This document shows, piece after piece, positions 1-64,000 of a stretch of DNA of 64,000 nt (positions within the stretch are counted from its first letter, which is position 1; each line of letters begins with the position of its first letter). This DNA is from Orbicella franksi (lineage: Eukaryota). A program made the translations under genes and the position numbers. Location of the stretch: the NCBI GenBank assembly GCA_964199315.1, contig OZ116701.1:13702001-13766000 (forward strand), written 5' to 3'. Under the pieces are notes generated by a model. The model had not been told where the DNA came from and did not search any database. It saw only the letters and a list, made by a program, of their open reading frames with translations.

Positions 1-877
1 TATGATAAATATTCAGTGGGTAAAGTTTGAACAAAAATCTATTGGCAGTTCTATTTCAGGGGAATTACCTTAAACTTGAGTGCTCGAAAATCGAAAAAAA
101 AAAAACATTTTGCGTGTTGCTGGCTAGTTTTGTAAAGTTCTCATATGTCTCGAGTGCTTTCTCATCCTGGGTTTGCTGAGTGAAAAACATTATTGATTAC
201 ATTTCTTTATACTCTCGATAGTATGCTTTACTTTTGGAATTGAACCAAATGGCAAAGTGTTTATAGACTGAAAGACGTGTGCCCAGTTTCTCGTATTGCG
301 TGTGTAGTCTTTTGCTGTACAATTGAGAAGGTCGTAATCTTTTAAGTTGTAACTTATCTTCCTACTTTTTTTTTTTTCTCCCAACCTGGTCACACAAATT
401 CACAAAATTTTAATAGCGTTTTAGGACTACCGTGTGGTACGATATTTTTGCAAGTTCTAATTTTTGTGATTTTTCCGCTTTTTTTCCACAATCCGCAAAA
501 ACAAGTTCCCGTGAAAAAAAGTTCCCACAAAAATTTCTCCGCAAAAATTTACTCTACTGACGGAATTACACGTACAAACATCACATGTGCAAACATCTCT
601 ATCGTTTCTATCGTCCCGGCAGAAACAAAATCAGGGGATATGCATCAAGTTGTACCTTAGTTTTTGCTGATCAATTTCCAGAGCAGTCAGTCACCCTGGG
701 CAAGATGAAGTTGCTGGTTTTAAGACAAAGCAAACTCGAACTTGTGACGCAACTCGTAAATCATGGGTCAGGGGACGAGATTGCGACTCCAGGCTCACTC
801 GTTTCGTCAAGCTTGCGCAGTAGGGACGAAAACTAGAGGAACGAGATTAGAAATCCGTTCCTTTGGTATTTCTAAAT

Positions 878-1060
878 CTCGATAGAATACTCAATTGTAG
901 GCACTGGACAATATTCGATAGCAGGTGGTACAAATTGCAATTGGAAGTGTTGAATTTCGATCACCAAATCGAAGTGAGTGTATTTTTTTTTCTGTTTTAT
1001 CTATTTTATCGCCCCGTTTTATTTACAGCATGTAAATGGAATTTCAGTATTAATGCCAGT
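878..1060 (+). repeat. Older internal duplication within the tandem unit (paralogous to ~1729-1910)
   Basis: atctcgatagaatactcaatt...caggtggtacaaattg...tttcgatcaccaaatcgaa aligns with atctaggtagaatactcaatt...caggtggtacaaattg...tttcgatcatcaaatcgaa at roughly 80% identity by eye. Confidence 0.8.
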
Positions 1061-3099
1061 TGCTCAGGGATCCCCCACATCCGTTTAGAATATGAATAAA
1101 AGATTAACCTTCCTTTTTCGTGCGTGTTTTGTGTTTTGTGGCGGCCATTTTGAATTGTTTAATACGCGGTCTGCTATTGGGAGGTCTGGAACCGAAGTTA
1201 CTGAAGTCTGGGATGGGCGGGAAAATTCGCAAATTCTCGGAGGGAGCCGATCGCTCACCGAGAATAATCTTAGAGCTTCGAGTAGGCTCCGAGCGATTTC
1301 CGTAATTTAGGTTCCAGGCCTCGCACTAGCATATCGCACGTATTAAATTCAAAATGACCACCACAAAACACAAAACACGCGCGATTATTCTAAACGGATG
1401 TGGGGCTCCCTGTGCCGATTGCAAACAAACGACATGAAAACGACAGGATTGGAAGATAATAACTATTTTCTATACCAACCCTTCAAGAGTCTTTCTTTAA
1501 TATGAAAGGAATAATTGTCTTTACTGGCCTCTAGTGTTTTGTAACATAAGTATATTCCTTACTGGAATTAGAAGATAGCTGCTGGATACCAAAAACACCG
1601 TCCCTATTTAGATATAAATATTTTCTCTTTTTCATGCTTTACTCTAAAACAAACAGAAGATGGACAACAGAAGACAAGATTGGAAAACAAAGAAGAATAT
1701 TGGAAATTCGTTCTTTGGACAGTTATTCTAAATCTAGGTAGAATACTCAATTTTATGCACAGCATAATATTGGATATCAGGTGGTACAAATTGTAAATTA
1801 AAAGTGGGAATTTCGATCATCAAATCGAATTGAGTGGTTTTCTTGTTATGTCTATTTTATCACGCCGTATTATTTTCGGCATACAAATGGAAGTTTCAAT
1901 ATTAATGCCGACTGCAAACAAACGACAGGAAGTTAGTAAGTATTTTCTATACCACCAACAGATGAATTGTCTTAACTGACCTCCGTTTGTTTTTCAGACG
2001 AGTAGTATGAGTAGTATCAGATAAGGAATTAAAATATAGCTGCTGGATGTGGATTGTTGTTTTTCAGCGTGTTTTTCCAGCAAAAACACTGCGTTTTGTT
2101 AGTTATAAATATTCTCTCTACCTCGTCCTATATGCTAAACCAAACAGGAGATGGTGTCCCTATGTTTTCTAATAAAATAATGCACTTTTAAGGTCTAGAA
2201 AAACTGCTAGACGAACTCTTGTTCCCCTTTTGCATCCACTAACAGTTTTTATAGACGTCAAACGAGTATTATTTCTTCGGCAACATGGAACACCACCTAT
2301 TATTTGGTGAGGATAATCTGATCATTTCCTTGACTCCTGTTACCCTTACCCTCAATAATTCAATATAAGAATAACAAGGTTATATCCTTCAAACCGCGGG
2401 AGCAGAAAAATAAGACGAAAATACATACGTTAACTGGCTTGAGCGGGATACTGTTTTTGAAACAAACGTGTAGTGGACTCAACTTCCCATTCAGTACCAG
2501 GCTTGTTTCCCTCGGCTCCCTCGGTGACGTACGACTACCACCAAATAAAAAAAATACCCAATATATAAAAAATCTAACAATGTAGAAAAGCCAAACAAAC
2601 ATGACAATAAGTGTTACTAAAAATAGGAAATATAATTTACAATTCAGGATCGACTAAAACTTACCTTTTTTCATTTGGTATAAATTGTAGGTCTTGTTAT
2701 TGTTGATAAACTTATAACAAAGACCAGTGTTGACTTCTAACTGTCAAAAAGGAATCAATAACGGAGCAACAGCCTTGTTACGCGCTTCATTTGAAAATGA
2801 AGGTAGCTGGCGTCAAATGAGCTGCTATTGTCTCGGACTATAATTTTGGACGAATAACAATAAATTAAATTTCAACTTTACAATTTCCATTTTGCTTACT
2901 TTGTTAGGAAACCGAAAACAAACTGAAGAGCTTTTTTCGTTAGAGATAGTCGTTGAAGAGGGGTGGCTGCTGGTGGAGGTTCAACTGAGTTTGCTGGTAA
3001 CGCATATGTATTGAAGGCCAGCGCCACTGTTTGCTAGTTTCATCTTAATTTTGTAGCAGTTGAAAATATTATAGTGACTGCGTGTTGACCTCTACCTCG

Positions 3100-5230
3100 A
3101 TTAGGATCACTACCTTGTTCGTAGTGGGGTGGCTTGTGTCTTGCAATGACTGATAGAGCTATGTGGGCGGGGGTCTTGTATTCCTGGTAGGGTCAACCAT
3201 GCCGAACGGGTCGAAGGATAGGAGCCAGACAAAGAGTGATCCCCTGGTCCTCCAGGCTGGGGGTTGGGCTGAGGGTTGATAACCTTCCCCCATAAAAAAA
3301 ATTTATAGATAGATTAGAGAAACCAGAAGCAGAGAGAATTTACTGCAACATCAAAGAGACGCTGTGGCCGTATCTCGTAAGAGGAAACCAATGACCCACG
3401 GGGACCAAACACAGCAGGACGTCCCCGGGCCACCTAGGCCACTACACCCTAATTACAAACTGAAAGTTGGCAACTGGAATGTTCGAATGCTTTACAGAAG
3501 TGGCAACATCGCACAGGCAGCAAGAGAGATGAAGAGGAAATGTATTGACATCGTGGGCATCAGCGAAACTTACTGGACGGGACAAGGAAAAGTGCAACTT
3601 GCAGAAGGAGAAACCACAGTTTACTCTGGAAGAGATGTTGACAACCACAGACAGGGAGTAAGTATATTGATGTCAAAAAGTACTGTTTGAGCTCTGATGG
3701 AGAACACCCCTATCAGCGAAAGAATAACTCAAGCCAGATACTATTCCAGATATATAAAGCTTACAGTCATTCATGTATACACACCCACAGACAATACAGA
3801 GGAACAAGCAAAGGATGAGTTATACACAAGATTGCAAGATGTTATACATGCTGCAGATAATCATGATATGATTATAGTTACTGGAGACATAAATGCTTAG
3901 GTTGGACACGAAAACCATAACCATGAAAGAGTGATGGGAAAACACCGACTGGGCAGAGGGACGAGAATGGAGAAAGACTTTGTGAAATATATGATATGAA
4001 AGGGCTATTTATTACAGGAACCCTGTTCCCGCACAAAACCATCCACAGAGCAACATGGGTGTCGCCTGATGGACAGACCAGGAATCAGATCGACCATGTC
4101 ATCATGAACAAGCGATTTAGGAATTCAGTGAATAACACAAGAGTCTACGGGTCTGCAGATATTTAAAGTGATCATTATCTTGTGAGTACGACGATCAAAC
4201 TAAGGTCGAGGAAGGCACCGAAAGAAAAGGTTGAATGTAGAGTGAAGTATAACACGACTAAGTTGGAAAATGAGCAGGTGCTAAAGACATTTAAGAAAAC
4301 TTACGTAATGGGTATCAGGCCCTAGAGAATGAAGAACCAGAAGTTAAAGAAGAAGTAGAGAGACTTTCGGTGATGAAGAAGGCATACATAGAAGCAGCAG
4401 AAACAGTATTGGGCAGGACTATAGGAGAAGGCAGGGGAACAACAGACCAGGTTTTCATTCTGCGAAATATGATCGAGCAGACAAAAGAGTGGCAAGCTGC
4501 GCTCTGTTTGAACTTGATGGATTTTGAGAAAGCCTTTGATTCGATCCACAGGGAAAGTTTGTGAGAGATCATGGGGAGGTATTACATTCCGGAGAAAATA
4601 GTGAAAATGGTCAAAGTGTTTTACGATGGCTTCAGGTGCGCGGTGGTGGATAAGGGGGGAGATATGTGAAGGGTTCGACATTCGACCCACAACTGAGTAA
4701 AGCAAGGGTGAAATATGTCTGGATTCTTGTTCCTGATCATAATGGACTGGGTGACGAGAAGAACAGCTGGATATGGCGCGAATGGCATTAGATGGAGGTT
4801 TACATCCAAACTTGATGACTTAGATTTCGTAGATGATATAGCTCTAATTTCCTCTACCAAAAAGTAGATTCAAGAAAAAAACAACGAAGCTAGAAGAGGA
4901 AAGCAGTCGAGTGGGGCTCGACGTCAATACAGTTAAGACAAAAGTGATGAGGATCAATGCAAGAAACCTACTATCCAAAGGAACACGTGCGTTTGTCAGA
5001 CTGAAGAACACATGGAGTTCCAATAGCATCTCAAGGGTAAGAAAGTTGAGACTGTATAAGACACTGGTGCTGCCGGTACTGCTATACGAAAGCGAGACGT
5101 GGAAAATGAACAAGGGAGATGAAAGAGCTCGTGGGAGGAAACGAGAACGATCGCAGCAGACCGAGAAAAGTGGAGAACCTTTGTAAAGGCCCTATGTACC
5201 ACGAAGTACGAGGAGGACAGGTGAAGGTGA
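3100..5230 (+). mobile_element. Degenerate RTE-clade non-LTR retrotransposon (APE endonuclease + RT remnants, internally deleted)
   Basis: Endonuclease motifs LKVGNWNVR and DIVGISET; RT pieces LMDFEKAFDSIHRE and LDFVDDIAL; C-terminal WRTFVKALCTTKYEEDR* followed by an (AGGTGA)2 tail. Multiple stops and frameshifts. The 5' boundary is approximate. Confidence 0.88.
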
Positions 5231-6549
5231 ACGTGTGTTCGACTCCAAATGACTTGAAGGTTGTGGAGAGCAATTGATTAAGACTATTTGCAACTTTGGC
5301 TTTAACAAGATAAGTAAATTACTATTTCTTTCATTTTCTAACGAGAGAAAAAACGAGGGAAGACTGAGGCGAGGAAGCGCGAAACTTCTGGCCTCAGTCT
5401 CCCCGTTTTTTTTCTCTCTCTCTCGCCTGCCTATTTTTTCGCTCGTCCCCAACTACCGAGAGCCAGTAACAGACTACTCTCATCTGTGTAATTTCAGTGA
5501 TGAACCTTACCTCGAGTACGGTTTGTTTTGGAAAGTTCATGTACAGCGAGCAGATTTTACTTCACTGTTGCCATGGTTTTAGTTCTTGACTCAACATCGA
5601 ACGTGTTAATATAAAACCAAAGACTTCGCGCGGCAAAAGTTCCACGTGTCTCGATCAAAAACGTTCAAGTTATAAAAAATGTCACCTGTCGGCCAACTTG
5701 GTTCTGTATAGAGAAATACCATACCCCAGCTTTTCAGTACAGTTCGTCGCCGTTACGGACCTTCCAGTCCACAAATAACGTGTATATACCGCTCTGTTGT
5801 TGTGTTTTTGGTTTTTGTTGTGTTCTTATCATTGTCAGATCGTTTTTCAGAATAGCGTCTTAAGAATTATACACGTGATTGTGAGTCTGAAAAGCTGAAG
5901 CCAATTAACTAAAAACTGCATCGGTGATTCCAGACGAACTTAGACATTTCTTGTTTTTACAATCAATTAATGACTTTGCGACACCTGCCATTTTGGGTTT
6001 AACTTATTCAGTATTATACGTTTTTTTCTCATTAAAGCTATCTGCTCGTTAAAATATTGTGACGTCCCCGAAACATGAACCCGCGAAAATGCTAAGACAA
6101 GCTTGTTGAAGCCGAACGTTACGTTGGTTTACTTTATTCGACATTTTAGCCCTCGGAAAAAAGTGCTCCTTTTGGTATTTATTTCGGTATCTCTAGCGGT
6201 TAGTAACTTTCCCTCAGGCTGTCAAGTCTGTTCAAACCTGAGCGACAACACTGGACATAATTCCTATACTCCTTAAAAATTCTTTCACATTGCTTTATTG
6301 CTTATTGTGTGAATTAAACTTCAGGTCTCTTGGGTAATATACTTTTCTGAGACGGATTTGAGTTAAGTTTTCCAAGTAAATAGACGATTGGCCTGCGGCA
6401 TATGTTTTCAGTAGATCGTTTGACACACGTCAAAACAAAAAAAGCCAGCTCTGAAGGAGTCTTAACGGACTAGACCCATTTGAATATTTTACGTTAGCAT
6501 GTAATTTTTGACCTTCAAGAGCCAATCATCGCCATAAACTTAAACCATT

Positions 6550-6846
6550 GCCCGCAAAGCTAAATAGTTTTAAGTATTCTTTCTTTGTAAATATAGTTAA
6601 TGACTGGAATAATTTACCTAAAGATGTTGCGGAGGCAGAAAGTCTAAACATGTTCAAGAACAGGCTCAGATGCCATTTTACTAATGTTTTAGAACATTTT
6701 TGAACTTTTTATTGTGAGTTTTATTCAGATGTAAATTTGCGTTTTTAATTATTTTGGGAGTCAGACTCGAAGGGAATAACCTCTTTTGTCTCCTTTTTAC
6801 CTATCGTTCCATACGAATGTAAATTTGAATTTGAATTGTGAATAAA
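6550..6846 (+). mobile_element. 3' fragment of a CR1/L2-like LINE (also at ~15386-15682)
   Basis: Translates as FKYSFFVNIVNDWNNLPKDVAEAESLNMFKNRL, the typical CR1-group RT C-terminus, followed by a short (aatttg)n-like tail. Confidence 0.65.
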
Positions 6847-6971
6847 CAGTAATGTATATAATATTATTCACATTCATGAAGGCGCCATATGCATTTAGGG
6901 CATGTAACCTGAGTGTCGATCTTGGGGGAAACATCTGTCATTAAAACTGCAGGTAACCATATCGTAGAATA

Positions 6972-7901
6972 ATGGCGAGAGCAAACTTTACTGGAAGTGA
7001 GAAACACTCTCAACCTGTCGAACCACTGAGATGTTCGACTAACTTTGTTGATGGCTCATTCATATATTTTACAGCATTCAACATTTTTCTATCCATTACT
7101 GCATTCGTTGGGAATACTCTGATCCTAGTCGCCCTTCAAAAGGACTCTTCCCTTCATCCGCCGTCCAAACTCTTGCTTCGCTGTCTGGCAACAACTGATC
7201 TCTGTGTTGGTCTTATTACAGAACCTCTCAATGTTACCTATTTGATTTCCTTGGTTTACGAAGAATGGAATTCACTTTGCCGCTATGTATTAGTCTCATC
7301 TAATATAGCAGGCTATAGTTTATCCGCAGTGTCTTTGTTGACAGTTACTGCAGTAAGCGTGGACAGACTTCTCGCCCTGTTGCTGGGCCTGAGGTACAGA
7401 CAAAAGGTAACTTCGAAGCGAACATCCGTCATTGTTGTTATCTTTTGGGTTGTCTCCCTTGCTGCTGCTACATCGTACATTATAAATCCTGTTATAAACT
7501 TTTGGTTGGTCGTTATAGGTATATTGCTTTGTGTAGCAGTCTCGTTCGTCTCCTACACAAAGATTTTCCTTGTACTCCGTCAACACCAAACTCGAGTGCA
7601 AGACCCACAACAACCCAGCCAAGCAATTTCACTGAATATAGCGCGATACAAGAAGGCAGTGTCCAGTGCACTATGGGTGCAGTTAGCATTATTTGCTTGT
7701 TATCTACCATTTGGTATAGTAAGAGCTACGATTAATAATGGTAAGCTATCGCCATCCCGTTTTCTCGCTTGGGAACTTGCAAAGACTTTGGTTTACCTTA
7801 ACTCGTCGTTAAACCCGTTTCTTTACTACTGGAAGGTTGGTGGAGTAAAACAAGCAATAAAGGAGACAATCAGACAAGCAGTTTGCTGTTTGTCGAATTA
7901 G
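6972..7901 (+). CDS. Intronless class A (rhodopsin-like) GPCR, cnidarian-expanded adenosine/melanocortin/amine-receptor-like type, 309 aa
   Basis: Seven hydrophobic segments; GN in TM1, LATTD in TM2, DRL (DRY-like) after TM3, CYLP in TM6, NPFLY (NPxxY) in TM7. Confidence 0.93.
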   Translation: MARANFTGSEKHSQPVEPLRCSTNFVDGSFIYFTAFNIFLSITAFVGNTLILVALQKDSSLHPPSKLLLRCLATTDLCVGLITEPLNVTYLISLVYEEWNSLCRYVLVSSNIAGYSLSAVSLLTVTAVSVDRLLALLLGLRYRQKVTSKRTSVIVVIFWVVSLAAATSYIINPVINFWLVVIGILLCVAVSFVSYTKIFLVLRQHQTRVQDPQQPSQAISLNIARYKKAVSSALWVQLALFACYLPFGIVRATINNGKLSPSRFLAWELAKTLVYLNSSLNPFLYYWKVGGVKQAIKETIRQAVCCLSN

Positions 7902-10900
7902 TTGTTTTCCAACTAATTCATTTGTTATCCTGTACGACGTAAAGCTAAACATAAAGATAGTTGAAAAAAGGAAAACAGATCAATGATGTATTTTCTTTTT
8001 GCTTAGTCTTATCGCAAGTAACCTGGATTATTTTATAGTATTGAACTATTTTGAACACCGGAAGTATATAAAGCAAGGGAAAACATCTGCGGCACTTTTT
8101 CTTTTGTGTAGTTAAGCAAGACTTTCTTGATGCTGCATTACCAAACAATAACACCGGACGTTTTAGTACATTAGTTCGCCTGTTGAATGTGTATCTAAGT
8201 CTCATTTTTGACTTTATAGGATAGTTGCAGGAATTGTCTTATGAGCATATCATCTCTGTTAAAATTTGGGATTTAGTCTTAAATTATAAATGCCCAAACA
8301 AAAGTGTTTTTTCTGTTTTTATGGCTTTATTTATGATTTTCATGAATTTACTTCGGTGAAATCTTCCAAAATTTTTACATCACATCGCTTCCAGCGGGAT
8401 ACGAATTTTAAACACGAAAAAAGTACGGTTTGTAAAGGCAGTTTTCTCGATATTTTTAAATTTATGTCCTTTACTAATCGTTAGCTTTGCGTGAGAAAAG
8501 ACTGATCTGATTTCTATGTTTGAAAATTGAATAAATATGAAAAATAGCAGCTGCACTGTAGTCTCTTCTATTTTGCAGGTTGATAGCCGTGGCAAGCAAT
8601 CATTATAACAAGGATTCAGCTGTCTGTCAAAATCAAACTTAAAAAGTTTATTTGTGTCCGACACAAGTATTGACTGTAGTTTGAGGCGTGAGTCTGGGCT
8701 CTCAAAGAGTTTAAATAACTTGGAATGTGTTCTTGTAACAAGCATTAAACAATGCTAAAATGGGACATTTTTAATACCTCACTGCTCCTTAACGAGCATG
8801 GGCACCCCCCTTTTTTATTTTATAATTAAAGTTCTCATATGATAAATATTCAGTGGGTAAAGTTTGAACAAAAATCTATTGGCAGTTCTATTTCAGGGGA
8901 ATTACCTTAAACTCGAGTGCTCGAAAATTGAAAAAAAAAAAAAAAACATTTTGCGTGTTGCTGGCTAGTTTTGTAAAGTTCTCATATGTCTCGAGTGCTT
9001 TCTCATCCTGGGTTTGCTGAGTGAAAAACATTATTGATTACATTTCTTTATACTCTCGATAGCATGCTTTACTTTTGGAATTGAACCAAATGGCAAAGTG
9101 TTTATAGACTGAAAGACGTGTGCCCAGTTTCTCGTATTGCGTGTGTAGTCTTTTGCTGTACAATTGAGAAGGTCGTAATCTTTTAAGTTGTAACTTATCT
9201 TCCTACTTTTTTTTTTCTCCCAACCTGGTCACACAAATTCACAAAATTTCAATAGCGTTTTAGGACTACCGTGTGGTACGATATTTTTGCAGGTTCTAAT
9301 TTTTGTGATTTTTCCGCTTTTTTTCCACAATCCGCAAAAACAAGTTCCCGTGAAAAAAAGTTCCCACAAAAATTTCTCCGCAAAAATTTACTCTACTGAC
9401 GGAATTATACATACAAACATCACATGTGCAAACATCTCTATCGTTTCTATCGTCCCGGCAGAAACAAAATCAGGGGATATGCATCAAGTTGTACCTTAGT
9501 TTTTGCTGATCAATTTCCAGAGCAGTCAGTCACCCTGGGCAAGATGAAGTTGCTGGTTTTAAGACAAAGCAAACTCGAACGTGTAACGCAACTCGTAAAT
9601 CATGGGTCAGGGGACGAGATTGCGACTCCAGGCTCACTCGTTTCGTCAAGCTTGCGCAGTAGGGACGAAAACTAGAGGAACGAGATTAGAAATCCGTTCC
9701 TTTGGTATTTCTAAATCTCGATAGAATACTCAATTGTAGGCACTGGACAATATTCGATAGCAGGTGGTACAAATTGCAATTGGAAGTGTTGAATTTCGAT
9801 CACCAAATCGAAGTGAGTGTTTTTTTTCTGTGTTATCTATTTTATCGCCCCGTTTTATTTACAGCATGTAAATGGAATTTCAATATTAATGCCAGTTGCT
9901 CAGGGATCCCCCACATCCGTTTAGAATATGAATAAAAGATTAACCTTCCTTTTTCGTGCGTGTTTTGTGTTTTGTGGCGGCCATTTTGAATTGTTTAATA
10001 CGCGGTCTGCTATTGGGAGGTCTGGAACCGAAGTTACTGAAGTCTGGGATGGGCGGGAAAATTCGCAAATTCTCGGAGGGAGCCGATCGCTCACCGAGAA
10101 TAATCTTAGAGCTTCGAGTAGGCTCCGAGCGATTTCCGTAATTTAGGTTCCAGGCCTCGCACTAGCATATCGCACGTATTAAATTCAAAATGACCACCAC
10201 AAAACACAAAACACGCGCGATTATTCTAAACGGATGTGGGGCTCCCTGTGCCGATTGCAAACAAACGACATGAAAACGACAGGATTGGAAGATAATAACT
10301 ATTTTCTATACCAACCCTTCAAGAGTCTTTCTTTAATATGAAAGGAATAATTGTCTTTACTGGCCTCTAGTGTTTTGTAACATAAGTATATTCCTTACTG
10401 GAATTAGAAGATAGCTGCTGGATACCAAAAACACCGTCCCTATTTAGATATAAATATTTTCTCTTTTTCATGCTTTACTCTAAAACAAACAGAAGATGGA
10501 CAACAGAAGACAAGATTGGAAAACAAAGAAGAATATTGGAAATTCGTTCTTTGGACAGTTATTCTAAATCTAGGTAGAATACTCAATTTTATGCACAGCA
10601 TAATATTGGATATCAGGTGGTACAAATTGTAAATTAAAAGTGGGAATTTCGATCATCAAATCGAATTGAGTGGTTTTCTTGTTATGTCTATTTTATCACG
10701 CCGTATTATTTTCGGCATACAAATGGAAGTTTCAATATTAATGCCGACTGCAAACAAACGACAGGAAGTTAGTAAGTATTTTCTATACCACCAACAGATG
10801 AATTGTCTTAACTGACCTCCGTTTGTTTTTCAGACGAGTAGTATGAGTAGTATCAGATAAGGAATTAAAATATAGCTGCTGGATGTGGATTGTTGTTTTT

Positions 10901-11935
10901 CAGCGTGTTTTTCCAGCAAAAACACTGCGTTTTGTTAGTTATAAATATTCTCTCTACCTCGTCCTATATGCTAAACCAAACAGGAGATGGTGTCCCTATG
11001 TTTTCTAATAAAATAATGCACTTTTAAGGTCTAGAAAAACTGCTAGACGAACTCTTGTTCCCCTTTTGCATCCACTAACAGTTTTTATAGACGTCAAACG
11101 AGTATTATTTCTTCGGCAACATGGAACACCACCTATTATTTGGTGAGGATAATCTGATCATTTCCTTGACTCCTGTTACCCTTACCCTCAATAATTCAAT
11201 ATAAGAATAACAAGGTTATATCCTTCAAACCGCGGGAGCAGAAAAATAAGACGAAAATACATACGTTAACTGGCTTGAGCGGGATACTGTTTTTGAAACA
11301 AACGTGTAGTGGACTCAACTTCCCATTCAGTACCAGGCTTGTTTCCCTCGGCTCCCTCGGTGACGTACGACTACCACCAAATAAAAAAAATACCCAATAT
11401 ATAAAAAATCTAACAATGTAGAAAAGCCAAACAAACATGACAATAAGTGTTACTAAAAATAGGAAATATAATTTACAATTCAGGATCGACTAAAACTTAC
11501 CTTTTTTCATTTGGTATAAATTGTAGGTCTTGTTATTGTTGATAAACTTATAACAAAGACCAGTGTTGACTTCTAACTGTCAAAAAGGAATCAATAACGG
11601 AGCAACAGCCTTGTTACGCGCTTCATTTGAAAATGAAGGTAGCTGGCGTCAAATGAGCTGCTATTGTCTCGGACTATAATTTTGGACGAATAACAATAAA
11701 TTAAATTTCAACTTTACAATTTCCATTTTGCTTACTTTGTTAGGAAACCGAAAACAAACTGAAGAGCTTTTTTCGTTAGAGATAGTCGTTGAAGAGGGGT
11801 GGCTGCTGGTGGAGGTTCAACTGAGTTTGCTGGTAACGCATATGTATTGAAGGCCAGCGCCACTGTTTGCTAGTTTCATCTTAATTTTGTAGCAGTTGAA
11901 AATATTATAGTGACTGCGTGTTGACCTCTACCTCG

Positions 11936-14066
11936 ATTAGGATCACTACCTTGTTCGTAGTGGGGTGGCTTGTGTCTTGCAATGACTGATAGAGCTATGT
12001 GGGCGGGGGTCTTGTATTCCTGGTAGGGTCAACCATGCCGAACGGGTCGAAGGATAGGAGCCAGACAAAGAGTGATCCCCTGGTCCTCCAGGCTGGGGGT
12101 TGGGCTGAGGGTTGATAACCTTCCCCCATAAAAAAAATTTATAGATAGATTAGAGAAACCAGAAGCAGAGAGAATTTACTGCAACATCAAAGAGACGCTG
12201 TGGCCGTATCTCGTAAGAGGAAACCAATGACCCACGGGGACCAAACACAGCAGGACGTCCCCGGGCCACCTAGGCCACTACACCCTAATTACAAACTGAA
12301 AGTTGGCAACTGGAATGTTCGAATGCTTTACAGAAGTGGCAACATCGCACAGGCAGCAAGAGAGATGAAGAGGAAATGTATTGACATCGTGGGCATCAGC
12401 GAAACTTACTGGACGGGACAAGGAAAAGTGCAACTTGCAGAAGGAGAAACCACAGTTTACTCTGGAAGAGATGTTGACAACCACAGACAGGGAGTAAGTA
12501 TATTGATGTCAAAAAGTACTGTTTGAGCTCTGATGGAGAACACCCCTATCAGCGAAAGAATAACTCAAGCCAGATACTATTCCAGATATATAAAGCTTAC
12601 AGTCATTCATGTATACACACCCACAGACAATACAGAGGAACAAGCAAAGGATGAGTTATACACAAGATTGCAAGATGTTATACATGCTGCAGATAATCAT
12701 GATATGATTATAGTTACTGGAGACATAAATGCTTAGGTTGGACACGAAAACCATAACCATGAAAGAGTGATGGGAAAACACCGACTGGGCAGAGGGACGA
12801 GAATGGAGAAAGACTTTGTGAAATATATGATATGAAAGGGCTATTTATTACAGGAACCCTGTTCCCGCACAAAACCATCCACAGAGCAACATGGGTGTCG
12901 CCTGATGGACAGACCAGGAATCAGATCGACCATGTCATCATGAACAAGCGATTTAGGAATTCAGTGAATAACACAAGAGTCTACGGGTCTGCAGATATTT
13001 AAAGTGATCATTATCTTGTGAGTACGACGATCAAACTAAGGTCGAGGAAGGCACCGAAAGAAAAGGTTGAATGTAGAGTGAAGTATAACACGACTAAGTT
13101 GGAAAATGAGCAGGTGCTAAAGACATTTAAGAAAACTTACGTAATGGGTATCAGGCCCTAGAGAATGAAGAACCAGAAGTTAAAGAAGAAGTAGAGAGAC
13201 TTTCGGTGATGAAGAAGGCATACATAGAAGCAGCAGAAACAGTATTGGGCAGGACTATAGGAGAAGGCAGGGGAACAACAGACCAGGTTTTCATTCTGCG
13301 AAATATGATCGAGCAGACAAAAGAGTGGCAAGCTGCGCTCTGTTTGAACTTGATGGATTTTGAGAAAGCCTTTGATTCGATCCACAGGGAAAGTTTGTGA
13401 GAGATCATGGGGAGGTATTACATTCCGGAGAAAATAGTGAAAATGGTCAAAGTGTTTTACGATGGCTTCAGGTGCGCGGTGGTGGATAAGGGGGGAGATA
13501 TGTGAAGGGTTCGACATTCGACCCACAACTGAGTAAAGCAAGGGTGAAATATGTCTGGATTCTTGTTCCTGATCATAATGGACTGGGTGACGAGAAGAAC
13601 AGCTGGATATGGCGCGAATGGCATTAGATGGAGGTTTACATCCAAACTTGATGACTTAGATTTCGTAGATGATATAGCTCTAATTTCCTCTACCAAAAAG
13701 TAGATTCAAGAAAAAAACAACGAAGCTAGAAGAGGAAAGCAGTCGAGTGGGGCTCGACGTCAATACAGTTAAGACAAAAGTGATGAGGATCAATGCAAGA
13801 AACCTACTATCCAAAGGAACACGTGCGTTTGTCAGACTGAAGAACACATGGAGTTCCAATAGCATCTCAAGGGTAAGAAAGTTGAGACTGTATAAGACAC
13901 TGGTGCTGCCGGTACTGCTATACGAAAGCGAGACGTGGAAAATGAACAAGGGAGATGAAAGAGCTCGTGGGAGGAAACGAGAACGATCGCAGCAGACCGA
14001 GAAAAGTGGAGAACCTTTGTAAAGGCCCTATGTACCACGAAGTACGAGGAGGACAGGTGAAGGTGA
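11936..14066 (+). mobile_element. Degenerate RTE-clade LINE, duplicated copy
   Basis: Same sequence and same lesions as 3100-5230 at +8836. Confidence 0.88.
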
Positions 14067-15807
14067 ACGTGTGTTCGACTCCAAATGACTTGAAGGTTGT
14101 GGAGAGCAATTGATTAAGACTATTTGCAACTTTGGCTTTAACAAGATAAGTAAATTACTATTTCTTTCATTTTCTAACGAGAGAAAAAACGAGGGAAGAC
14201 TGAGGCGAGGAAGCGCGAAACTTCTGGCCTCAGTCTCCCCGTTTTTTTTCTCTCTCTCTCGCCTGCCTATTTTTTCGCTCGTCCCCAACTACCGAGAGCC
14301 AGTAACAGACTACTCTCATCTGTGTAATTTCAGTGATGAACCTTACCTCGAGTACGGTTTGTTTTGGAAAGTTCATGTACAGCGAGCAGATTTTACTTCA
14401 CTGTTGCCATGGTTTTAGTTCTTGACTCAACATCGAACGTGTTAATATAAAACCAAAGACTTCGCGCGGCAAAAGTTCCACGTGTCTCGATCAAAAACGT
14501 TCAAGTTATAAAAAATGTCACCTGTCGGCCAACTTGGTTCTGTATAGAGAAATACCATACCCCAGCTTTTCAGTACAGTTCGTCGCCGTTACGGACCTTC
14601 CAGTCCACAAATAACGTGTATATACCGCTCTGTTGTTGTGTTTTTGGTTTTTGTTGTGTTCTTATCATTGTCAGATCGTTTTTCAGAATAGCGTCTTAAG
14701 AATTATACACGTGATTGTGAGTCTGAAAAGCTGAAGCCAATTAACTAAAAACTGCATCGGTGATTCCAGACGAACTTAAACATTTCTTGTTTTTACAATC
14801 AATTAATGACTTTGCGACACCTGCCATTTTGGGTTTAACTTATTCAGTATTATACGTTTTTTTCTCATTAAAGCTATCTGCTCGTTAAAATATTGTGACG
14901 TCCCCGAAACATGAACCCGCGAAAATGCTAAGACAAGCTTGTTGAAGCCGAACGTTACGTTGGTTTACTTTATTCGACATTTTAGCCCTCGGAAAAAAGT
15001 GCTCCTTTTGGTATTTATTTCGGTATCTCTAGCGGTTAGTAACTTTCCCTCAGGCTGTCAAGTCTGTTCAAACCTGAGCGACAACACTGGACATAATTCC
15101 TATACTCCTTAAAAATTCTTTCACATTGCTTTATTGCTTATTGTGTGAATTAAACTTCAGGTCTCTTGGGTAATATACTTTTCTGAGACGGATTTGAGTT
15201 AAGTTTTCCAAGTAAATAGACGATTGGCCTGCGGCATATGTTTTCAGTAGATCGTTTGACACACGTCAAAACAAAAAAAGCCAGCTCTGAAGGAGTCTTA
15301 ACGGACTAGACCCATTTGAATATTTTACGTTAGCATGTAATTTTTGACCTTCAAGAGCCAATCATCGCCATAAACTTAAACCATTGCCCGCAAAGCTAAA
15401 TAGTTTTAAGTATTCTTTCTTTGTAAATATAGTTAATGACTGGAATAATTTACCTAAAGATGTTGCGGAGGCAGAAAGTCTAAACATGTTCAAGAACAGG
15501 CTCAGATGCCATTTTACTAATGTTTTAGAACATTTTTGAACTTTTTATTGTGAGTTTTATTCAGATGTAAATTTGCGTTTTTAATTATTTTGGGAGTCAG
15601 ACTCGAAGGGAATAACCTCTTTTGTCTCCTTTTTACCTATCGTTCCATACGAATGTAAATTTGAATTTGAATTGTGAATAAACAGTAATGTATATAATAT
15701 TATTCACATTCATGAAGGCGCCATATGCATTTAGGGCATGTAACCTGAGTGTCGATCTTGGGGGAAACATCTGTCATTAAAACTGCAGGTAACCATATCG
15801 TAGAATA

Positions 15808-16737
15808 ATGGCGAGAGCAAACTTTACTGGAAGTGAGAAACACTCTCAACCTGTCGAACCACTGAGATGTTCGACTAACTTTGTTGATGGCTCATTCATA
15901 TATTTTACAGCATTCAACATTTTTCTATCCATTACTGCATTCGTTGGGAATACTCTGATCCTAGTCGCCCTTCAAAAGGACTCTTCCCTTCATCCGCCGT
16001 CCAAACTCTTGCTTCGCTGTCTGGCAACAACTGATCTCTGTGTTGGTCTTATTACAGAACCTCTCAATGTTACCTATTTGATTTCCTTGGTTTACGAAGA
16101 ATGGAATTCACTTTGCCGCTATGTATTAGTCTCATCTAATATAGCAGGCTATAGTTTATCCGCAGTGTCTTTGTTGACAGTTACTGCAGTAAGCGTGGAC
16201 AGACTTCTCGCCCTGTTGCTGGGCCTGAGGTACAGACAAAAGGTAACTTCGAAGCGAACATCCGTCATTGTTGTTATCTTTTGGGTTGTCTCCCTTGCTG
16301 CTGCTACATCGTACATTATAAATCCTGTTATAAACTTTTGGTTGGTCGTTATAGGTATATTGCTTTGTGTAGCAGTCTCGTTCGTCTCCTACACAAAGAT
16401 TTTCCTTGTACTCCGTCAACACCAAACTCGAGTGCAAGACCGACAACAACCCAGCCAAGCAATTTCACTGAATATAGCGCGATACAAGAAGGCAGTGTCC
16501 AGTGCACTATGGGTGCAGTTAGCATTATTTGCTTGTTATCTACCATTTGGTATAGTAAGAGCTACGATTAATAATGGTAAGCTATCGCCATCCCGTTTTC
16601 TCGCTTGGGAACTTGCAAAGACTTTGGTTTACCTTAACTCGTCGTTAAACCCGTTTCTTTACTACTGGAAGGTTGGTGGAGTAAAACAAGCAATAAAGGA
16701 GACAATCAGACAAGCAGTTTGCTGTTTGTCGAATTAG
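15808..16737 (+). CDS. Class A GPCR, second tandem copy, 309 aa
   Basis: Identical to copy 1 except one Pro>Arg change (QDPQQ vs QDRQQ) in intracellular loop 3. Confidence 0.93.
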   Translation: MARANFTGSEKHSQPVEPLRCSTNFVDGSFIYFTAFNIFLSITAFVGNTLILVALQKDSSLHPPSKLLLRCLATTDLCVGLITEPLNVTYLISLVYEEWNSLCRYVLVSSNIAGYSLSAVSLLTVTAVSVDRLLALLLGLRYRQKVTSKRTSVIVVIFWVVSLAAATSYIINPVINFWLVVIGILLCVAVSFVSYTKIFLVLRQHQTRVQDRQQPSQAISLNIARYKKAVSSALWVQLALFACYLPFGIVRATINNGKLSPSRFLAWELAKTLVYLNSSLNPFLYYWKVGGVKQAIKETIRQAVCCLSN

Positions 16738-17673
16738 TTGTTTTCCAACTAATTCATTTGTTATCCTGTACGACGTAAAGCTAAACATAAAGATAGTTGA
16801 AAAAAGGAAAACAGATCAATGATGTATTTTCTTTTTGCTTAGTCTTATCGCAAGTAACCTGGATTATTTTATAGTATTGAACTATTTTGAACACCGGAAG
16901 TATATAAAGCAAGGGAAAACATCTGCGGCACTTTTTCTTTTGTGTAGTTAAGCAAGACTTTCTTGATGCTGCATTACCAAACAATAACACCGGACGTTTT
17001 AGTACATTAGTTCGCCTGTTGAATGTGTATCTAAGTCTCATTTTTGACTTTATAGGATAGTTGCAGGAATTGTCTTATGAGCATATCATCTCTGTTAAAA
17101 TTTGGGATTTAGTCTTAAATTATAAATGCCCAAACAAAAGTGTTTTTTCTGTTTTTATGGCTTTATTTATGATTTTCATGAATTTACTTCGGTGAAATCT
17201 TCCAAAATTTTTACATCACATCGCTTCCAGCGGGATACGAATTTTAAACACGAAAAAAGTACGGTTTGTAAAGGCAGTTTTCTCGATATTTTTAAATTTA
17301 TGTCCTTTACTAATCGTTAGCTTTGCGTGAGAAAAGACTGATCTGATTTCTATGTTTGAAAATTGAATAAATATGAAAAATAGCAGCTGCACTGTAGTCT
17401 CTTCTATTTTGCAGGTTGATAGCCGTGGCAAGCAATCATTATAACAAGGATTCAGCTGTCTGTCAAAATCAAACTTAAAAAGTTTATTTGTGTCCGACAC
17501 AAGTATTGACTGTAGTTTGAGGCGTGAGTCTGGGCTCTCAAAGAGTTTAAATAACTTGGAATGTGTTCTTGTAACAAGCATTAAACAATGCTAAAATGGG
17601 ACATTTTTAATACCTCACTGCTCCTTAACGAGCATGGGCACCCCCCTTTTTTATTTTATAATTAAAGTTCTCA

Positions 17674-20112
17674 TATGATAAATATTCAGTGGGTAAAGTT
17701 TGAACAAAAATCTATTGGCAGTTCTATTTCAGGGGAATTACCTTAAACTCGAGTGCTCGAAAATTGAAAAAAAAAAAAAAAACATTTTGCGTGTTGCTGG
17801 CTAGTTTTGTAAAGTTCTCATATGTCTCGAGTGCTTTCTCATCCTGGGTTTGCTGAGTGAAAAACATTATTGATTACATTTCTTTATACTCTCGATAGCA
17901 TGCTTTACTTTTGGAATTGAACCAAATGGCAAAGTGTTTATAGACTGAAAGACGTGTGCCCAGTTTCTCGTATTGCGTGTGTAGTCTTTTGCTGTACAAT
18001 TGAGAAGGTCGTAATCTTTTAAGTTGTAACTTATCTTCCTACTTTTTTTTTTCTCCCAACCTGGTCACACAAATTCACAAAATTTCAATAGCGTTTTAGG
18101 ACTACCGTGTGGTACGATATTTTTGCAGGTTCTAATTTTTGTGATTTTTCCGCTTTTTTTCCACAATCCGCAAAAACAAGTTCCCGTGAAAAAAAGTTCC
18201 CACAAAAATTTCTCCGCAAAAATTTACTCTACTGACGGAATTATACATACAAACATCACATGTGCAAACATCTCTATCGTTTCTATCGTCCCGGCAGAAA
18301 CAAAATCAGGGGATATGCATCAAGTTGTACCTTAGTTTTTGCTGATCAATTTCCAGAGCAGTCAGTCACCCTGGGCAAGATGAAGTTGCTGGTTTTAAGA
18401 CAAAGCAAACTCGAACGTGTAACGCAACTCGTAAATCATGGGTCAGGGGACGAGATTGCGACTCCAGGCTCACTCGTTTCGTCAAGCTTGCGCAGTAGGG
18501 ACGAAAACTAGAGGAACGAGATTAGAAATCCGTTCCTTTGGTATTTCTAAATCTCGATAGAATACTCAATTGTAGGCACTGGACAATATTCGATAGCAGG
18601 TGGTACAAATTGCAATTGGAAGTGTTGAATTTCGATCACCAAATCGAAGTGAGTGTTTTTTTTCTGTGTTATCTATTTTATCGCCCCGTTTTATTTACAG
18701 CATGTAAATGGAATTTCAATATTAATGCCAGTTGCTCAGGGATCCCCCACATCCGTTTAGAATATGAATAAAAGATTAACCTTCCTTTTTCGTGCGTGTT
18801 TTGTGTTTTGTGGCGGCCATTTTGAATTGTTTAATACGCGGTCTGCTATTGGGAGGTCTGGAACCGAAGTTACTGAAGTCTGGGATGGGCGGGAAAATTC
18901 GCAAATTCTCGGAGGGAGCCGATCGCTCACCGAGAATAATCTTAGAGCTTCGAGTAGGCTCCGAGCGATTTCCGTAATTTAGGTTCCAGGCCTCGCACTA
19001 GCATATCGCACGTATTAAATTCAAAATGACCACCACAAAACACAAAACACGCGCGATTATTCTAAACGGATGTGGGGCTCCCTGTGCCGATTGCAAACAA
19101 ACGACATGAAAACGACAGGATTGGAAGATAGTAACTATTTCCTGTACCAACCCTTCAAGAGTCTTTCTTTAATATATAAGGAATAATTGTCTTTACTGGC
19201 CTCTAGTGTTTTGTAACATAAGCATATTCCTTACTGGAATTAGAAGATAGCTGCTGGATGCCGAAAACACCGTCCCTATTTAGATATAAATATTTTCTCT
19301 TTTTTCATGCTTTATTCTAAACCAAACAGAAGAAGGACAACAGAAGACAAGATTGGAAAACAAAGAAGAATATTGGAAATTCGTTCTTTGGACAGTTATT
19401 ATAAATCTAGGTAGAATACTCAATTTTATGCACAGCATAATATTGGATATCAGGTGGTACAAATTGTAAATTAAAAGTGTGAATTTCGATCATCAAATCG
19501 AATTGAGTGGTTTTCTTGTTATGTCAATTTTATCACGCCGTATTATTTTCGGCATACAAATGGAAGTTTCAATATTAATGCCGACTGCAAACAAACGACA
19601 GGAAGATGGTAAATATTTTCTATACCACCAACAGATGAATTGTCTTAACTGACCTCCGTTTGTTTTTCAGACGAGTAGTATGAGTAGTATCAGATAACGA
19701 ATTAAAATATAGCTGCCGGATGTGGATTGTTGTTTTTCAGCGTGTTTTTCCAGCGAAAACACTGCGTCTTGTTAGTTATAAATATTCTCTCTACCTCGTC
19801 CTATATGCTAAACCAAATAGGAGATGGTGTCCCTATGTTTTCTAATAAAACAATGCACTTTTAAGGTCTAGAAAAACTGCTAGACGAACTCTTGTTCCCC
19901 TTTTGCGTCCACTAACAGTTTTTATAGGCCTAAAACGCGCATTATTTCTTAGACAACATGGAACACCATCTATTATTTGATGAGGATAATCTGATCATTT
20001 CCTTGACTCCTGTTACCCTTAACACTCAATAATTCAATATAAGAATAACAAGGTTATATCCTTCAAACCGTGGGAGCAGAAAAATAAGACGAAAATACGT
20101 ACGTTAACTGCC
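17674..20112. repeat. Tandem duplication unit, partial copy 3
   Basis: Matches copy 2 to ~19120, is visibly more diverged to ~20110, then colinearity breaks (acgttaactgccttgg vs acgttaactggcttga). Confidence 0.92.
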
Positions 20113-22610
20113 TTGGATGCCTTAGTGTTCCACTTGGCGGTCCGTCCATTAGCAGTTTTCTAGACCTCAAAGTGCGTCATTTCTCAGAGAACATGGAACA
20201 CCATCTATTGTCTGATCATTCACTGAAAAATCCTTGACTCCTGTTACCCTTACGCTTAAGAGCTTCTGGCTGAGAGACCGGGGCAAAGTAAGAAATGAAG
20301 GTCAGTTGATTGCGCTTAAAATTGGTACACAAAGTTGTTATGTAGACTTATGTGATATGCCAAGGTTTCAGCTTTAACGACCTTTGTTTTAGCCGAGTTC
20401 TGAATATCAGCCCCTCGGCGGTTCCCAGACGCAAGTTTAGCCACTTTTCAATTTCTCTTTTGGCAAGTACGATTAATTTCCCATAAAATCAAAACCATGT
20501 TTGTAATGCCCTATCCTTAGGCTTCTATGGGTAAAACCAAGCTCACGGGAATTTTTCGTTAGCCGGTGACTGTTATTACAAGTTGGCCCTATTTAAAGCA
20601 TATGGGAAGCAAGCCAAAATAGCCTGTTTCTCATATCGCATATTTTTTATGTCCATGTTTTATATCGTCAAGTCTTAGTATCCCTGCAAAGTCAACGTCA
20701 AAGTCAACTTTATTGCAGAGTGGCCCTTTCAGTACAAGGGTTGAATCATCAGGGTCCGGCCCTCGGTAATGTGCGACCACCACCATATAAAAATATTCAA
20801 TATGAAGCAACATAACAATGTTAAAAAGGCCAAACAAATATGTACAATAAGTGTTACAAAAAATAGGAAGTATAACTTACAATTATCAAATAGAACTGAG
20901 TTTTTTCATTTAATTTTAATTTTGTCTTGTTCTTGCTAATAAATCTGTAAGAAAGACCAGTGTTGACTAGTAACTGTCAAAAAGGAATAAATAACGAAGG
21001 AACAGCCTTGTTAGACACTCCATCAAATGAAGGCAGCTGTCGTCAAATGAACTGCTATTGGGTGAGACTATCATCTTCAACATTATGTGAATAAATTCTA
21101 AATTGGAGGGCTTTTTTCGTTGGCAGTTCACACGTAATTGTCAAGCTCTTTGGGAACAAGTCTCTGTACAGGATGCTTTATGTCATTATCTCTTCCATTT
21201 CATTCCTTTCTTCTGTTTTGATGTCGGAGGCAACTTTTTCCCAAGGTTAGTTCATTCCTCGCAGTTGTTTGGGAATTTACTTACAGTGTTGTTATTGCTC
21301 AATTTTAATGGCAAGTTGTCTCCTCTGAGAAGCAATCTTTTATCAAAGCTCATGCAGTAATTCTGTTTCAGTAGTATGTATTAGTGTTGTATTAGGAATA
21401 ATTTTATTTCCTGTGTTGTTTCTACCCTTTGTAAGGTTTACTGACCCGCGTTATCCATGGCAATTTTCCTCATTCCTGTCCATCTATTGTCAATTCATGA
21501 TTTATCATTACTTCTTTCAAGGTTTCCAGCTTCAGAAAGGTATTGTATTCAGGTTTCCTAATTCGATTTGAAATTTTCTTTTTCATAAATCAGAAGAAAA
21601 ATGGTTTAAATCTTGAAATGGAAATAAAAAATGATCTCGAGGCGAATGATTAACGACCTTTTCTCTCTTAAAATTAACGACTTCCCAAGTTAAATCATTA
21701 AAGAGACTCGTTAAAGAGTTGGCGTGGAAGACTTAACGCCTCAGAAAATCTAGATGAAATTTTTTTGAATTTAGTTGTTCATTATCCCTGTGATTCTTTC
21801 CTGTCACCTGGTCAGTACTTTTCACTTTGTTAAATTCATATTAATCTGGGATTCATTCTATTTTATAATATAGATTATTTTAGGTGTCTTGGTAAATCAT
21901 TGGCTTCCCTATTGAAAAATCAGTAAAGATCGCTTGGGTTTTGTGTGATACAAATTTCTGAATGAATTTTCTTGGAAAAAAAAAATTAACAGACGGCTGA
22001 AATTTGGATGATAATGCATCGTTTAACCTGCCGGGAGTCTTGTGTTTAACAAGTTTTATTTAAGAAAGCCGGATTGCATTGTAAACTTTATAGAATTAAA
22101 ACTGAACTTGTAGTGAAACATTCATTTCCAACAGAAGACTTTACAAAAATCGACGAATTTTCAGTTGGCCAAGCCGCACATATTGAGCTATTAAACATAT
22201 TGATATTAAACAGATATTGACAATCAAGCTAGCCTCCCCTACAAGCCTGGTGGTATTAGATTATCCCCCCGGTTTTTAACAGGGAAATAAAACCTCTGTT
22301 ACTTTATTATATACTTTTAGAAAACAGCTCAAATAAAGTACGCGCGCTGACTGGTTTAAAATCGTGTTTCTATTAAACGATTAGATTATGAGCTCAAGAT
22401 TTCTATCACACGGAAATCGAGAGGGAGTAGTATGATGTATTGATTCTCAATTTTATGTGTGTTTTATCAACCCCCCTCTTAAATTCACCCAACAAACGCA
22501 TCACCACCCCCCCCCCCTGCACTAAATATTGTTGTTAAATATGGGTTACATTGGTGTCTAAATTGTCCCAGCTAACTAAGTTTGACAATATATTTCTTCC
22601 TTCACCGCAG

Positions 22611-22906
22611 GATCGAATACCTTGTGTCAAGAGGATATGTCCTTCACTTTGCAGACTGCTCGACAACATCAATTTGTAAAACTCGAGTTCCATTCCCTGG
22701 CTGTACCTGCAGTTGGAATCTTCACAGGGTTAGACGTCTTTGATTGTACATTCCAGTGCCTCAGCAATCCTTTGTGTATTTCCGTGAACATGGCCGCCTT
22801 GAAAGGAGCTGATGGAACTCTCTGGTGTGAATTACTCTCCTCTGATAAACACAGAAACTTCACGGAATATAAAGGAAACGAAAGTTCGCACCACTTTTCC
22901 ATTAGG
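22611..22906 (+). CDS. Exon (PAN/apple-like domain) of a PAN-EGF-USOMP5-like secreted protein gene
   Basis: Acceptor caccgcag|, donor |gtaggg. Encodes CTFQCLSNPLCISVN...LWCELLSSDK...HHFSIR and ends in phase 0. Confidence 0.8.
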
Positions 22907-23135
22907 GTAGGGAAAGGTCAATCATTTTTGTAGAAGATATATATTAATCAGTAAGTAATGAGTGTGGCCAGAAATAACGCTCCTCTTTCTACCCGAGCTG
23001 TTATTTTCTATTAAGCTTTTGTCTCTGGAAACAATTTTACGAACCCTGAGCTATAAGGTTTTTCTTTCACAGATGCAGTACTGTTTAAGCTATGTTTTCT
23101 CAAAGCACGATCCCTTCATAAACATATTGAAGATG

Positions 23136-23762
23136 TAACACACAAACTGCAGTGACAAACATTACAATAATAACACGCATGTTGGAAAACGAAATTCATT
23201 TAACTTGACGTTTCATATATTTCGACATACACCTTCAGAAGTGACTGTTTAGAACAGAAGTAACAACTAAATTTTAAATTTAGGATAAGTAACTAACAAT
23301 AACAATGACAGAAGTTGACAAAAATTTGCATATTAAAATATGGAAACTAATAAAGATAAAGCTTTTCGCTGCTAACATTATCGTTTAGGGTAGGTTTCAG
23401 TTCCCTAATTAGTAGAGTCTCCTTTATCTTGCAATGTGTATCTGACCGACCTTTTGCTAATATCTTAAAGTGGTTCCATTTTAAGCTGTGACCAGTTGAC
23501 GTGACGTGGTCTGCGATAGCAGCTGCGTCACAGGTACTCGTGATCGCTTTAAAATATTCAGTTTTTTTGTCATGCAATCTACGTTTTGTTTTTTTGCAAT
23601 GTAGAAATCCTGGCAGACCCAACAACTAGCCTTATACACAACTTTTGACATTTGGGAACGGTTGATCCTATCTTTGTAGGAAAAAAATATGCGATGAGCG
23701 CTTTGGAAAATAACCCTTAGATCAATGCAGCCATAATGTTTGTCACTGCAGTTTGTGTGTTA
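23136..23762 (-). mobile_element. Penelope-like element fragment (GIY-YIG endonuclease C-terminus + 3' region), bounded by 29-bp perfect inverted repeats
   Basis: ORF 23347-23625 reads AIADHVTSTGHSLKWNHFKIL...KIKETLLIRELKPTLN, typical of the PLE GIY-YIG end. taacacacaaactgcagtgacaaacatta (23136-23164) is the reverse complement of 23734-23762. Confidence 0.82.
23203..23242 (-). ncRNA. Minimal type I hammerhead ribozyme of the Penelope element (core variant)
   Basis: Minus strand: ACUU-CUGAAGG-U-GUAUG(ucgaaa)UAUAU-GAAAC-GUC-AAGU. Stem I ACUU/AAGU, stem II, GAAA, GUC cleavage triplet, palindromic stem III. A9 is replaced by G. Confidence 0.7.
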
Positions 23763-23990
23763 TTTCTTATTAAGCCACGATGGCCAAAAAGAAAGAATAT
23801 TTCGGTACGATATTGAAGATGTCCCAGTTCCCTTCGCATGGAGTGAGTATCACAGGCCCTAAACCTCATTATTTCTGATGTGTTCTTCCCATCTCTTCCC
23901 CTACAAATCTAGAACATTTCGCAGTAGACACATGTACGACTTGCGTACGTATTTTTCATTAAATGATGCAGTATATTATTCCTTTGGCAG

Positions 23991-24105
23991 TCGCCTTGCT
24001 CTTCTTCACCGTGTCAAAACCAAGGTGCCTGCATGGCAAAGTACAAATACGACACGTTTGAATGCCTGTGTCCAGAGGGCTTCAAAGGAGAATATTGTGA
24101 AAAAG
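23991..24105 (+). CDS. Exon encoding an EGF-like domain of the same gene
   Basis: Acceptor tttggcag|, donor |gttag. SPCSSSPCQNQGACMAKYKYDTFECLCPEGFKGEYCEK has six EGF-spaced Cys. Phase 0 start, phase 1 end. Confidence 0.88.
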
Positions 24106-24688
24106 GTTAGATACACTTTTTCTATGCAAGTGTTTAACTACAGAAGTCTGTTATAAGTGTACGTTTTACATATGTATTATGTATTATATGTAGTATATTG
24201 CATATGCAGCGTATATTTAGTACCGCATTTCGCATCTCATTTTGTTTTCATAGGTTTTGTTTGCAGTGTGTAAACTAGCCTCAAAACTGTGCATAAACCG
24301 TAGTCCACGCCCGATCGGTGCTCGGGTACAGGTTCACCTTGTACATTCGCCCCGCACTAAGGTTTATTAGACTCTGCTATTTAGAGATAAGGCTCTATTT
24401 GTGCATTCCATGGCCTCGTTCGGAGGAAGAGCGCGGGCTTCTTTTCTACTCAGCGGCTTTTAATTGAGCCTGTGTAGTAATCAATTTACTCAAATGTCGT
24501 TGTGAACCAATGAAAGACTACAGTAGAATCTTATAACGAGTGGTTCGCAACTGGTTTTGGTCTTGCACCTGATTGGACGATCGAAGGTGACAATGAAGAG
24601 GAAGATGACAATAAAAGATGTCCCCAAAAAGGGTCTTGCCTCCAAAAGTTCACTTTGGTACATCATTCGCTGATAACGAGGCTTATTG

Positions 24689-24767
24689 ACAATTATTTCA
24701 CGAGCGAGCGTTGGATATGAGTTGGCTATAATCATCTCATATCCAACAAGGGGGAGTGAAATAATTG
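24689..24767. repeat. Short palindromic (hairpin) interspersed repeat
   Basis: acaattatttcac...gttggatatgag / ctcatatccaac...gtgaaataattgt form nested inverted arms. Confidence 0.75.
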
Positions 24768-24963
24768 TTTTATTAGAAACGCCCCCAAAATAAAGCAAAC
24801 TAAAACAAAATAAAACTTAAAACTCTCCCAAAAATTACGGGAACTCTTACCATATTTGCAGAGCATGCTATAATGGCTCATATATCATGATGCCTAAACC
24901 AATGAAAACTCTTGAATTGCATCATGAACGATCCAGTTTTTAACAATTTTCTATGTAATTTAG

Positions 24964-25000
24964 GTGCTGAGTCCTGCAACGAACTGTATGATATGACCAA
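24964..25000 (+). CDS. 37-bp exon of the same gene (GAESCNELYDMT)
   Basis: Acceptor aatttag|, donor |gtaagt. Phases match both neighbouring exons. Confidence 0.75.
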
Positions 25001-25453
25001 GTAAGTTACACTGTATATCATTGGATTATGCAGTATGTGATCCAAGTGGAGCAATTAAGAGCCATTGTGACAAAAGGCTGTTCGTTTTAATTTGATGGAT
25101 AAGATACACTGGATGGCGGGCGAAGGAGGGGGGTGGTGTTGGGAGGGAAGAGGTGGTGTAGATGACTGTAGATGATTGTTTGAGTTCGACTTCGACTACG
25201 TTTTTAAAGCGTGCCCATAACGAATGTTTGGTTACTTTTTCACTTAAATCATCTCATCACCCAAAGGACTTCTACGAAAACGATTTGGAGTTTTAAGCAA
25301 AATGAGATTTTAAAAACATTTTCGACAGCTTTAAAATTTACCGCTATTTTGGGTCACTCTCCAAGTTCTACTCCGTAGGAAAGGGTCTGTAACGTAGGTT
25401 AAGGAACATGTGATATCATACACCTTATTCCAAAATGGCCGCAATTTTAGTAT

Positions 25454-25565
25454 TCTTTTGTTTACTTGCAAATTAGCCTTTGTTGCCTCTTTAAGGGAAA
25501 ATATTCTTTTGAATTTCGAGTTTAAGAACGAGGCAACAAGGGCTAATTTGCAAGTAAACAAAAGA
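25454..25565. repeat. Hairpin MITE-like repeat, 36-bp arms with one mismatch
   Basis: tcttttgtttacttgcaaattagcctttgttgcctc (25454-25489) pairs with 25530-25565. Confidence 0.85.
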
Positions 25566-26003
25566 GTAAATATTGCATTGAATACCCGAATACCCGAATG
25601 TTGCATTGAATACATACTGGTCATTGCCTTTGTCTCTAAACGAGTGTTCGTGTAAAACCTTACAGATGAAAATGAGTTTGATTTGCATGAAAATGAAGAT
25701 GTAGGCAGAACACATCTCCATATGAATGGCTTCGCACGATCAAAGACTCGTTTTAACATAGAGGGAAAAGGTCACTCGGAAATGACCTATTGAAATGTAC
25801 TGAATTGAACCCGTTGCTATGGGCGTTGCTAGGTTGAAATGTAGCTACCAATGTGCAGATTTCTTAATTAAACGTAAATGAAGGGGTAGTTAGAGTAAAA
25901 TTCGATTGATGATATATGTACGTTTTGTAAATGCTGAGAGATGTTGAATGTTCATGTTTTGGGAAAATGGTTTCCGGGGGGAAAAACTTAATGTTTCAGA
26001 GTA

Positions 26004-26382
26004 TAAGGCAGCGTGCTTACTACGCCGGAGAAATTTGAAAACACACAGCTTTATTTCTACGGTTAGGCCTATCGCCCACACTAATCCGTCACGAAAACGG
26101 AGCTATTCGAAAACGTTCTTCAGACCGGAGGAAATTGACAACACTGGCTTTACGTTTTCGTGTTGACGGAAAAAAAAATTGAAAACGAAGCTTTTCGAAA
26201 ACAATGGCGATAATCATGTGATTTCCCCGGCACGAGTTTTCCTCAAACACAAATCTAAAATGACTAGTGATTGTTGCGTTTTTCAATTCCTCCGGCATAG
26301 TGTGGACGGAAAACATTTCATGTGTTTTCAGAGTGAAATCCCCGTTTTCAAATTCCTTCGGCGTAGTATTGATGAGGCCTAA
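26004..26382. mobile_element. Non-autonomous DNA transposon (MITE) with degenerate TIRs
   Basis: taaggc...actacgccggagaaatttgaaaac at the left end and gttttcaaattccttcggcgtagt...ggcctaa at the right end; internal gaaaac sub-repeats. Confidence 0.7.
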
Positions 26383-26495
26383 GACCACCTTATTTAACGC
26401 GGTGTGGGTGTACCGCAAAAAAGCACTAAAACTATTACCTCTTAACAGTACATATCTTAGCATTGTTTTTTCCTTGACATTTTTATGTTCTACAG

Positions 26496-26622
26496 GTCAA
26501 ATGTGAGTCGGTTGGTTAAGTTACAGTTTGGGGAAACACTAACATCGGTTTTCTGTCACATGAGAGATTTTGGATGTGGAGATGGAGGATGGACTCCAGT
26601 GATGAAGATTGACGGCACAAGG
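26496..26622 (+). CDS. Exon encoding a fibrinogen-N-like segment (VFCHMRDFGCGDGGWTPVMKIDGT); 3' donor non-canonical
   Basis: Acceptor ttctacag|; phase matches the previous exon. No in-phase GT at the expected end (AGG|gaatgg). Confidence 0.72.
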
Positions 26623-26938
26623 GAATGGTATTAATCACGTCTTTAACTGAACTTTTCTGGAAGAAATTTTTTTCGAAACTTAAGTGTTCAACATGTTGGA
26701 ATTAAATAAAAAGGCAATCAGTACATTTGAAATGCGAAACTACCAAAAATGGCAATGGTTTCTTTTAAATGTTGCGAATTTTGTAACATAATAGGTAAAG
26801 TTTCATACACTGCAGCTTTCTAAAATCGCAAGGGAACTATTTTTGTTGGTTATCATATCTATAACAAACTTCTCGATCGTGATTGGCTCTCCGTGAGCCT
26901 AATGGCCGCGATAACGCGAGTGTCAATTACAGGTATCC

Positions 26939-27098
26939 AATAGACCAATTACGATATATTAAAATTCAGCCTAACACGATAGACCTCAGCACGAGGGTCT
27001 GAGGAATAAACCCCGCAAACTCTCTATTTATTCCCCAGAGCCTCGTACTGAGCTTTATTGTTTTAGGCAGAAGTTCAATATATCGAAATTGGTCTATT
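26939..27098. mobile_element. Palindromic MITE (aatagacca...tggtctatt family)
   Basis: Terminal inverted arms aatagaccaattacgatatattaaaattc / gaagttcaatatatcgaaattggtctatt. A related copy lies at 31732-31888. Confidence 0.8.
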
Positions 27099-27155
27099 AC
27101 AACTTTTTGTAATCAGATACCCACGTGATTCGCATGTCAATTACGCGCGCCTTAA

Positions 27156-28576
27156 GGGCCCATTAACCGATCTTTTCGAGTCGTTGCTAAGGAAAATTTA
27201 GTCTCATCTAACCTCCTCATTTTTAGTTAGTTCAGAGTTATTTCATGTGTTTCAACTTTTTCATGATCAGTAACACTAGTGATGACGTCATCAGGCCACG
27301 CCCATTATCATGTGACTAATACAGAAAAAATGCAAAGGCTCCCAGGCAAATGACTTTCTCGGGATTTTTTTCATTGATTTAGTCTTTTAATTTAAATCCT
27401 CATTACGCTATGCATCGATTTTGTTTCATTTCTAAAAGGTCAGATTTTGAGAGCATTTCAAAATATTGAAAAATTCGTAATTTTCTGAAAAAAGCATGAT
27501 TTCGAAAAAGGAATGCATAGCTATGTTGCCAACGTTGGCTTTAATCGAAATTCGTCAAAAAAGGCTGGATTTAATGAAAAACCGCGTTTCCTTTAGCATT
27601 TAAAGAAACCGGAAGTGCGCCCGATATCTATTGGAAGTTACCCTGTCAGCGCGTGCGCAATTTACATTATTAGCGCACTTCGGTAAGATCAAACAAAGCC
27701 ACACGGAGTTAGTTTTTCTTTTTCTATTGCTCTTGTTTTTCTGTCTTTCTCTTATTTTGTCTTTGCTTGTACTTTTTTTACTTTGCATTTTGCGAAACAC
27801 AAAGAAAAACATCGAGCGCGCGTTGCTAAGGAGGTGAAATTTCACTTCCGGTCATTTACGTCAGCCTGAGCGCGAAAAATAAAAACAACTCAAAAACTTG
27901 CAAATTCGCATCCATTTTTATTTTTTTCTGTGTGTTTCGCAAAATGCAACGTATAAAAAGTACAGGCAAAGACAAAATAAGAGAAAGACAGAAAAACAAG
28001 AGCAATAGAAACAGAAAAACTAACTCTGTGTGGCTTTGTTTGATCTTACCGAAGTGCGCTAATAATGTAAATTGCGCACGCGCTGATAGGGTAACTTCCA
28101 ATAGATATCGGGCGCACTTCCGGTTTCTTTGAATGCTAAAGGTAACGCGGTTTTTTGTTAAATCCAGCCTTTTTCGACGAATTTCGATTAAAGCCAACGT
28201 TGGCAACATAGCTATGCATTCCTTTTTCGAATTCATGCTTTTTTCAGAAAATTACGAATTTTTCAATATTTTGAGATGCTCTCAAAATCTGACCTTTTAG
28301 AAATGAAACAAAATCGATGCATAGCGTAATGAGGATTTAAATTAAAACATTAAATCAATGAAAAAAATCCCGAGAAAGTACTTTGCCTGGGAGCCTTTGC
28401 ATTTTTTCTGTATTAGTCACATGACCATGGGCGTGACCTGATGACGTCATCACTAGCGTTACTGATCATGAAAAAGTTGAAACACATGAAATAACTCTGA
28501 ACTAACTAAAAATGATGAGGTTATATGAGACTAAATTTTCCTTAGCAACGGCTCGAAAAGATCGGTTAATGGGCCC
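27156..28576. mobile_element. 1.42-kb foldback DNA transposon (~650-bp inverted arms, ~120-bp spacer), TTAA target site; Kolobok-like termini
   Basis: TTAA|GGGCCCATTAACCGATC...GATCGGTTAATGGGCCC|TTAA. The arms are reverse complements along their length and produce mirror-image spurious ORFs. RR...YY ends with TTAA fit Kolobok better than piggyBac. Confidence 0.85.
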
Positions 28577-28580
28577 TTAA

Positions 28581-29479
28581 GAACGGTGCCTACTTTTGTT
28601 GGTGCGCACACGTTCTGCGCATCACGCAAGGCATGGTTTAAGCGCCATGCGCGCGCTGGATTGACATTGACGCAATCAACTAGCTACCAAGTACACGACA
28701 AAAATGAAAGCAAAATTTTCCTACTCTGAACAAATCAAGTTTAATGAACCTGTACTTAAACCAGGAACACCAGAATAGCAGCAAATCGCTAACCACTAAC
28801 TGTTAACGTCTTCTAGCTGAAAAGCTAGCTGTTGAGTGTCGAAAATTCTACTGAAATCCAACTGTAAACATGTACCTACAGATGGCGTAGTGCGCGCGCA
28901 AAACAAGTGTGAGATACGCAAATGTTTTACTTACTGGGGAGGTGACAGGAAAAAATGTAACGGACACCGTAAAAATTTTCAAAAAACATCAATAACTTTA
29001 AAAAAAGCGTGGTTACCCCTACATTTTATGTTATGAAATGGAAGTGGCAAGCCTATTAGACGCGTGATTAGTTTCTGGTTGTGAGTAAAAGGCATTTAGA
29101 CTGTATTTAAGCTGAACCAGAGGAAGGCTGTCAGAGACGACAAAAGCGCTGTTGCAACGATTTTGTTATTAAAAACATACCAAAAAAGGTTTTTATGTTA
29201 CTATTTACCATGAAGTTTTACGATCTTTATAAATGTGTTTCCTTTTCTGTGTGTATTGGCGAATTCTAAGGAAATCTGTGCAGAAATATCTTTTCCTTCT
29301 TTTTTTTTAGAAAAATGCTGATGTCAGCATTTTTGTTGAGATTCAAGGCTCATTATCTCGAAAAAAATGCCTGGCTGCCCCAATTTTTCTTTGTGGATTC
29401 CAGTAGCCCTTGCAAAGATCTACTTTTTCTGCATGTTCCTAACTTGGCGCAAAAACCTTTGTATTTGTAGGCACCGTCC
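28581..29479. mobile_element. Non-autonomous TTAA-targeting DNA transposon (Kolobok-like), abutting the foldback element
   Basis: TTAA|GAACGGTGCCTAC...GTAGGCACCGTCC|TTAA. It shares the TTAA at 28577-28580 with the foldback element. Confidence 0.8.
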
Positions 29480-30179
29480 TTAATAGCTTCCTGTAAATGT
29501 TCCCTACAGTTTTTAAAACTTATTTAAAGCGCTACTGACTTTTTGGCTCAAAATAAGTTCTCGAAAGACTTTTTTAATTCCGCAATTTGTGACAAATACG
29601 TTTAATTAGTAACTAGACTTCGTGTCCTACAATTCAGGGAGTAATCGTGCTCGAAATTTCAACTCGGTCTCGCGTTTCGCACTCGTCCGATTTTGAAATT
29701 TCTCGAGCGATTACTTCCTGTTTTTTTCTCCAATCACTCCAATTACCATTACTTATCATTTGCTGTGTATGGGCGCCCTGGGAGGTTCGATGGCCTATTA
29801 TTAAGGGTGTTAAACCGCGGATCAAGTGGCATGGGCTCAAGGTTTTGTCTGGATAACGATGCTGTGTTGTACCTTACACTGCCAGTACCGCTCTCCACCC
29901 AGCTGCACAGCAAACTCTTAAGGTAAACTGACGAAATGGACTGATGAGGGAAGAGCGATAACTTGAACTAAAAAATACATCGGGAATAACCATGCTCCTG
30001 GTTGATTCAAGCTACTCACACTGGTGCAAACTAACTCTTTGTTGGCCACTTCGGCTCTAGAGAGTGTATTACCAGTTACTAGCTTTATTGGTCAGCTCTT
30101 TGCCTATTCAGTAACTAAATTTGAAAATATATCAGCAGTCTGGATTAAACAATGATAATTTATTTCCATTCCTTTTCAG

Positions 30180-30698
30180 AGAACTTTTCATTATGACGAG
30201 GTCTTCTGGAGTAATAAGAAGGCATTCAACTTTCCTGGAGGGAAGACTGGGTTTGATTCACAGGAAGTCAAGTTACCAACCTACTGGAGATCATCTTTCT
30301 CCAAGATCTGTCTCGGTATGAAGATCGGCCAACGTATCAGCTTCGTTGTCATCAACAAAACGGCCAACTCTCTGCACTCGCTGATCGCTGACGGGCAATA
30401 CCGCGACACCTCACTAGGCCGTGATACGTGGAAGACACTGATTGGTTCAGAGGCCTCTTTGCAGGTCAGCTGTAACAAGGAAGGGTTCAACGTCATGAGT
30501 TCCTCTAGTCATCTAGCTAAAGCAAGGATTGGTATCCTTGGTAACAACGAAGATGGCTGTGAATCATATGATTCCAGAATCGGGTTTGGAACAGGAGGAG
30601 ATTCCGACGACAACAACACATGTGGAAATGAAGCAAGAGTCTACGCAGATAATGGAGACAAACACATCAAAGTCATGGGATATATTTTGATTCAGTAA
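30180..30698 (+). CDS. Terminal exon, USOMP5-like (uncharacterised skeletal organic matrix protein 5-like) domain
   Basis: Acceptor ccttttcag|. Encodes [11 protein letters not shown]...KLPTYW...[10 protein letters not shown]...SLIADGQY...KARIGI...[10 protein letters not shown]...TCGNEA...[17 protein letters not shown] recognise this from memory as the coral USOMP5-like family; not searched. Confidence 0.8.
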
Positions 30699-31235
30699 CA
30701 CTCCCAAGCACAAGTGTTTCTTCTTACTTTTTGTTTAATGACAAATATATTGCCAAAAAGTGTACTTCTCTTATAAGCGATTGTAAAGCTGGAGATTGTA
30801 ACCCTGTAATGGATGGAAGACGCTGAATGTTTGACGCTGTTATTTAAATAATTCATCCATGAGTTAAAAGTTACCATGCTTCCTTCAACAGTGCATAGTT
30901 TAACTACCTACTCTACTTTAGTATAAATCTACTAGCGTTCTATCACGAATGCCGTTCTTTGATTGGCTACGCTACTCACTATCTGTTCTGTGACAGATAG
31001 TGAGTAGTGTAGCAGTGTACCCTTGTTAACAAAACGACGGCCGCTTCTTGGCGTTTTCGGAGTGTCTGTGAAGTGAACTTAGATAAGTTTTCAACGACTA
31101 GTAGATTTATAGCAAAACAATTGGATTATTCGCTCTCAATTTCTGTGCGTGATAGTTTCACGCGATGGAAATCGAGAGCGAATGATGTAATTGCTTAATA
31201 TAAACACATGATTAACCCACAATTTCCTCATTTAC

Positions 31236-31320
31236 TCGGACGAAGGGCTAACACTCAAAACGTCCGCTTCAGGACTTCGTTACGGCCCTTGATTTATCTT
31301 TGTCAACTCAAGTTGGTAAA
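31236..31320 (+). repeat. Degenerate copy of a hammerhead-containing short repeat
   Basis: ctcggacgaagggctaacactcaaaacgtccgc resembles CTGACGAAGGGCTAACGCTCGAAACGTCAG, with two core substitutions. Confidence 0.55.
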
Positions 31321-31330
31321 GATAAATGAA

Positions 31331-31357
31331 ATTATTATTATTATTATTATTATTATT
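31331..31357. repeat. (ATT)9 microsatellite
   Basis: Direct reading. Confidence 0.95.
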
Positions 31358-31731
31358 GACAAATATCTGAGTGTTTCATTTGCCCACCGCGCAGGCCAAC
31401 AGCTTCTTTAGAAACTTAGATCTTTGTCTAGTCCAGAGGTTGTTTTTCTTCGAACTTTGCCTGATCATATTTGGCAAGAAATTGATAGAAGTAATCGCAC
31501 GGGCAAGACAGGGAAAATGATAGTATGCCCTTTTGAGCTGGTATTCTTATTCCAACAAAAGGCAAGATAGAAATTTCCTCTGTCTAGATTTAAATAGGTG
31601 ACCTGAGCGCATCACTTTTGTAGCTTTACTTTTAAAGTACGAGCAGCCTTCTCTTTTTTAGTCCATCACATTTGACGCGAAAGAACGCGCGAGAAGAGGC
31701 AGCTCTCTCTCCCCTGTAAGGCCATCATTCC

Positions 31732-31888
31732 AATGAGCCACTTTCGATATATTAAAATTCAGCTTGATAGTGAGGCCTAGAGGACACAAACAAAAGAAAT
31801 GAATAAACATTGTCATTCAATTTCCTTTGTTTGTGTCCTCTAAGCCTCGCTGGCACGCTGAATTTTAATATATCGAAAGTGGTCTATT
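31732..31888. mobile_element. Palindromic MITE related to 26939-27098
   Basis: Arms ccactttcgatatattaaaattcagc / gctgaattttaatatatcgaaagtgg, plus inner arms gaggacacaaacaaa / tttgtttgtgtcctc. Confidence 0.8.
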
Positions 31889-34832
31889 TCGAGTTGTTTC
31901 GTGTCACGCTCGACAGGAGGTGCCCAAAGTCTACTATTCGTCACGCGGGGGGCTCTTGTGTCAAATTAGAGGACGAATATAAGATAATCTTACCTGTCGA
32001 GTGATGACCATTTTGAATTTTAATACCTGATCATCTGGTGTGAGGTCTGGAACCGAAACATGTTTGGCAACCACTCGAAATTTTTATAGCATGGTCTTTA
32101 TTATATTCGGTGGATGATAAATCCCCGTGCTTGTTTTCGAAATAAGGCGCGTTGAAGACCATGCGTTTTCAGAAGCTTTTGTTACTTTTTTTAAGTTTTA
32201 ATAATGTTTATTGGGAATATAACTGACAGTATATACCTAAATTAGGGGGAAAAAATGTAAATAAAAGAGAAGACGATCTAAGACGATCAGTAAAAGAGAC
32301 CAAAAGAGGTTATATCAGTGAAATTTATATCAGGTAAACGTACTCAATTTAACACAACTAAGTATATTTATTTAGGGAAACGCCATAGGGTCGACCTCTA
32401 GTTTTCCTTTTTAAGATGTGCTTTTTCTTGTATTTCATTTTCATCATCTTGAATAAAACACGTTTTCATCATGTCATCTTGTTGTCATACTAAGTAAACT
32501 TTTGCAGCTGATGTCGTTCCTTGACATAGGTCTTGAAAAAGAACACATATTAGCCTTGTCCGTCCACATTCGAAGAAAACTTCGGTCACACGAGAGCAGA
32601 AAAGGCGAAAACGTACAGATATGTTTCTGTTTTTCTCAAAATTTAGCCATGGAAAGAAAAGAGGGGGTCATTGACTATTTAAGAGAATAAATTGCAAGCG
32701 AAGATAGAGCACCTGGTGCCAAGCCCTATACTTGCTTTTTTACTTAGTGCCTTTCCAAACTACATCGCACTTTTCCTGCTCTTGGTTACAGCAGAAGTTT
32801 TTATACAAGAAAGGAATAAAAAAAATTAAACTCTCCCGCCACTCAGTGCCAACACGTTCGAGGTCAAACTTTTGCAGGTCTTCCTTTCTCGTCTCTCTTA
32901 GCAACGAGGGGTTTGTTTTAGAACACAACCACCCTGTTACTTCCTAGTTCCCTGTGTTCTTTTGTATGAACTAATGTTAAATTGAGACAGTTTGGAAACT
33001 GAGTTAAAAACTGGCAGGACATCTCCAACATGTACTGTTCCAATTCAGTTCAAATTTTAAAGAAATATAGAGTCAAATGATGCGAAAAACTTTCACGTGT
33101 TCGTTTTCGCTATGAAAAAGTAGATCAGCGAAGTGCGCAACGAATCTTGAAATTTGCCCCGCGAATATTTTGTTGCGACAAGGTTTATGTTTTAGAGAAA
33201 TCCCCTTTTAAAGATTACCTTTTTCAGAGATTCCCCCGTTAGAGTTTACCTTTTTAAAGATTCCCTATTTTAGCGATTCCCCCTCTTAGAAAATCTCCGT
33301 TCTCCGTGTTGGCGATAGCAATTGACATATTATCTAGAAAGGAAAACAGTAGTCTCCGATCCCAGCACCCGTTACTTGAAAGTTCTGTCCATCTTACAAC
33401 TTGACACCGAGGTTACAAAAAAAGGATTTCAGGCACAAATGTTGCAGAAACCTCTGGTACTTGGCAGACCAGTCTTTGTGCAAATCGATTGATAACGAAA
33501 TTATGTTGTCGAAGTAAGTGGACATCTGCATTGTTATGATCAGTGCAAAAAGAATGGTTGTACAAAATTGTCCATCGATGATGAAAACAAGGCCAATAAT
33601 TGGCTTCAAATTATGATTTAGTTAATTAAACAATGAACTATCGTAGGCAACTGAACAGTGCCAATTTTGTGCTCTAAATGGCAGGAAAACAGATCTCTGT
33701 AATTGTAGGATTTCAGGTTTTTTCCGGGAGTATGCTCCGGATCCCCAGAGGTTGACAAGACCCTTCAGGCCTGATGTATTTTCTTTCCTTATATTGAAAC
33801 CCCTGATTTGGGTCATCAAGCAGCGCTCCTCCACTCCCTTTCACATTGTTTAATGACTCAACAATCAGTTCAGTTTAAATATTGCTACTAAGGATTGGAC
33901 AATTTGAAAACCCATGAAGGTTCTACCAATACAGTCACTGTGGTAACGAAAGAGATCCCTAATTAAAAGAAAACCATGTTTGAAGTTAGTAAACAGAATA
34001 TCTCCTAAATTCTGCTGAGAAATTTCTTTTAAATTTTGATGTTATGTAGGAAGGCAAGAGGCTTCAGAAAAACTAAAAGAACATCTCACGAGAACAGCAG
34101 GCTCGCATCAGGAAAAATTGATTTTCCTTAATAACCTTTATTGCTTTCGTGTTATTTTGAGTATACTACATTTTCTCAGAGATTGTTGCCCTCTTATAAT
34201 GTAAGAAGAGAACGTGGACGAATTCCATTTCAGTGTAACTACGTTAGCGGCAGCAACCATGTGCTCGTCAGGTAATATTATTTAGGTCATGATATTATTG
34301 TTCCGTCATTACATTATGGGTTATAAATGCTCGCTAAGAGCCTCTGTAACAAATGGAGAAGAACAACGACATCTAGAAATAAAATCTGTGATGATGGCCA
34401 TCAGAAAGAGTTCAGATGGTGCACTGGATAGAGTTGATTTGTACAGAGTTCGTAGAGTGAGACAATCCCTATACGTTTACTGCAGTAGAGGACCAAGGCG
34501 CGTACGGTTTAATCACTACCTTACAATTCTTTTTCCACTATGTGTATCTAAGAGCACTTCAGGATTCATAGGTTTAATAAAACATTATGAATAAAATCTT
34601 TTTTATTTTACAATTAACCACAGCATATGATTATTCTATTATCCCACCATAATAAAAAGAAACTGGCTTCTTTCTGCAATTCCGTCCCTTAGAGTGCTTA
34701 GAATTCTATCAATTTGATTCGTTCTTTCGAAGTCCTTGTTCTGTGGATTTTTTTTTCACGTCACTTGGACTAACCAAACATAAGACAAGTTCCTTGTAGT
34801 GATCAGCTACGAAGGGTTGGAATCGTAAAAAC

Positions 34833-37664
34833 TCAACACTTTTCGTTCAAAAGTTTCAAAATGTACTTTATAAACATCTGCGCTTTAACACCATTTTCTT
34901 CCAGCATCGATGACCCCATCACATTTTGTCGTGGGTTAAAGAACGATGGAACAAACTGATTCGAAAGCCAATCATTACATTTCATGAATATGTCCTTCAC
35001 TATTTTTGGGTCAGGTTCTTCACACAGTGCGAAATCAGAAGCGCTTTCTGACCGTTGAGGATAATGACTGAATTCACGAAAGACGGTTTCCACTCCATCT
35101 TTCCTTGCTTTTTCCTCTATGGAGTGGAAGAAAGCCATTTTTAGTATATATGATGGCAACACACCTTCGACTTTTTCGTACAATTCAAAGTCTTCGTCGG
35201 AAGACAAACTGTCATGTTGACTTGCGTATTGCATCTTCGCGTCTCCGTAGTCCTCAAAGCTAACAAGGGGGCAGACAGTGGAGCTGATCAGCGACTTAGC
35301 AGCTATGTAGCTGTTTCGAATTCGATGTCGACATCTCTTCATAATAGCAGTCTCGACAAGACATAGAGAACACCTCCAAAGAAACTCATCTTGACTCGCC
35401 ATTTTTGGGACAGCGAGACAGGGAAGCTGCAAAAGATCGGAAACGAGGAGTGGAGACTGCATTCCAAATTTATCTGGCCAAGATGGAAGGCGCACGGCGG
35501 GGACAAAATCAACTTCGATCACCAGAGTTTTATATCTAGATCCTTTCCACAACAGGGAAAACTTAGGGTCGTTGGTGACCTCCTTTATTTCCAAACGTTC
35601 ATCTTGTGGGAAGCTTTCACCAAAAACGATATTGGATAGTTGCTGGGTGAATACATTAAACATCATGTAACTTGGAATCGCTTTCCAATTCGGTTCAAGG
35701 TCTTGTGTAAACTCTGAGTACTCATAGCTCGTGTGATCTTTCACAAGGATTTGAGTGTAATTTGACACTGATGATGAAGTTTCTTTATAATCTACCCCTT
35801 TCTTCAATACCTCTTTTACTTGGTCACTTGTTTCTCTATCTGGAACAAAAAGGACGCTTTCGAGAACGTCCTCAGTTTCATGTTTTGGATAAATGTTTTC
35901 ACTCAGTTCTTCAAAGCAGACGACATAGTCAAACTCATCTGGAAATTTTGTCTTGGTTTCTTCTGATGAACTTCCCGCGTGGTAAAGAGTACAGCGCATT
36001 TTCGGATGACTGTCTGTTATACAGTTTACAACATTAAACGCGAATCTGTCTACAACATCCCGGATTTCTCCTGCTTCGGGATCCTTGATAACTGTCCCTA
36101 TGCCCGGGGTGGAAATTAAGCAGCTTAAAAATTCGTTCAAAGTCCCCGACATTCGTAATGATTCCTCACTAGAATCGACGATGTCCTGAAAGGTTTTAAG
36201 CTGTAACAACTCACCACCATGTTTTGCCAACGATTTCTTTCGCTGTTCTAATTCAAGTTTATAGTTTTCATCTTTTTCATGCATTATCTGCAGAAAATCG
36301 AGACTGGACCAAAATTTCGCCACCTCTTCTGCTGTTTGTCCACATGCATCGCGGAGTGCAACATCACATCCTGCTCTGATTAAAAGATGTGCAACAGGAG
36401 CCTTGTTTGTGAATGCCGCAAAATGGAGTGGTGTGGACTGATACTTGTCTTGTGCGTTGATATTTGCCCCTAGTGTGATTAGACAATTGCAGATGACGTC
36501 CCACCCCTTCTCTGCTGCAATATGTAGTGGTTGTCTGCCTGCAGAGTCTTTCACGTTCACGTCTGCTCCGCACTCAACCAAAGCCTTAACAAGTTTCTTT
36601 CTATTCTTCTCGATAGCATGATGCAAGACTGTCTGTCCCCATATATCGGCACAATTGATATTGAGTCCCGTGTCCAATAAGAAGTTTAAAATATCAATGT
36701 CGTCATCTAACTCTCGTTCTACAACACAATGTAGCAAGCTGCGCTTTTGACCGTCTTGGGCAGTGGGTCTACATCCTTTCTGTACAAGATATTCCAAAAC
36801 TTGCAATGGTGCACCAGCAAGTATTGCCAAATGCAAGATGGTTTGACCAAGGACATTCTTGGAATTAGCTTCATTGTCATTAGTAACTAGAAGGTCGAAG
36901 ATTTCTAAGAGCAACTTGATATCATCTTCTGAATATGGTCTGCACTTGTCGATGAGACGATGAATTGGATTCATTCCCTGCAGATCTAAATCTGTCGCAG
37001 ACGCTCCAGCTGTTATTAAGATGTTCACCGTGTTTGTTTTCTCAAGGTGATAATTCATGACAGCCAGATGTAATGGCGACCTACCCTGGGAATCTTTTGA
37101 ATTTACATTCGCTCCCATTTCAATCAGTTTTTGAGTTAGCTTTTCGTCATAGGGCTTTGCCATAAATGACGAACAGAGTGTGTGAAGTGGGGTCTCTCCC
37201 TCGGCATTGGTACATTGAACATCGGCACCGACTGACAAGAAAAATGCTACAAGCTCTTGTCTTCCCTTCCTTATGGCTGTTTGCAATGGGGAGTTTCCAC
37301 GTTCATCATGGGCATTGAGGGTTGCCTTAGCTTTTAACAGTAATTGGGCAGACTTTATATCCCGAACCATATGCAAAGGGCTACCTTTTCCATTGACGTT
37401 CGCACCATTTTGTAACAAGATTTCCACACATTTTGCGTGCCCTCGTTCTACAGCATGGTGGAGAGCTGTGAGGCCGTTATCGTCCTCTTCATTGATTTCA
37501 ATTCCGCTGTTGATCAGGTCAATAAGCTCAGTCTCATTCCCCTCTCTGGCTAAGCGATGGAAGATGGGAGAAACTGAGAAGAAATCAGCCTCCACTACTT
37601 GCTCCATGAATTGACCCAGCTGTGCAAATGGCCTGTAGGTGTCGGTTGCTCTGCGGTCACCCAT
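34833..37664 (-). CDS. Ankyrin-repeat (~12-13) + Mab-21/cGAS-like nucleotidyltransferase (cGLR), 943 aa, single exon as seen
   Basis: N-terminal TPLH/SPLH/TALH ankyrin repeats. NTase motif AGSSSEETKTKFPDEFDY, third acidic residue in EVDFVPA, Mab-21 features WRCSLCLVE and SYILKMAFF. A possible acceptor (ttctag|GTT ATG) lies just upstream, so a 5' exon may exist. Confidence 0.9.
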   Translation of the reverse strand: MGDRRATDTYRPFAQLGQFMEQVVEADFFSVSPIFHRLAREGNETELIDLINSGIEINEEDDNGLTALHHAVERGHAKCVEILLQNGANVNGKGSPLHMVRDIKSAQLLLKAKATLNAHDERGNSPLQTAIRKGRQELVAFFLSVGADVQCTNAEGETPLHTLCSSFMAKPYDEKLTQKLIEMGANVNSKDSQGRSPLHLAVMNYHLEKTNTVNILITAGASATDLDLQGMNPIHRLIDKCRPYSEDDIKLLLEIFDLLVTNDNEANSKNVLGQTILHLAILAGAPLQVLEYLVQKGCRPTAQDGQKRSLLHCVVERELDDDIDILNFLLDTGLNINCADIWGQTVLHHAIEKNRKKLVKALVECGADVNVKDSAGRQPLHIAAEKGWDVICNCLITLGANINAQDKYQSTPLHFAAFTNKAPVAHLLIRAGCDVALRDACGQTAEEVAKFWSSLDFLQIMHEKDENYKLELEQRKKSLAKHGGELLQLKTFQDIVDSSEESLRMSGTLNEFLSCLISTPGIGTVIKDPEAGEIRDVVDRFAFNVVNCITDSHPKMRCTLYHAGSSSEETKTKFPDEFDYVVCFEELSENIYPKHETEDVLESVLFVPDRETSDQVKEVLKKGVDYKETSSSVSNYTQILVKDHTSYEYSEFTQDLEPNWKAIPSYMMFNVFTQQLSNIVFGESFPQDERLEIKEVTNDPKFSLLWKGSRYKTLVIEVDFVPAVRLPSWPDKFGMQSPLLVSDLLQLPCLAVPKMASQDEFLWRCSLCLVETAIMKRCRHRIRNSYIAAKSLISSTVCPLVSFEDYGDAKMQYASQHDSLSSDEDFELYEKVEGVLPSYILKMAFFHSIEEKARKDGVETVFREFSHYPQRSESASDFALCEEPDPKIVKDIFMKCNDWLSNQFVPSFFNPRQNVMGSSMLEENGVKAQMFIKYILKLLNEKC

Positions 37665-38660
37665 AACCTAGAATAAAGTGTTACCATTAATAATACAATG
37701 GCAAGCAAACGAAATCTAACAAAGGAAAAACTTCTGTTAAGGCTAAAACTAGTTAAGCTAATTTGCATTCCTAAAATTTCTTTCATTTTAAACCCATTCT
37801 TGGTGGTCACGTTGTTCACAATGGATGTGATACACTGTTTTATGTTTTGTCCTTAACATGTACTAATTGGGATCTGAGAGAATTGAAGGGCACATGAACA
37901 AGTGTGACCTCGTGTGATTTTAATAAATGCTCCCCGAAGTGCTCTTTACGTATAGAAGTAAAGCATCTATTCTCTTTTTGTTACGAGACCTCTTTAAGAC
38001 CTTTATTTTAAAACACCTCTTGTTGGTTTTAACGGTCGATCATAATCTCTGGTCCGCACTACATCATCAACAGTGAAGATGGCAAAAAAAATAAGGAGCA
38101 GAAACTCCTAGAAAGAGCATCACAAGGTCACACTCTTTTTAGATACTATGACTTTAATTTAGCTAGTATCTATGACACATTTTAGTTATTTTACACCTTC
38201 CCCCAAGATCCTAATGGACATGATATAACCCTTTAAATTTCACATTTTTGCTGCGGCTGATGACGTTCAGTTGGGCTGAATGAAATATTCCGATTTTCAC
38301 CTTTTTTTGCGCTCTGAGTGCAGTCAGTACAGGAAATTACTTTGTACTTTTGTTGTAAAGCATAGCGTGACAGATCAATTTCAGAATAGCTTTGATCAAA
38401 TAATTACAACCGGAAATATGATCTTTGTACAGATCTTTCCTTTGCTGTTAAAGTATCCTACATGTACTACGTGTCGCGTAAATATAAAATAGAGTTTGAC
38501 TCTAATCTACCCTCGGCCGTGATTCTACTACAGTTGTGGCAGGGGAGGGATAATATAAACTTCACGTCTTCGCAGTGTTCGAGGTTTAGAAGGTAGCCAC
38601 AAGGATCAGGGAGTTCGGCAAACCTTGAAGATAAGCGAAGACCGAAGACCGAAACCTCCT

Positions 38661-39034
38661 CGAAAACGAAGACCCCCTAGAAAACGAAGACCTCCTAGAA
38701 AACGAAGACCTCCTGGAAAACGAAGACCCCCTAGAAAAAGAAGACCCCCCTAGAAAACGAAGACCCCCTAGAAAACGAAGACCCCCTAGAAAAAGAAGAC
38801 CCCCTAGAAACAGAAGACCTCCTAGAAAACGAAGACCTCGAAAAACGAAGACCCCCTAGAAAACAAAGACCTCCTAGAAAACGAAGACCCCCTAGAAAAC
38901 GAAGACCTCGAAAAACGAAGACCCCTTAGAAAACAAAGACCTCGTAGAAAACGAAGACCCCTTAGAAAACGAAGACCCCCTAGAAAACGAAGACCCCTAG
39001 AAAACGAAGACCTCGAAAACGAAGACCCCCTCGA
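38661..39034. repeat. Minisatellite, ~21 copies of an ~18-bp unit (AAAACGAAGACCCCCTAG); inverted degenerate copies at ~39200-39270
   Basis: Direct reading of the tandem units. The reverse-oriented ctagggggtcttcgttttc...ctagacaccc downstream suggests one TIR-type element. Confidence 0.92.
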
Positions 39035-39279
39035 AATTCTATCAGTGAGGCGAAAGATCGATGACACAACGCTTCGTTCGGTCACGTACTGACAATGTTA
39101 AATTGAACTTAGCAGAAATTCAGATGAAATATAACTGATCTTTGCCCTGTGGAAACAGCCAAATAGGGAAGGGGGGTCATCCCGAGTTTCCCAACCAATG
39201 CTAGGGGGTCTTCGTTTTCGTGGGGGTCTTTGCTTTCGAGGGGTCCTCGGTTTTCGCTCTCTAGACACCCAGAATACAG

Positions 39280-41641
39280 CTGCCAAGAATCAACAGCAAC
39301 CACCAAAGGGAAGCGAACCAAAACAAAATGTTTTGCGACTGATACCGAATGCGGGTAACGCGAGTGATCTTCTGTTCGGGCTTTGTTTTAAATGCCATAA
39401 ATAGGGCCATTTTATGGCAGATTGTAAACAAACGTCTACGGGGTCGGGAAGCAAAGCAACGCGTAATCGAGGCTGCGGGTCGAGCATCGATCGGGAAACT
39501 CGGAATGACGCCAAAAATTAAAGAAAATATCAAGACTGCTGTTGGAACTCATAGTGTTTCTTGTGACAGTGCTGGTTATGTATCTGGTCGTGTTGGGGGG
39601 CAACCTGTTGACATGTTGGTTGATACTGGTTCAGCATTGACGCTTATACACTGTCGTCTGTTTGAAAAAGCAAAAACTGATTTCAAATTGGGCATGGTTA
39701 GTGAAACAGCGGTATCCGCAAATGGCCAACCATTAGACATTAAGAGAAAACGCGAGTTTTTCTTGGTGGGGCGAGTGTTGTTCACCCAGTGTTAGTGAGC
39801 GCAGACGTGACGCAAGAATGTTTGCTTGGGATAAATTTCCTGTGCAAGAATAATACCACAATTGAAATGGGAAATCAATTAAAATTGCCAAAGAAGTTGT
39901 GGGCCTCAAGGATAAAAATGAATTGTCAAAAGTTTTTCTAATATGTTTCAGAGACTGTTGTGGTCCCCGGTCGTCATGAAATGATATTACCGCCTAAGTT
40001 TAAGGAGTCTGTGTGTGGTGATGGTGTACTAGGAATAGTTGAGCCATCTCCGGGTTTAGCCGAACAACATGATCTCTTGTTGGCCCGAGTGGCACAAGCT
40101 CCAGTGACTCTCTATCAGACCACCTCTGTTGGTACCTTTCAGTGAAGACAAGGAGGCAGACAAAGCCATTGGTGTCAGAACATTTCGACCTGGGCACCAT
40201 GAACTTGACTAGCATGTAGACGAAATAACTCGCCAGCCTCTTGGACAAGTTCATGGATATCTTCTCATCGGGCCCACGAGACCTTGGATGGACAAGTATT
40301 GTGCAGCACCATATTGATACTGGAGATCACCCTGGTATTAAGCAAACACCAATACACTAACAGGGGACAGTACGCGAACATGTACACAACATGACAGGTC
40401 CTTGGGCCACAGTCCTTGGGCCACACTGATTGTTCTGGTCAAGAAAAAAGAAAACAAAAAAGGAAAAATAGTGGCTATTGGCGGGTCGAGGTAGACGTTG
40501 CTGACCATAAGAAGACAGCATTCATGACCCGCCAAGGTCTCTTCAAATTCCAGGTAATGCCTTTTATCTCTGCAATGCTCTAAGAACCTTCTAGAGACTT
40601 CGTCCTAACTGGGGTACGGTGGTAGACATGTCTGGTCTACCTGGACGATGCCATTGTGTATAGTCAAGAGTTTGACGAGCACTTAGGAGACTATTTCACG
40701 AAATGGAAACAGGTGTTTGCTATTCCGAACCAGGAAGCAAAGACTGTTGTGGAGAAGCTGGTAAAAGAAGTCATTTCCAGGTATGGAGCACCAGAAAAGA
40801 TCCATTCAGACCAGGGCCGGAACTTTGAAGCCCAGCTACTCCAGGAAATGTGTGTCTTGTTCAACATGGACAAGACCAGAACCTCTCCATACCACCCAGA
40901 AAGTTATAGAATGGTTGAGCGAATGAACCATATTTTGCAAGACATTTTGGCCAAGTATGTGTCCAATCATCAGTATGACTGCCAGGAGCACCTACCGCAG
41001 GTGATGATGGCCTACCGTTCCAGTGTACACACATCCCCATGAGTTATGATTGCCAGTTGATGTCATGCTTGGACAACAACCAAGCCACCAGAACGAAGTT
41101 TCAGAGTATGAAAGGAACTTGCGCGACACCCTAGAAGTCCAGAAGCATGCCAGGGAGCAGCTCCAAGCTGCCCAGAAACATCAGAAGGACCACTACGGTC
41201 AGCAAACTGCTAAAGAGCAAATCGAGGTTGGCGATCGCGTTTTGCTTCGTGACCCAGTAGTAAAGAAAGGGCATTCAAAGAAGCTCTAGTCACCATGACA
41301 AGGTCTTTACATATTAGACTAGGATTGGTGATGTGACCTATCGTATCCAGGCAGAAGACATCCCCACGAAGAGGAAAGTGGCGCATTTCAACCCCATGAA
41401 ACTCTGTGGTGTGCCTAACCCGGTGGATCATCAGAACAGCCCTAATCAGACTGCTAGTGCAGAGCCTAACACTCCAGGGCAAAGACCGCATGTTCCACTC
41501 CGTATGTTCATGATGAAAGTGATTTCATGTACATGGATGAAGCAGCTCTGAATGCCCTGAATGTTTCCAGGAACGGCATCTGCAGTAAATAGTAGACGGA
41601 CCTAGATGCGAAGTTAGACCGTCAACATGGATGAGAGACTT
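39280..41641 (+). mobile_element. Decayed Gypsy/Ty3 LTR retrotransposon (gag knuckle, protease, RT, integrase remnants)
   Basis: CFKCHK*GHFMADC CCHC knuckle (39384-39425); LVDTGS protease (39622); YLDD (40638); integrase IHSDQGRNFE...TSPYHPES...VERMN. The order PR-RT-IN is Gypsy-type. Many stops and deletions; LTRs not identified. Confidence 0.88.
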
Positions 41642-41766
41642 GATCGGTGGTTTTCTTAGTTTATTGATTTAAGCTCAAGACACTTTGTGTAAGCCTTTGT
41701 TGTTAAAGTATCCGTGGAAATATTCCTCCTATGCGACGTGTGGAATATAAAATATAGGACCATATA

Positions 41767-42196
41767 AGTAGTATAGCACAGCGATATACACACACTAACC
41801 AATGAGAAAGCCCCATTTAGCACACGTGACACATATAGACCAATCACAACACTCGGATTTTACACGTGACTTTTAATAGAGAACAATGGACTACGTCACA
41901 ACTTCTCATAATCTATTTCCTGAAAGTGTTAACTGGAAAAAGTAAATAGAGGGATTATACCTCAACTGTAGGATAAACCAACAACCGAAATAGAATCCCT
42001 AGATTTACTTACCAATTACAACATTACAACTTTCTCATAATCTATTTCCCATAAGTGCGTAACAACTTCCAACGCTATCAACCGTAAGTCTGTAGCGCAA
42101 CCAAACACTGTGCTGCAGACTTACGGTCAACAGAGGTCTGGAAGAGGAATTCATTAGTGTTCACAGTACTTTCTTGACTTTATTTCCTAAAAGTGT
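41767..42196 (+). repeat. Putative left terminal inverted repeat region of the Polinton
   Basis: AGTAGT terminus; two CCAAT and two CACGTG motifs; three ctcataatctatttcc-like sub-repeats. The TIR length cannot be fixed without the right end. Confidence 0.6.
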
Positions 42197-43369
42197 TCAC
42201 AGTCTCACAAACGGAACTCCAGTCGAGTTTGCCACGGCTTCGACAATCCTACTTGGGTTGACCACGGCGGCTTCGATGATGACAGTCGATGTTGTTGGAG
42301 GTGGACTGACTGCTCGTGGAGGGGTGTCTGTTGGTGTTGTTTGTGGTGATCGTGGTGATCGTGGTGATGATTGGTTACTGTCTTCATCAGGTGGAGGATC
42401 CATGTCAAATGGATTTTCGTCTTGTCCAATAATTACTGTGTGAGGAGGGGGGATGATTAAGGGTTCCCCACGTGTGTCTGATGCTCTTCCGTCGTCTGTG
42501 TAAAAGGATGCTCTTGCTGATATTGATCCAAAGGACAAAAGAACTGGAGTTGGAACGAGTCTGGAGCGACGTGGACTTGTGAATAAACTTCGATTTGCTT
42601 CTTGAAGCGCTTGGAATATGTTTCGGTCTGTTACTGAACCTGTGTAGGGGGCGTCTTCAGGATATGGAGTGGTGCTGTAGTTTCGAGTGATCAGGATATC
42701 TTGTACACTCACATCATTCTCTCTGGCTTGATTAGGATCCGTTACATAGGCGAATCGATACTTTACGAAACTTAGACATAATTCTAGAGCTGAAGGAATC
42801 ATTCTTTCGAGTATCTTGTAAACTGCGATTCTATAATTATAAACCCAAAATACTTGACCTATTACATTGGCATGAATGTAAATACCATGAAAAGGAGAAT
42901 TGTGATCTCTTTGTGTCAATATGAAACTTTTCATTTTTTCTAAGAATTCATTAAAAACTTCAGAAGAAATATTATGTGGAAATGCTCTCCAACTTAAACT
43001 TCTTCTTGTGTGTATGATACTTGCTCTTCTTGAGATCAGGAATAAGTTGATGGCTGTTATGCTGTCATTGCGTCGAGCACGTAGGGTTAATTCTTCTAGG
43101 TTTAGTGAATTGTCACGGTTTCGCCGACCAACGACTCTTGAACGACGTCGGGTACTTGAAGGTATTGTGCGACAGTTTCCACACATTCTTGTTTCGTTCT
43201 TTGATCTGAGGTGACATGACTTGTGTAAATATTTTCCACAGCATGTTTGCCGTTTACAGTCTAAAATTTCAGTTTTCAGAATGTCTTCTAAACAAATGAA
43301 GCAGCGATCTAATTCTTCTTCTTCGGGTGGAATATTGAGTTGTCTCAGGCTACGTCTTACTTGTGACAT
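42197..43369 (-). CDS. Polinton accessory protein, N-terminal RING-like domain, Pro/Ser/Thr-rich C-terminus, 390 aa
   Basis: CFICLED...TCCGKYLHKSC...CGNC. Confidence 0.7.
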   Translation of the reverse strand: MSQVRRSLRQLNIPPEEEELDRCFICLEDILKTEILDCKRQTCCGKYLHKSCHLRSKNETRMCGNCRTIPSSTRRRSRVVGRRNRDNSLNLEELTLRARRNDSITAINLFLISRRASIIHTRRSLSWRAFPHNISSEVFNEFLEKMKSFILTQRDHNSPFHGIYIHANVIGQVFWVYNYRIAVYKILERMIPSALELCLSFVKYRFAYVTDPNQARENDVSVQDILITRNYSTTPYPEDAPYTGSVTDRNIFQALQEANRSLFTSPRRSRLVPTPVLLSFGSISARASFYTDDGRASDTRGEPLIIPPPHTVIIGQDENPFDMDPPPDEDSNQSSPRSPRSPQTTPTDTPPRAVSPPPTTSTVIIEAAVVNPSRIVEAVANSTGVPFVRL

Positions 43370-43537
43370 GTTTGTGGTGGATTGTGAGAGTATTTTGATT
43401 TTGAGTGGTTTTTTTATATGGTTTGTTTGTATCGTTTCTAAAAATAAAAATTACAAAAAGGGGGGATGGGGGGTATCCCCCCTGAATGAATGTTTTAAAA
43501 AATTGTTTACGTTTTTGGTTCGTCGAGTTCTCATTGG

Positions 43538-43954
43538 TTGTTTGAGGAACGAGACGCATATGTAATGGCTCCTCCTAGAGCACGTTCAGAGATCATGGCT
43601 GACTATTTTCGTTTTCAACAATTACTGGATGACGAGGAAGCACGTTTTGGATACAAGTTGAAGAGAATCGGTTATGTTAGGGAAAAGTTTAAAGAGAACG
43701 ATAAGATGTTGGCTAATCTACGAGTGAGGGAGAGTAATTTTTTGAAAGCATTGGGATCTATTGACAGGATCAGACGTTCTTTGATCAGAATCTACGATGC
43801 AATAACGAAGCATGATGAGGATTATGCGACCAACGATGATGGAGAAATCAATCGACCAGATGATTGGGTTCAGAGGGGAATTCACATACGATGTACAGCG
43901 GAGAACAATTTAGACAACATTGATTACCACATCAAAAGACTTTATTTGATTTAA
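43538..43954 (+). CDS. Polinton hypothetical helical/coiled-coil protein (probable ATG at 43560)
   Basis: Open frame of 138 codons with protein-like composition; no recognisable motif. Confidence 0.55.
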   Translation: MFEERDAYVMAPPRARSEIMADYFRFQQLLDDEEARFGYKLKRIGYVREKFKENDKMLANLRVRESNFLKALGSIDRIRRSLIRIYDAITKHDEDYATNDDGEINRPDDWVQRGIHIRCTAENNLDNIDYHIKRLYLI

Positions 43955-43972
43955 CATGTTAAAGTGTGAAAA

Positions 43973-44527
43973 TTATATGTCGTATAACCATCTCCAGAAA
44001 GCGTGACACTCTTGAACTGAACAGTGACCTTTTTTGCTATTTTTTCTACAAAGACAATTATGAAAACCGCAACTTTTAATCTTAGGTATCATGGCTAAGT
44101 GATCATATTTAGGACAACTGATTAATTCTAAATTAAAACTTGGAATGTTCAGTTCGTCGAGGATGTCTTTTTCGACTCGTCCTCCTTTGTATGCAATCAA
44201 TGTTCTTTTTCCCGTACAGTATTTGGAATAAAGTCTCTGTATTACGTCACGTACTTTGTCTTGACTTAATGCTTCTTCTTCAGGGTCTGGTTCCTACGGG
44301 AGACCACAAACGTTCCTGTTCACGTGTCTGACTGTTTTTCTGTCTTGAATCCAAAGGTTCCTGTAGGGTATGCCAGTGTCGAAGGCTATCCTCCCGTAGT
44401 TACAGTCGTGTGTACAGTATCCAAGTTCTCGTACATAAAATGTTCCTTTAAGTGAATTTCCTTTTAAATTGTAACCATCTAAGTCTAATATGAAACAAAC
44501 TTGTTCTCTTACTTTTTGTTTTTGCAT
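43973..44527 (-). pseudogene. DEDD/DnaQ-like exonuclease-type Polinton protein split by one in-frame TAG (44294-44296)
   Basis: ORFs 44294-44527 and 43973-44200 share one frame with no other stop. Motifs ILDLDGY...VRELG, IAYKGGRVEKD, HCSVQEC. Confidence 0.55.
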
Positions 44528-44560
44528 GATGTTTGGGAGCTCTACTCACTTGTTGCGTCC

Positions 44561-45385
44561 TTAATTCGGGTCTGATCGGTTGTGACTGGCACGGTACTTG
44601 ATGGGTCCACCTTTTTGTACGCATGGTGGAGGATAGCGCTCGGCGCCTGGGTCTGGTATTTGCGTGAACACCCTGAGGTCATCTCCCTCAGGACAACTTC
44701 GGTCAACCCTCTTTACCATGTAGTCCTCGTTGTTCATTCGCACTTTTTTCCAGTAGGCTGCTGTTTGAGGGTCTTTGATATCTGTTAATCGCATGTCGAT
44801 GTCTTGCTGTGGGGTCGGTTTGAACTCTTTCAGTGGTTGTTTTCCTCTCCAAACGGACTTCTTATCCTCAACAGTAACTTCTTTCTCTGGGTCTTCGACC
44901 TTTCTTTGAGGTTTTGGTTTTTCCGCTTCTTCATTTATCCACCTTGCCATTTTATCAGATGGATTTTTATCGGCCCAATTGAAGAAGTCACACTTCTTCT
45001 TACGGCAGCCAAAGTACATTCGACCTGGATTCTTCTCGGATTTGGATATCTTGAGGATGAGGGGGTTTCTGCAGAAGCACTTATTTTTATACTCAAGGTT
45101 TTTCAGCCAGAATTGTGCTACTTGCTTTTCAAATTGCTCTTGGTAGTTTGCTACTTTGTCAGCTCCACAACACACGAGGCAGTCCTTTTGAGGACACCTA
45201 TAGTACTCCCAGGGACCATAGCGGGTTTCAATAATGTTGAACTCCAACAGATAGGTTGGATGCTTGGGACATATGTACACCCGTGTACGCTCGTCTAGCT
45301 CTTCCATTTCTGCTTGCATTCTTTGGTTTAAATCTGCCATGTAGACTTCGGGATTGAACTCAAGGGGGACTTCCTCCACAGTCAC
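44561..45385 (-). CDS. GRF-type zinc-finger protein (true start uncertain)
   Basis: CFCRNPLILKISKSEKNPGRMYFGCRKKKCDFFNWAD is a GRF finger, preceded by a second Cys/His cluster. The frame is open ~55 codons upstream of the GTG. Confidence 0.75.
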   Translation of the reverse strand: MTVEEVPLEFNPEVYMADLNQRMQAEMEELDERTRVYICPKHPTYLLEFNIIETRYGPWEYYRCPQKDCLVCCGADKVANYQEQFEKQVAQFWLKNLEYKNKCFCRNPLILKISKSEKNPGRMYFGCRKKKCDFFNWADKNPSDKMARWINEEAEKPKPQRKVEDPEKEVTVEDKKSVWRGKQPLKEFKPTPQQDIDMRLTDIKDPQTAAYWKKVRMNNEDYMVKRVDRSCPEGDDLRVFTQIPDPGAERYPPPCVQKGGPIKYRASHNRSDPN

Positions 45386-46073
45386 CGAAGGATTGATGAT
45401 GTAATTCGATACAGGTTTGACACTCGTGGATGGGTCTGCTGTTTCCTGTGTGATGGCAGGTTCTGTTTGGTCTGCGAAAAAAAGTGTTCCAAGGATAAAT
45501 ATTATGTTTTTGAAATGTTCTTTCGATATGATCCTTTTTATGTTGTTTCATATTTTCTTTTCGGGCTGGATAACTTTTTTTTGTCTTTTTTCTCGATTGG
45601 ATTATTTGTTGTGCACATTCAGTGTTTGTTCTGTGACATGCGTAAATCCATCCTTCAGTGATCAGTTGAATCCCGATCAGGTATTTTTCCTCTTTCTTAC
45701 ACAGTTTTCCGTTTTTTTTGTTGATTTTCTTTTTCTTTGGAGGAGGAATTGGTCTTACTTGAAATCTGCTTGTAGGTTGTAGCCATTTTGTTATGTTACT
45801 TTGCTCACCTTCTTTGGATACTTTTGACTTGGGTTGTTTTTCTGTGCTGAGCTTTTTTCTCTTTCGCTTGGAAGACTCAAATGGTTGTACGTGTTTTGAA
45901 GACATCTGTAGACTGTTGGTCTTATCGTCTTCTTCGTATTCTTCCAATTTCACCATGTTTTGAATGGACTCCATGTCTGCAATGAAAGAAGAGTGAAAAT
46001 GTTGAACATGATTAAGCTTTTTTATAATAATGAGTATCCAATCAGCAATGAGATTTATATTCTGACCATTCAC
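45360..46073 (-). CDS. Polinton hypothetical Lys-rich protein
   Basis: Long open frame with NLS-like KRKRKK and PPPKKKK. May be frameshift-joined to the GRF ORF. Confidence 0.45.
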   Translation of the reverse strand: MNGQNINLIADWILIIIKKLNHVQHFHSSFIADMESIQNMVKLEEYEEDDKTNSLQMSSKHVQPFESSKRKRKKLSTEKQPKSKVSKEGEQSNITKWLQPTSRFQVRPIPPPKKKKINKKNGKLCKKEEKYLIGIQLITEGWIYACHRTNTECAQQIIQSRKKTKKSYPARKENMKQHKKDHIERTFQKHNIYPWNTFFRRPNRTCHHTGNSRPIHECQTCIELHHQSFGDCGGSPP

Positions 46074-46109
46074 AACACTTCATGACCAAATATGGAAATC
46101 GAGTATACA

Positions 46110-46140
46110 CCAATCAGAACGAATCTTTTCTCTATATAAG
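46110..46140 (+). promoter_or_regulatory. CCAAT box and TATA box upstream of ORF 46204
   Basis: ccaat at 46110-46114 and tatataag at 46133-46140, ~65 bp before the ATG, in a divergent intergenic gap. Confidence 0.5.
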
Positions 46141-46203
46141 AGATGAGCTTTTTTCTTTTCGTTACACTTGGAAAAATTTTGACAGTGAAGTCTGAAAAAA
46201 AAA

Positions 46204-47022
46204 ATGTCTAACAGTGAGACACCAGTGAAGACTGAAGAGAAGACTAAAGAGAAGACCCTTGAGGACTATCATGTCTTTTGCAAACTTGCAGCCTTCCAAT
46301 TGTACTTGGGAAGTGCAAGGGATAACCTACGAGCTCTTCAAAGGTTGAAGAGAAACGAAGACAAGATGTATCACCTAGAGTTTGGTGTGGCCTCTCCTAT
46401 CTATCACTTTCTACAGAGGCAGTTGTCTGAGTGGGGTAAGGACGGTCATCACTTGGTACCGTCGAAAGACGATATCGAAAAGTTTGGACCCACTCTACTC
46501 TTCAACAAACAGCAGGTGAATGAAAGAGAACTGAATGACTACAATGGAAATAAATTCCCAATTCACAAGAGCCGAGAGTTGAAGAAAGAAGACCTGAATG
46601 ATATTGAAGAGGATTTGGATAAGTGGGTTTGTGATTTCAAGGAGAAGCTTGACAAGCATAAGGCAACGCAGTTCAGAGACGAACAGCACCGTCGGTTTAA
46701 CTTGGAGTTTGGTTTGGTGTCGGGTTTGTACTATCGACTGCAGCGTCACTTGATCGACTGGGGCATACGTTCTCACCATCCTGATCTGGATTCAGTGGCT
46801 ACCTATTATGATTCGATAGGTGCAAAGTTCAATAATGAACCGATACGAGAAAACAATGTGTTGTCAGTGGAAACTTATGAGGTGACCCGTGAAGAGGAAG
46901 AAGAGGCAATAGAGGCAGAGGCAAAGGAAGAAGAAGCAAAGAAAGATGAGGTTTGTCAACAACCCTTTCTGTTATCCAAGACGGTGGATGAAGATGAGAA
47001 CCTTCAGTGCATTCCCATGTGA
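46204..47022 (+). CDS. Polinton hypothetical protein with an internally duplicated domain, 272 aa
   Basis: YHLEFGVASPIYHFLQRQLSEWG vs FNLEFGLVSGLYYRLQRHLIDWG. Confidence 0.7.
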   Translation: MSNSETPVKTEEKTKEKTLEDYHVFCKLAAFQLYLGSARDNLRALQRLKRNEDKMYHLEFGVASPIYHFLQRQLSEWGKDGHHLVPSKDDIEKFGPTLLFNKQQVNERELNDYNGNKFPIHKSRELKKEDLNDIEEDLDKWVCDFKEKLDKHKATQFRDEQHRRFNLEFGLVSGLYYRLQRHLIDWGIRSHHPDLDSVATYYDSIGAKFNNEPIRENNVLSVETYEVTREEEEEAIEAEAKEEEAKKDEVCQQPFLLSKTVDEDENLQCIPM

Positions 47023-47167
47023 CTAGCACGTGATCACCAGGCTCGACCAATCACTGGCATTAGACTCAATCTACCAATCCACTCTGTTATGACTTGTAAT
47101 ATATTAGATTCATTTGACGGTAAATCTCAGTCTTGTCCTATCTACTCTTCAGTGACACTAGTCGGAG

Positions 47168-47419
47168 TTGCACGTTAGATTTCAGTTTTGCATTATGTCT
47201 TGTTTTGCTAACAGCGTGAAGAACTGTGAGGGTGATGTTATCCTGTACACCAATAGTAATCAGATTTATGACTTGGTCAAGGATTACGTTGAGATTGCAG
47301 TGCATCCGATGATTGGGAGTTTGGAGGGACCAGACAAGGGTGATCTGTTCATCTTTGACTTTTTGCACAAACATTTTGCTGATGATTTCAAGATGAAAGT
47401 GCAGATTTGGAGGAAATGA
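47168..47419 (+). CDS. Polinton hypothetical protein, 83 aa
   Basis: ATG-initiated and in tandem with the following ORFs; no motif. Confidence 0.45.
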   Translation: MHVRFQFCIMSCFANSVKNCEGDVILYTNSNQIYDLVKDYVEIAVHPMIGSLEGPDKGDLFIFDFLHKHFADDFKMKVQIWRK

Positions 47420-47892
47420 GACCTTCATGGAAAGGTACCGTCATCCCCTTCATCCTACAACAGCATCAACCTGGTGGAAATCCTAATGGTTTGTTCTTTT
47501 TTGATACCATGTGGCACGATGTGAGCCACGACATTGAAACGAATACCATCCATTTCACTAAATCTGCTTACGAACCAACAGAAATCGGTAGAGGGGATAT
47601 CTTGTTTGCCACACAGCCTCTTGTTTGGAATAGCAAAAATGCCATTGAAGAGCTTCTCACACCAGCTCGTCGAGCTCATCACATCTCGACCAATGTGACT
47701 CACAGGATTTCCAATCAGAGCAACAACTGGGTATTCAAGTTACCTACACCCTGTACCGATTATGAACTTGGTGTCTCTATTGAGAACACTTTCGTCTCAT
47801 TGTTTCAGAACATTGAAACGTGGAAAGACCGTTTTTTTTTACCCGAAGGAGTGAGGACGAAAGCTCGTGTGTTGAGTGTGAGGAGAGTTTGA
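47407..47892 (+). CDS. Polinton hypothetical protein, ~161 aa
   Basis: Open frame with protein-like composition. Confidence 0.5.
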   Translation: MEEMRPSWKGTVIPFILQQHQPGGNPNGLFFFDTMWHDVSHDIETNTIHFTKSAYEPTEIGRGDILFATQPLVWNSKNAIEELLTPARRAHHISTNVTHRISNQSNNWVFKLPTPCTDYELGVSIENTFVSLFQNIETWKDRFFLPEGVRTKARVLSVRRV

Positions 47893-48083
47893 GAAAAGCT
47901 TTGTATTGTAGTGACTATGATGAAGCCTTAAAATGGCGTCCCAAATGTGAAAATGGCAGAAAACAATGTAAATATTTTCAATCTGATGTTTTTGACGTTG
48001 AAGATGCTACGGTTACACTTAATTTTTTGATCAGAGGTGGATTGTAAATACGAATGTTTGTTTGATTAAAGTCATTTAACAAC

Positions 48084-48386
48084 ATGGGTTCATTCTTGTC
48101 TCATTACTCTCGTGAGGATTGGAATGATACGTGTGATAAATGTAGAAGAATTCTTCTTGAATGCAAAGAAGATGAATTCAAACTTGTACCAAATGAGTAC
48201 AGTTGTGACCCCGTTTATGAGTTTGAGGAACTGAGACCTTTGGAGGGTAGCGTTTTCAGGTTCATCGTCTTTTGTCTTTGGCTAGAAAAGCAACCGTTGT
48301 CCTATTATCAGTGCCAAAGAATCATAGCAGCTCATCCTTACGCTTGGAAAATTTCCGTCTTTCGTGTGAATTTCTGTACACCATGA
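48084..48386 (+). CDS. Polinton small protein with N-myristoylation-like start (MGSFLS), 100 aa
   Basis: Good Kozak context (aacATGG), MGxxxS and a CxxC. Its stop overlaps the integrase ATG. Confidence 0.55.
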   Translation: MGSFLSHYSREDWNDTCDKCRRILLECKEDEFKLVPNEYSCDPVYEFEELRPLEGSVFRFIVFCLWLEKQPLSYYQCQRIIAAHPYAWKISVFRVNFCTP

Positions 48387-49462
48387 AGTCCAAGAAAAAA
48401 TCCATTTCCTTAGCTCAGGTGCAACGTTTGTACAGGGATCCAACGAAACCCGGTAGTTTAGGTGGGTTGAGTCGTTTTGCAAAAGCCAACAAGATTTCTG
48501 TATCTTTGGCTCGAAAAGCTTTGGAAGCAGATTTGGGGTACACGTTACATAAACCTAGACGTCGTCACTTTGAAACTTCACCGGTGATGGTATTTAGTAT
48601 CGATCAACAGTGGGCAGCAGATTTGGTAGAAGTTACTAACATTTCCAGGTACAATAAAGGAACGAAGTACCTCCTGACTGTGATTGACGTGTTTTCGAAA
48701 TTTGCTTGGGTGGAACCCCTTAAATCCAAGACGGGTCAAGTTGTGACAGAGGGTTTCAAGAAAATATTGAAAAGAAGTAAGGGGAGAAAACCTCTCAATT
48801 TACAAACGGACGACGGTAAGGAATTTTACAACAAGACGTTTCAGACCTTCTTGAAGCAAAAGAACATTCACCACTTTTCTACCAGTGGGGATACAAAGGC
48901 AGCTGTGGCTGAGCGTTTCAATCGAACTTTGAAAGAACGATTGTACCGTTACTTTACGGTGAAGAACAGTCTTTCGTTTCTCGACGTCTTACAGAAATTA
49001 GTAAGTGGTTACAACGCTTCGAACCACAGGAGCATTAAGATGGCCCCCAAGAAAGTGTCGAACAAGAACGAATTGGAAGTGTGGAACAATTTGTACCAAA
49101 ATCGATTGAGTTCTAAGAAAAGAAAGAGTAAGTTCAAGAAAAACGACAAAGTACGATTGAACAAAAAGCATCGTCCTTTCAAGAAAGGTTATCTCCCTGG
49201 ATGGACCGAGGAGGTGTTTATCGTCACTCGAGTGAATCGTGGAGTTGTACCTACTTACAAATTGAAAGAATGGGACGGTGAACCCTTGGAGGGTACTTTT
49301 TACGAAGAGGATTTACAGAAAGTCAATGTGTCCAATGACGACTTGTTTAGAGTGGAGAAAGTCATCAAGCAAAAGGGTACCAACGTCCTCGTGCGGTGGA
49401 AAGGTTGGCCTGCTAAATACGACAGCTGGATTCCTAAGAAGTCAGTCTATGTAAAGGTGTGA
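48383..49462 (+). CDS. INT: Retroviral-like (rve) DDE integrase with C-terminal chromodomain-like region
   Basis: QWAADL (D), LQTDDGKEF (D), AERFNRTLK (E), GYLPGWTEEVF, VLVRWKGWPAKYDSWIP. ATG at 48383; intact. Confidence 0.95.
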   Translation: MKSKKKSISLAQVQRLYRDPTKPGSLGGLSRFAKANKISVSLARKALEADLGYTLHKPRRRHFETSPVMVFSIDQQWAADLVEVTNISRYNKGTKYLLTVIDVFSKFAWVEPLKSKTGQVVTEGFKKILKRSKGRKPLNLQTDDGKEFYNKTFQTFLKQKNIHHFSTSGDTKAAVAERFNRTLKERLYRYFTVKNSLSFLDVLQKLVSGYNASNHRSIKMAPKKVSNKNELEVWNNLYQNRLSSKKRKSKFKKNDKVRLNKKHRPFKKGYLPGWTEEVFIVTRVNRGVVPTYKLKEWDGEPLEGTFYEEDLQKVNVSNDDLFRVEKVIKQKGTNVLVRWKGWPAKYDSWIPKKSVYVKV

Positions 49463-49493
49463 ATACAATCAGAGTTTTTCATTTGAAGCAAGT

Positions 49494-50618
49494 ATGGAGA
49501 CAAGTGGGGCAACAAGCGACGACTTTTACCTCACGTTGTTGAGTAATTCTTCGACTCTCGAATTTCCCAGTAACAAGGCGAACAGTTTTCAAAACAGATT
49601 ACCTCGGCAGATCAATCTGGAAGGACGATGGAAAGCGGGACTCAGTAGTGTTTCGTTACCTGATTCTAGTTTGTTTCACCTCAAATTGAATCCTGACGAA
49701 CAGGATTTGTTCAGAATAGGCTATTTGGTGACTTCCACGACTGCACCCTCTGGTGCTGTACCTTCTACTCTTAGACACAGTCTTTACAGTCACGCAAAAC
49801 TGCAAGAGTTGTCTCCAGACGTGAATGGAGTGGAGTTCATGAAATCGGTGACCAATTTTTTTGACGAAGATAGAATTGATGGTCTGGTGGGAGCAGACAA
49901 TGAAAAGTTTTCTCAAACTAACTCACAAAATCAAGAGGAATCACTTTTCTGGAAGTTCAAGTGGGAAGGAGACGAATTGGTCACAGATAACGAAAATATA
50001 TACCGAGGAGACCGCTCTTCTTCGAGAGCGGTTCACCCCTACTTTTACATAGAAAAAGACTTGGCCAAAAAAATGGGGTGGATAACAACGGACTCTCGTG
50101 GCGTGTATCACCTAGGACCCAACTTGAAGCAAGAACTCTTCGACCCTTACTTGGTTCCGAATCTTCAGGACTCACGTGATCCAGGCGATCTTTAGGAAAA
50201 TAACTCCAACTCTCCTAATTATCGTCAAGTTGTTTTTTTCACGGGAGATGACAGTTACTATGGACCAGAGGATCACGGTAACATGATGAGACTTAGTTTC
50301 AGGTGTAACTGGCGATTCATCAATTTGAATGCAGCTTTCAACAATGCCGTGGGAAGTAGTTCTCGTTCCCTCATGATATACAGTGACGTTGCTAGTAGTT
50401 CCTTCGTGGGAAACCAAGTGACCGATTTGTTTCGAGAGTTTAGTTATCAAAGAGTTGGAAAAGGCATTCAATACTTTGAACCGGTTCACATCCACTACGT
50501 TCCACTTCGAAAACACACGCTCGAGATTATAAAAGTGGAGGTGAGTGAAGTCGATGGTCAATTGGTTCAACTTGGAGCTGGAAACACAACCGTCACGATT
50601 CATCTAGTCAAGCAATGA
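49494..50618 (+). pseudogene. Minor capsid (penton) protein interrupted by one in-frame TAG at 50193-50195
   Basis: N-terminal DFYLTLLSNSS...LPRQINLEGRWKAGL and C-terminal MIYSDVASSSFVGNQVTDLFR...HYVPLR...TTVTIHL lie in the same frame, with only that stop between them. Confidence 0.85.
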
Positions 50619-50893
50619 AAGGTTCTGGATTGACAAGGTTTCATCCCGATCAGGTACAAAAGGGAAGTGGATTCATACAAGATTTTACCAAAGCGGCTGC
50701 CTTAGAAGGATGGAAAGGTTTAAAAACGGGTGGATTTCCTTTCGTATCTAACATACCCGGTGCTGTTCGTGGTGTGAAGACAGGAGTTAGAAAAGCTGCA
50801 AAACGAAAAGCTGCAAAACGAAAAGCTGACAATTTTGCTGACCGTACTCATAAAAGAGTCAAAAGGAAAATCAAAGACATCTTTGGACCATGA
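50615..50893 (+). CDS. Small basic putative virion core protein, 92 aa
   Basis: MKGSG and QKGSG motifs; Lys/Arg-rich C-terminus. Confidence 0.65.
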   Translation: MKGSGLTRFHPDQVQKGSGFIQDFTKAAALEGWKGLKTGGFPFVSNIPGAVRGVKTGVRKAAKRKAAKRKADNFADRTHKRVKRKIKDIFGP

Positions 50894-51237
50894 ACACCCC
50901 ATTTCTTCCTCCGATGAATCCCATTTATTCCCGAAGAGTTCTCAGGGTTCCACCTATCATGACTTATGGTAAAAGAGGATCTCAACGAGGTGGAGCCATG
51001 AAACGAAACAAACGACGATTGGTGGACAAGATCGCCGAAGGAGCTAGCATGTTTTTGTCTGGTCCTGCACCGTCCTTTGCTTCGTTGGGTTTGAAATTGG
51101 GTGGTCAAGCATTCAAAGGAATTAACGATAACTACAAGTATTATAAAGGAAGACAACGAGGTGGTGGATTATCACACCGTAGGAAACGTCGAACAGTGAA
51201 GACAAAAGCTAAGAAAGGGCGAAAACGAAGAAGATAG
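50890..51237 (+). CDS. Small Arg/Lys-rich putative virion core protein, 115 aa
   Basis: QRGGA and QRGGG motifs; RRKRR and KGRKRRR tail. Confidence 0.65.
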   Translation: MNTPFLPPMNPIYSRRVLRVPPIMTYGKRGSQRGGAMKRNKRRLVDKIAEGASMFLSGPAPSFASLGLKLGGQAFKGINDNYKYYKGRQRGGGLSHRRKRRTVKTKAKKGRKRRR

Positions 51238-51240
51238 ATC

Positions 51241-52626
51241 ATATCCGACATTGCGCCTCACGCAGGTTCGGCAACAGTGTCGAATCCGTCACTGAATCTC
51301 TTTACGATTCCACCGACGGATCTTAGTGTTTACAGTAAGCGATACGTACAAATCAATCCGTTCACCACTGGAATTATTCCAGTGACGTTTCAGATCGATC
51401 CTCAGGAAGACTACATCGACTTTACCCAGAGTTACTTTGAGTTTGAGGTGGGTTTCAAGAAAGCTAATGGAGGAAATTTGGTGGCTGCCGAGAATGCGTT
51501 TCCAGTGAACAACTTGTCTCATTCCATGATCAAGCAGATGAACGTCCGATTGAATCAAACCTTGATAAGCGAACAATCGGACACGTATTCGTACAAAGCT
51601 TACATCGAGACTTTACTTCACCACGATCGACAGGATGGTGAAACAGTCCTGACTCCCGAGGGGTGGCAAAACTACGTGGATGTCCCTCCACTATACACAG
51701 CAAACAACTTGGATAATGCTACACCCGATGCAGCTTGGACTGCTTTACCTGAGAATCAAAAGACAAGCATCACCAAAGCACGAGGTGAACGAGCCAAATA
51801 TGTAGGAGGCAAGAAAAACATCATGAGATTCAAACCTCACTCGGAACTATTCAATTTGAACAAGCTGATTATAACAGGCATACAGATTGACTTGCAGATT
51901 TACTTCAACAATCCCGAATTCTACTGGAATTCTGTTGGAGGTATAGCAACAAGATTGGCTGAAGCCGACATCAAAGTGCGCTTGGTTCTCTGTCAATTCC
52001 GAATTAACCCTGACGTGTATCGAGAATTGGCTGTCAAGATGGAATCCTCAAAGGCAGTGAGTTACCCTACGGTCAGGAGTGAAATCAGAACTTACAGTTT
52101 TGCAAATGACAGAAGACAATACGAAATCAACAACCCTTGGCAGGGTAGAGGACCCAACCTGGTGGTAATGGCATTGGTGGACACCCGAGCCTTCAATGGT
52201 GATTACACTCGTGATCCCTTTTGCTTTCAAAAAATGAGCTTGAGTAGTATCAAGCAACTCTTCAGAGGTGAGGAATACCCGTATGAGACCTTGGAAATCA
52301 AGCACGATGGCAATGATTTGGACAATCGAGGCTATTACCGATTTCTTCAAGCTACCGAATGTTTGAGAAAGGATCGAGGAAACATGTTGACAGAGAAAGA
52401 CTGGGGACACAATAAAAACTGTACACTTTTCTGTTTTAACAATGCAGCCAACGGTGATCTCTTCAGTTCGGTCCTGAATCCGAAACAGTTGGGAGAGATC
52501 CGGTACATTCTTAACTTTGGAGCCAATCCAGCAGCTAACTTCACAGTCATCTTGTTTGCCGAATTTGAGAATCTCTTGGAAATCGACAAGAACAAAGCCG
52601 TCACCTACGACGTGTATCAGCGTTAA
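51241..52626 (+). CDS. MCP: Double jelly-roll major capsid protein; no ATG at the expected start
   Basis: SLNLFTIPPT, YIDFTQSYF, NNLSHSMIKQMNVRLNQ, YSYKAYIETLL, FNGDYTRDPFCF, NCTLFCF, LFAEFENLLEID match the Polinton MCP pattern. The frame opens at 51238, with ATA at 51241 and GTG at 51277. Confidence 0.9.
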   Translation: MSDIAPHAGSATVSNPSLNLFTIPPTDLSVYSKRYVQINPFTTGIIPVTFQIDPQEDYIDFTQSYFEFEVGFKKANGGNLVAAENAFPVNNLSHSMIKQMNVRLNQTLISEQSDTYSYKAYIETLLHHDRQDGETVLTPEGWQNYVDVPPLYTANNLDNATPDAAWTALPENQKTSITKARGERAKYVGGKKNIMRFKPHSELFNLNKLIITGIQIDLQIYFNNPEFYWNSVGGIATRLAEADIKVRLVLCQFRINPDVYRELAVKMESSKAVSYPTVRSEIRTYSFANDRRQYEINNPWQGRGPNLVVMALVDTRAFNGDYTRDPFCFQKMSLSSIKQLFRGEEYPYETLEIKHDGNDLDNRGYYRFLQATECLRKDRGNMLTEKDWGHNKNCTLFCFNNAANGDLFSSVLNPKQLGEIRYILNFGANPAANFTVILFAEFENLLEIDKNKAVTYDVYQR

Positions 52627-52628
52627 CA

Positions 52629-53204
52629 ATGCAAAAGATTGCTCTGACTGACACTCAATTAGACGAACTTGTTGCAAGTCAACCGATATTACAACAGTAT
52701 TACCAAGGAACTTTTGCCTGTAACGAATTACCCCGGAAACCCGTTAAAGATGGACCAGCTGCCTACATCGTGAACACAGATCCAGCAGGTCGACCTGGTG
52801 AACACTGGATCGCTCTTTGGACACAAGATGGAGTGTGTGAAATGTTTGATAGTTATGCGGTACCTTTAGAAGTGTACGGAGAAAAAACAACAGATCCTCT
52901 TTATGAATGGTTTGGAAAATGGTGGAAGATGAATGTCAAGAGAAACGCACATGCCCTTCAGTCTCTTACTAGTAAAAGTTGTGGAGACTACGCTTTCTTC
53001 TTTTTGTTGAACAGAGCCCAGGGAAAAAGCATGAACGAATTTCAGGACATGTTCACTCAAAGAGATTACAAATGGAACGACAAGACAGGAAGAATGTTAA
53101 AGGAACTGATAGTGAACGAAAGAAAGTTTCGCGAAAAAGCACGCCAATTTAGACAATCTACCAGACTTCCTACCGGTGTAACTCAGTATTTGTACATGAT
53201 GTAA
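52629..53204 (+). CDS. PRO: Adenain-like (adenovirus-type) cysteine maturation protease, 191 aa
   Basis: IVNTD...GEHWIAL (His), FDSY (Asp), LQS (Gln), SCGDY (Cys). Confidence 0.92.
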   Translation: MQKIALTDTQLDELVASQPILQQYYQGTFACNELPRKPVKDGPAAYIVNTDPAGRPGEHWIALWTQDGVCEMFDSYAVPLEVYGEKTTDPLYEWFGKWWKMNVKRNAHALQSLTSKSCGDYAFFFLLNRAQGKSMNEFQDMFTQRDYKWNDKTGRMLKELIVNERKFREKARQFRQSTRLPTGVTQYLYMM

Positions 53205-53227
53205 TGGTTGTAAAATAAAAAACTACC

Positions 53228-53491
53228 TTATAGTTTACTCTTGAGTTGATGTTCGCGTACTTCGTCAGGGAACAAAAATGGTTCACCAAAATTGACGGTC
53301 TTGCAAACGGGACAAAACTGATTAATGGGATGTAATCCAAAATTGGCTTTGATTCGACAACCAAAATGAAACCAACTCCCACAGCAGTGAGTCTTGGTGA
53401 CACAATGAACACGGTTGGCAGGATTGGGATGCTCGTGATATGCTTTCGAACAGAACAAACAGAATCTGGATTCCCACGGAGGACGATTCAT
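53228..53491 (-). CDS. RING-like zinc-finger protein, 87 aa
   Basis: CLFC...HCCGSWFHFGC...CPVC. Confidence 0.7.
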   Translation of the reverse strand: MNRPPWESRFCLFCSKAYHEHPNPANRVHCVTKTHCCGSWFHFGCRIKANFGLHPINQFCPVCKTVNFGEPFLFPDEVREHQLKSKL

Positions 53492-53551
53492 TCAGACTGA
53501 AAAAATGAAAAAACATCCATATAAACTCAAAGTGAATGATAGATCTTTCAT

Positions 53552-54232
53552 TTGGAACGAGTGTCAAGTATGGCTAAATGTTCTGCTTTTAAATTTCATA
53601 CTCCTTCGAGTATCATGTGTGTTGGACCTAGCGGAAGTGGAAAAACGTTTTTTACGACAGAACTGGTCACGAAAAACTTACACTTGTTCAAGAGAAGACC
53701 AAAAGCGATTTATTTTTGCTTCAGTATCTGGCAACCGAGTTATAACACTATGAAGAAAAATGGTGTGAAATTTTACCAGGGTATTCCAGACACCAAGCTA
53801 TTACCTAAATGGTTTCCTAAAGGAGGTTTACTCATCATGGACGATTTGATGGAGGAGGCAGGAAACGACAAGAGAGTCTTGGATCTTTTTACCAAGGAAT
53901 CACATCATCGCGATATTACGGTCATGTATTTGACTCAGGACATGTTTCCTCCAGGAAAGTTTGCCAAGAGTATTTCAAGAAACGCACATTACGTTATCAC
54001 TTTCAAGAATCCCAGGGACAATGTGGGTTTGCGAAATTTACTGACTCAAGCGTTTCCCATGCGTTGGAAGGAGGTTCTAACCACATACCAACGAATAACC
54101 CAAAGACCTTACGGTTACATGGTATTGGATTTTCACCCCAGTTCCTCCGACAATGTGAGAGTGGTGAGTCACCTATTAAATTCAGAAGGTCCTAATCGTT
54201 GTTATCAGTTCAAGCAAAATGTTGAGAAGTGA
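53552..54232 (+). CDS. ATPase: A32/FtsK-like genome packaging ATPase, 226 aa
   Basis: Walker A GPSGSGKT, Walker B LLIMDD, SHHRDITVMYLTQD, SISRNAHY, PYGYMVLDF. Confidence 0.95.
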   Translation: MERVSSMAKCSAFKFHTPSSIMCVGPSGSGKTFFTTELVTKNLHLFKRRPKAIYFCFSIWQPSYNTMKKNGVKFYQGIPDTKLLPKWFPKGGLLIMDDLMEEAGNDKRVLDLFTKESHHRDITVMYLTQDMFPPGKFAKSISRNAHYVITFKNPRDNVGLRNLLTQAFPMRWKEVLTTYQRITQRPYGYMVLDFHPSSSDNVRVVSHLLNSEGPNRCYQFKQNVEK

Positions 54233-54536
54233 GGACGTTTGGTGGAAGGATTTCGTTTGGGTTTTGACTCAATATAGAGACAAAGGATGTACAAGAAGAC
54301 AAAGAGTTTTTATCAATTTTGTGTTGTATAAAGCTCGCGGAGTGAGGGATTTAAGAAGAAATATCGCAGAGTACGAAGACAATGTGAAAAGACTTTCACT
54401 GCGACGAAAACACATGGTAAAGCGAACAAGAAACGTGATAGAGTATTTAATTAGAGACACGAAGTGGAAACAGTTCATTCGACAGCAGAGAACAACCAAC
54501 AAAGCTTGGTTTCAACATGTTAAGAAGCAAGTATGA
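54219..54536 (+). CDS. Polinton hypothetical protein, 105 aa (paralog of the next ORF)
   Basis: MLRSEDVWWKDFVWVL...RGVRDLRR. Confidence 0.6.
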   Translation: MLRSEDVWWKDFVWVLTQYRDKGCTRRQRVFINFVLYKARGVRDLRRNIAEYEDNVKRLSLRRKHMVKRTRNVIEYLIRDTKWKQFIRQQRTTNKAWFQHVKKQV

Positions 54537-54831
54537 GTGGTGGCCATACTTCATCTTCTTTTTGGAAAAGACAAAAGAGCATTTACTCACGTCACCCTGG
54601 GAAATCGGGGTTGTTAATAGAGTACTAGTAGAATGGAACGGTATCAGAGATTTACGTAGATTAATGAACGAGGTAGAAAAAACAAGCGTTAGGTCGTCAT
54701 TGGATCACATCAATGGATATCCAAATTTGGGTATGAAGTTGAGGCGCGATATAAAGAAAGCCAAGCATGTTGCTGAAATCATTCGTCCCTTTCGTCCCGA
54801 GCGAGTGCGATCTCGACTTTTTTTGACATGA
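54517..54831 (+). CDS. Polinton hypothetical protein, 104 aa (paralog of the previous ORF)
   Basis: MLRSKYEWWPYFIFFL...NGIRDLRR. Confidence 0.6.
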   Translation: MLRSKYEWWPYFIFFLEKTKEHLLTSPWEIGVVNRVLVEWNGIRDLRRLMNEVEKTSVRSSLDHINGYPNLGMKLRRDIKKAKHVAEIIRPFRPERVRSRLFLT

Positions 54832-55475
54832 TGTGTGAATCAACGGTCGACAATTCAAAAACTATTTTGGAAAAATGGTTAGTTAAAAGAGGACCTATCG
54901 AGGACGTGTTGAAGGAAATTTATGCTCCTAAGAGCTACCAAATGGGTAAACCACAAGATGGAACCAATACGACTTTGGGTACGTGGTTAGAACAGGGTGT
55001 ATCTCTCCAAGTGGCAAGACACATGGAGGATCACAAGCAGCATCTTTGTCATAAGAACGAAGTCAGAAATGACTTAGGATGGGTGAAAATTCCTTGGTTC
55101 AAGAGATTCAGGAATGTTTTGAGAGCCAATTACAAACTTGCAAACCTAGGTGACATTGATTTTCCAGCTCTTAAAAAAATGAAACGGGCAAGATGTGCAG
55201 TCGAAGTCTGTGAATTGGCCGACGAACATAAAGAGACCTATTTCACTGACGAATTGCACGAGTGGCACGACATGATTCAGAAGAGTATAAGAGGTGAGGA
55301 AGACAGTGACGAGGACAGTGACGGTTACGAGAGTGACGAGAGTAACATATCTATGATCACCAGTCCTGGTGAAAAACGAAAACGACCTCGAAGAAGCATC
55401 AGAATCGCTGAGATTGAATGGCAACGTCGGGGACCCCTTCACCGAGTTCACCGCGTTCACAGCGTTGGTCACTAA
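54828..55475 (+). CDS. Polinton hypothetical protein with acidic patch and basic tail, 215 aa
   Basis: Open frame; EEDSDEDSDGYESDE followed by KRKRPRR. Confidence 0.6.
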   Translation: MMCESTVDNSKTILEKWLVKRGPIEDVLKEIYAPKSYQMGKPQDGTNTTLGTWLEQGVSLQVARHMEDHKQHLCHKNEVRNDLGWVKIPWFKRFRNVLRANYKLANLGDIDFPALKKMKRARCAVEVCELADEHKETYFTDELHEWHDMIQKSIRGEEDSDEDSDGYESDESNISMITSPGEKRKRPRRSIRIAEIEWQRRGPLHRVHRVHSVGH

Positions 55476-56047
55476 GTAGAACTCCCTCTCCTAGAGTTTC
55501 TCCAGCAGGAATTGGAGTGGGTTATCAACCTTTATTTGTAGACTCAAACATAGACTTTGCTAACATCGCTCCAGTCACTGTAGGAGTTGGAACGTCAGTT
55601 ACACCTTCAATAGTGGCTCCGATTCCCACCTCGGTAGGTGTAGCAACCACAACACAACCTGCAGTGACTGTTCCTACTCAGGTTGGAGTAGGTACCGTTC
55701 CTACTCAGGCTGGAGCGGCTTCGACAAATCGTAGAAGTAGATCTAGATCTAGAAGTAGATCTAGAAGTACAAGTTCGGCAGGGAGTAGACAAAGATCCAC
55801 ACCCTCACCGAGACAACCCACTGGAAACGTCGGAACTACGGCTGGTACTAGTTCCACGACACGGGGGACTACTAGAATGAATCAAGACGAATTACAAAGA
55901 CAATTGGAACTTCTACTGAATGACCAACGACAAACGTCTGCAGGACGAAGAATAGCTGGGATCACCACCACTAACACCATCACCACCACGTATAAAGACG
56001 GTGGTCCACCTAGAGTGGCTCGCACTTCGACCAGAGTACGAAATTAG
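55418..56047 (+). CDS. Low-complexity Ser/Thr/Arg-rich protein with an RS dipeptide run, 209 aa
   Basis: RRSRSRSRSRSRST; TTTNTITTTYKDGGPP near the C-terminus. Confidence 0.65.
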   Translation: MATSGTPSPSSPRSQRWSLSRTPSPRVSPAGIGVGYQPLFVDSNIDFANIAPVTVGVGTSVTPSIVAPIPTSVGVATTTQPAVTVPTQVGVGTVPTQAGAASTNRRSRSRSRSRSRSTSSAGSRQRSTPSPRQPTGNVGTTAGTSSTTRGTTRMNQDELQRQLELLLNDQRQTSAGRRIAGITTTNTITTTYKDGGPPRVARTSTRVRN

Positions 56048-56052
56048 ACACA

Positions 56053-56562
56053 ATGGACTCAACGGACGGAGTGAACCAAAAAAAACTTCAGGATCTTCGT
56101 AGACAGTACCATAAAAAATGGTGGTGTCATTCACAACGATTTCAGTTTTTTAAAGGATGGAATGCCATTCTCAACGGTACGGTACTTCTCGTCATGGCTT
56201 TGGCCATGCTTGTAGGTTCCGTGTGGAAGAACAGTTTTGCCATGATTGCTTTGACGGCAATTGGAACATTGGTAAAAGGATGGGCTGATTTCAAAAAGTT
56301 TCCCAACAAAGTGGAGATGAGTAAATTTGCCTATACCACTTATGCCAAATGTTTGATCGAAATCGACACTTACATCAATGGTGTGGAACTGAATGACCTA
56401 CAAGTGTTTCTATCCAAAATGCAAACGATAGAGGATATCGTTATCGACATGGCACCACCTTTCACCCAAAAGTGTAGTCAAATGTACGACAAGCAAACTT
56501 TCACGAGTTTGCATCAAAGTGAAAATGGAAGTATCGATATAAGTGATGGCTCCAACGTTTAG
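56053..56562 (+). CDS. Two-transmembrane protein, SLATT-like architecture, 169 aa
   Basis: Basic helix, two hydrophobic segments (AILNGTVLLVMALAMLVGSVW; FAMIALTAIGTLV), then helical FPNKVEMSKFAYTTYAKCLIEI. The family call is inference. Confidence 0.6.
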   Translation: MDSTDGVNQKKLQDLRRQYHKKWWCHSQRFQFFKGWNAILNGTVLLVMALAMLVGSVWKNSFAMIALTAIGTLVKGWADFKKFPNKVEMSKFAYTTYAKCLIEIDTYINGVELNDLQVFLSKMQTIEDIVIDMAPPFTQKCSQMYDKQTFTSLHQSENGSIDISDGSNV

Positions 56563-56582
56563 GACATCAATTACACCTTACG

Positions 56583-56822
56583 ATGGCAAAGACAAGACGT
56601 AGAAAAAGTAGAGTGAATAGGAAAAGAAAAAGAACCAAACGAAAACAAAAGGGGGGTATCATTCCCTTAGCAGCAGCCATACCAGCACTTGTAGCAGCAG
56701 GAAAAGCAGCAGCTATGGGTGGAATATCTGCAGGTGTAGGATTTGGAGTTCGTAAGGGTTCGGAACGAGCTACGAAACCTAAGAAACGTAAGCGAGATAA
56801 ATACATGTACATTCCTCGATAG
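56583..56822 (+). CDS. Adenovirus pX/mu-like core protein precursor, 79 aa
   Basis: Arg/Lys-rich N-half, QKGG, then IIPLAAAIPALVAAG...GGISAGVG. This parallels adenovirus pX (MRGG-ILPLLIPLIAAAIG) in size and layout. Confidence 0.72.
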   Translation: MAKTRRRKSRVNRKRKRTKRKQKGGIIPLAAAIPALVAAGKAAAMGGISAGVGFGVRKGSERATKPKKRKRDKYMYIPR

Positions 56823-56859
56823 AACACATTCAGGAGTTCCTTCCAAAACAAGACACATC

Positions 56860-57480
56860 ATGGATCTTCCTCAGCTTCAAGGGCATCGACACTTGGACGA
56901 TGTGATATCTAAGTACGAAAAAATCTACGAAAAATACGGTAAACCTAAAGGTAAAAGCAAGAGTAAAAAGAAAAAAACTGTCATGCCGAGTTCAACACCT
57001 CAACCACTTTTCACCTCAACTCCAGCACCGAAAAGACGAATCGCTCTTCAAACACTTCAACCGACTCCAACTGGTGTCCTCAACACTGGTGAGTTACCAT
57101 CCACAGTGACAATACGTAGGAAAGGCAAGAGGGCTCCCGTAAAGAAAGACGACAAAAAGGAACGAATGAAAAAGAGACATTGGTACGAAGACAAATTCGG
57201 AGACGTGAAGAAATTTGTCAAGAAACCTAAGAAACCTCGAAAGAAAAGAAAATTCAAAAAAGGAACCAAAGGATTCAAACTCCTTGACAAACGAATCACT
57301 TTGTTGAGTCTGATTCGTAAAATACCACAAGCCAAAATTCCTCTGGTTCGTTTGTTGAAAGTGGAAAGTATCGATGGAAGAGGGACCCTGTTGACTCTGA
57401 TGAAAAGAATACCCCAAGCCAAGTTGAAATTGAGGAGATTGATGTCAAAAACAGACCTGCGCAATATGATCAAACCCTAA
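56860..57480 (+). CDS. Lys-rich Polinton protein with a repeated IPQAK motif
   Basis: ATG at 56860; LLSLIRKIPQAKIPL / LLTLMKRIPQAKLKL. Confidence 0.6.
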   Translation: MDLPQLQGHRHLDDVISKYEKIYEKYGKPKGKSKSKKKKTVMPSSTPQPLFTSTPAPKRRIALQTLQPTPTGVLNTGELPSTVTIRRKGKRAPVKKDDKKERMKKRHWYEDKFGDVKKFVKKPKKPRKKRKFKKGTKGFKLLDKRITLLSLIRKIPQAKIPLVRLLKVESIDGRGTLLTLMKRIPQAKLKLRRLMSKTDLRNMIKP

Positions 57481-57816
57481 GTGATAAAAGGGATTTCAAG
57501 CATTTTCATTTTTTCATTCTGTGCAACGATGTCTTCGAAGAGGTTGTATCCCACATTTTCAGAAAAAGTCAAGGATTTCCAAATAATTTCCAAATCACGT
57601 CAGCGGAGTATACAACAAATGGACATGCTTGTACTGAAGTTCAGGGACACGACTATAAAAGAGGAAGACTTCGACAAATTGGATGAGATTGTTCGTAAGC
57701 ACCGGAGTGGTGAAGAACCATTTGAGGAGAACTACATTGCCAGTGAGTTTCCACCCTCTGAGTGGAATTACATGCTTAAAAGAGGTTTGGTTGTAGACGA
57801 AAGCAAATTAGTATGA
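57481..57816 (+). CDS. Polinton hypothetical protein (probable ATG at 57528)
   Basis: Open frame; its stop overlaps the next ATG. Confidence 0.5.
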   Translation: MIKGISSIFIFSFCATMSSKRLYPTFSEKVKDFQIISKSRQRSIQQMDMLVLKFRDTTIKEEDFDKLDEIVRKHRSGEEPFEENYIASEFPPSEWNYMLKRGLVVDESKLV

Positions 57817-58166
57817 GTCGTAGTCATTTTGCGACTCACCGTCAATTTTTGCACGGAATTTTGAAACAAGCTGATCGATACAAGCGACAAGTCATGTTAG
57901 AAAATGCTAACAAAGAACAGATCAATGCAGTCAGTGAAATGGTTTTGAACCTATTGGGTGGAAAAATTCCTGTCAGTCGACCTGTCTATAAATCCCTTAA
58001 AAAGAAGACAGCAAAGCTGAGAGAACTGGGTAGCAGACGAACCAGTTTAAAAAAGAGAAAGACAATACTATTGAATCAATTGAAGTCAAAACAGAAAGGT
58101 GGAAGTATCTTGTGGAAAGGTTTGACCAATTGCTACAACGTTTGTTGCGGTGGGAGACGAAGATGA
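57813..58166 (+). CDS. Conserved-type basic Polinton protein ending near QKGG, 117 aa
   Basis: EQINAVSEMVLNLLGGKIPV...KLRELG...SLKKRKTILL...QKGG resembles a common Polinton core-like ORF. Confidence 0.65.
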   Translation: MSRSHFATHRQFLHGILKQADRYKRQVMLENANKEQINAVSEMVLNLLGGKIPVSRPVYKSLKKKTAKLRELGSRRTSLKKRKTILLNQLKSKQKGGSILWKGLTNCYNVCCGGRRR

Positions 58167-58507
58167 GTTCAGACATGTTTACTAAACTGGTCACCTTATT
58201 ACATGAGACCAACAAAACCGTCGAGCACTTCCAAGAGAGAGAAAAGAAAAAGAAGAGTTAGCACGTCAATGGCAAACAAAATACGAAAAACTTCATCAAT
58301 TGTATTTAGCCAAGGAGTTTGATAAGGTTTGTTCAGACTGTCAACGTCTATCAGTGGAAACAGAACCTGGCGATACAATAACGTTGTGTCAAAACTGTTC
58401 AGTGAAAAAAGAGACCATTGAATCTCTCAAGATTAAGCAAAAAGAAACAGAGGAAAAAGTTGCTTATTGGGAAGAACTCTTTCACACTGCTTCTCGTCAT
58501 GAACGAA

Positions 58508-59215
58508 ATGATCATGGTACCGGCTAAAAACTTTGAGAATCTCACTCAATACTTCAAAGGACAAATTTCAGATAGTACTCTGTTAAACAAAGCAGGTAGA
58601 GTGGCCGCCAAAAAACATATCATCCTAACTAGTAAAAAAATTCCTGCTGCTACAGCTGTTAAGATGGCCAAACCCTTAGCAAGACAGCAGCGTCGTTTGA
58701 CCAAACGAATTCGTTTAGGACCTGGTGGGAGTACTGGAGGAAATGAACCCATCGACTTAGATAACAATGACGAAGGTATGGTGGAAGGACCCTTGGAAAA
58801 CATGTTGCGTAAGATCATCAAAGGGTCTGCAGTTAAAAAAGAACCACAAACTCCTCATTTTACTGGTAGCTACAGTAAAGCCAAGCGAAGACTTCTTCCA
58901 CACACCCCAGCCTCACAAATACCTGTGAGAACCTTGAAATCTTCTCCTCACCCCAAACCGACTTCACTCAAATCGACTCCAAAATCATCACTTGGTAAAG
59001 AAGTCAAAAAGAAGGTCTTAAAAGCAGCGGGTGAGAGTTTGATGCATTCACTTGGTCTACCTAGTACAAGTAGAACAACCTCAAAAGGAAAACAACCCAA
59101 GAAGAAACGTAAAACAGAGTTGGAAAAACTAGCTCCTTTACCTGGTTGGGAAAATTGGTACCCTCCCGGACATAAACTGAGAAAAGGTCTACAGCGTGAT
59201 TATGACAGCGACTAA
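58508..59215 (+). CDS. Polinton hypothetical basic, Pro/Ser/Thr-rich protein
   Basis: Likely ATG at 58508 within track ORF 58418-59215. Confidence 0.55.
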   Translation: MIMVPAKNFENLTQYFKGQISDSTLLNKAGRVAAKKHIILTSKKIPAATAVKMAKPLARQQRRLTKRIRLGPGGSTGGNEPIDLDNNDEGMVEGPLENMLRKIIKGSAVKKEPQTPHFTGSYSKAKRRLLPHTPASQIPVRTLKSSPHPKPTSLKSTPKSSLGKEVKKKVLKAAGESLMHSLGLPSTSRTTSKGKQPKKKRKTELEKLAPLPGWENWYPPGHKLRKGLQRDYDSD

Positions 59216-59596
59216 AAAGAAAAAGTCCCGAGCGGTTACTCGAAAATCATCTAAAGGGAGAGTCACCAAAACAACCAAGAAGACAGGATCCAAAAAACGT
59301 CGAGGATTTGACCTTCAAAAAATGATAGCTAAGACGGGAAGGGAATTTCATTGGCCCGGTTATCAGTACATGGGACACATCTGGAGAAGAGACTAAAGCG
59401 AGGGGACCCTGGCATAAATAGATTAGGCAGAGTATCCAAACAGCATGACATCGACTACAGTATAGCTAGAAACTTGGCTGACAAGCACAAGGCTGACAAA
59501 AAGATGATACAAAGCATCAACAAGTTTAAGAAAAAGAACTTAACCGAGAGATTCGTTAAGAAAGTGATGCAAACCAAGACAATGTTAAATCTCTAA
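59196..59596 (+). pseudogene. Parvovirus VP1u-type phospholipase A2 (PLA2X), frameshifted near 59375
   Basis: Frame A ends ...HWPGYQYMG. Frame B continues GTHLEKRLKRGDPGINRLGRVSKQHDIDY...ADKKM. The Ca-loop GPG is missing, consistent with a 7-nt deletion. Confidence 0.85.
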
Positions 59597-59620
59597 GTGT
59601 TTATTGATCTCATAATGTAA

Positions 59621-60424
59621 TTATATTTCATTGTTTTTGATTGCATTTGACACAGCATTAAAAAAATCTACATGTTTAAAAATCTCTTGCACTGAGACAT
59701 CTTTTTTCAATTCAACCTGATCATAAAGATAAGAAGGATTACCAAATGCTGCACCTTTCGGAAAACCTTTCAGATATTCATCATCTTGAACTATGATTTT
59801 TGTAAATTTTATACATTGTTCACATTTTCGTTTACAAGTTCTCACTATAGCCTGTCTTTTTTCTTTACAAGAATCATTGACATCCATTTCTAAAAGTTCC
59901 CTCAAAAAGTGATAAACAGGATGATCTCCACCATTTTTTTGTCTTAACAGATATCTACTCTTCATCTCTCGTAGCATAGGTAAAATATAACCTAAAGATA
60001 ATCTGGAAGCAATGTCTTCCCAATCACTCGTCTCCTTTTCAGGTAAATCAAACAGAAAATATATACACACACTGTAAATTCTATTGCTAGTTCTACTTGC
60101 AGCTAGAAGAGGATTATCAGTTATCTTCAAAGCTTTTTTTACGTACTTTCTTTCTAACTTAGTTAAAGTAGGCGGTCTTGGATTCTTATATAAATCATAA
60201 TGATTTAAGAACGTTTTCTCAATCTCCTCTGCTTGTAGAGGAGTGAATTTTTCGGCTCTTTTAACTTTATCTAAAACTTGAAATCGCTCTTTACAAATTG
60301 GACACCACACTGCATTTTTTACATCAATACACTCTTCATGAACACGCGAAAAACAACATCCTGTAGATTTTAATGGATTCTCTTCGCTTGTAGAACTTTT
60401 TTTGCAAACAAAACAATCATCCAT
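59621..60424 (-). CDS. RING-like zinc finger + helical domain protein, 267 aa
   Basis: CFVC...TGCCFSRVHEEC...CPIC. Confidence 0.72.
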   Translation of the reverse strand: MDDCFVCKKSSTSEENPLKSTGCCFSRVHEECIDVKNAVWCPICKERFQVLDKVKRAEKFTPLQAEEIEKTFLNHYDLYKNPRPPTLTKLERKYVKKALKITDNPLLAASRTSNRIYSVCIYFLFDLPEKETSDWEDIASRLSLGYILPMLREMKSRYLLRQKNGGDHPVYHFLRELLEMDVNDSCKEKRQAIVRTCKRKCEQCIKFTKIIVQDDEYLKGFPKGAAFGNPSYLYDQVELKKDVSVQEIFKHVDFFNAVSNAIKNNEI

Positions 60425-60688
60425 CTAAAAAACAAGAATCAAATGTAACCATTTTCTAATGTCATCAACCATTTCACAACTTTTGTTCATTTCTGTTTCG
60501 CAGGACATATTCAACTGTCTTGCCGCAAAACAAATGACAAAATAACGTCTGACGAGTGCAATATTATCTGCAAATGTCAATAGGGTCAAATAAAAATCAG
60601 ACAAGCAGTTCTCTTTCTCGCTCTCCAACCAAAAATCGACAATCAGTCCAAGTCTATTCAGTTCATTCCATTTTTCGTCTAGTAACAT
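60425..60688 (-). CDS. Polinton hypothetical protein, 87 aa
   Basis: Open frame whose stop directly abuts the ATG of the downstream RING gene. Confidence 0.5.
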   Translation of the reverse strand: MLLDEKWNELNRLGLIVDFWLESEKENCLSDFYLTLLTFADNIALVRRYFVICFAARQLNMSCETEMNKSCEMVDDIRKWLHLILVF

Positions 60689-60832
60689 ACCTCTCCTTCA
60701 AATCAGTAACTCCCAGAAGAAACACAGTTCGAGGCGTAGCTTCACCCGTGAGTCTGACAATAAACAGTAAATAAAAAACGTTAATCTTCAGTTCAGTTGT
60801 GCTCGGTCCAGTGCGTTTCAAAATCAATTCAA

Positions 60833-61066
60833 TCATTCTTCGTCGATGTGAGGCCTCAATTTGTCTTCCCCAAAACGTAAGCATTCACAAACTGGACACT
60901 TTCTGTTATTAAAAGGTAAATTCCTCTGTTCGTCGAGTTTACAGGACCAATGGAATACGCTATTGCAACACTTGCTCCTGTAAAAACATCCCAGACTCGC
61001 GTCGACACGCACATCACAAATGTTACATTTCATGAGGAATAAATCGAGACATCGATGATGAAACAC
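60833..61066 (-). CDS. RING-like zinc-finger protein (may continue by frameshift into 60663-60884)
   Basis: CNIC...SKCCNSVFHWSC...CPVC. Confidence 0.65.
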   Translation of the reverse strand: MFHHRCLDLFLMKCNICDVRVDASLGCFYRSKCCNSVFHWSCKLDEQRNLPFNNRKCPVCECLRFGEDKLRPHIDEE

Positions 61067-61417
61067 TTTTCGACAGCACGGTGTATATTTTTTCTATGAA
61101 AAGGAGTACACGGTTCAAGACATATCAAACAATCATCATAGTTTGAAGCCATGACTTACCTCGAGTCGAGTTCTACAGCACACAAAACCAACACATCAAG
61201 TTCTAACAATAAGTACACGAGTCATCACGTGCCAATCCACGTCACAGAAAGAGTAGACTGGGTGGGTGGGTGGGGGGTATCCCCCTCTTCACTTACTAAA
61301 AAAAATAAAAAATGGCGGGAAAAATACGTTATAAATTCAACCGTAAAAGTGACTGTTCTTCACACCTCCTTGGTAATGTATCTACTCCATTTTTATTTTG
61401 TTCTCGTTTCGATTACA

Positions 61418-64000
61418 ATGACTGATGAATTGGACTTCGATTGGAGCGACGAGGAAGATAACCTCCTTCTCGCAAATCATGCCCATGAAGTGGAAAACGG
61501 ATTCGACTTTGTTTTGACTCCTCATCTAGACAGACGAGTGAGACATCTAGGAGCGAGGCATCGAAATTACACCGGAAGGTTGGTCCAACATGGAGGAGCC
61601 CTTGATTTCAATGCCTTCATTCAGAGAATTCTACCCAATCAATTAGAAGAAGCCGTCAGACGTAGTATAGAACAACAAGTCTTAAACGATCCAGAAGTTA
61701 AAGCCGACGATTATTTGTATGTCAACCTCAATTCTAATCGACTTCATCACGGCTACCATTCTCCACGCATGAGAGTGAGTGACTGGACCAGAAGTAGTTT
61801 GAGAGCAGAAGAAATGATGCAACAGATTTCGGCCATGCTTAACTCAAATGAAAATTTTCAATTAGACGATAGTTTCTCTGTCAACATTTCTCACATTCGC
61901 AGTCCCGGAAACGGTGGAGGAAAAAGAATTCGAAAAGGACAATTGGCTATCGAAAAGATGTTAGAAATCAAGAAATGTGTGGTGCAGATTAACAACCAAG
62001 ACGAATTGTGTTGTGCTAGAGCCATAGTCACCATGATGTCACACGCTGACCTAGGAACAAAGCATCACGATTACGTCAATCTCAGAAAAGGTCTCCCAAT
62101 TCAAGAAAAAAAAGCCAGGGCCCTACACGAAGCTGCAAAAGTCCCGATAGCGAGCTGTGGCATACCCGAAATCATGAAGTTCCAAGAGGTTTTACCCGAT
62201 CACAGATTGGTCGTACTCTCCGTCGATCAAAATTACAGGATCATTTACAAGGGTCCCTACCAACCTCATCGAAAAGACATCATTCTCATCAAAGTAGGAG
62301 AACATTATCACGCATGTACCTCCCTGAAAGCTTTCATGGGAAGAAATCATTTCTGTTTGATATGCGAGAAAGGCTACGATCACGACGACATGAAATCCCA
62401 CAAGTGCAATGGAAGAAAATGTGGATCCTATTTTCAAATCGAGTGTGAAGACTATCACAAAGTTCAAAAGGGAGAGCGGGCCACCTACAAGTGTGGAAGA
62501 TGTCAACGAAAATTCTTAGGAACCCATTGCTTGAGTAACCACACCAAATTCAGTGAAGAAAACGGAAAAGAAGCAAACGAAACACGTAAAAGTGTATGTA
62601 GCAGCAAAAGAAAATGCAGCAAGTGTATGCGATTGCTTCGTCCCCGTGAAACCACATCAAACCATGTCTGCGGAACCAATGAATGCCCCTCTTGTAAAGA
62701 GTTCAAGAACCTGGACCACCATCAATGCTTCATTCAAAATCCCACCAAGCTAAAAGAAAAAATGAAGAAACTCAAGAAGACTCGTCTAAAGAGAAAAAGC
62801 GATGGTTCAAGATCGATTGAAGAAAGACCTCACATATTTGTCTACTGGGACAGTGAAACCATGCAAGACACGGGTGTTCACATTCCCAATTTAGTGTGTG
62901 CTGCCACTTCCAACACCGAAGAGTTGTTCAATTTCGAAGGGGAAACCTGCATCGCTGACTTCATCGATTGGTTGAGAGAACTGTCCTTGGACTGTAGACT
63001 AACGGTCATTGCTCACAATTCTCAAGGCTTCGATGCTTACCTCGTACTTGACGAATTATTCAAACAGTACGTTGGAGTAGATCAAATAGTCAATGGAGCC
63101 AAGATAATTTCTTTGAGTTTCAATGGTGGTGACATTGAATTAAAAGACTCGCTCTGTTTCTTTCAAATGCATCTTGCCTCTTTTCCAAAAGCCTTTGGAC
63201 TGAAAGAGAAGAAGAAAGGTTTCTTCCCCCATTTCTTCAACACCCCAGAAAACCAAGAGTACGTGGGTCCATTGCCAGACAAAACGTATTACGATCCAAA
63301 AGGAATGTCTCCAAACAGAGCCAAAGAGTTTAATCAATGGTACGAAAACCTCTCCAAGGATCCAAATTACCAATTCAACTTTCAAGAAGAACTGTTGAGT
63401 TATTGTCAATCCGACGTACTACTACTGAAGGGCGGATGTGAAGTCTTTTGTCGAGAATTCGAAGAAATCAGTGGTTTCAACCCTCTTGAGAGATGCCTGA
63501 CCATCGCTTCGGCGTGTAATCTTTACTATCGAAAGACTCACATGCTAGAGAGAAGCATTGCCTCAGAACCGATAAGCGGATGGCACGGACAAGATAAACC
63601 TCACTCCAAGGCTAGTATCGAGTGGTTGACCTGGCTCAACACAAGACCCATCACAACATACAACATGGAAGAAACGGTGGTGAATATGTCATTAAAGACG
63701 GTCCTCACAAATACTACGTGGACGGTTACGATCCCATCACCAATGTCGTGTACGAATTTAACGGCTGTTATTGGCACGGTTGTCCAAAATGTTACCCTAA
63801 CCGAGACGAACAAAGCGAAAAGATGGGAGAAAGAACAATGGCTGATGTTTACGAAAACCAAGAGGCAAAAGAGCAACTCTTATTTCTGAAAGGTCACTCA
63901 GTACAAGTGATATGGGAGTGTGAATGGAAGAAGAAGAAAGAAGAGGACAAGTCCATTCAAGAAGTGGTGGATTCTTTCCAGATCATTGACAGACTGAAGC
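61418..64000 (+). pseudogene. pPolB: Protein-primed family B DNA polymerase (N-terminal region, Cys-rich fingers, 3'-5' exonuclease, Vsr-like insert); frameshift at ~63650; truncated by the window
   Basis: Likely ATG at 61418; DELCCARAI; ExoI YWDSET, ExoII AHNSQGFD, ExoIII YCQSDV. After the shift the other frame reads IQHGRNGGE...VDGYD...YEFNGCYWHGCPKCY...IWECEW. Confidence 0.93.

Follow-up and report, generated by a model that had tools for sequence, protein, structure and literature searches.

The window, a 64,000-nucleotide stretch of contig OZ116701.1 of the coral Orbicella franksi, carries a Maverick/Polinton element (Table 1). Its identification as a Polinton, already made in the first-pass annotation, is borne out by a protein-primed DNA polymerase B (pPolB), a retroviral-type integrase, a protease and a packaging ATPase (Pfam DNA_pol_B_2, rve with Chromo, Peptidase_C5 and Pox_A32, with the protease and ATPase matches below curated cut-offs), as well as by terminal inverted repeats (TIRs) that end in AGTAGT and a 6-bp target-site duplication, CATATA. 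One further core ORF, judging by its position, is presumably the major capsid protein gene, and served as element marker. The TIR mate of this Polinton, in L013, matches at 96% over 174 nt. AGTAGT ends are described for Mavericks/Polintons in PMC8097293.

Table 1. Element, core genes and RING-like fingers, in window coordinates.
Feature	Position	Strand	Remarks
Maverick/Polinton element	41767..64000, continuing past the window as far as 65670 (window numbering)	+	23.9 kb, complete
RING1, 390 aa	42197..43369	-	RRSxR at aa 5-9, RING at aa 23-66; full motif 43172-43303
Retroviral-type integrase with chromodomain	48383..49462	+	Pfam
Putative major capsid protein	51526..52626	+	labelled by position; no Pfam hit
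Adenain-type protease	52629..53204	+	Pfam, E 5e-4
RING2, 87 aa	53228..53491	-	bare RING between protease and ATPase genes; full motif 53303-53461
Packaging ATPase	53570..54232	+	Pox_A32, E 9e-4
RING3, 267 aa	59621..60424	-	N-terminal RING, helical domain with further Cys cluster; full motif 60293-60415
RING4, 66 aa	60833..61033	-	bare RING, ATG at 61033; full motif 60887-61027
Fifth finger, broken in window copy	61030..61152	-	two parts in different frames
Protein-primed DNA polymerase B	61151..63889	+	Pfam; ORF ends short of the usual end

Composition of the finger set

When all six frames of the window were scanned for C-x2-C..CC-x4-H-x2-C..C-x2-C, exactly four full motifs came up, all on the minus strand as first annotated, and 300 order-2 Markov controls of 22 kb contained none. 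The ORF limits given earlier were reproduced for RING1, RING2 and RING3, but the fourth ORF starts at 61033; the former start, 61066, falls in the core of a fifth finger. The latter adjoins RING4 on its upstream side and is broken: its first C-x2-C pair (61120-61152, within a 40-aa ORF) and its CC-x4-H-x2-C core (61049-61078) are read in different frames. In a sister copy on contig C10 the fifth finger and RING4 are joined in one tandem ORF of 97 aa, of which RING4 forms the second half.

The varied C-terminal parts ascribed to the whole set are a property of RING1 and RING3, with 324 and 223 aa beyond the finger; RING2 and RING4 are bare, with 24 and 17 aa. In RING1 a predicted folded alpha/beta domain (about aa 90-230) is followed by a low-complexity Pro/Ser/Thr end. 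With neither tail folded alone, the RING1 tail had no usable Atlas hit and only weakly resembled FtsZ-like or helical structures (Foldseek E>0.5; VIA Z<=4.2), and the RING3 tail gave no match. In the Atlas, RING3 hit clusters of viral RINGs, none of which reached 0.9, and these are to be taken as leads only.

Paralogy among the four is clearly supported for one pair. Outside the metal ligands RING2 and RING4 are clearly alike (0/5000 shuffles), RING1 and RING2 marginally so (83/5000), and the other four pairs resemble each other at chance level (5000 shuffles). A domain tree made by a quick method (161 domains, 55 columns) grouped RING2 and RING4 alone, with support of 89; 85 of its 157 inner branches are open, and it leaves a single origin of the Maverick fingers unsettled.

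Fold and E2-binding face

RING and PHD folds were compared by profile and fold searches, both of which favour RING. A profile of 24 domains matched against solved structures placed RING E3 domains at ranks 1 to 29 (Pirh2 best, E 9e-7; also Arkadia, RNF165 and gp78), the first PHD at rank 30 (E 7e-4) and KSHV K3 at rank 52. Models were made of RING1 and RING3, the predicted fold of RING2 and RING4 following from the shared 24-domain profile. Among the families listed in VIA, RING1 best matched Arkadia (Z 4.6, rmsd 3.1, 59 aligned), RNF4 and gp78 (Z 4.2, rmsd 1.7, 43 aligned). Foldseek placed APC11 and RBX1 first for RING3 (prob 0.99, E 0.1-0.2), and its top VIA rows were U-box/RING (Z 5.5, rmsd 3.3, 51 aligned). 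Scores of both models are low, with no Foldseek E<=0.001 and Z of at most 5.5. Pfam zf-RING_2 hit 14 of the 24 domains, while PHD_NSD and PHD weakly hit seven and three. No single window ORF reached the Pfam cut-off (best E 0.014-0.09).

The eight Cys/His ligands, in four pairs separated by RING-like loop lengths as in a RING cross-brace, are invariant in all 24 aligned domains, which were selected by this motif. Ligand 4 is Cys in 24/24, which departs from the canonical RING-H2 pattern C-x-H-x2-H. PHD fingers have C-x2-4-C-x4-H spacing and a Trp two residues before ligand 7; here the two Cys are adjacent and that Trp occurs in 0/23 domains. The fingers are predicted to be RING rather than PHD domains, of a CC-x4-H variant nearest to RING-H2.

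The RINGv type proposed at first had to be abandoned. RINGv domains, as in MARCH proteins and KSHV K3/K5, share the C4HC3 ligand order with the coral fingers, but are spaced C-x-C-x7-H and precede transmembrane helices. Pfam RINGv matched 0/24 domains at E<=0.1, and none of the four ORFs contains a transmembrane segment (best 19-aa hydropathy 0.43-1.24).

Positions of the E2-binding face are partly kept. Like the RING-H2 ligases that gave the best profile and fold matches (Pirh2, Arkadia/RNF111, RNF165, gp78, RBX1, APC11), the fingers have a hydrophobic residue in C-x-I-C (23/23 domains) and mostly a linchpin Arg/Lys after the last Cys (17/23; R, K, K and E in the window, the Glu being that of RING4). 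Unlike them, ligand 4 is a Cys adjoining ligand 3, and the central-helix Trp is found in 0/23 domains compared with 37/47 RING-H2 hits. Pro follows Cys7 in 11/23 domains and Gly, Gln or Ser in the other 12. Since the usual E2-binding Trp is absent from all parsed domains some may be inactive, although several active RING E3s lack it. The only unspliced E2-like genes found in the host genome were two: a UBE2D-like frame, in which the catalytic Cys seems to be missing, and a second gene that is more distant.

Spread, selection and the RING1 motif

Recurrence across Polintons was counted in this one coral genome, where a related RING gene lies within 18 kb of 86 of the 112 capsid loci; regions within this distance of a capsid gene make up about 0.8% of the genome. 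In small ATPase-only elements each inverted arm has one RING copy. Minus-strand location is not a family rule, as four elements have a different RING type on the core strand. Values of dN/dS between 0.12 and 0.67, below 1 in 15/15 RING pairs and overlapping the protease control (0.45), support purifying selection on the RING genes. Relatives at 20-30% identity retain ligands and tails. The database relatives number 42 for RING1 and 22 for RING3, without names or context; RING2 alone as query, a viral-contig scan with a RING1 relative and a phage collection yielded no homologue, locus or match respectively. RNA runs barely covered RING1 and also covered the host flank (27-28 of 30 bins), which means that this coverage is no evidence of RING gene expression. 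In a polyA raw-read run 0 reads fell on the element; the organism was not evident in that run, hence it does not serve as an expression test.

A feature new to us is an arginine motif ahead of the RING1 finger. R[RQH]SxR lies 17-19 residues N-terminal of the RING in all 30 RING1 relatives whose N-terminal RING is full, which are related by descent; as background it occurs 3 times in 7999 aa. In the window copy the sequence is RRSLRQL, which agrees with the HMGN-like sequence RRSxR(L). It has the R-R-S-x-R core of the acidic-patch motif of HMGN, Dsup and Dot5 and keeps all three arginines needed in yeast Dot5 (PMC13347269), but is fused to a viral RING at fixed spacing in a putative binder, with Gln replacing the consensus Leu in the window. 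The motif suggests a nucleosome-docked viral ligase, and the RING1 lineage is predicted from it to dock on chromatin. The motif could also be just a nuclear-import or kinase site. A hydrophobic-then-acidic stretch follows the RING in 29 of 36 RING1 relatives; the window copy lacks it. With three hydrophobic residues, this stretch falls short of the four-position core of a strict SIM (PMC3174244).

Comparison with known systems and interpretation

Poxvirus p28 has a KilA-N domain ahead of its RING; the coral RINGs are N-terminal and Pfam detects no KilA-N, and p28 membership was rejected. The RING of herpes simplex ICP0 is of the C3HC4 type. Like RING1, ICP0 (PMC3174244) is a viral protein whose RING is N-terminal and whose tail is long, and its nuclear anti-silencing role offers an analogy; no sequence link was found, the coral fingers are C4HC3, and a scan of the stretch after the RING found no consensus SIM, so that membership of the ICP0 family was rejected. 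So was kinship with adintovirus 'Oncoid' genes, in which LxCxE lies next to paired CxxC (PMC8502044): although RING3 to the fifth finger lie upstream of PolB, none of the four ORFs contains LxCxE.

The closest precedent lies in protist viruses. The first-pass annotation knew of no description of a modular ubiquitin-ligase arsenal for these elements, but E3 ubiquitin ligases are predicted in 61 protist Polinton-like viruses and virophages (PMC7805220) and in CpV-PLV Curly (PMC6459981), and a preprint has a RING finger cluster, PC_000452, for viruses of this kind (bioRxiv 10.64898/2026.07.28.741278). Like the coral Maverick, these are small integrating dsDNA viruses of Polinton lineage with a RING/E3 accessory gene of predicted function, but the passages on them give presence per virus in protist hosts and no multi-gene set; the coral element differs in its animal host, up to five fingers, the CC-x4-H variant and conserved tails. 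Giant viruses also have several RING genes per genome (five E3s in CpV-BQ2; PMC6459981), yet among hundreds of genes, compared with four to five fingers in 24 kb here. In a coral survey 'unknown' proteins are frequent and RINGs are not listed. For a multi-gene RING set in animal Mavericks we found no description in the literature.

We think it probable, with some reserve, that the fingers are selected accessory genes of the coral Polinton, variant RINGs, presumably zinc-binding, that likely act as viral effectors on the ubiquitin system, probably as ligases directed at host defences, with RING1 predicted to work on chromatin. In RING1 and RING3 the finger would bring in a host E2 and the protein's own tail would find the targets, and the bare RING2 and RING4 would be partners or decoys. 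The HMGN-like motif just N-terminal of the RING would dock RING1 on chromatin, where it may lift the silencing imposed on the element, whether integrated or incoming. More speculatively, and in our estimate doubtful, the set may be a dedicated ubiquitin toolkit of several genes, among which the commonest long member would be an E3 docked on nucleosomes. It would de-silence the element much as ICP0 does for herpesvirus, and its gene would be kept twice, one copy per inverted arm, in small ATPase-only satellites. The parts of such an E3 would be the arginine anchor, the variant RING, the SIM-like acidic stretch of most relatives and a tail without clear fold match.

A possible, if clearly less probable, explanation is that these are RING folds without ligase activity, either zinc-stabilised adaptors or dominant-negative decoys that bind host RING E3s, E2s or viral proteins in the manner of arenavirus Z or inactive RING partners. 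The absence of the central-helix Trp and the frequent replacement of Pro after Cys7 fit this, as does the near absence of anything outside the finger in RING2 and RING4; moreover, among the fold matches listed, the RINGs of Slx1 and of arenavirus Z, the latter a non-ligase, score like those of E3s. The two other E2-face positions are nevertheless kept, active E3s without the Trp exist, and RING1 and RING3 are laid out like single-subunit E3s.

Another reading makes the domains zinc fingers that read chromatin, PHD-like or of another kind, and control viral transcription. It would fit the C4HC3 order shared with PHD and account for the weak Pfam PHD matches, for the mixed weak RING and PHD matches of the RING3 family profile (EL5 0.006, KDM5A 0.025) and for an extra Cys four residues ahead of CC, invariant in 11 RING1 sequences. 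That Cys is missing from RING3 and many RING2 relatives, however, and with 29 RING chains ahead of the first PHD, both models matching RING/U-box first and no PHD-type Trp, we regard this as improbable. Least probable of all is that the ORFs do nothing for the virus, being either passengers in decay or Cys-rich by convergence: the fifth finger is broken, several relatives contain stops, and neither tree nor shuffles support common ancestry of the four, but the dN/dS values largely refute this reading, and the genes accompany most capsid loci and keep ligands and tails at low identity.

As endogenous viruses, Polintons are abundant in animals, and most of their accessory genes lack annotation. 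Even as decoys, the fingers would define a viral RING variant that recurs and is missed at Pfam cut-offs. If they are E3s, they point to host defences restraining cnidarian Polintons, probably chromatin silencing, and would be small testable proteins for finding such defences; an HMGN-like anchor on a viral RING would, if true, be a new route for aiming ubiquitin at nucleosomes.

RING genes of the Maverick and of its relatives

When all six frames of the 64-kb window were scanned, the full C-x2-C..CC-x4-H-x2-C..C-x2-C motif turned up four times, each time on the minus strand and within an ORF proposed by the first-pass annotation (RING1-4), and none of 300 Markov controls contained it; the fourth ORF kept its motif but not its proposed start, which was moved to 61033. 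The genes lie inside a Maverick/Polinton, as had been claimed, with integrase, protease, ATPase and pPolB. Its ORF 51526-52626 (+), the putative capsid gene, has no Pfam match. The C-terminal parts described earlier exist in RING1 and RING3 but not in RING2 and RING4, since 324, 24, 223 and 17 residues follow the RING in RING1-4.

Beside RING4 a fifth core (61049-61078) has its first Cys pair in a different frame. In a sister copy on another contig (C10) a single ORF encodes the fifth and fourth fingers, which share the middle C-x2-C and so have just seven ligand pairs between them. Since a Met stands two residues ahead of this middle pair in all four copies seen, an internal start could yield the second finger on its own.

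Matches in the host genome numbered at least 108, 71, 16 and 7 for RING1-4 and at least 113 for the capsid gene, all lower bounds; merging split pieces and removing cross-hits and two weak rows left 105, 68, 13, 4 and 112. RING matches are present within 18 kb at 86 of the 112 capsid loci (one match at 43 loci, two at 39, three at 1, four at 3). All 136 run in the opposite direction to the capsid gene; because the copies share descent, these are not independent events. Fetched elements contain five motif cores in the window subfamily, three each in the C5, C13 and C6 elements, one of the three being on the core strand, and two each in the C9 and C1 elements. Because other elements carry fewer, the four-to-five set, seen in three elements, is the high end of the range. 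The gene set is real and family-wide among Mavericks of this genome. Public databases hold 42 relatives of RING1 and 22 of RING3, without names.

Fourteen inverted RING1 pairs are distant from any capsid gene. The four that were fetched are all small elements in which inverted arms of 1.7-2.05 kb, 96-99.7% alike, flank a Polinton-type ATPase and each carry a RING1-type gene, open from ATG in both arms of L035 and interrupted in others. Another Maverick subfamily has an additional bare RING type, arranged back to back with RING1.

Features of the window and of fetched loci
Feature	Position	Strand	Remarks
Maverick/Polinton element	41767-65670		AGTAGT ends, CATATA duplication
RING1	42197-43369	-	390 aa
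RING2	53228-53491	-	87 aa
RING3	59621-60424	-	267 aa
RING4	60833-61033	-	66 aa
Two-finger ORF	L016:140-430		C10 copy; window counterpart 60833-61152
Host gene, single ORF	34833-37664	-	943 aa; ankyrin repeats, Mab-21 (cGAS-like) nucleotidyltransferase domain; Maverick/Polinton 4 kb away; covered by RNA-run contigs
Tandem duplication, ~8.8 kb	3391-8745 and 12227-17581		LINE-like remnants; 309-aa receptor-like ORF, presumably a GPCR
18-nt tandem array, decayed retrotransposon-like region	38619-41491		aspartyl protease ORF; directly left of the Maverick/Polinton
Small elements	L033, L034, L035, L036 (e.g. C7:23958800-23964500)		~6-7 kb
Bare RING type	L037:1063-1329; also L040, L045, L052	core strand	
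UBE2D-like host frame	L053:1531-1947		unspliced; usual catalytic Cys position presumably Gly

Fold class, E2 face and descent

No single RING ORF of the window reaches the Pfam cut-off. Among the 24 aligned domains, matches at E<=0.1 were to zf-RING_2 (14), PHD_NSD (7) and PHD (3), and 0/24 to RINGv, so that the supposed closeness to the RINGv type was not borne out; neither a transmembrane segment nor LxCxE was found in the four ORFs. When the 24-domain profile was compared with the PDB, 29 RING chains outranked the first PHD, and the top matches of the AlphaFold models of RING1 and RING3 (pLDDT 75.5 and 74.7) were RING or U-box domains, with low scores. Both comparisons favour RING over the PHD fold named as the alternative; the RING3 family profile, with weak, mixed RING and PHD matches, counts against a RING, and we consider PHD-like readers improbable. 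The best 150 library matches comprised 90 CC-type, 47 RING-H2, 1 PHD-like and 12 unparsed sequences; the CC-x4-H variant is accordingly RING-H2-like and not limited to Polintons. Outside them it is seen in proteins P0122, P0138, P0140, P0161, P0169 and P0171, for instance Sel1-repeat proteins, and five of the six have a MYND finger as well.

Of the 24 domains, 23 were parsed: all 23 retain the hydrophobic C-x-I-C residue, 17 the linchpin Arg/Lys, an E2-face position of the RING, 11 the Pro after Cys7, and none the central-helix Trp, which is present in 37 of 47 RING-H2 matches; the E2 face therefore appears partly kept. The accessible part of PMC5654768 describes Trp and hydrophobic loops as E2 contacts. 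With a face kept at some positions and lost at another, inactive RING adaptors are a possible but rather doubtful reading. It is very unlikely that the genes are passengers: dN/dS was 0.12-0.67 in 15/15 RING pairs, which overlap and whose values carry no significance test (controls 0.14, 0.15 and 0.45).

With ligands masked, RING2-RING4 was the only pair clearly above chance, and in the domain tree, too, only these two grouped. The idea of four paralogs is thus retained for the likeness of RING2 and RING4 and not for a common ancestry of all four, although a single origin is plausible from sequence because the spacing is shared.

RING1 architecture and RNA coverage

R[RQH]SxR stands 17-19 residues ahead of the first Cys in 30/30 relatives of RING1 whose N-terminal RING is complete (this is not the case in 6 of 36, and the alignment does not include one copy from this genome that has a stop upstream), against a background of 3 in 7999 aa. 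It matches the acidic-patch motif of HMGN/Dsup/Dot5, whose three arginines, all kept in the window RING1, are required for nucleosome binding according to the accessible part of PMC13347269. After the RING, 29/36 relatives have a conserved hydrophobic-then-acidic stretch of the type [VI][VI]LETDEE, absent from the window copy and its subfamily; it is loosely SIM-like and falls short of the SIM consensus in the portion of PMC3174244 available. The tail forms a confident alpha/beta domain in the AlphaFold model, for which sequence and fold searches gave no clear match.

Fourteen RNA-labelled runs contain 82-93% of words from the RING3-4 region, and those containing the element are labelled coral metagenome. 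Coverage was examined in three of them and in one raw-read run. Contig depth over RING3-4 was 38, 17-21 and 8-11 versus ~2-14 on listed unique host-flank pieces, and RING1 was barely covered; with coverage in 27-28 of 30 flank bins, DNA carry-over is possible. Contigs of two runs contain the spliced joint 45471/45809, a 337-nt GT-AG-type skip (45472-45808, minus strand), which indicates that processed antisense RNA is made from this Polinton. Judging by length and open frame, the skip would join ORF 45360-45974 and the GRF zinc-finger ORF 44561-45340; none of the joints listed falls within RING genes.

Precedents and proposed role

Viral RING E3s in Polinton-like viruses are an idea already in print: as far as the sources are accessible, reports of E3 or RING genes exist for virophages and Polinton-like viruses of protists (61 viruses; PMC7805220) and for CpV-PLV Curly (PMC6459981), as does one of a RING cluster in protist Polinton-like viruses/virophages (bioRxiv 10.64898/2026.07.28.741278). 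No RING-finger or ubiquitin-ligase mention was found in the accessible main text of the coral polintovirus survey (PMC11131425) and the adintovirus paper (PMC8502044), nor in the main text of the vertebrate Maverick paper (PMC8097293), PMC11296320, PMC11071308, PMC9952930, PMC12220804 and bioRxiv 10.64898/2026.10.13.758929; PMC5803895 names ring fingers in an unrelated sense only. We did not find in print the multi-copy CC-x4-H set of animal Mavericks or the HMGN-like RING1 architecture; such genes could appear in figure labels, further supplements, Repbase entries or subscription papers.

On balance we favour, with some confidence, RING1-4 as viral ubiquitin-system effectors, in which RING1 and RING3 would each work as a single-subunit E3, with RING1 directed at chromatin, and RING2 and RING4 would serve as partners or decoys.
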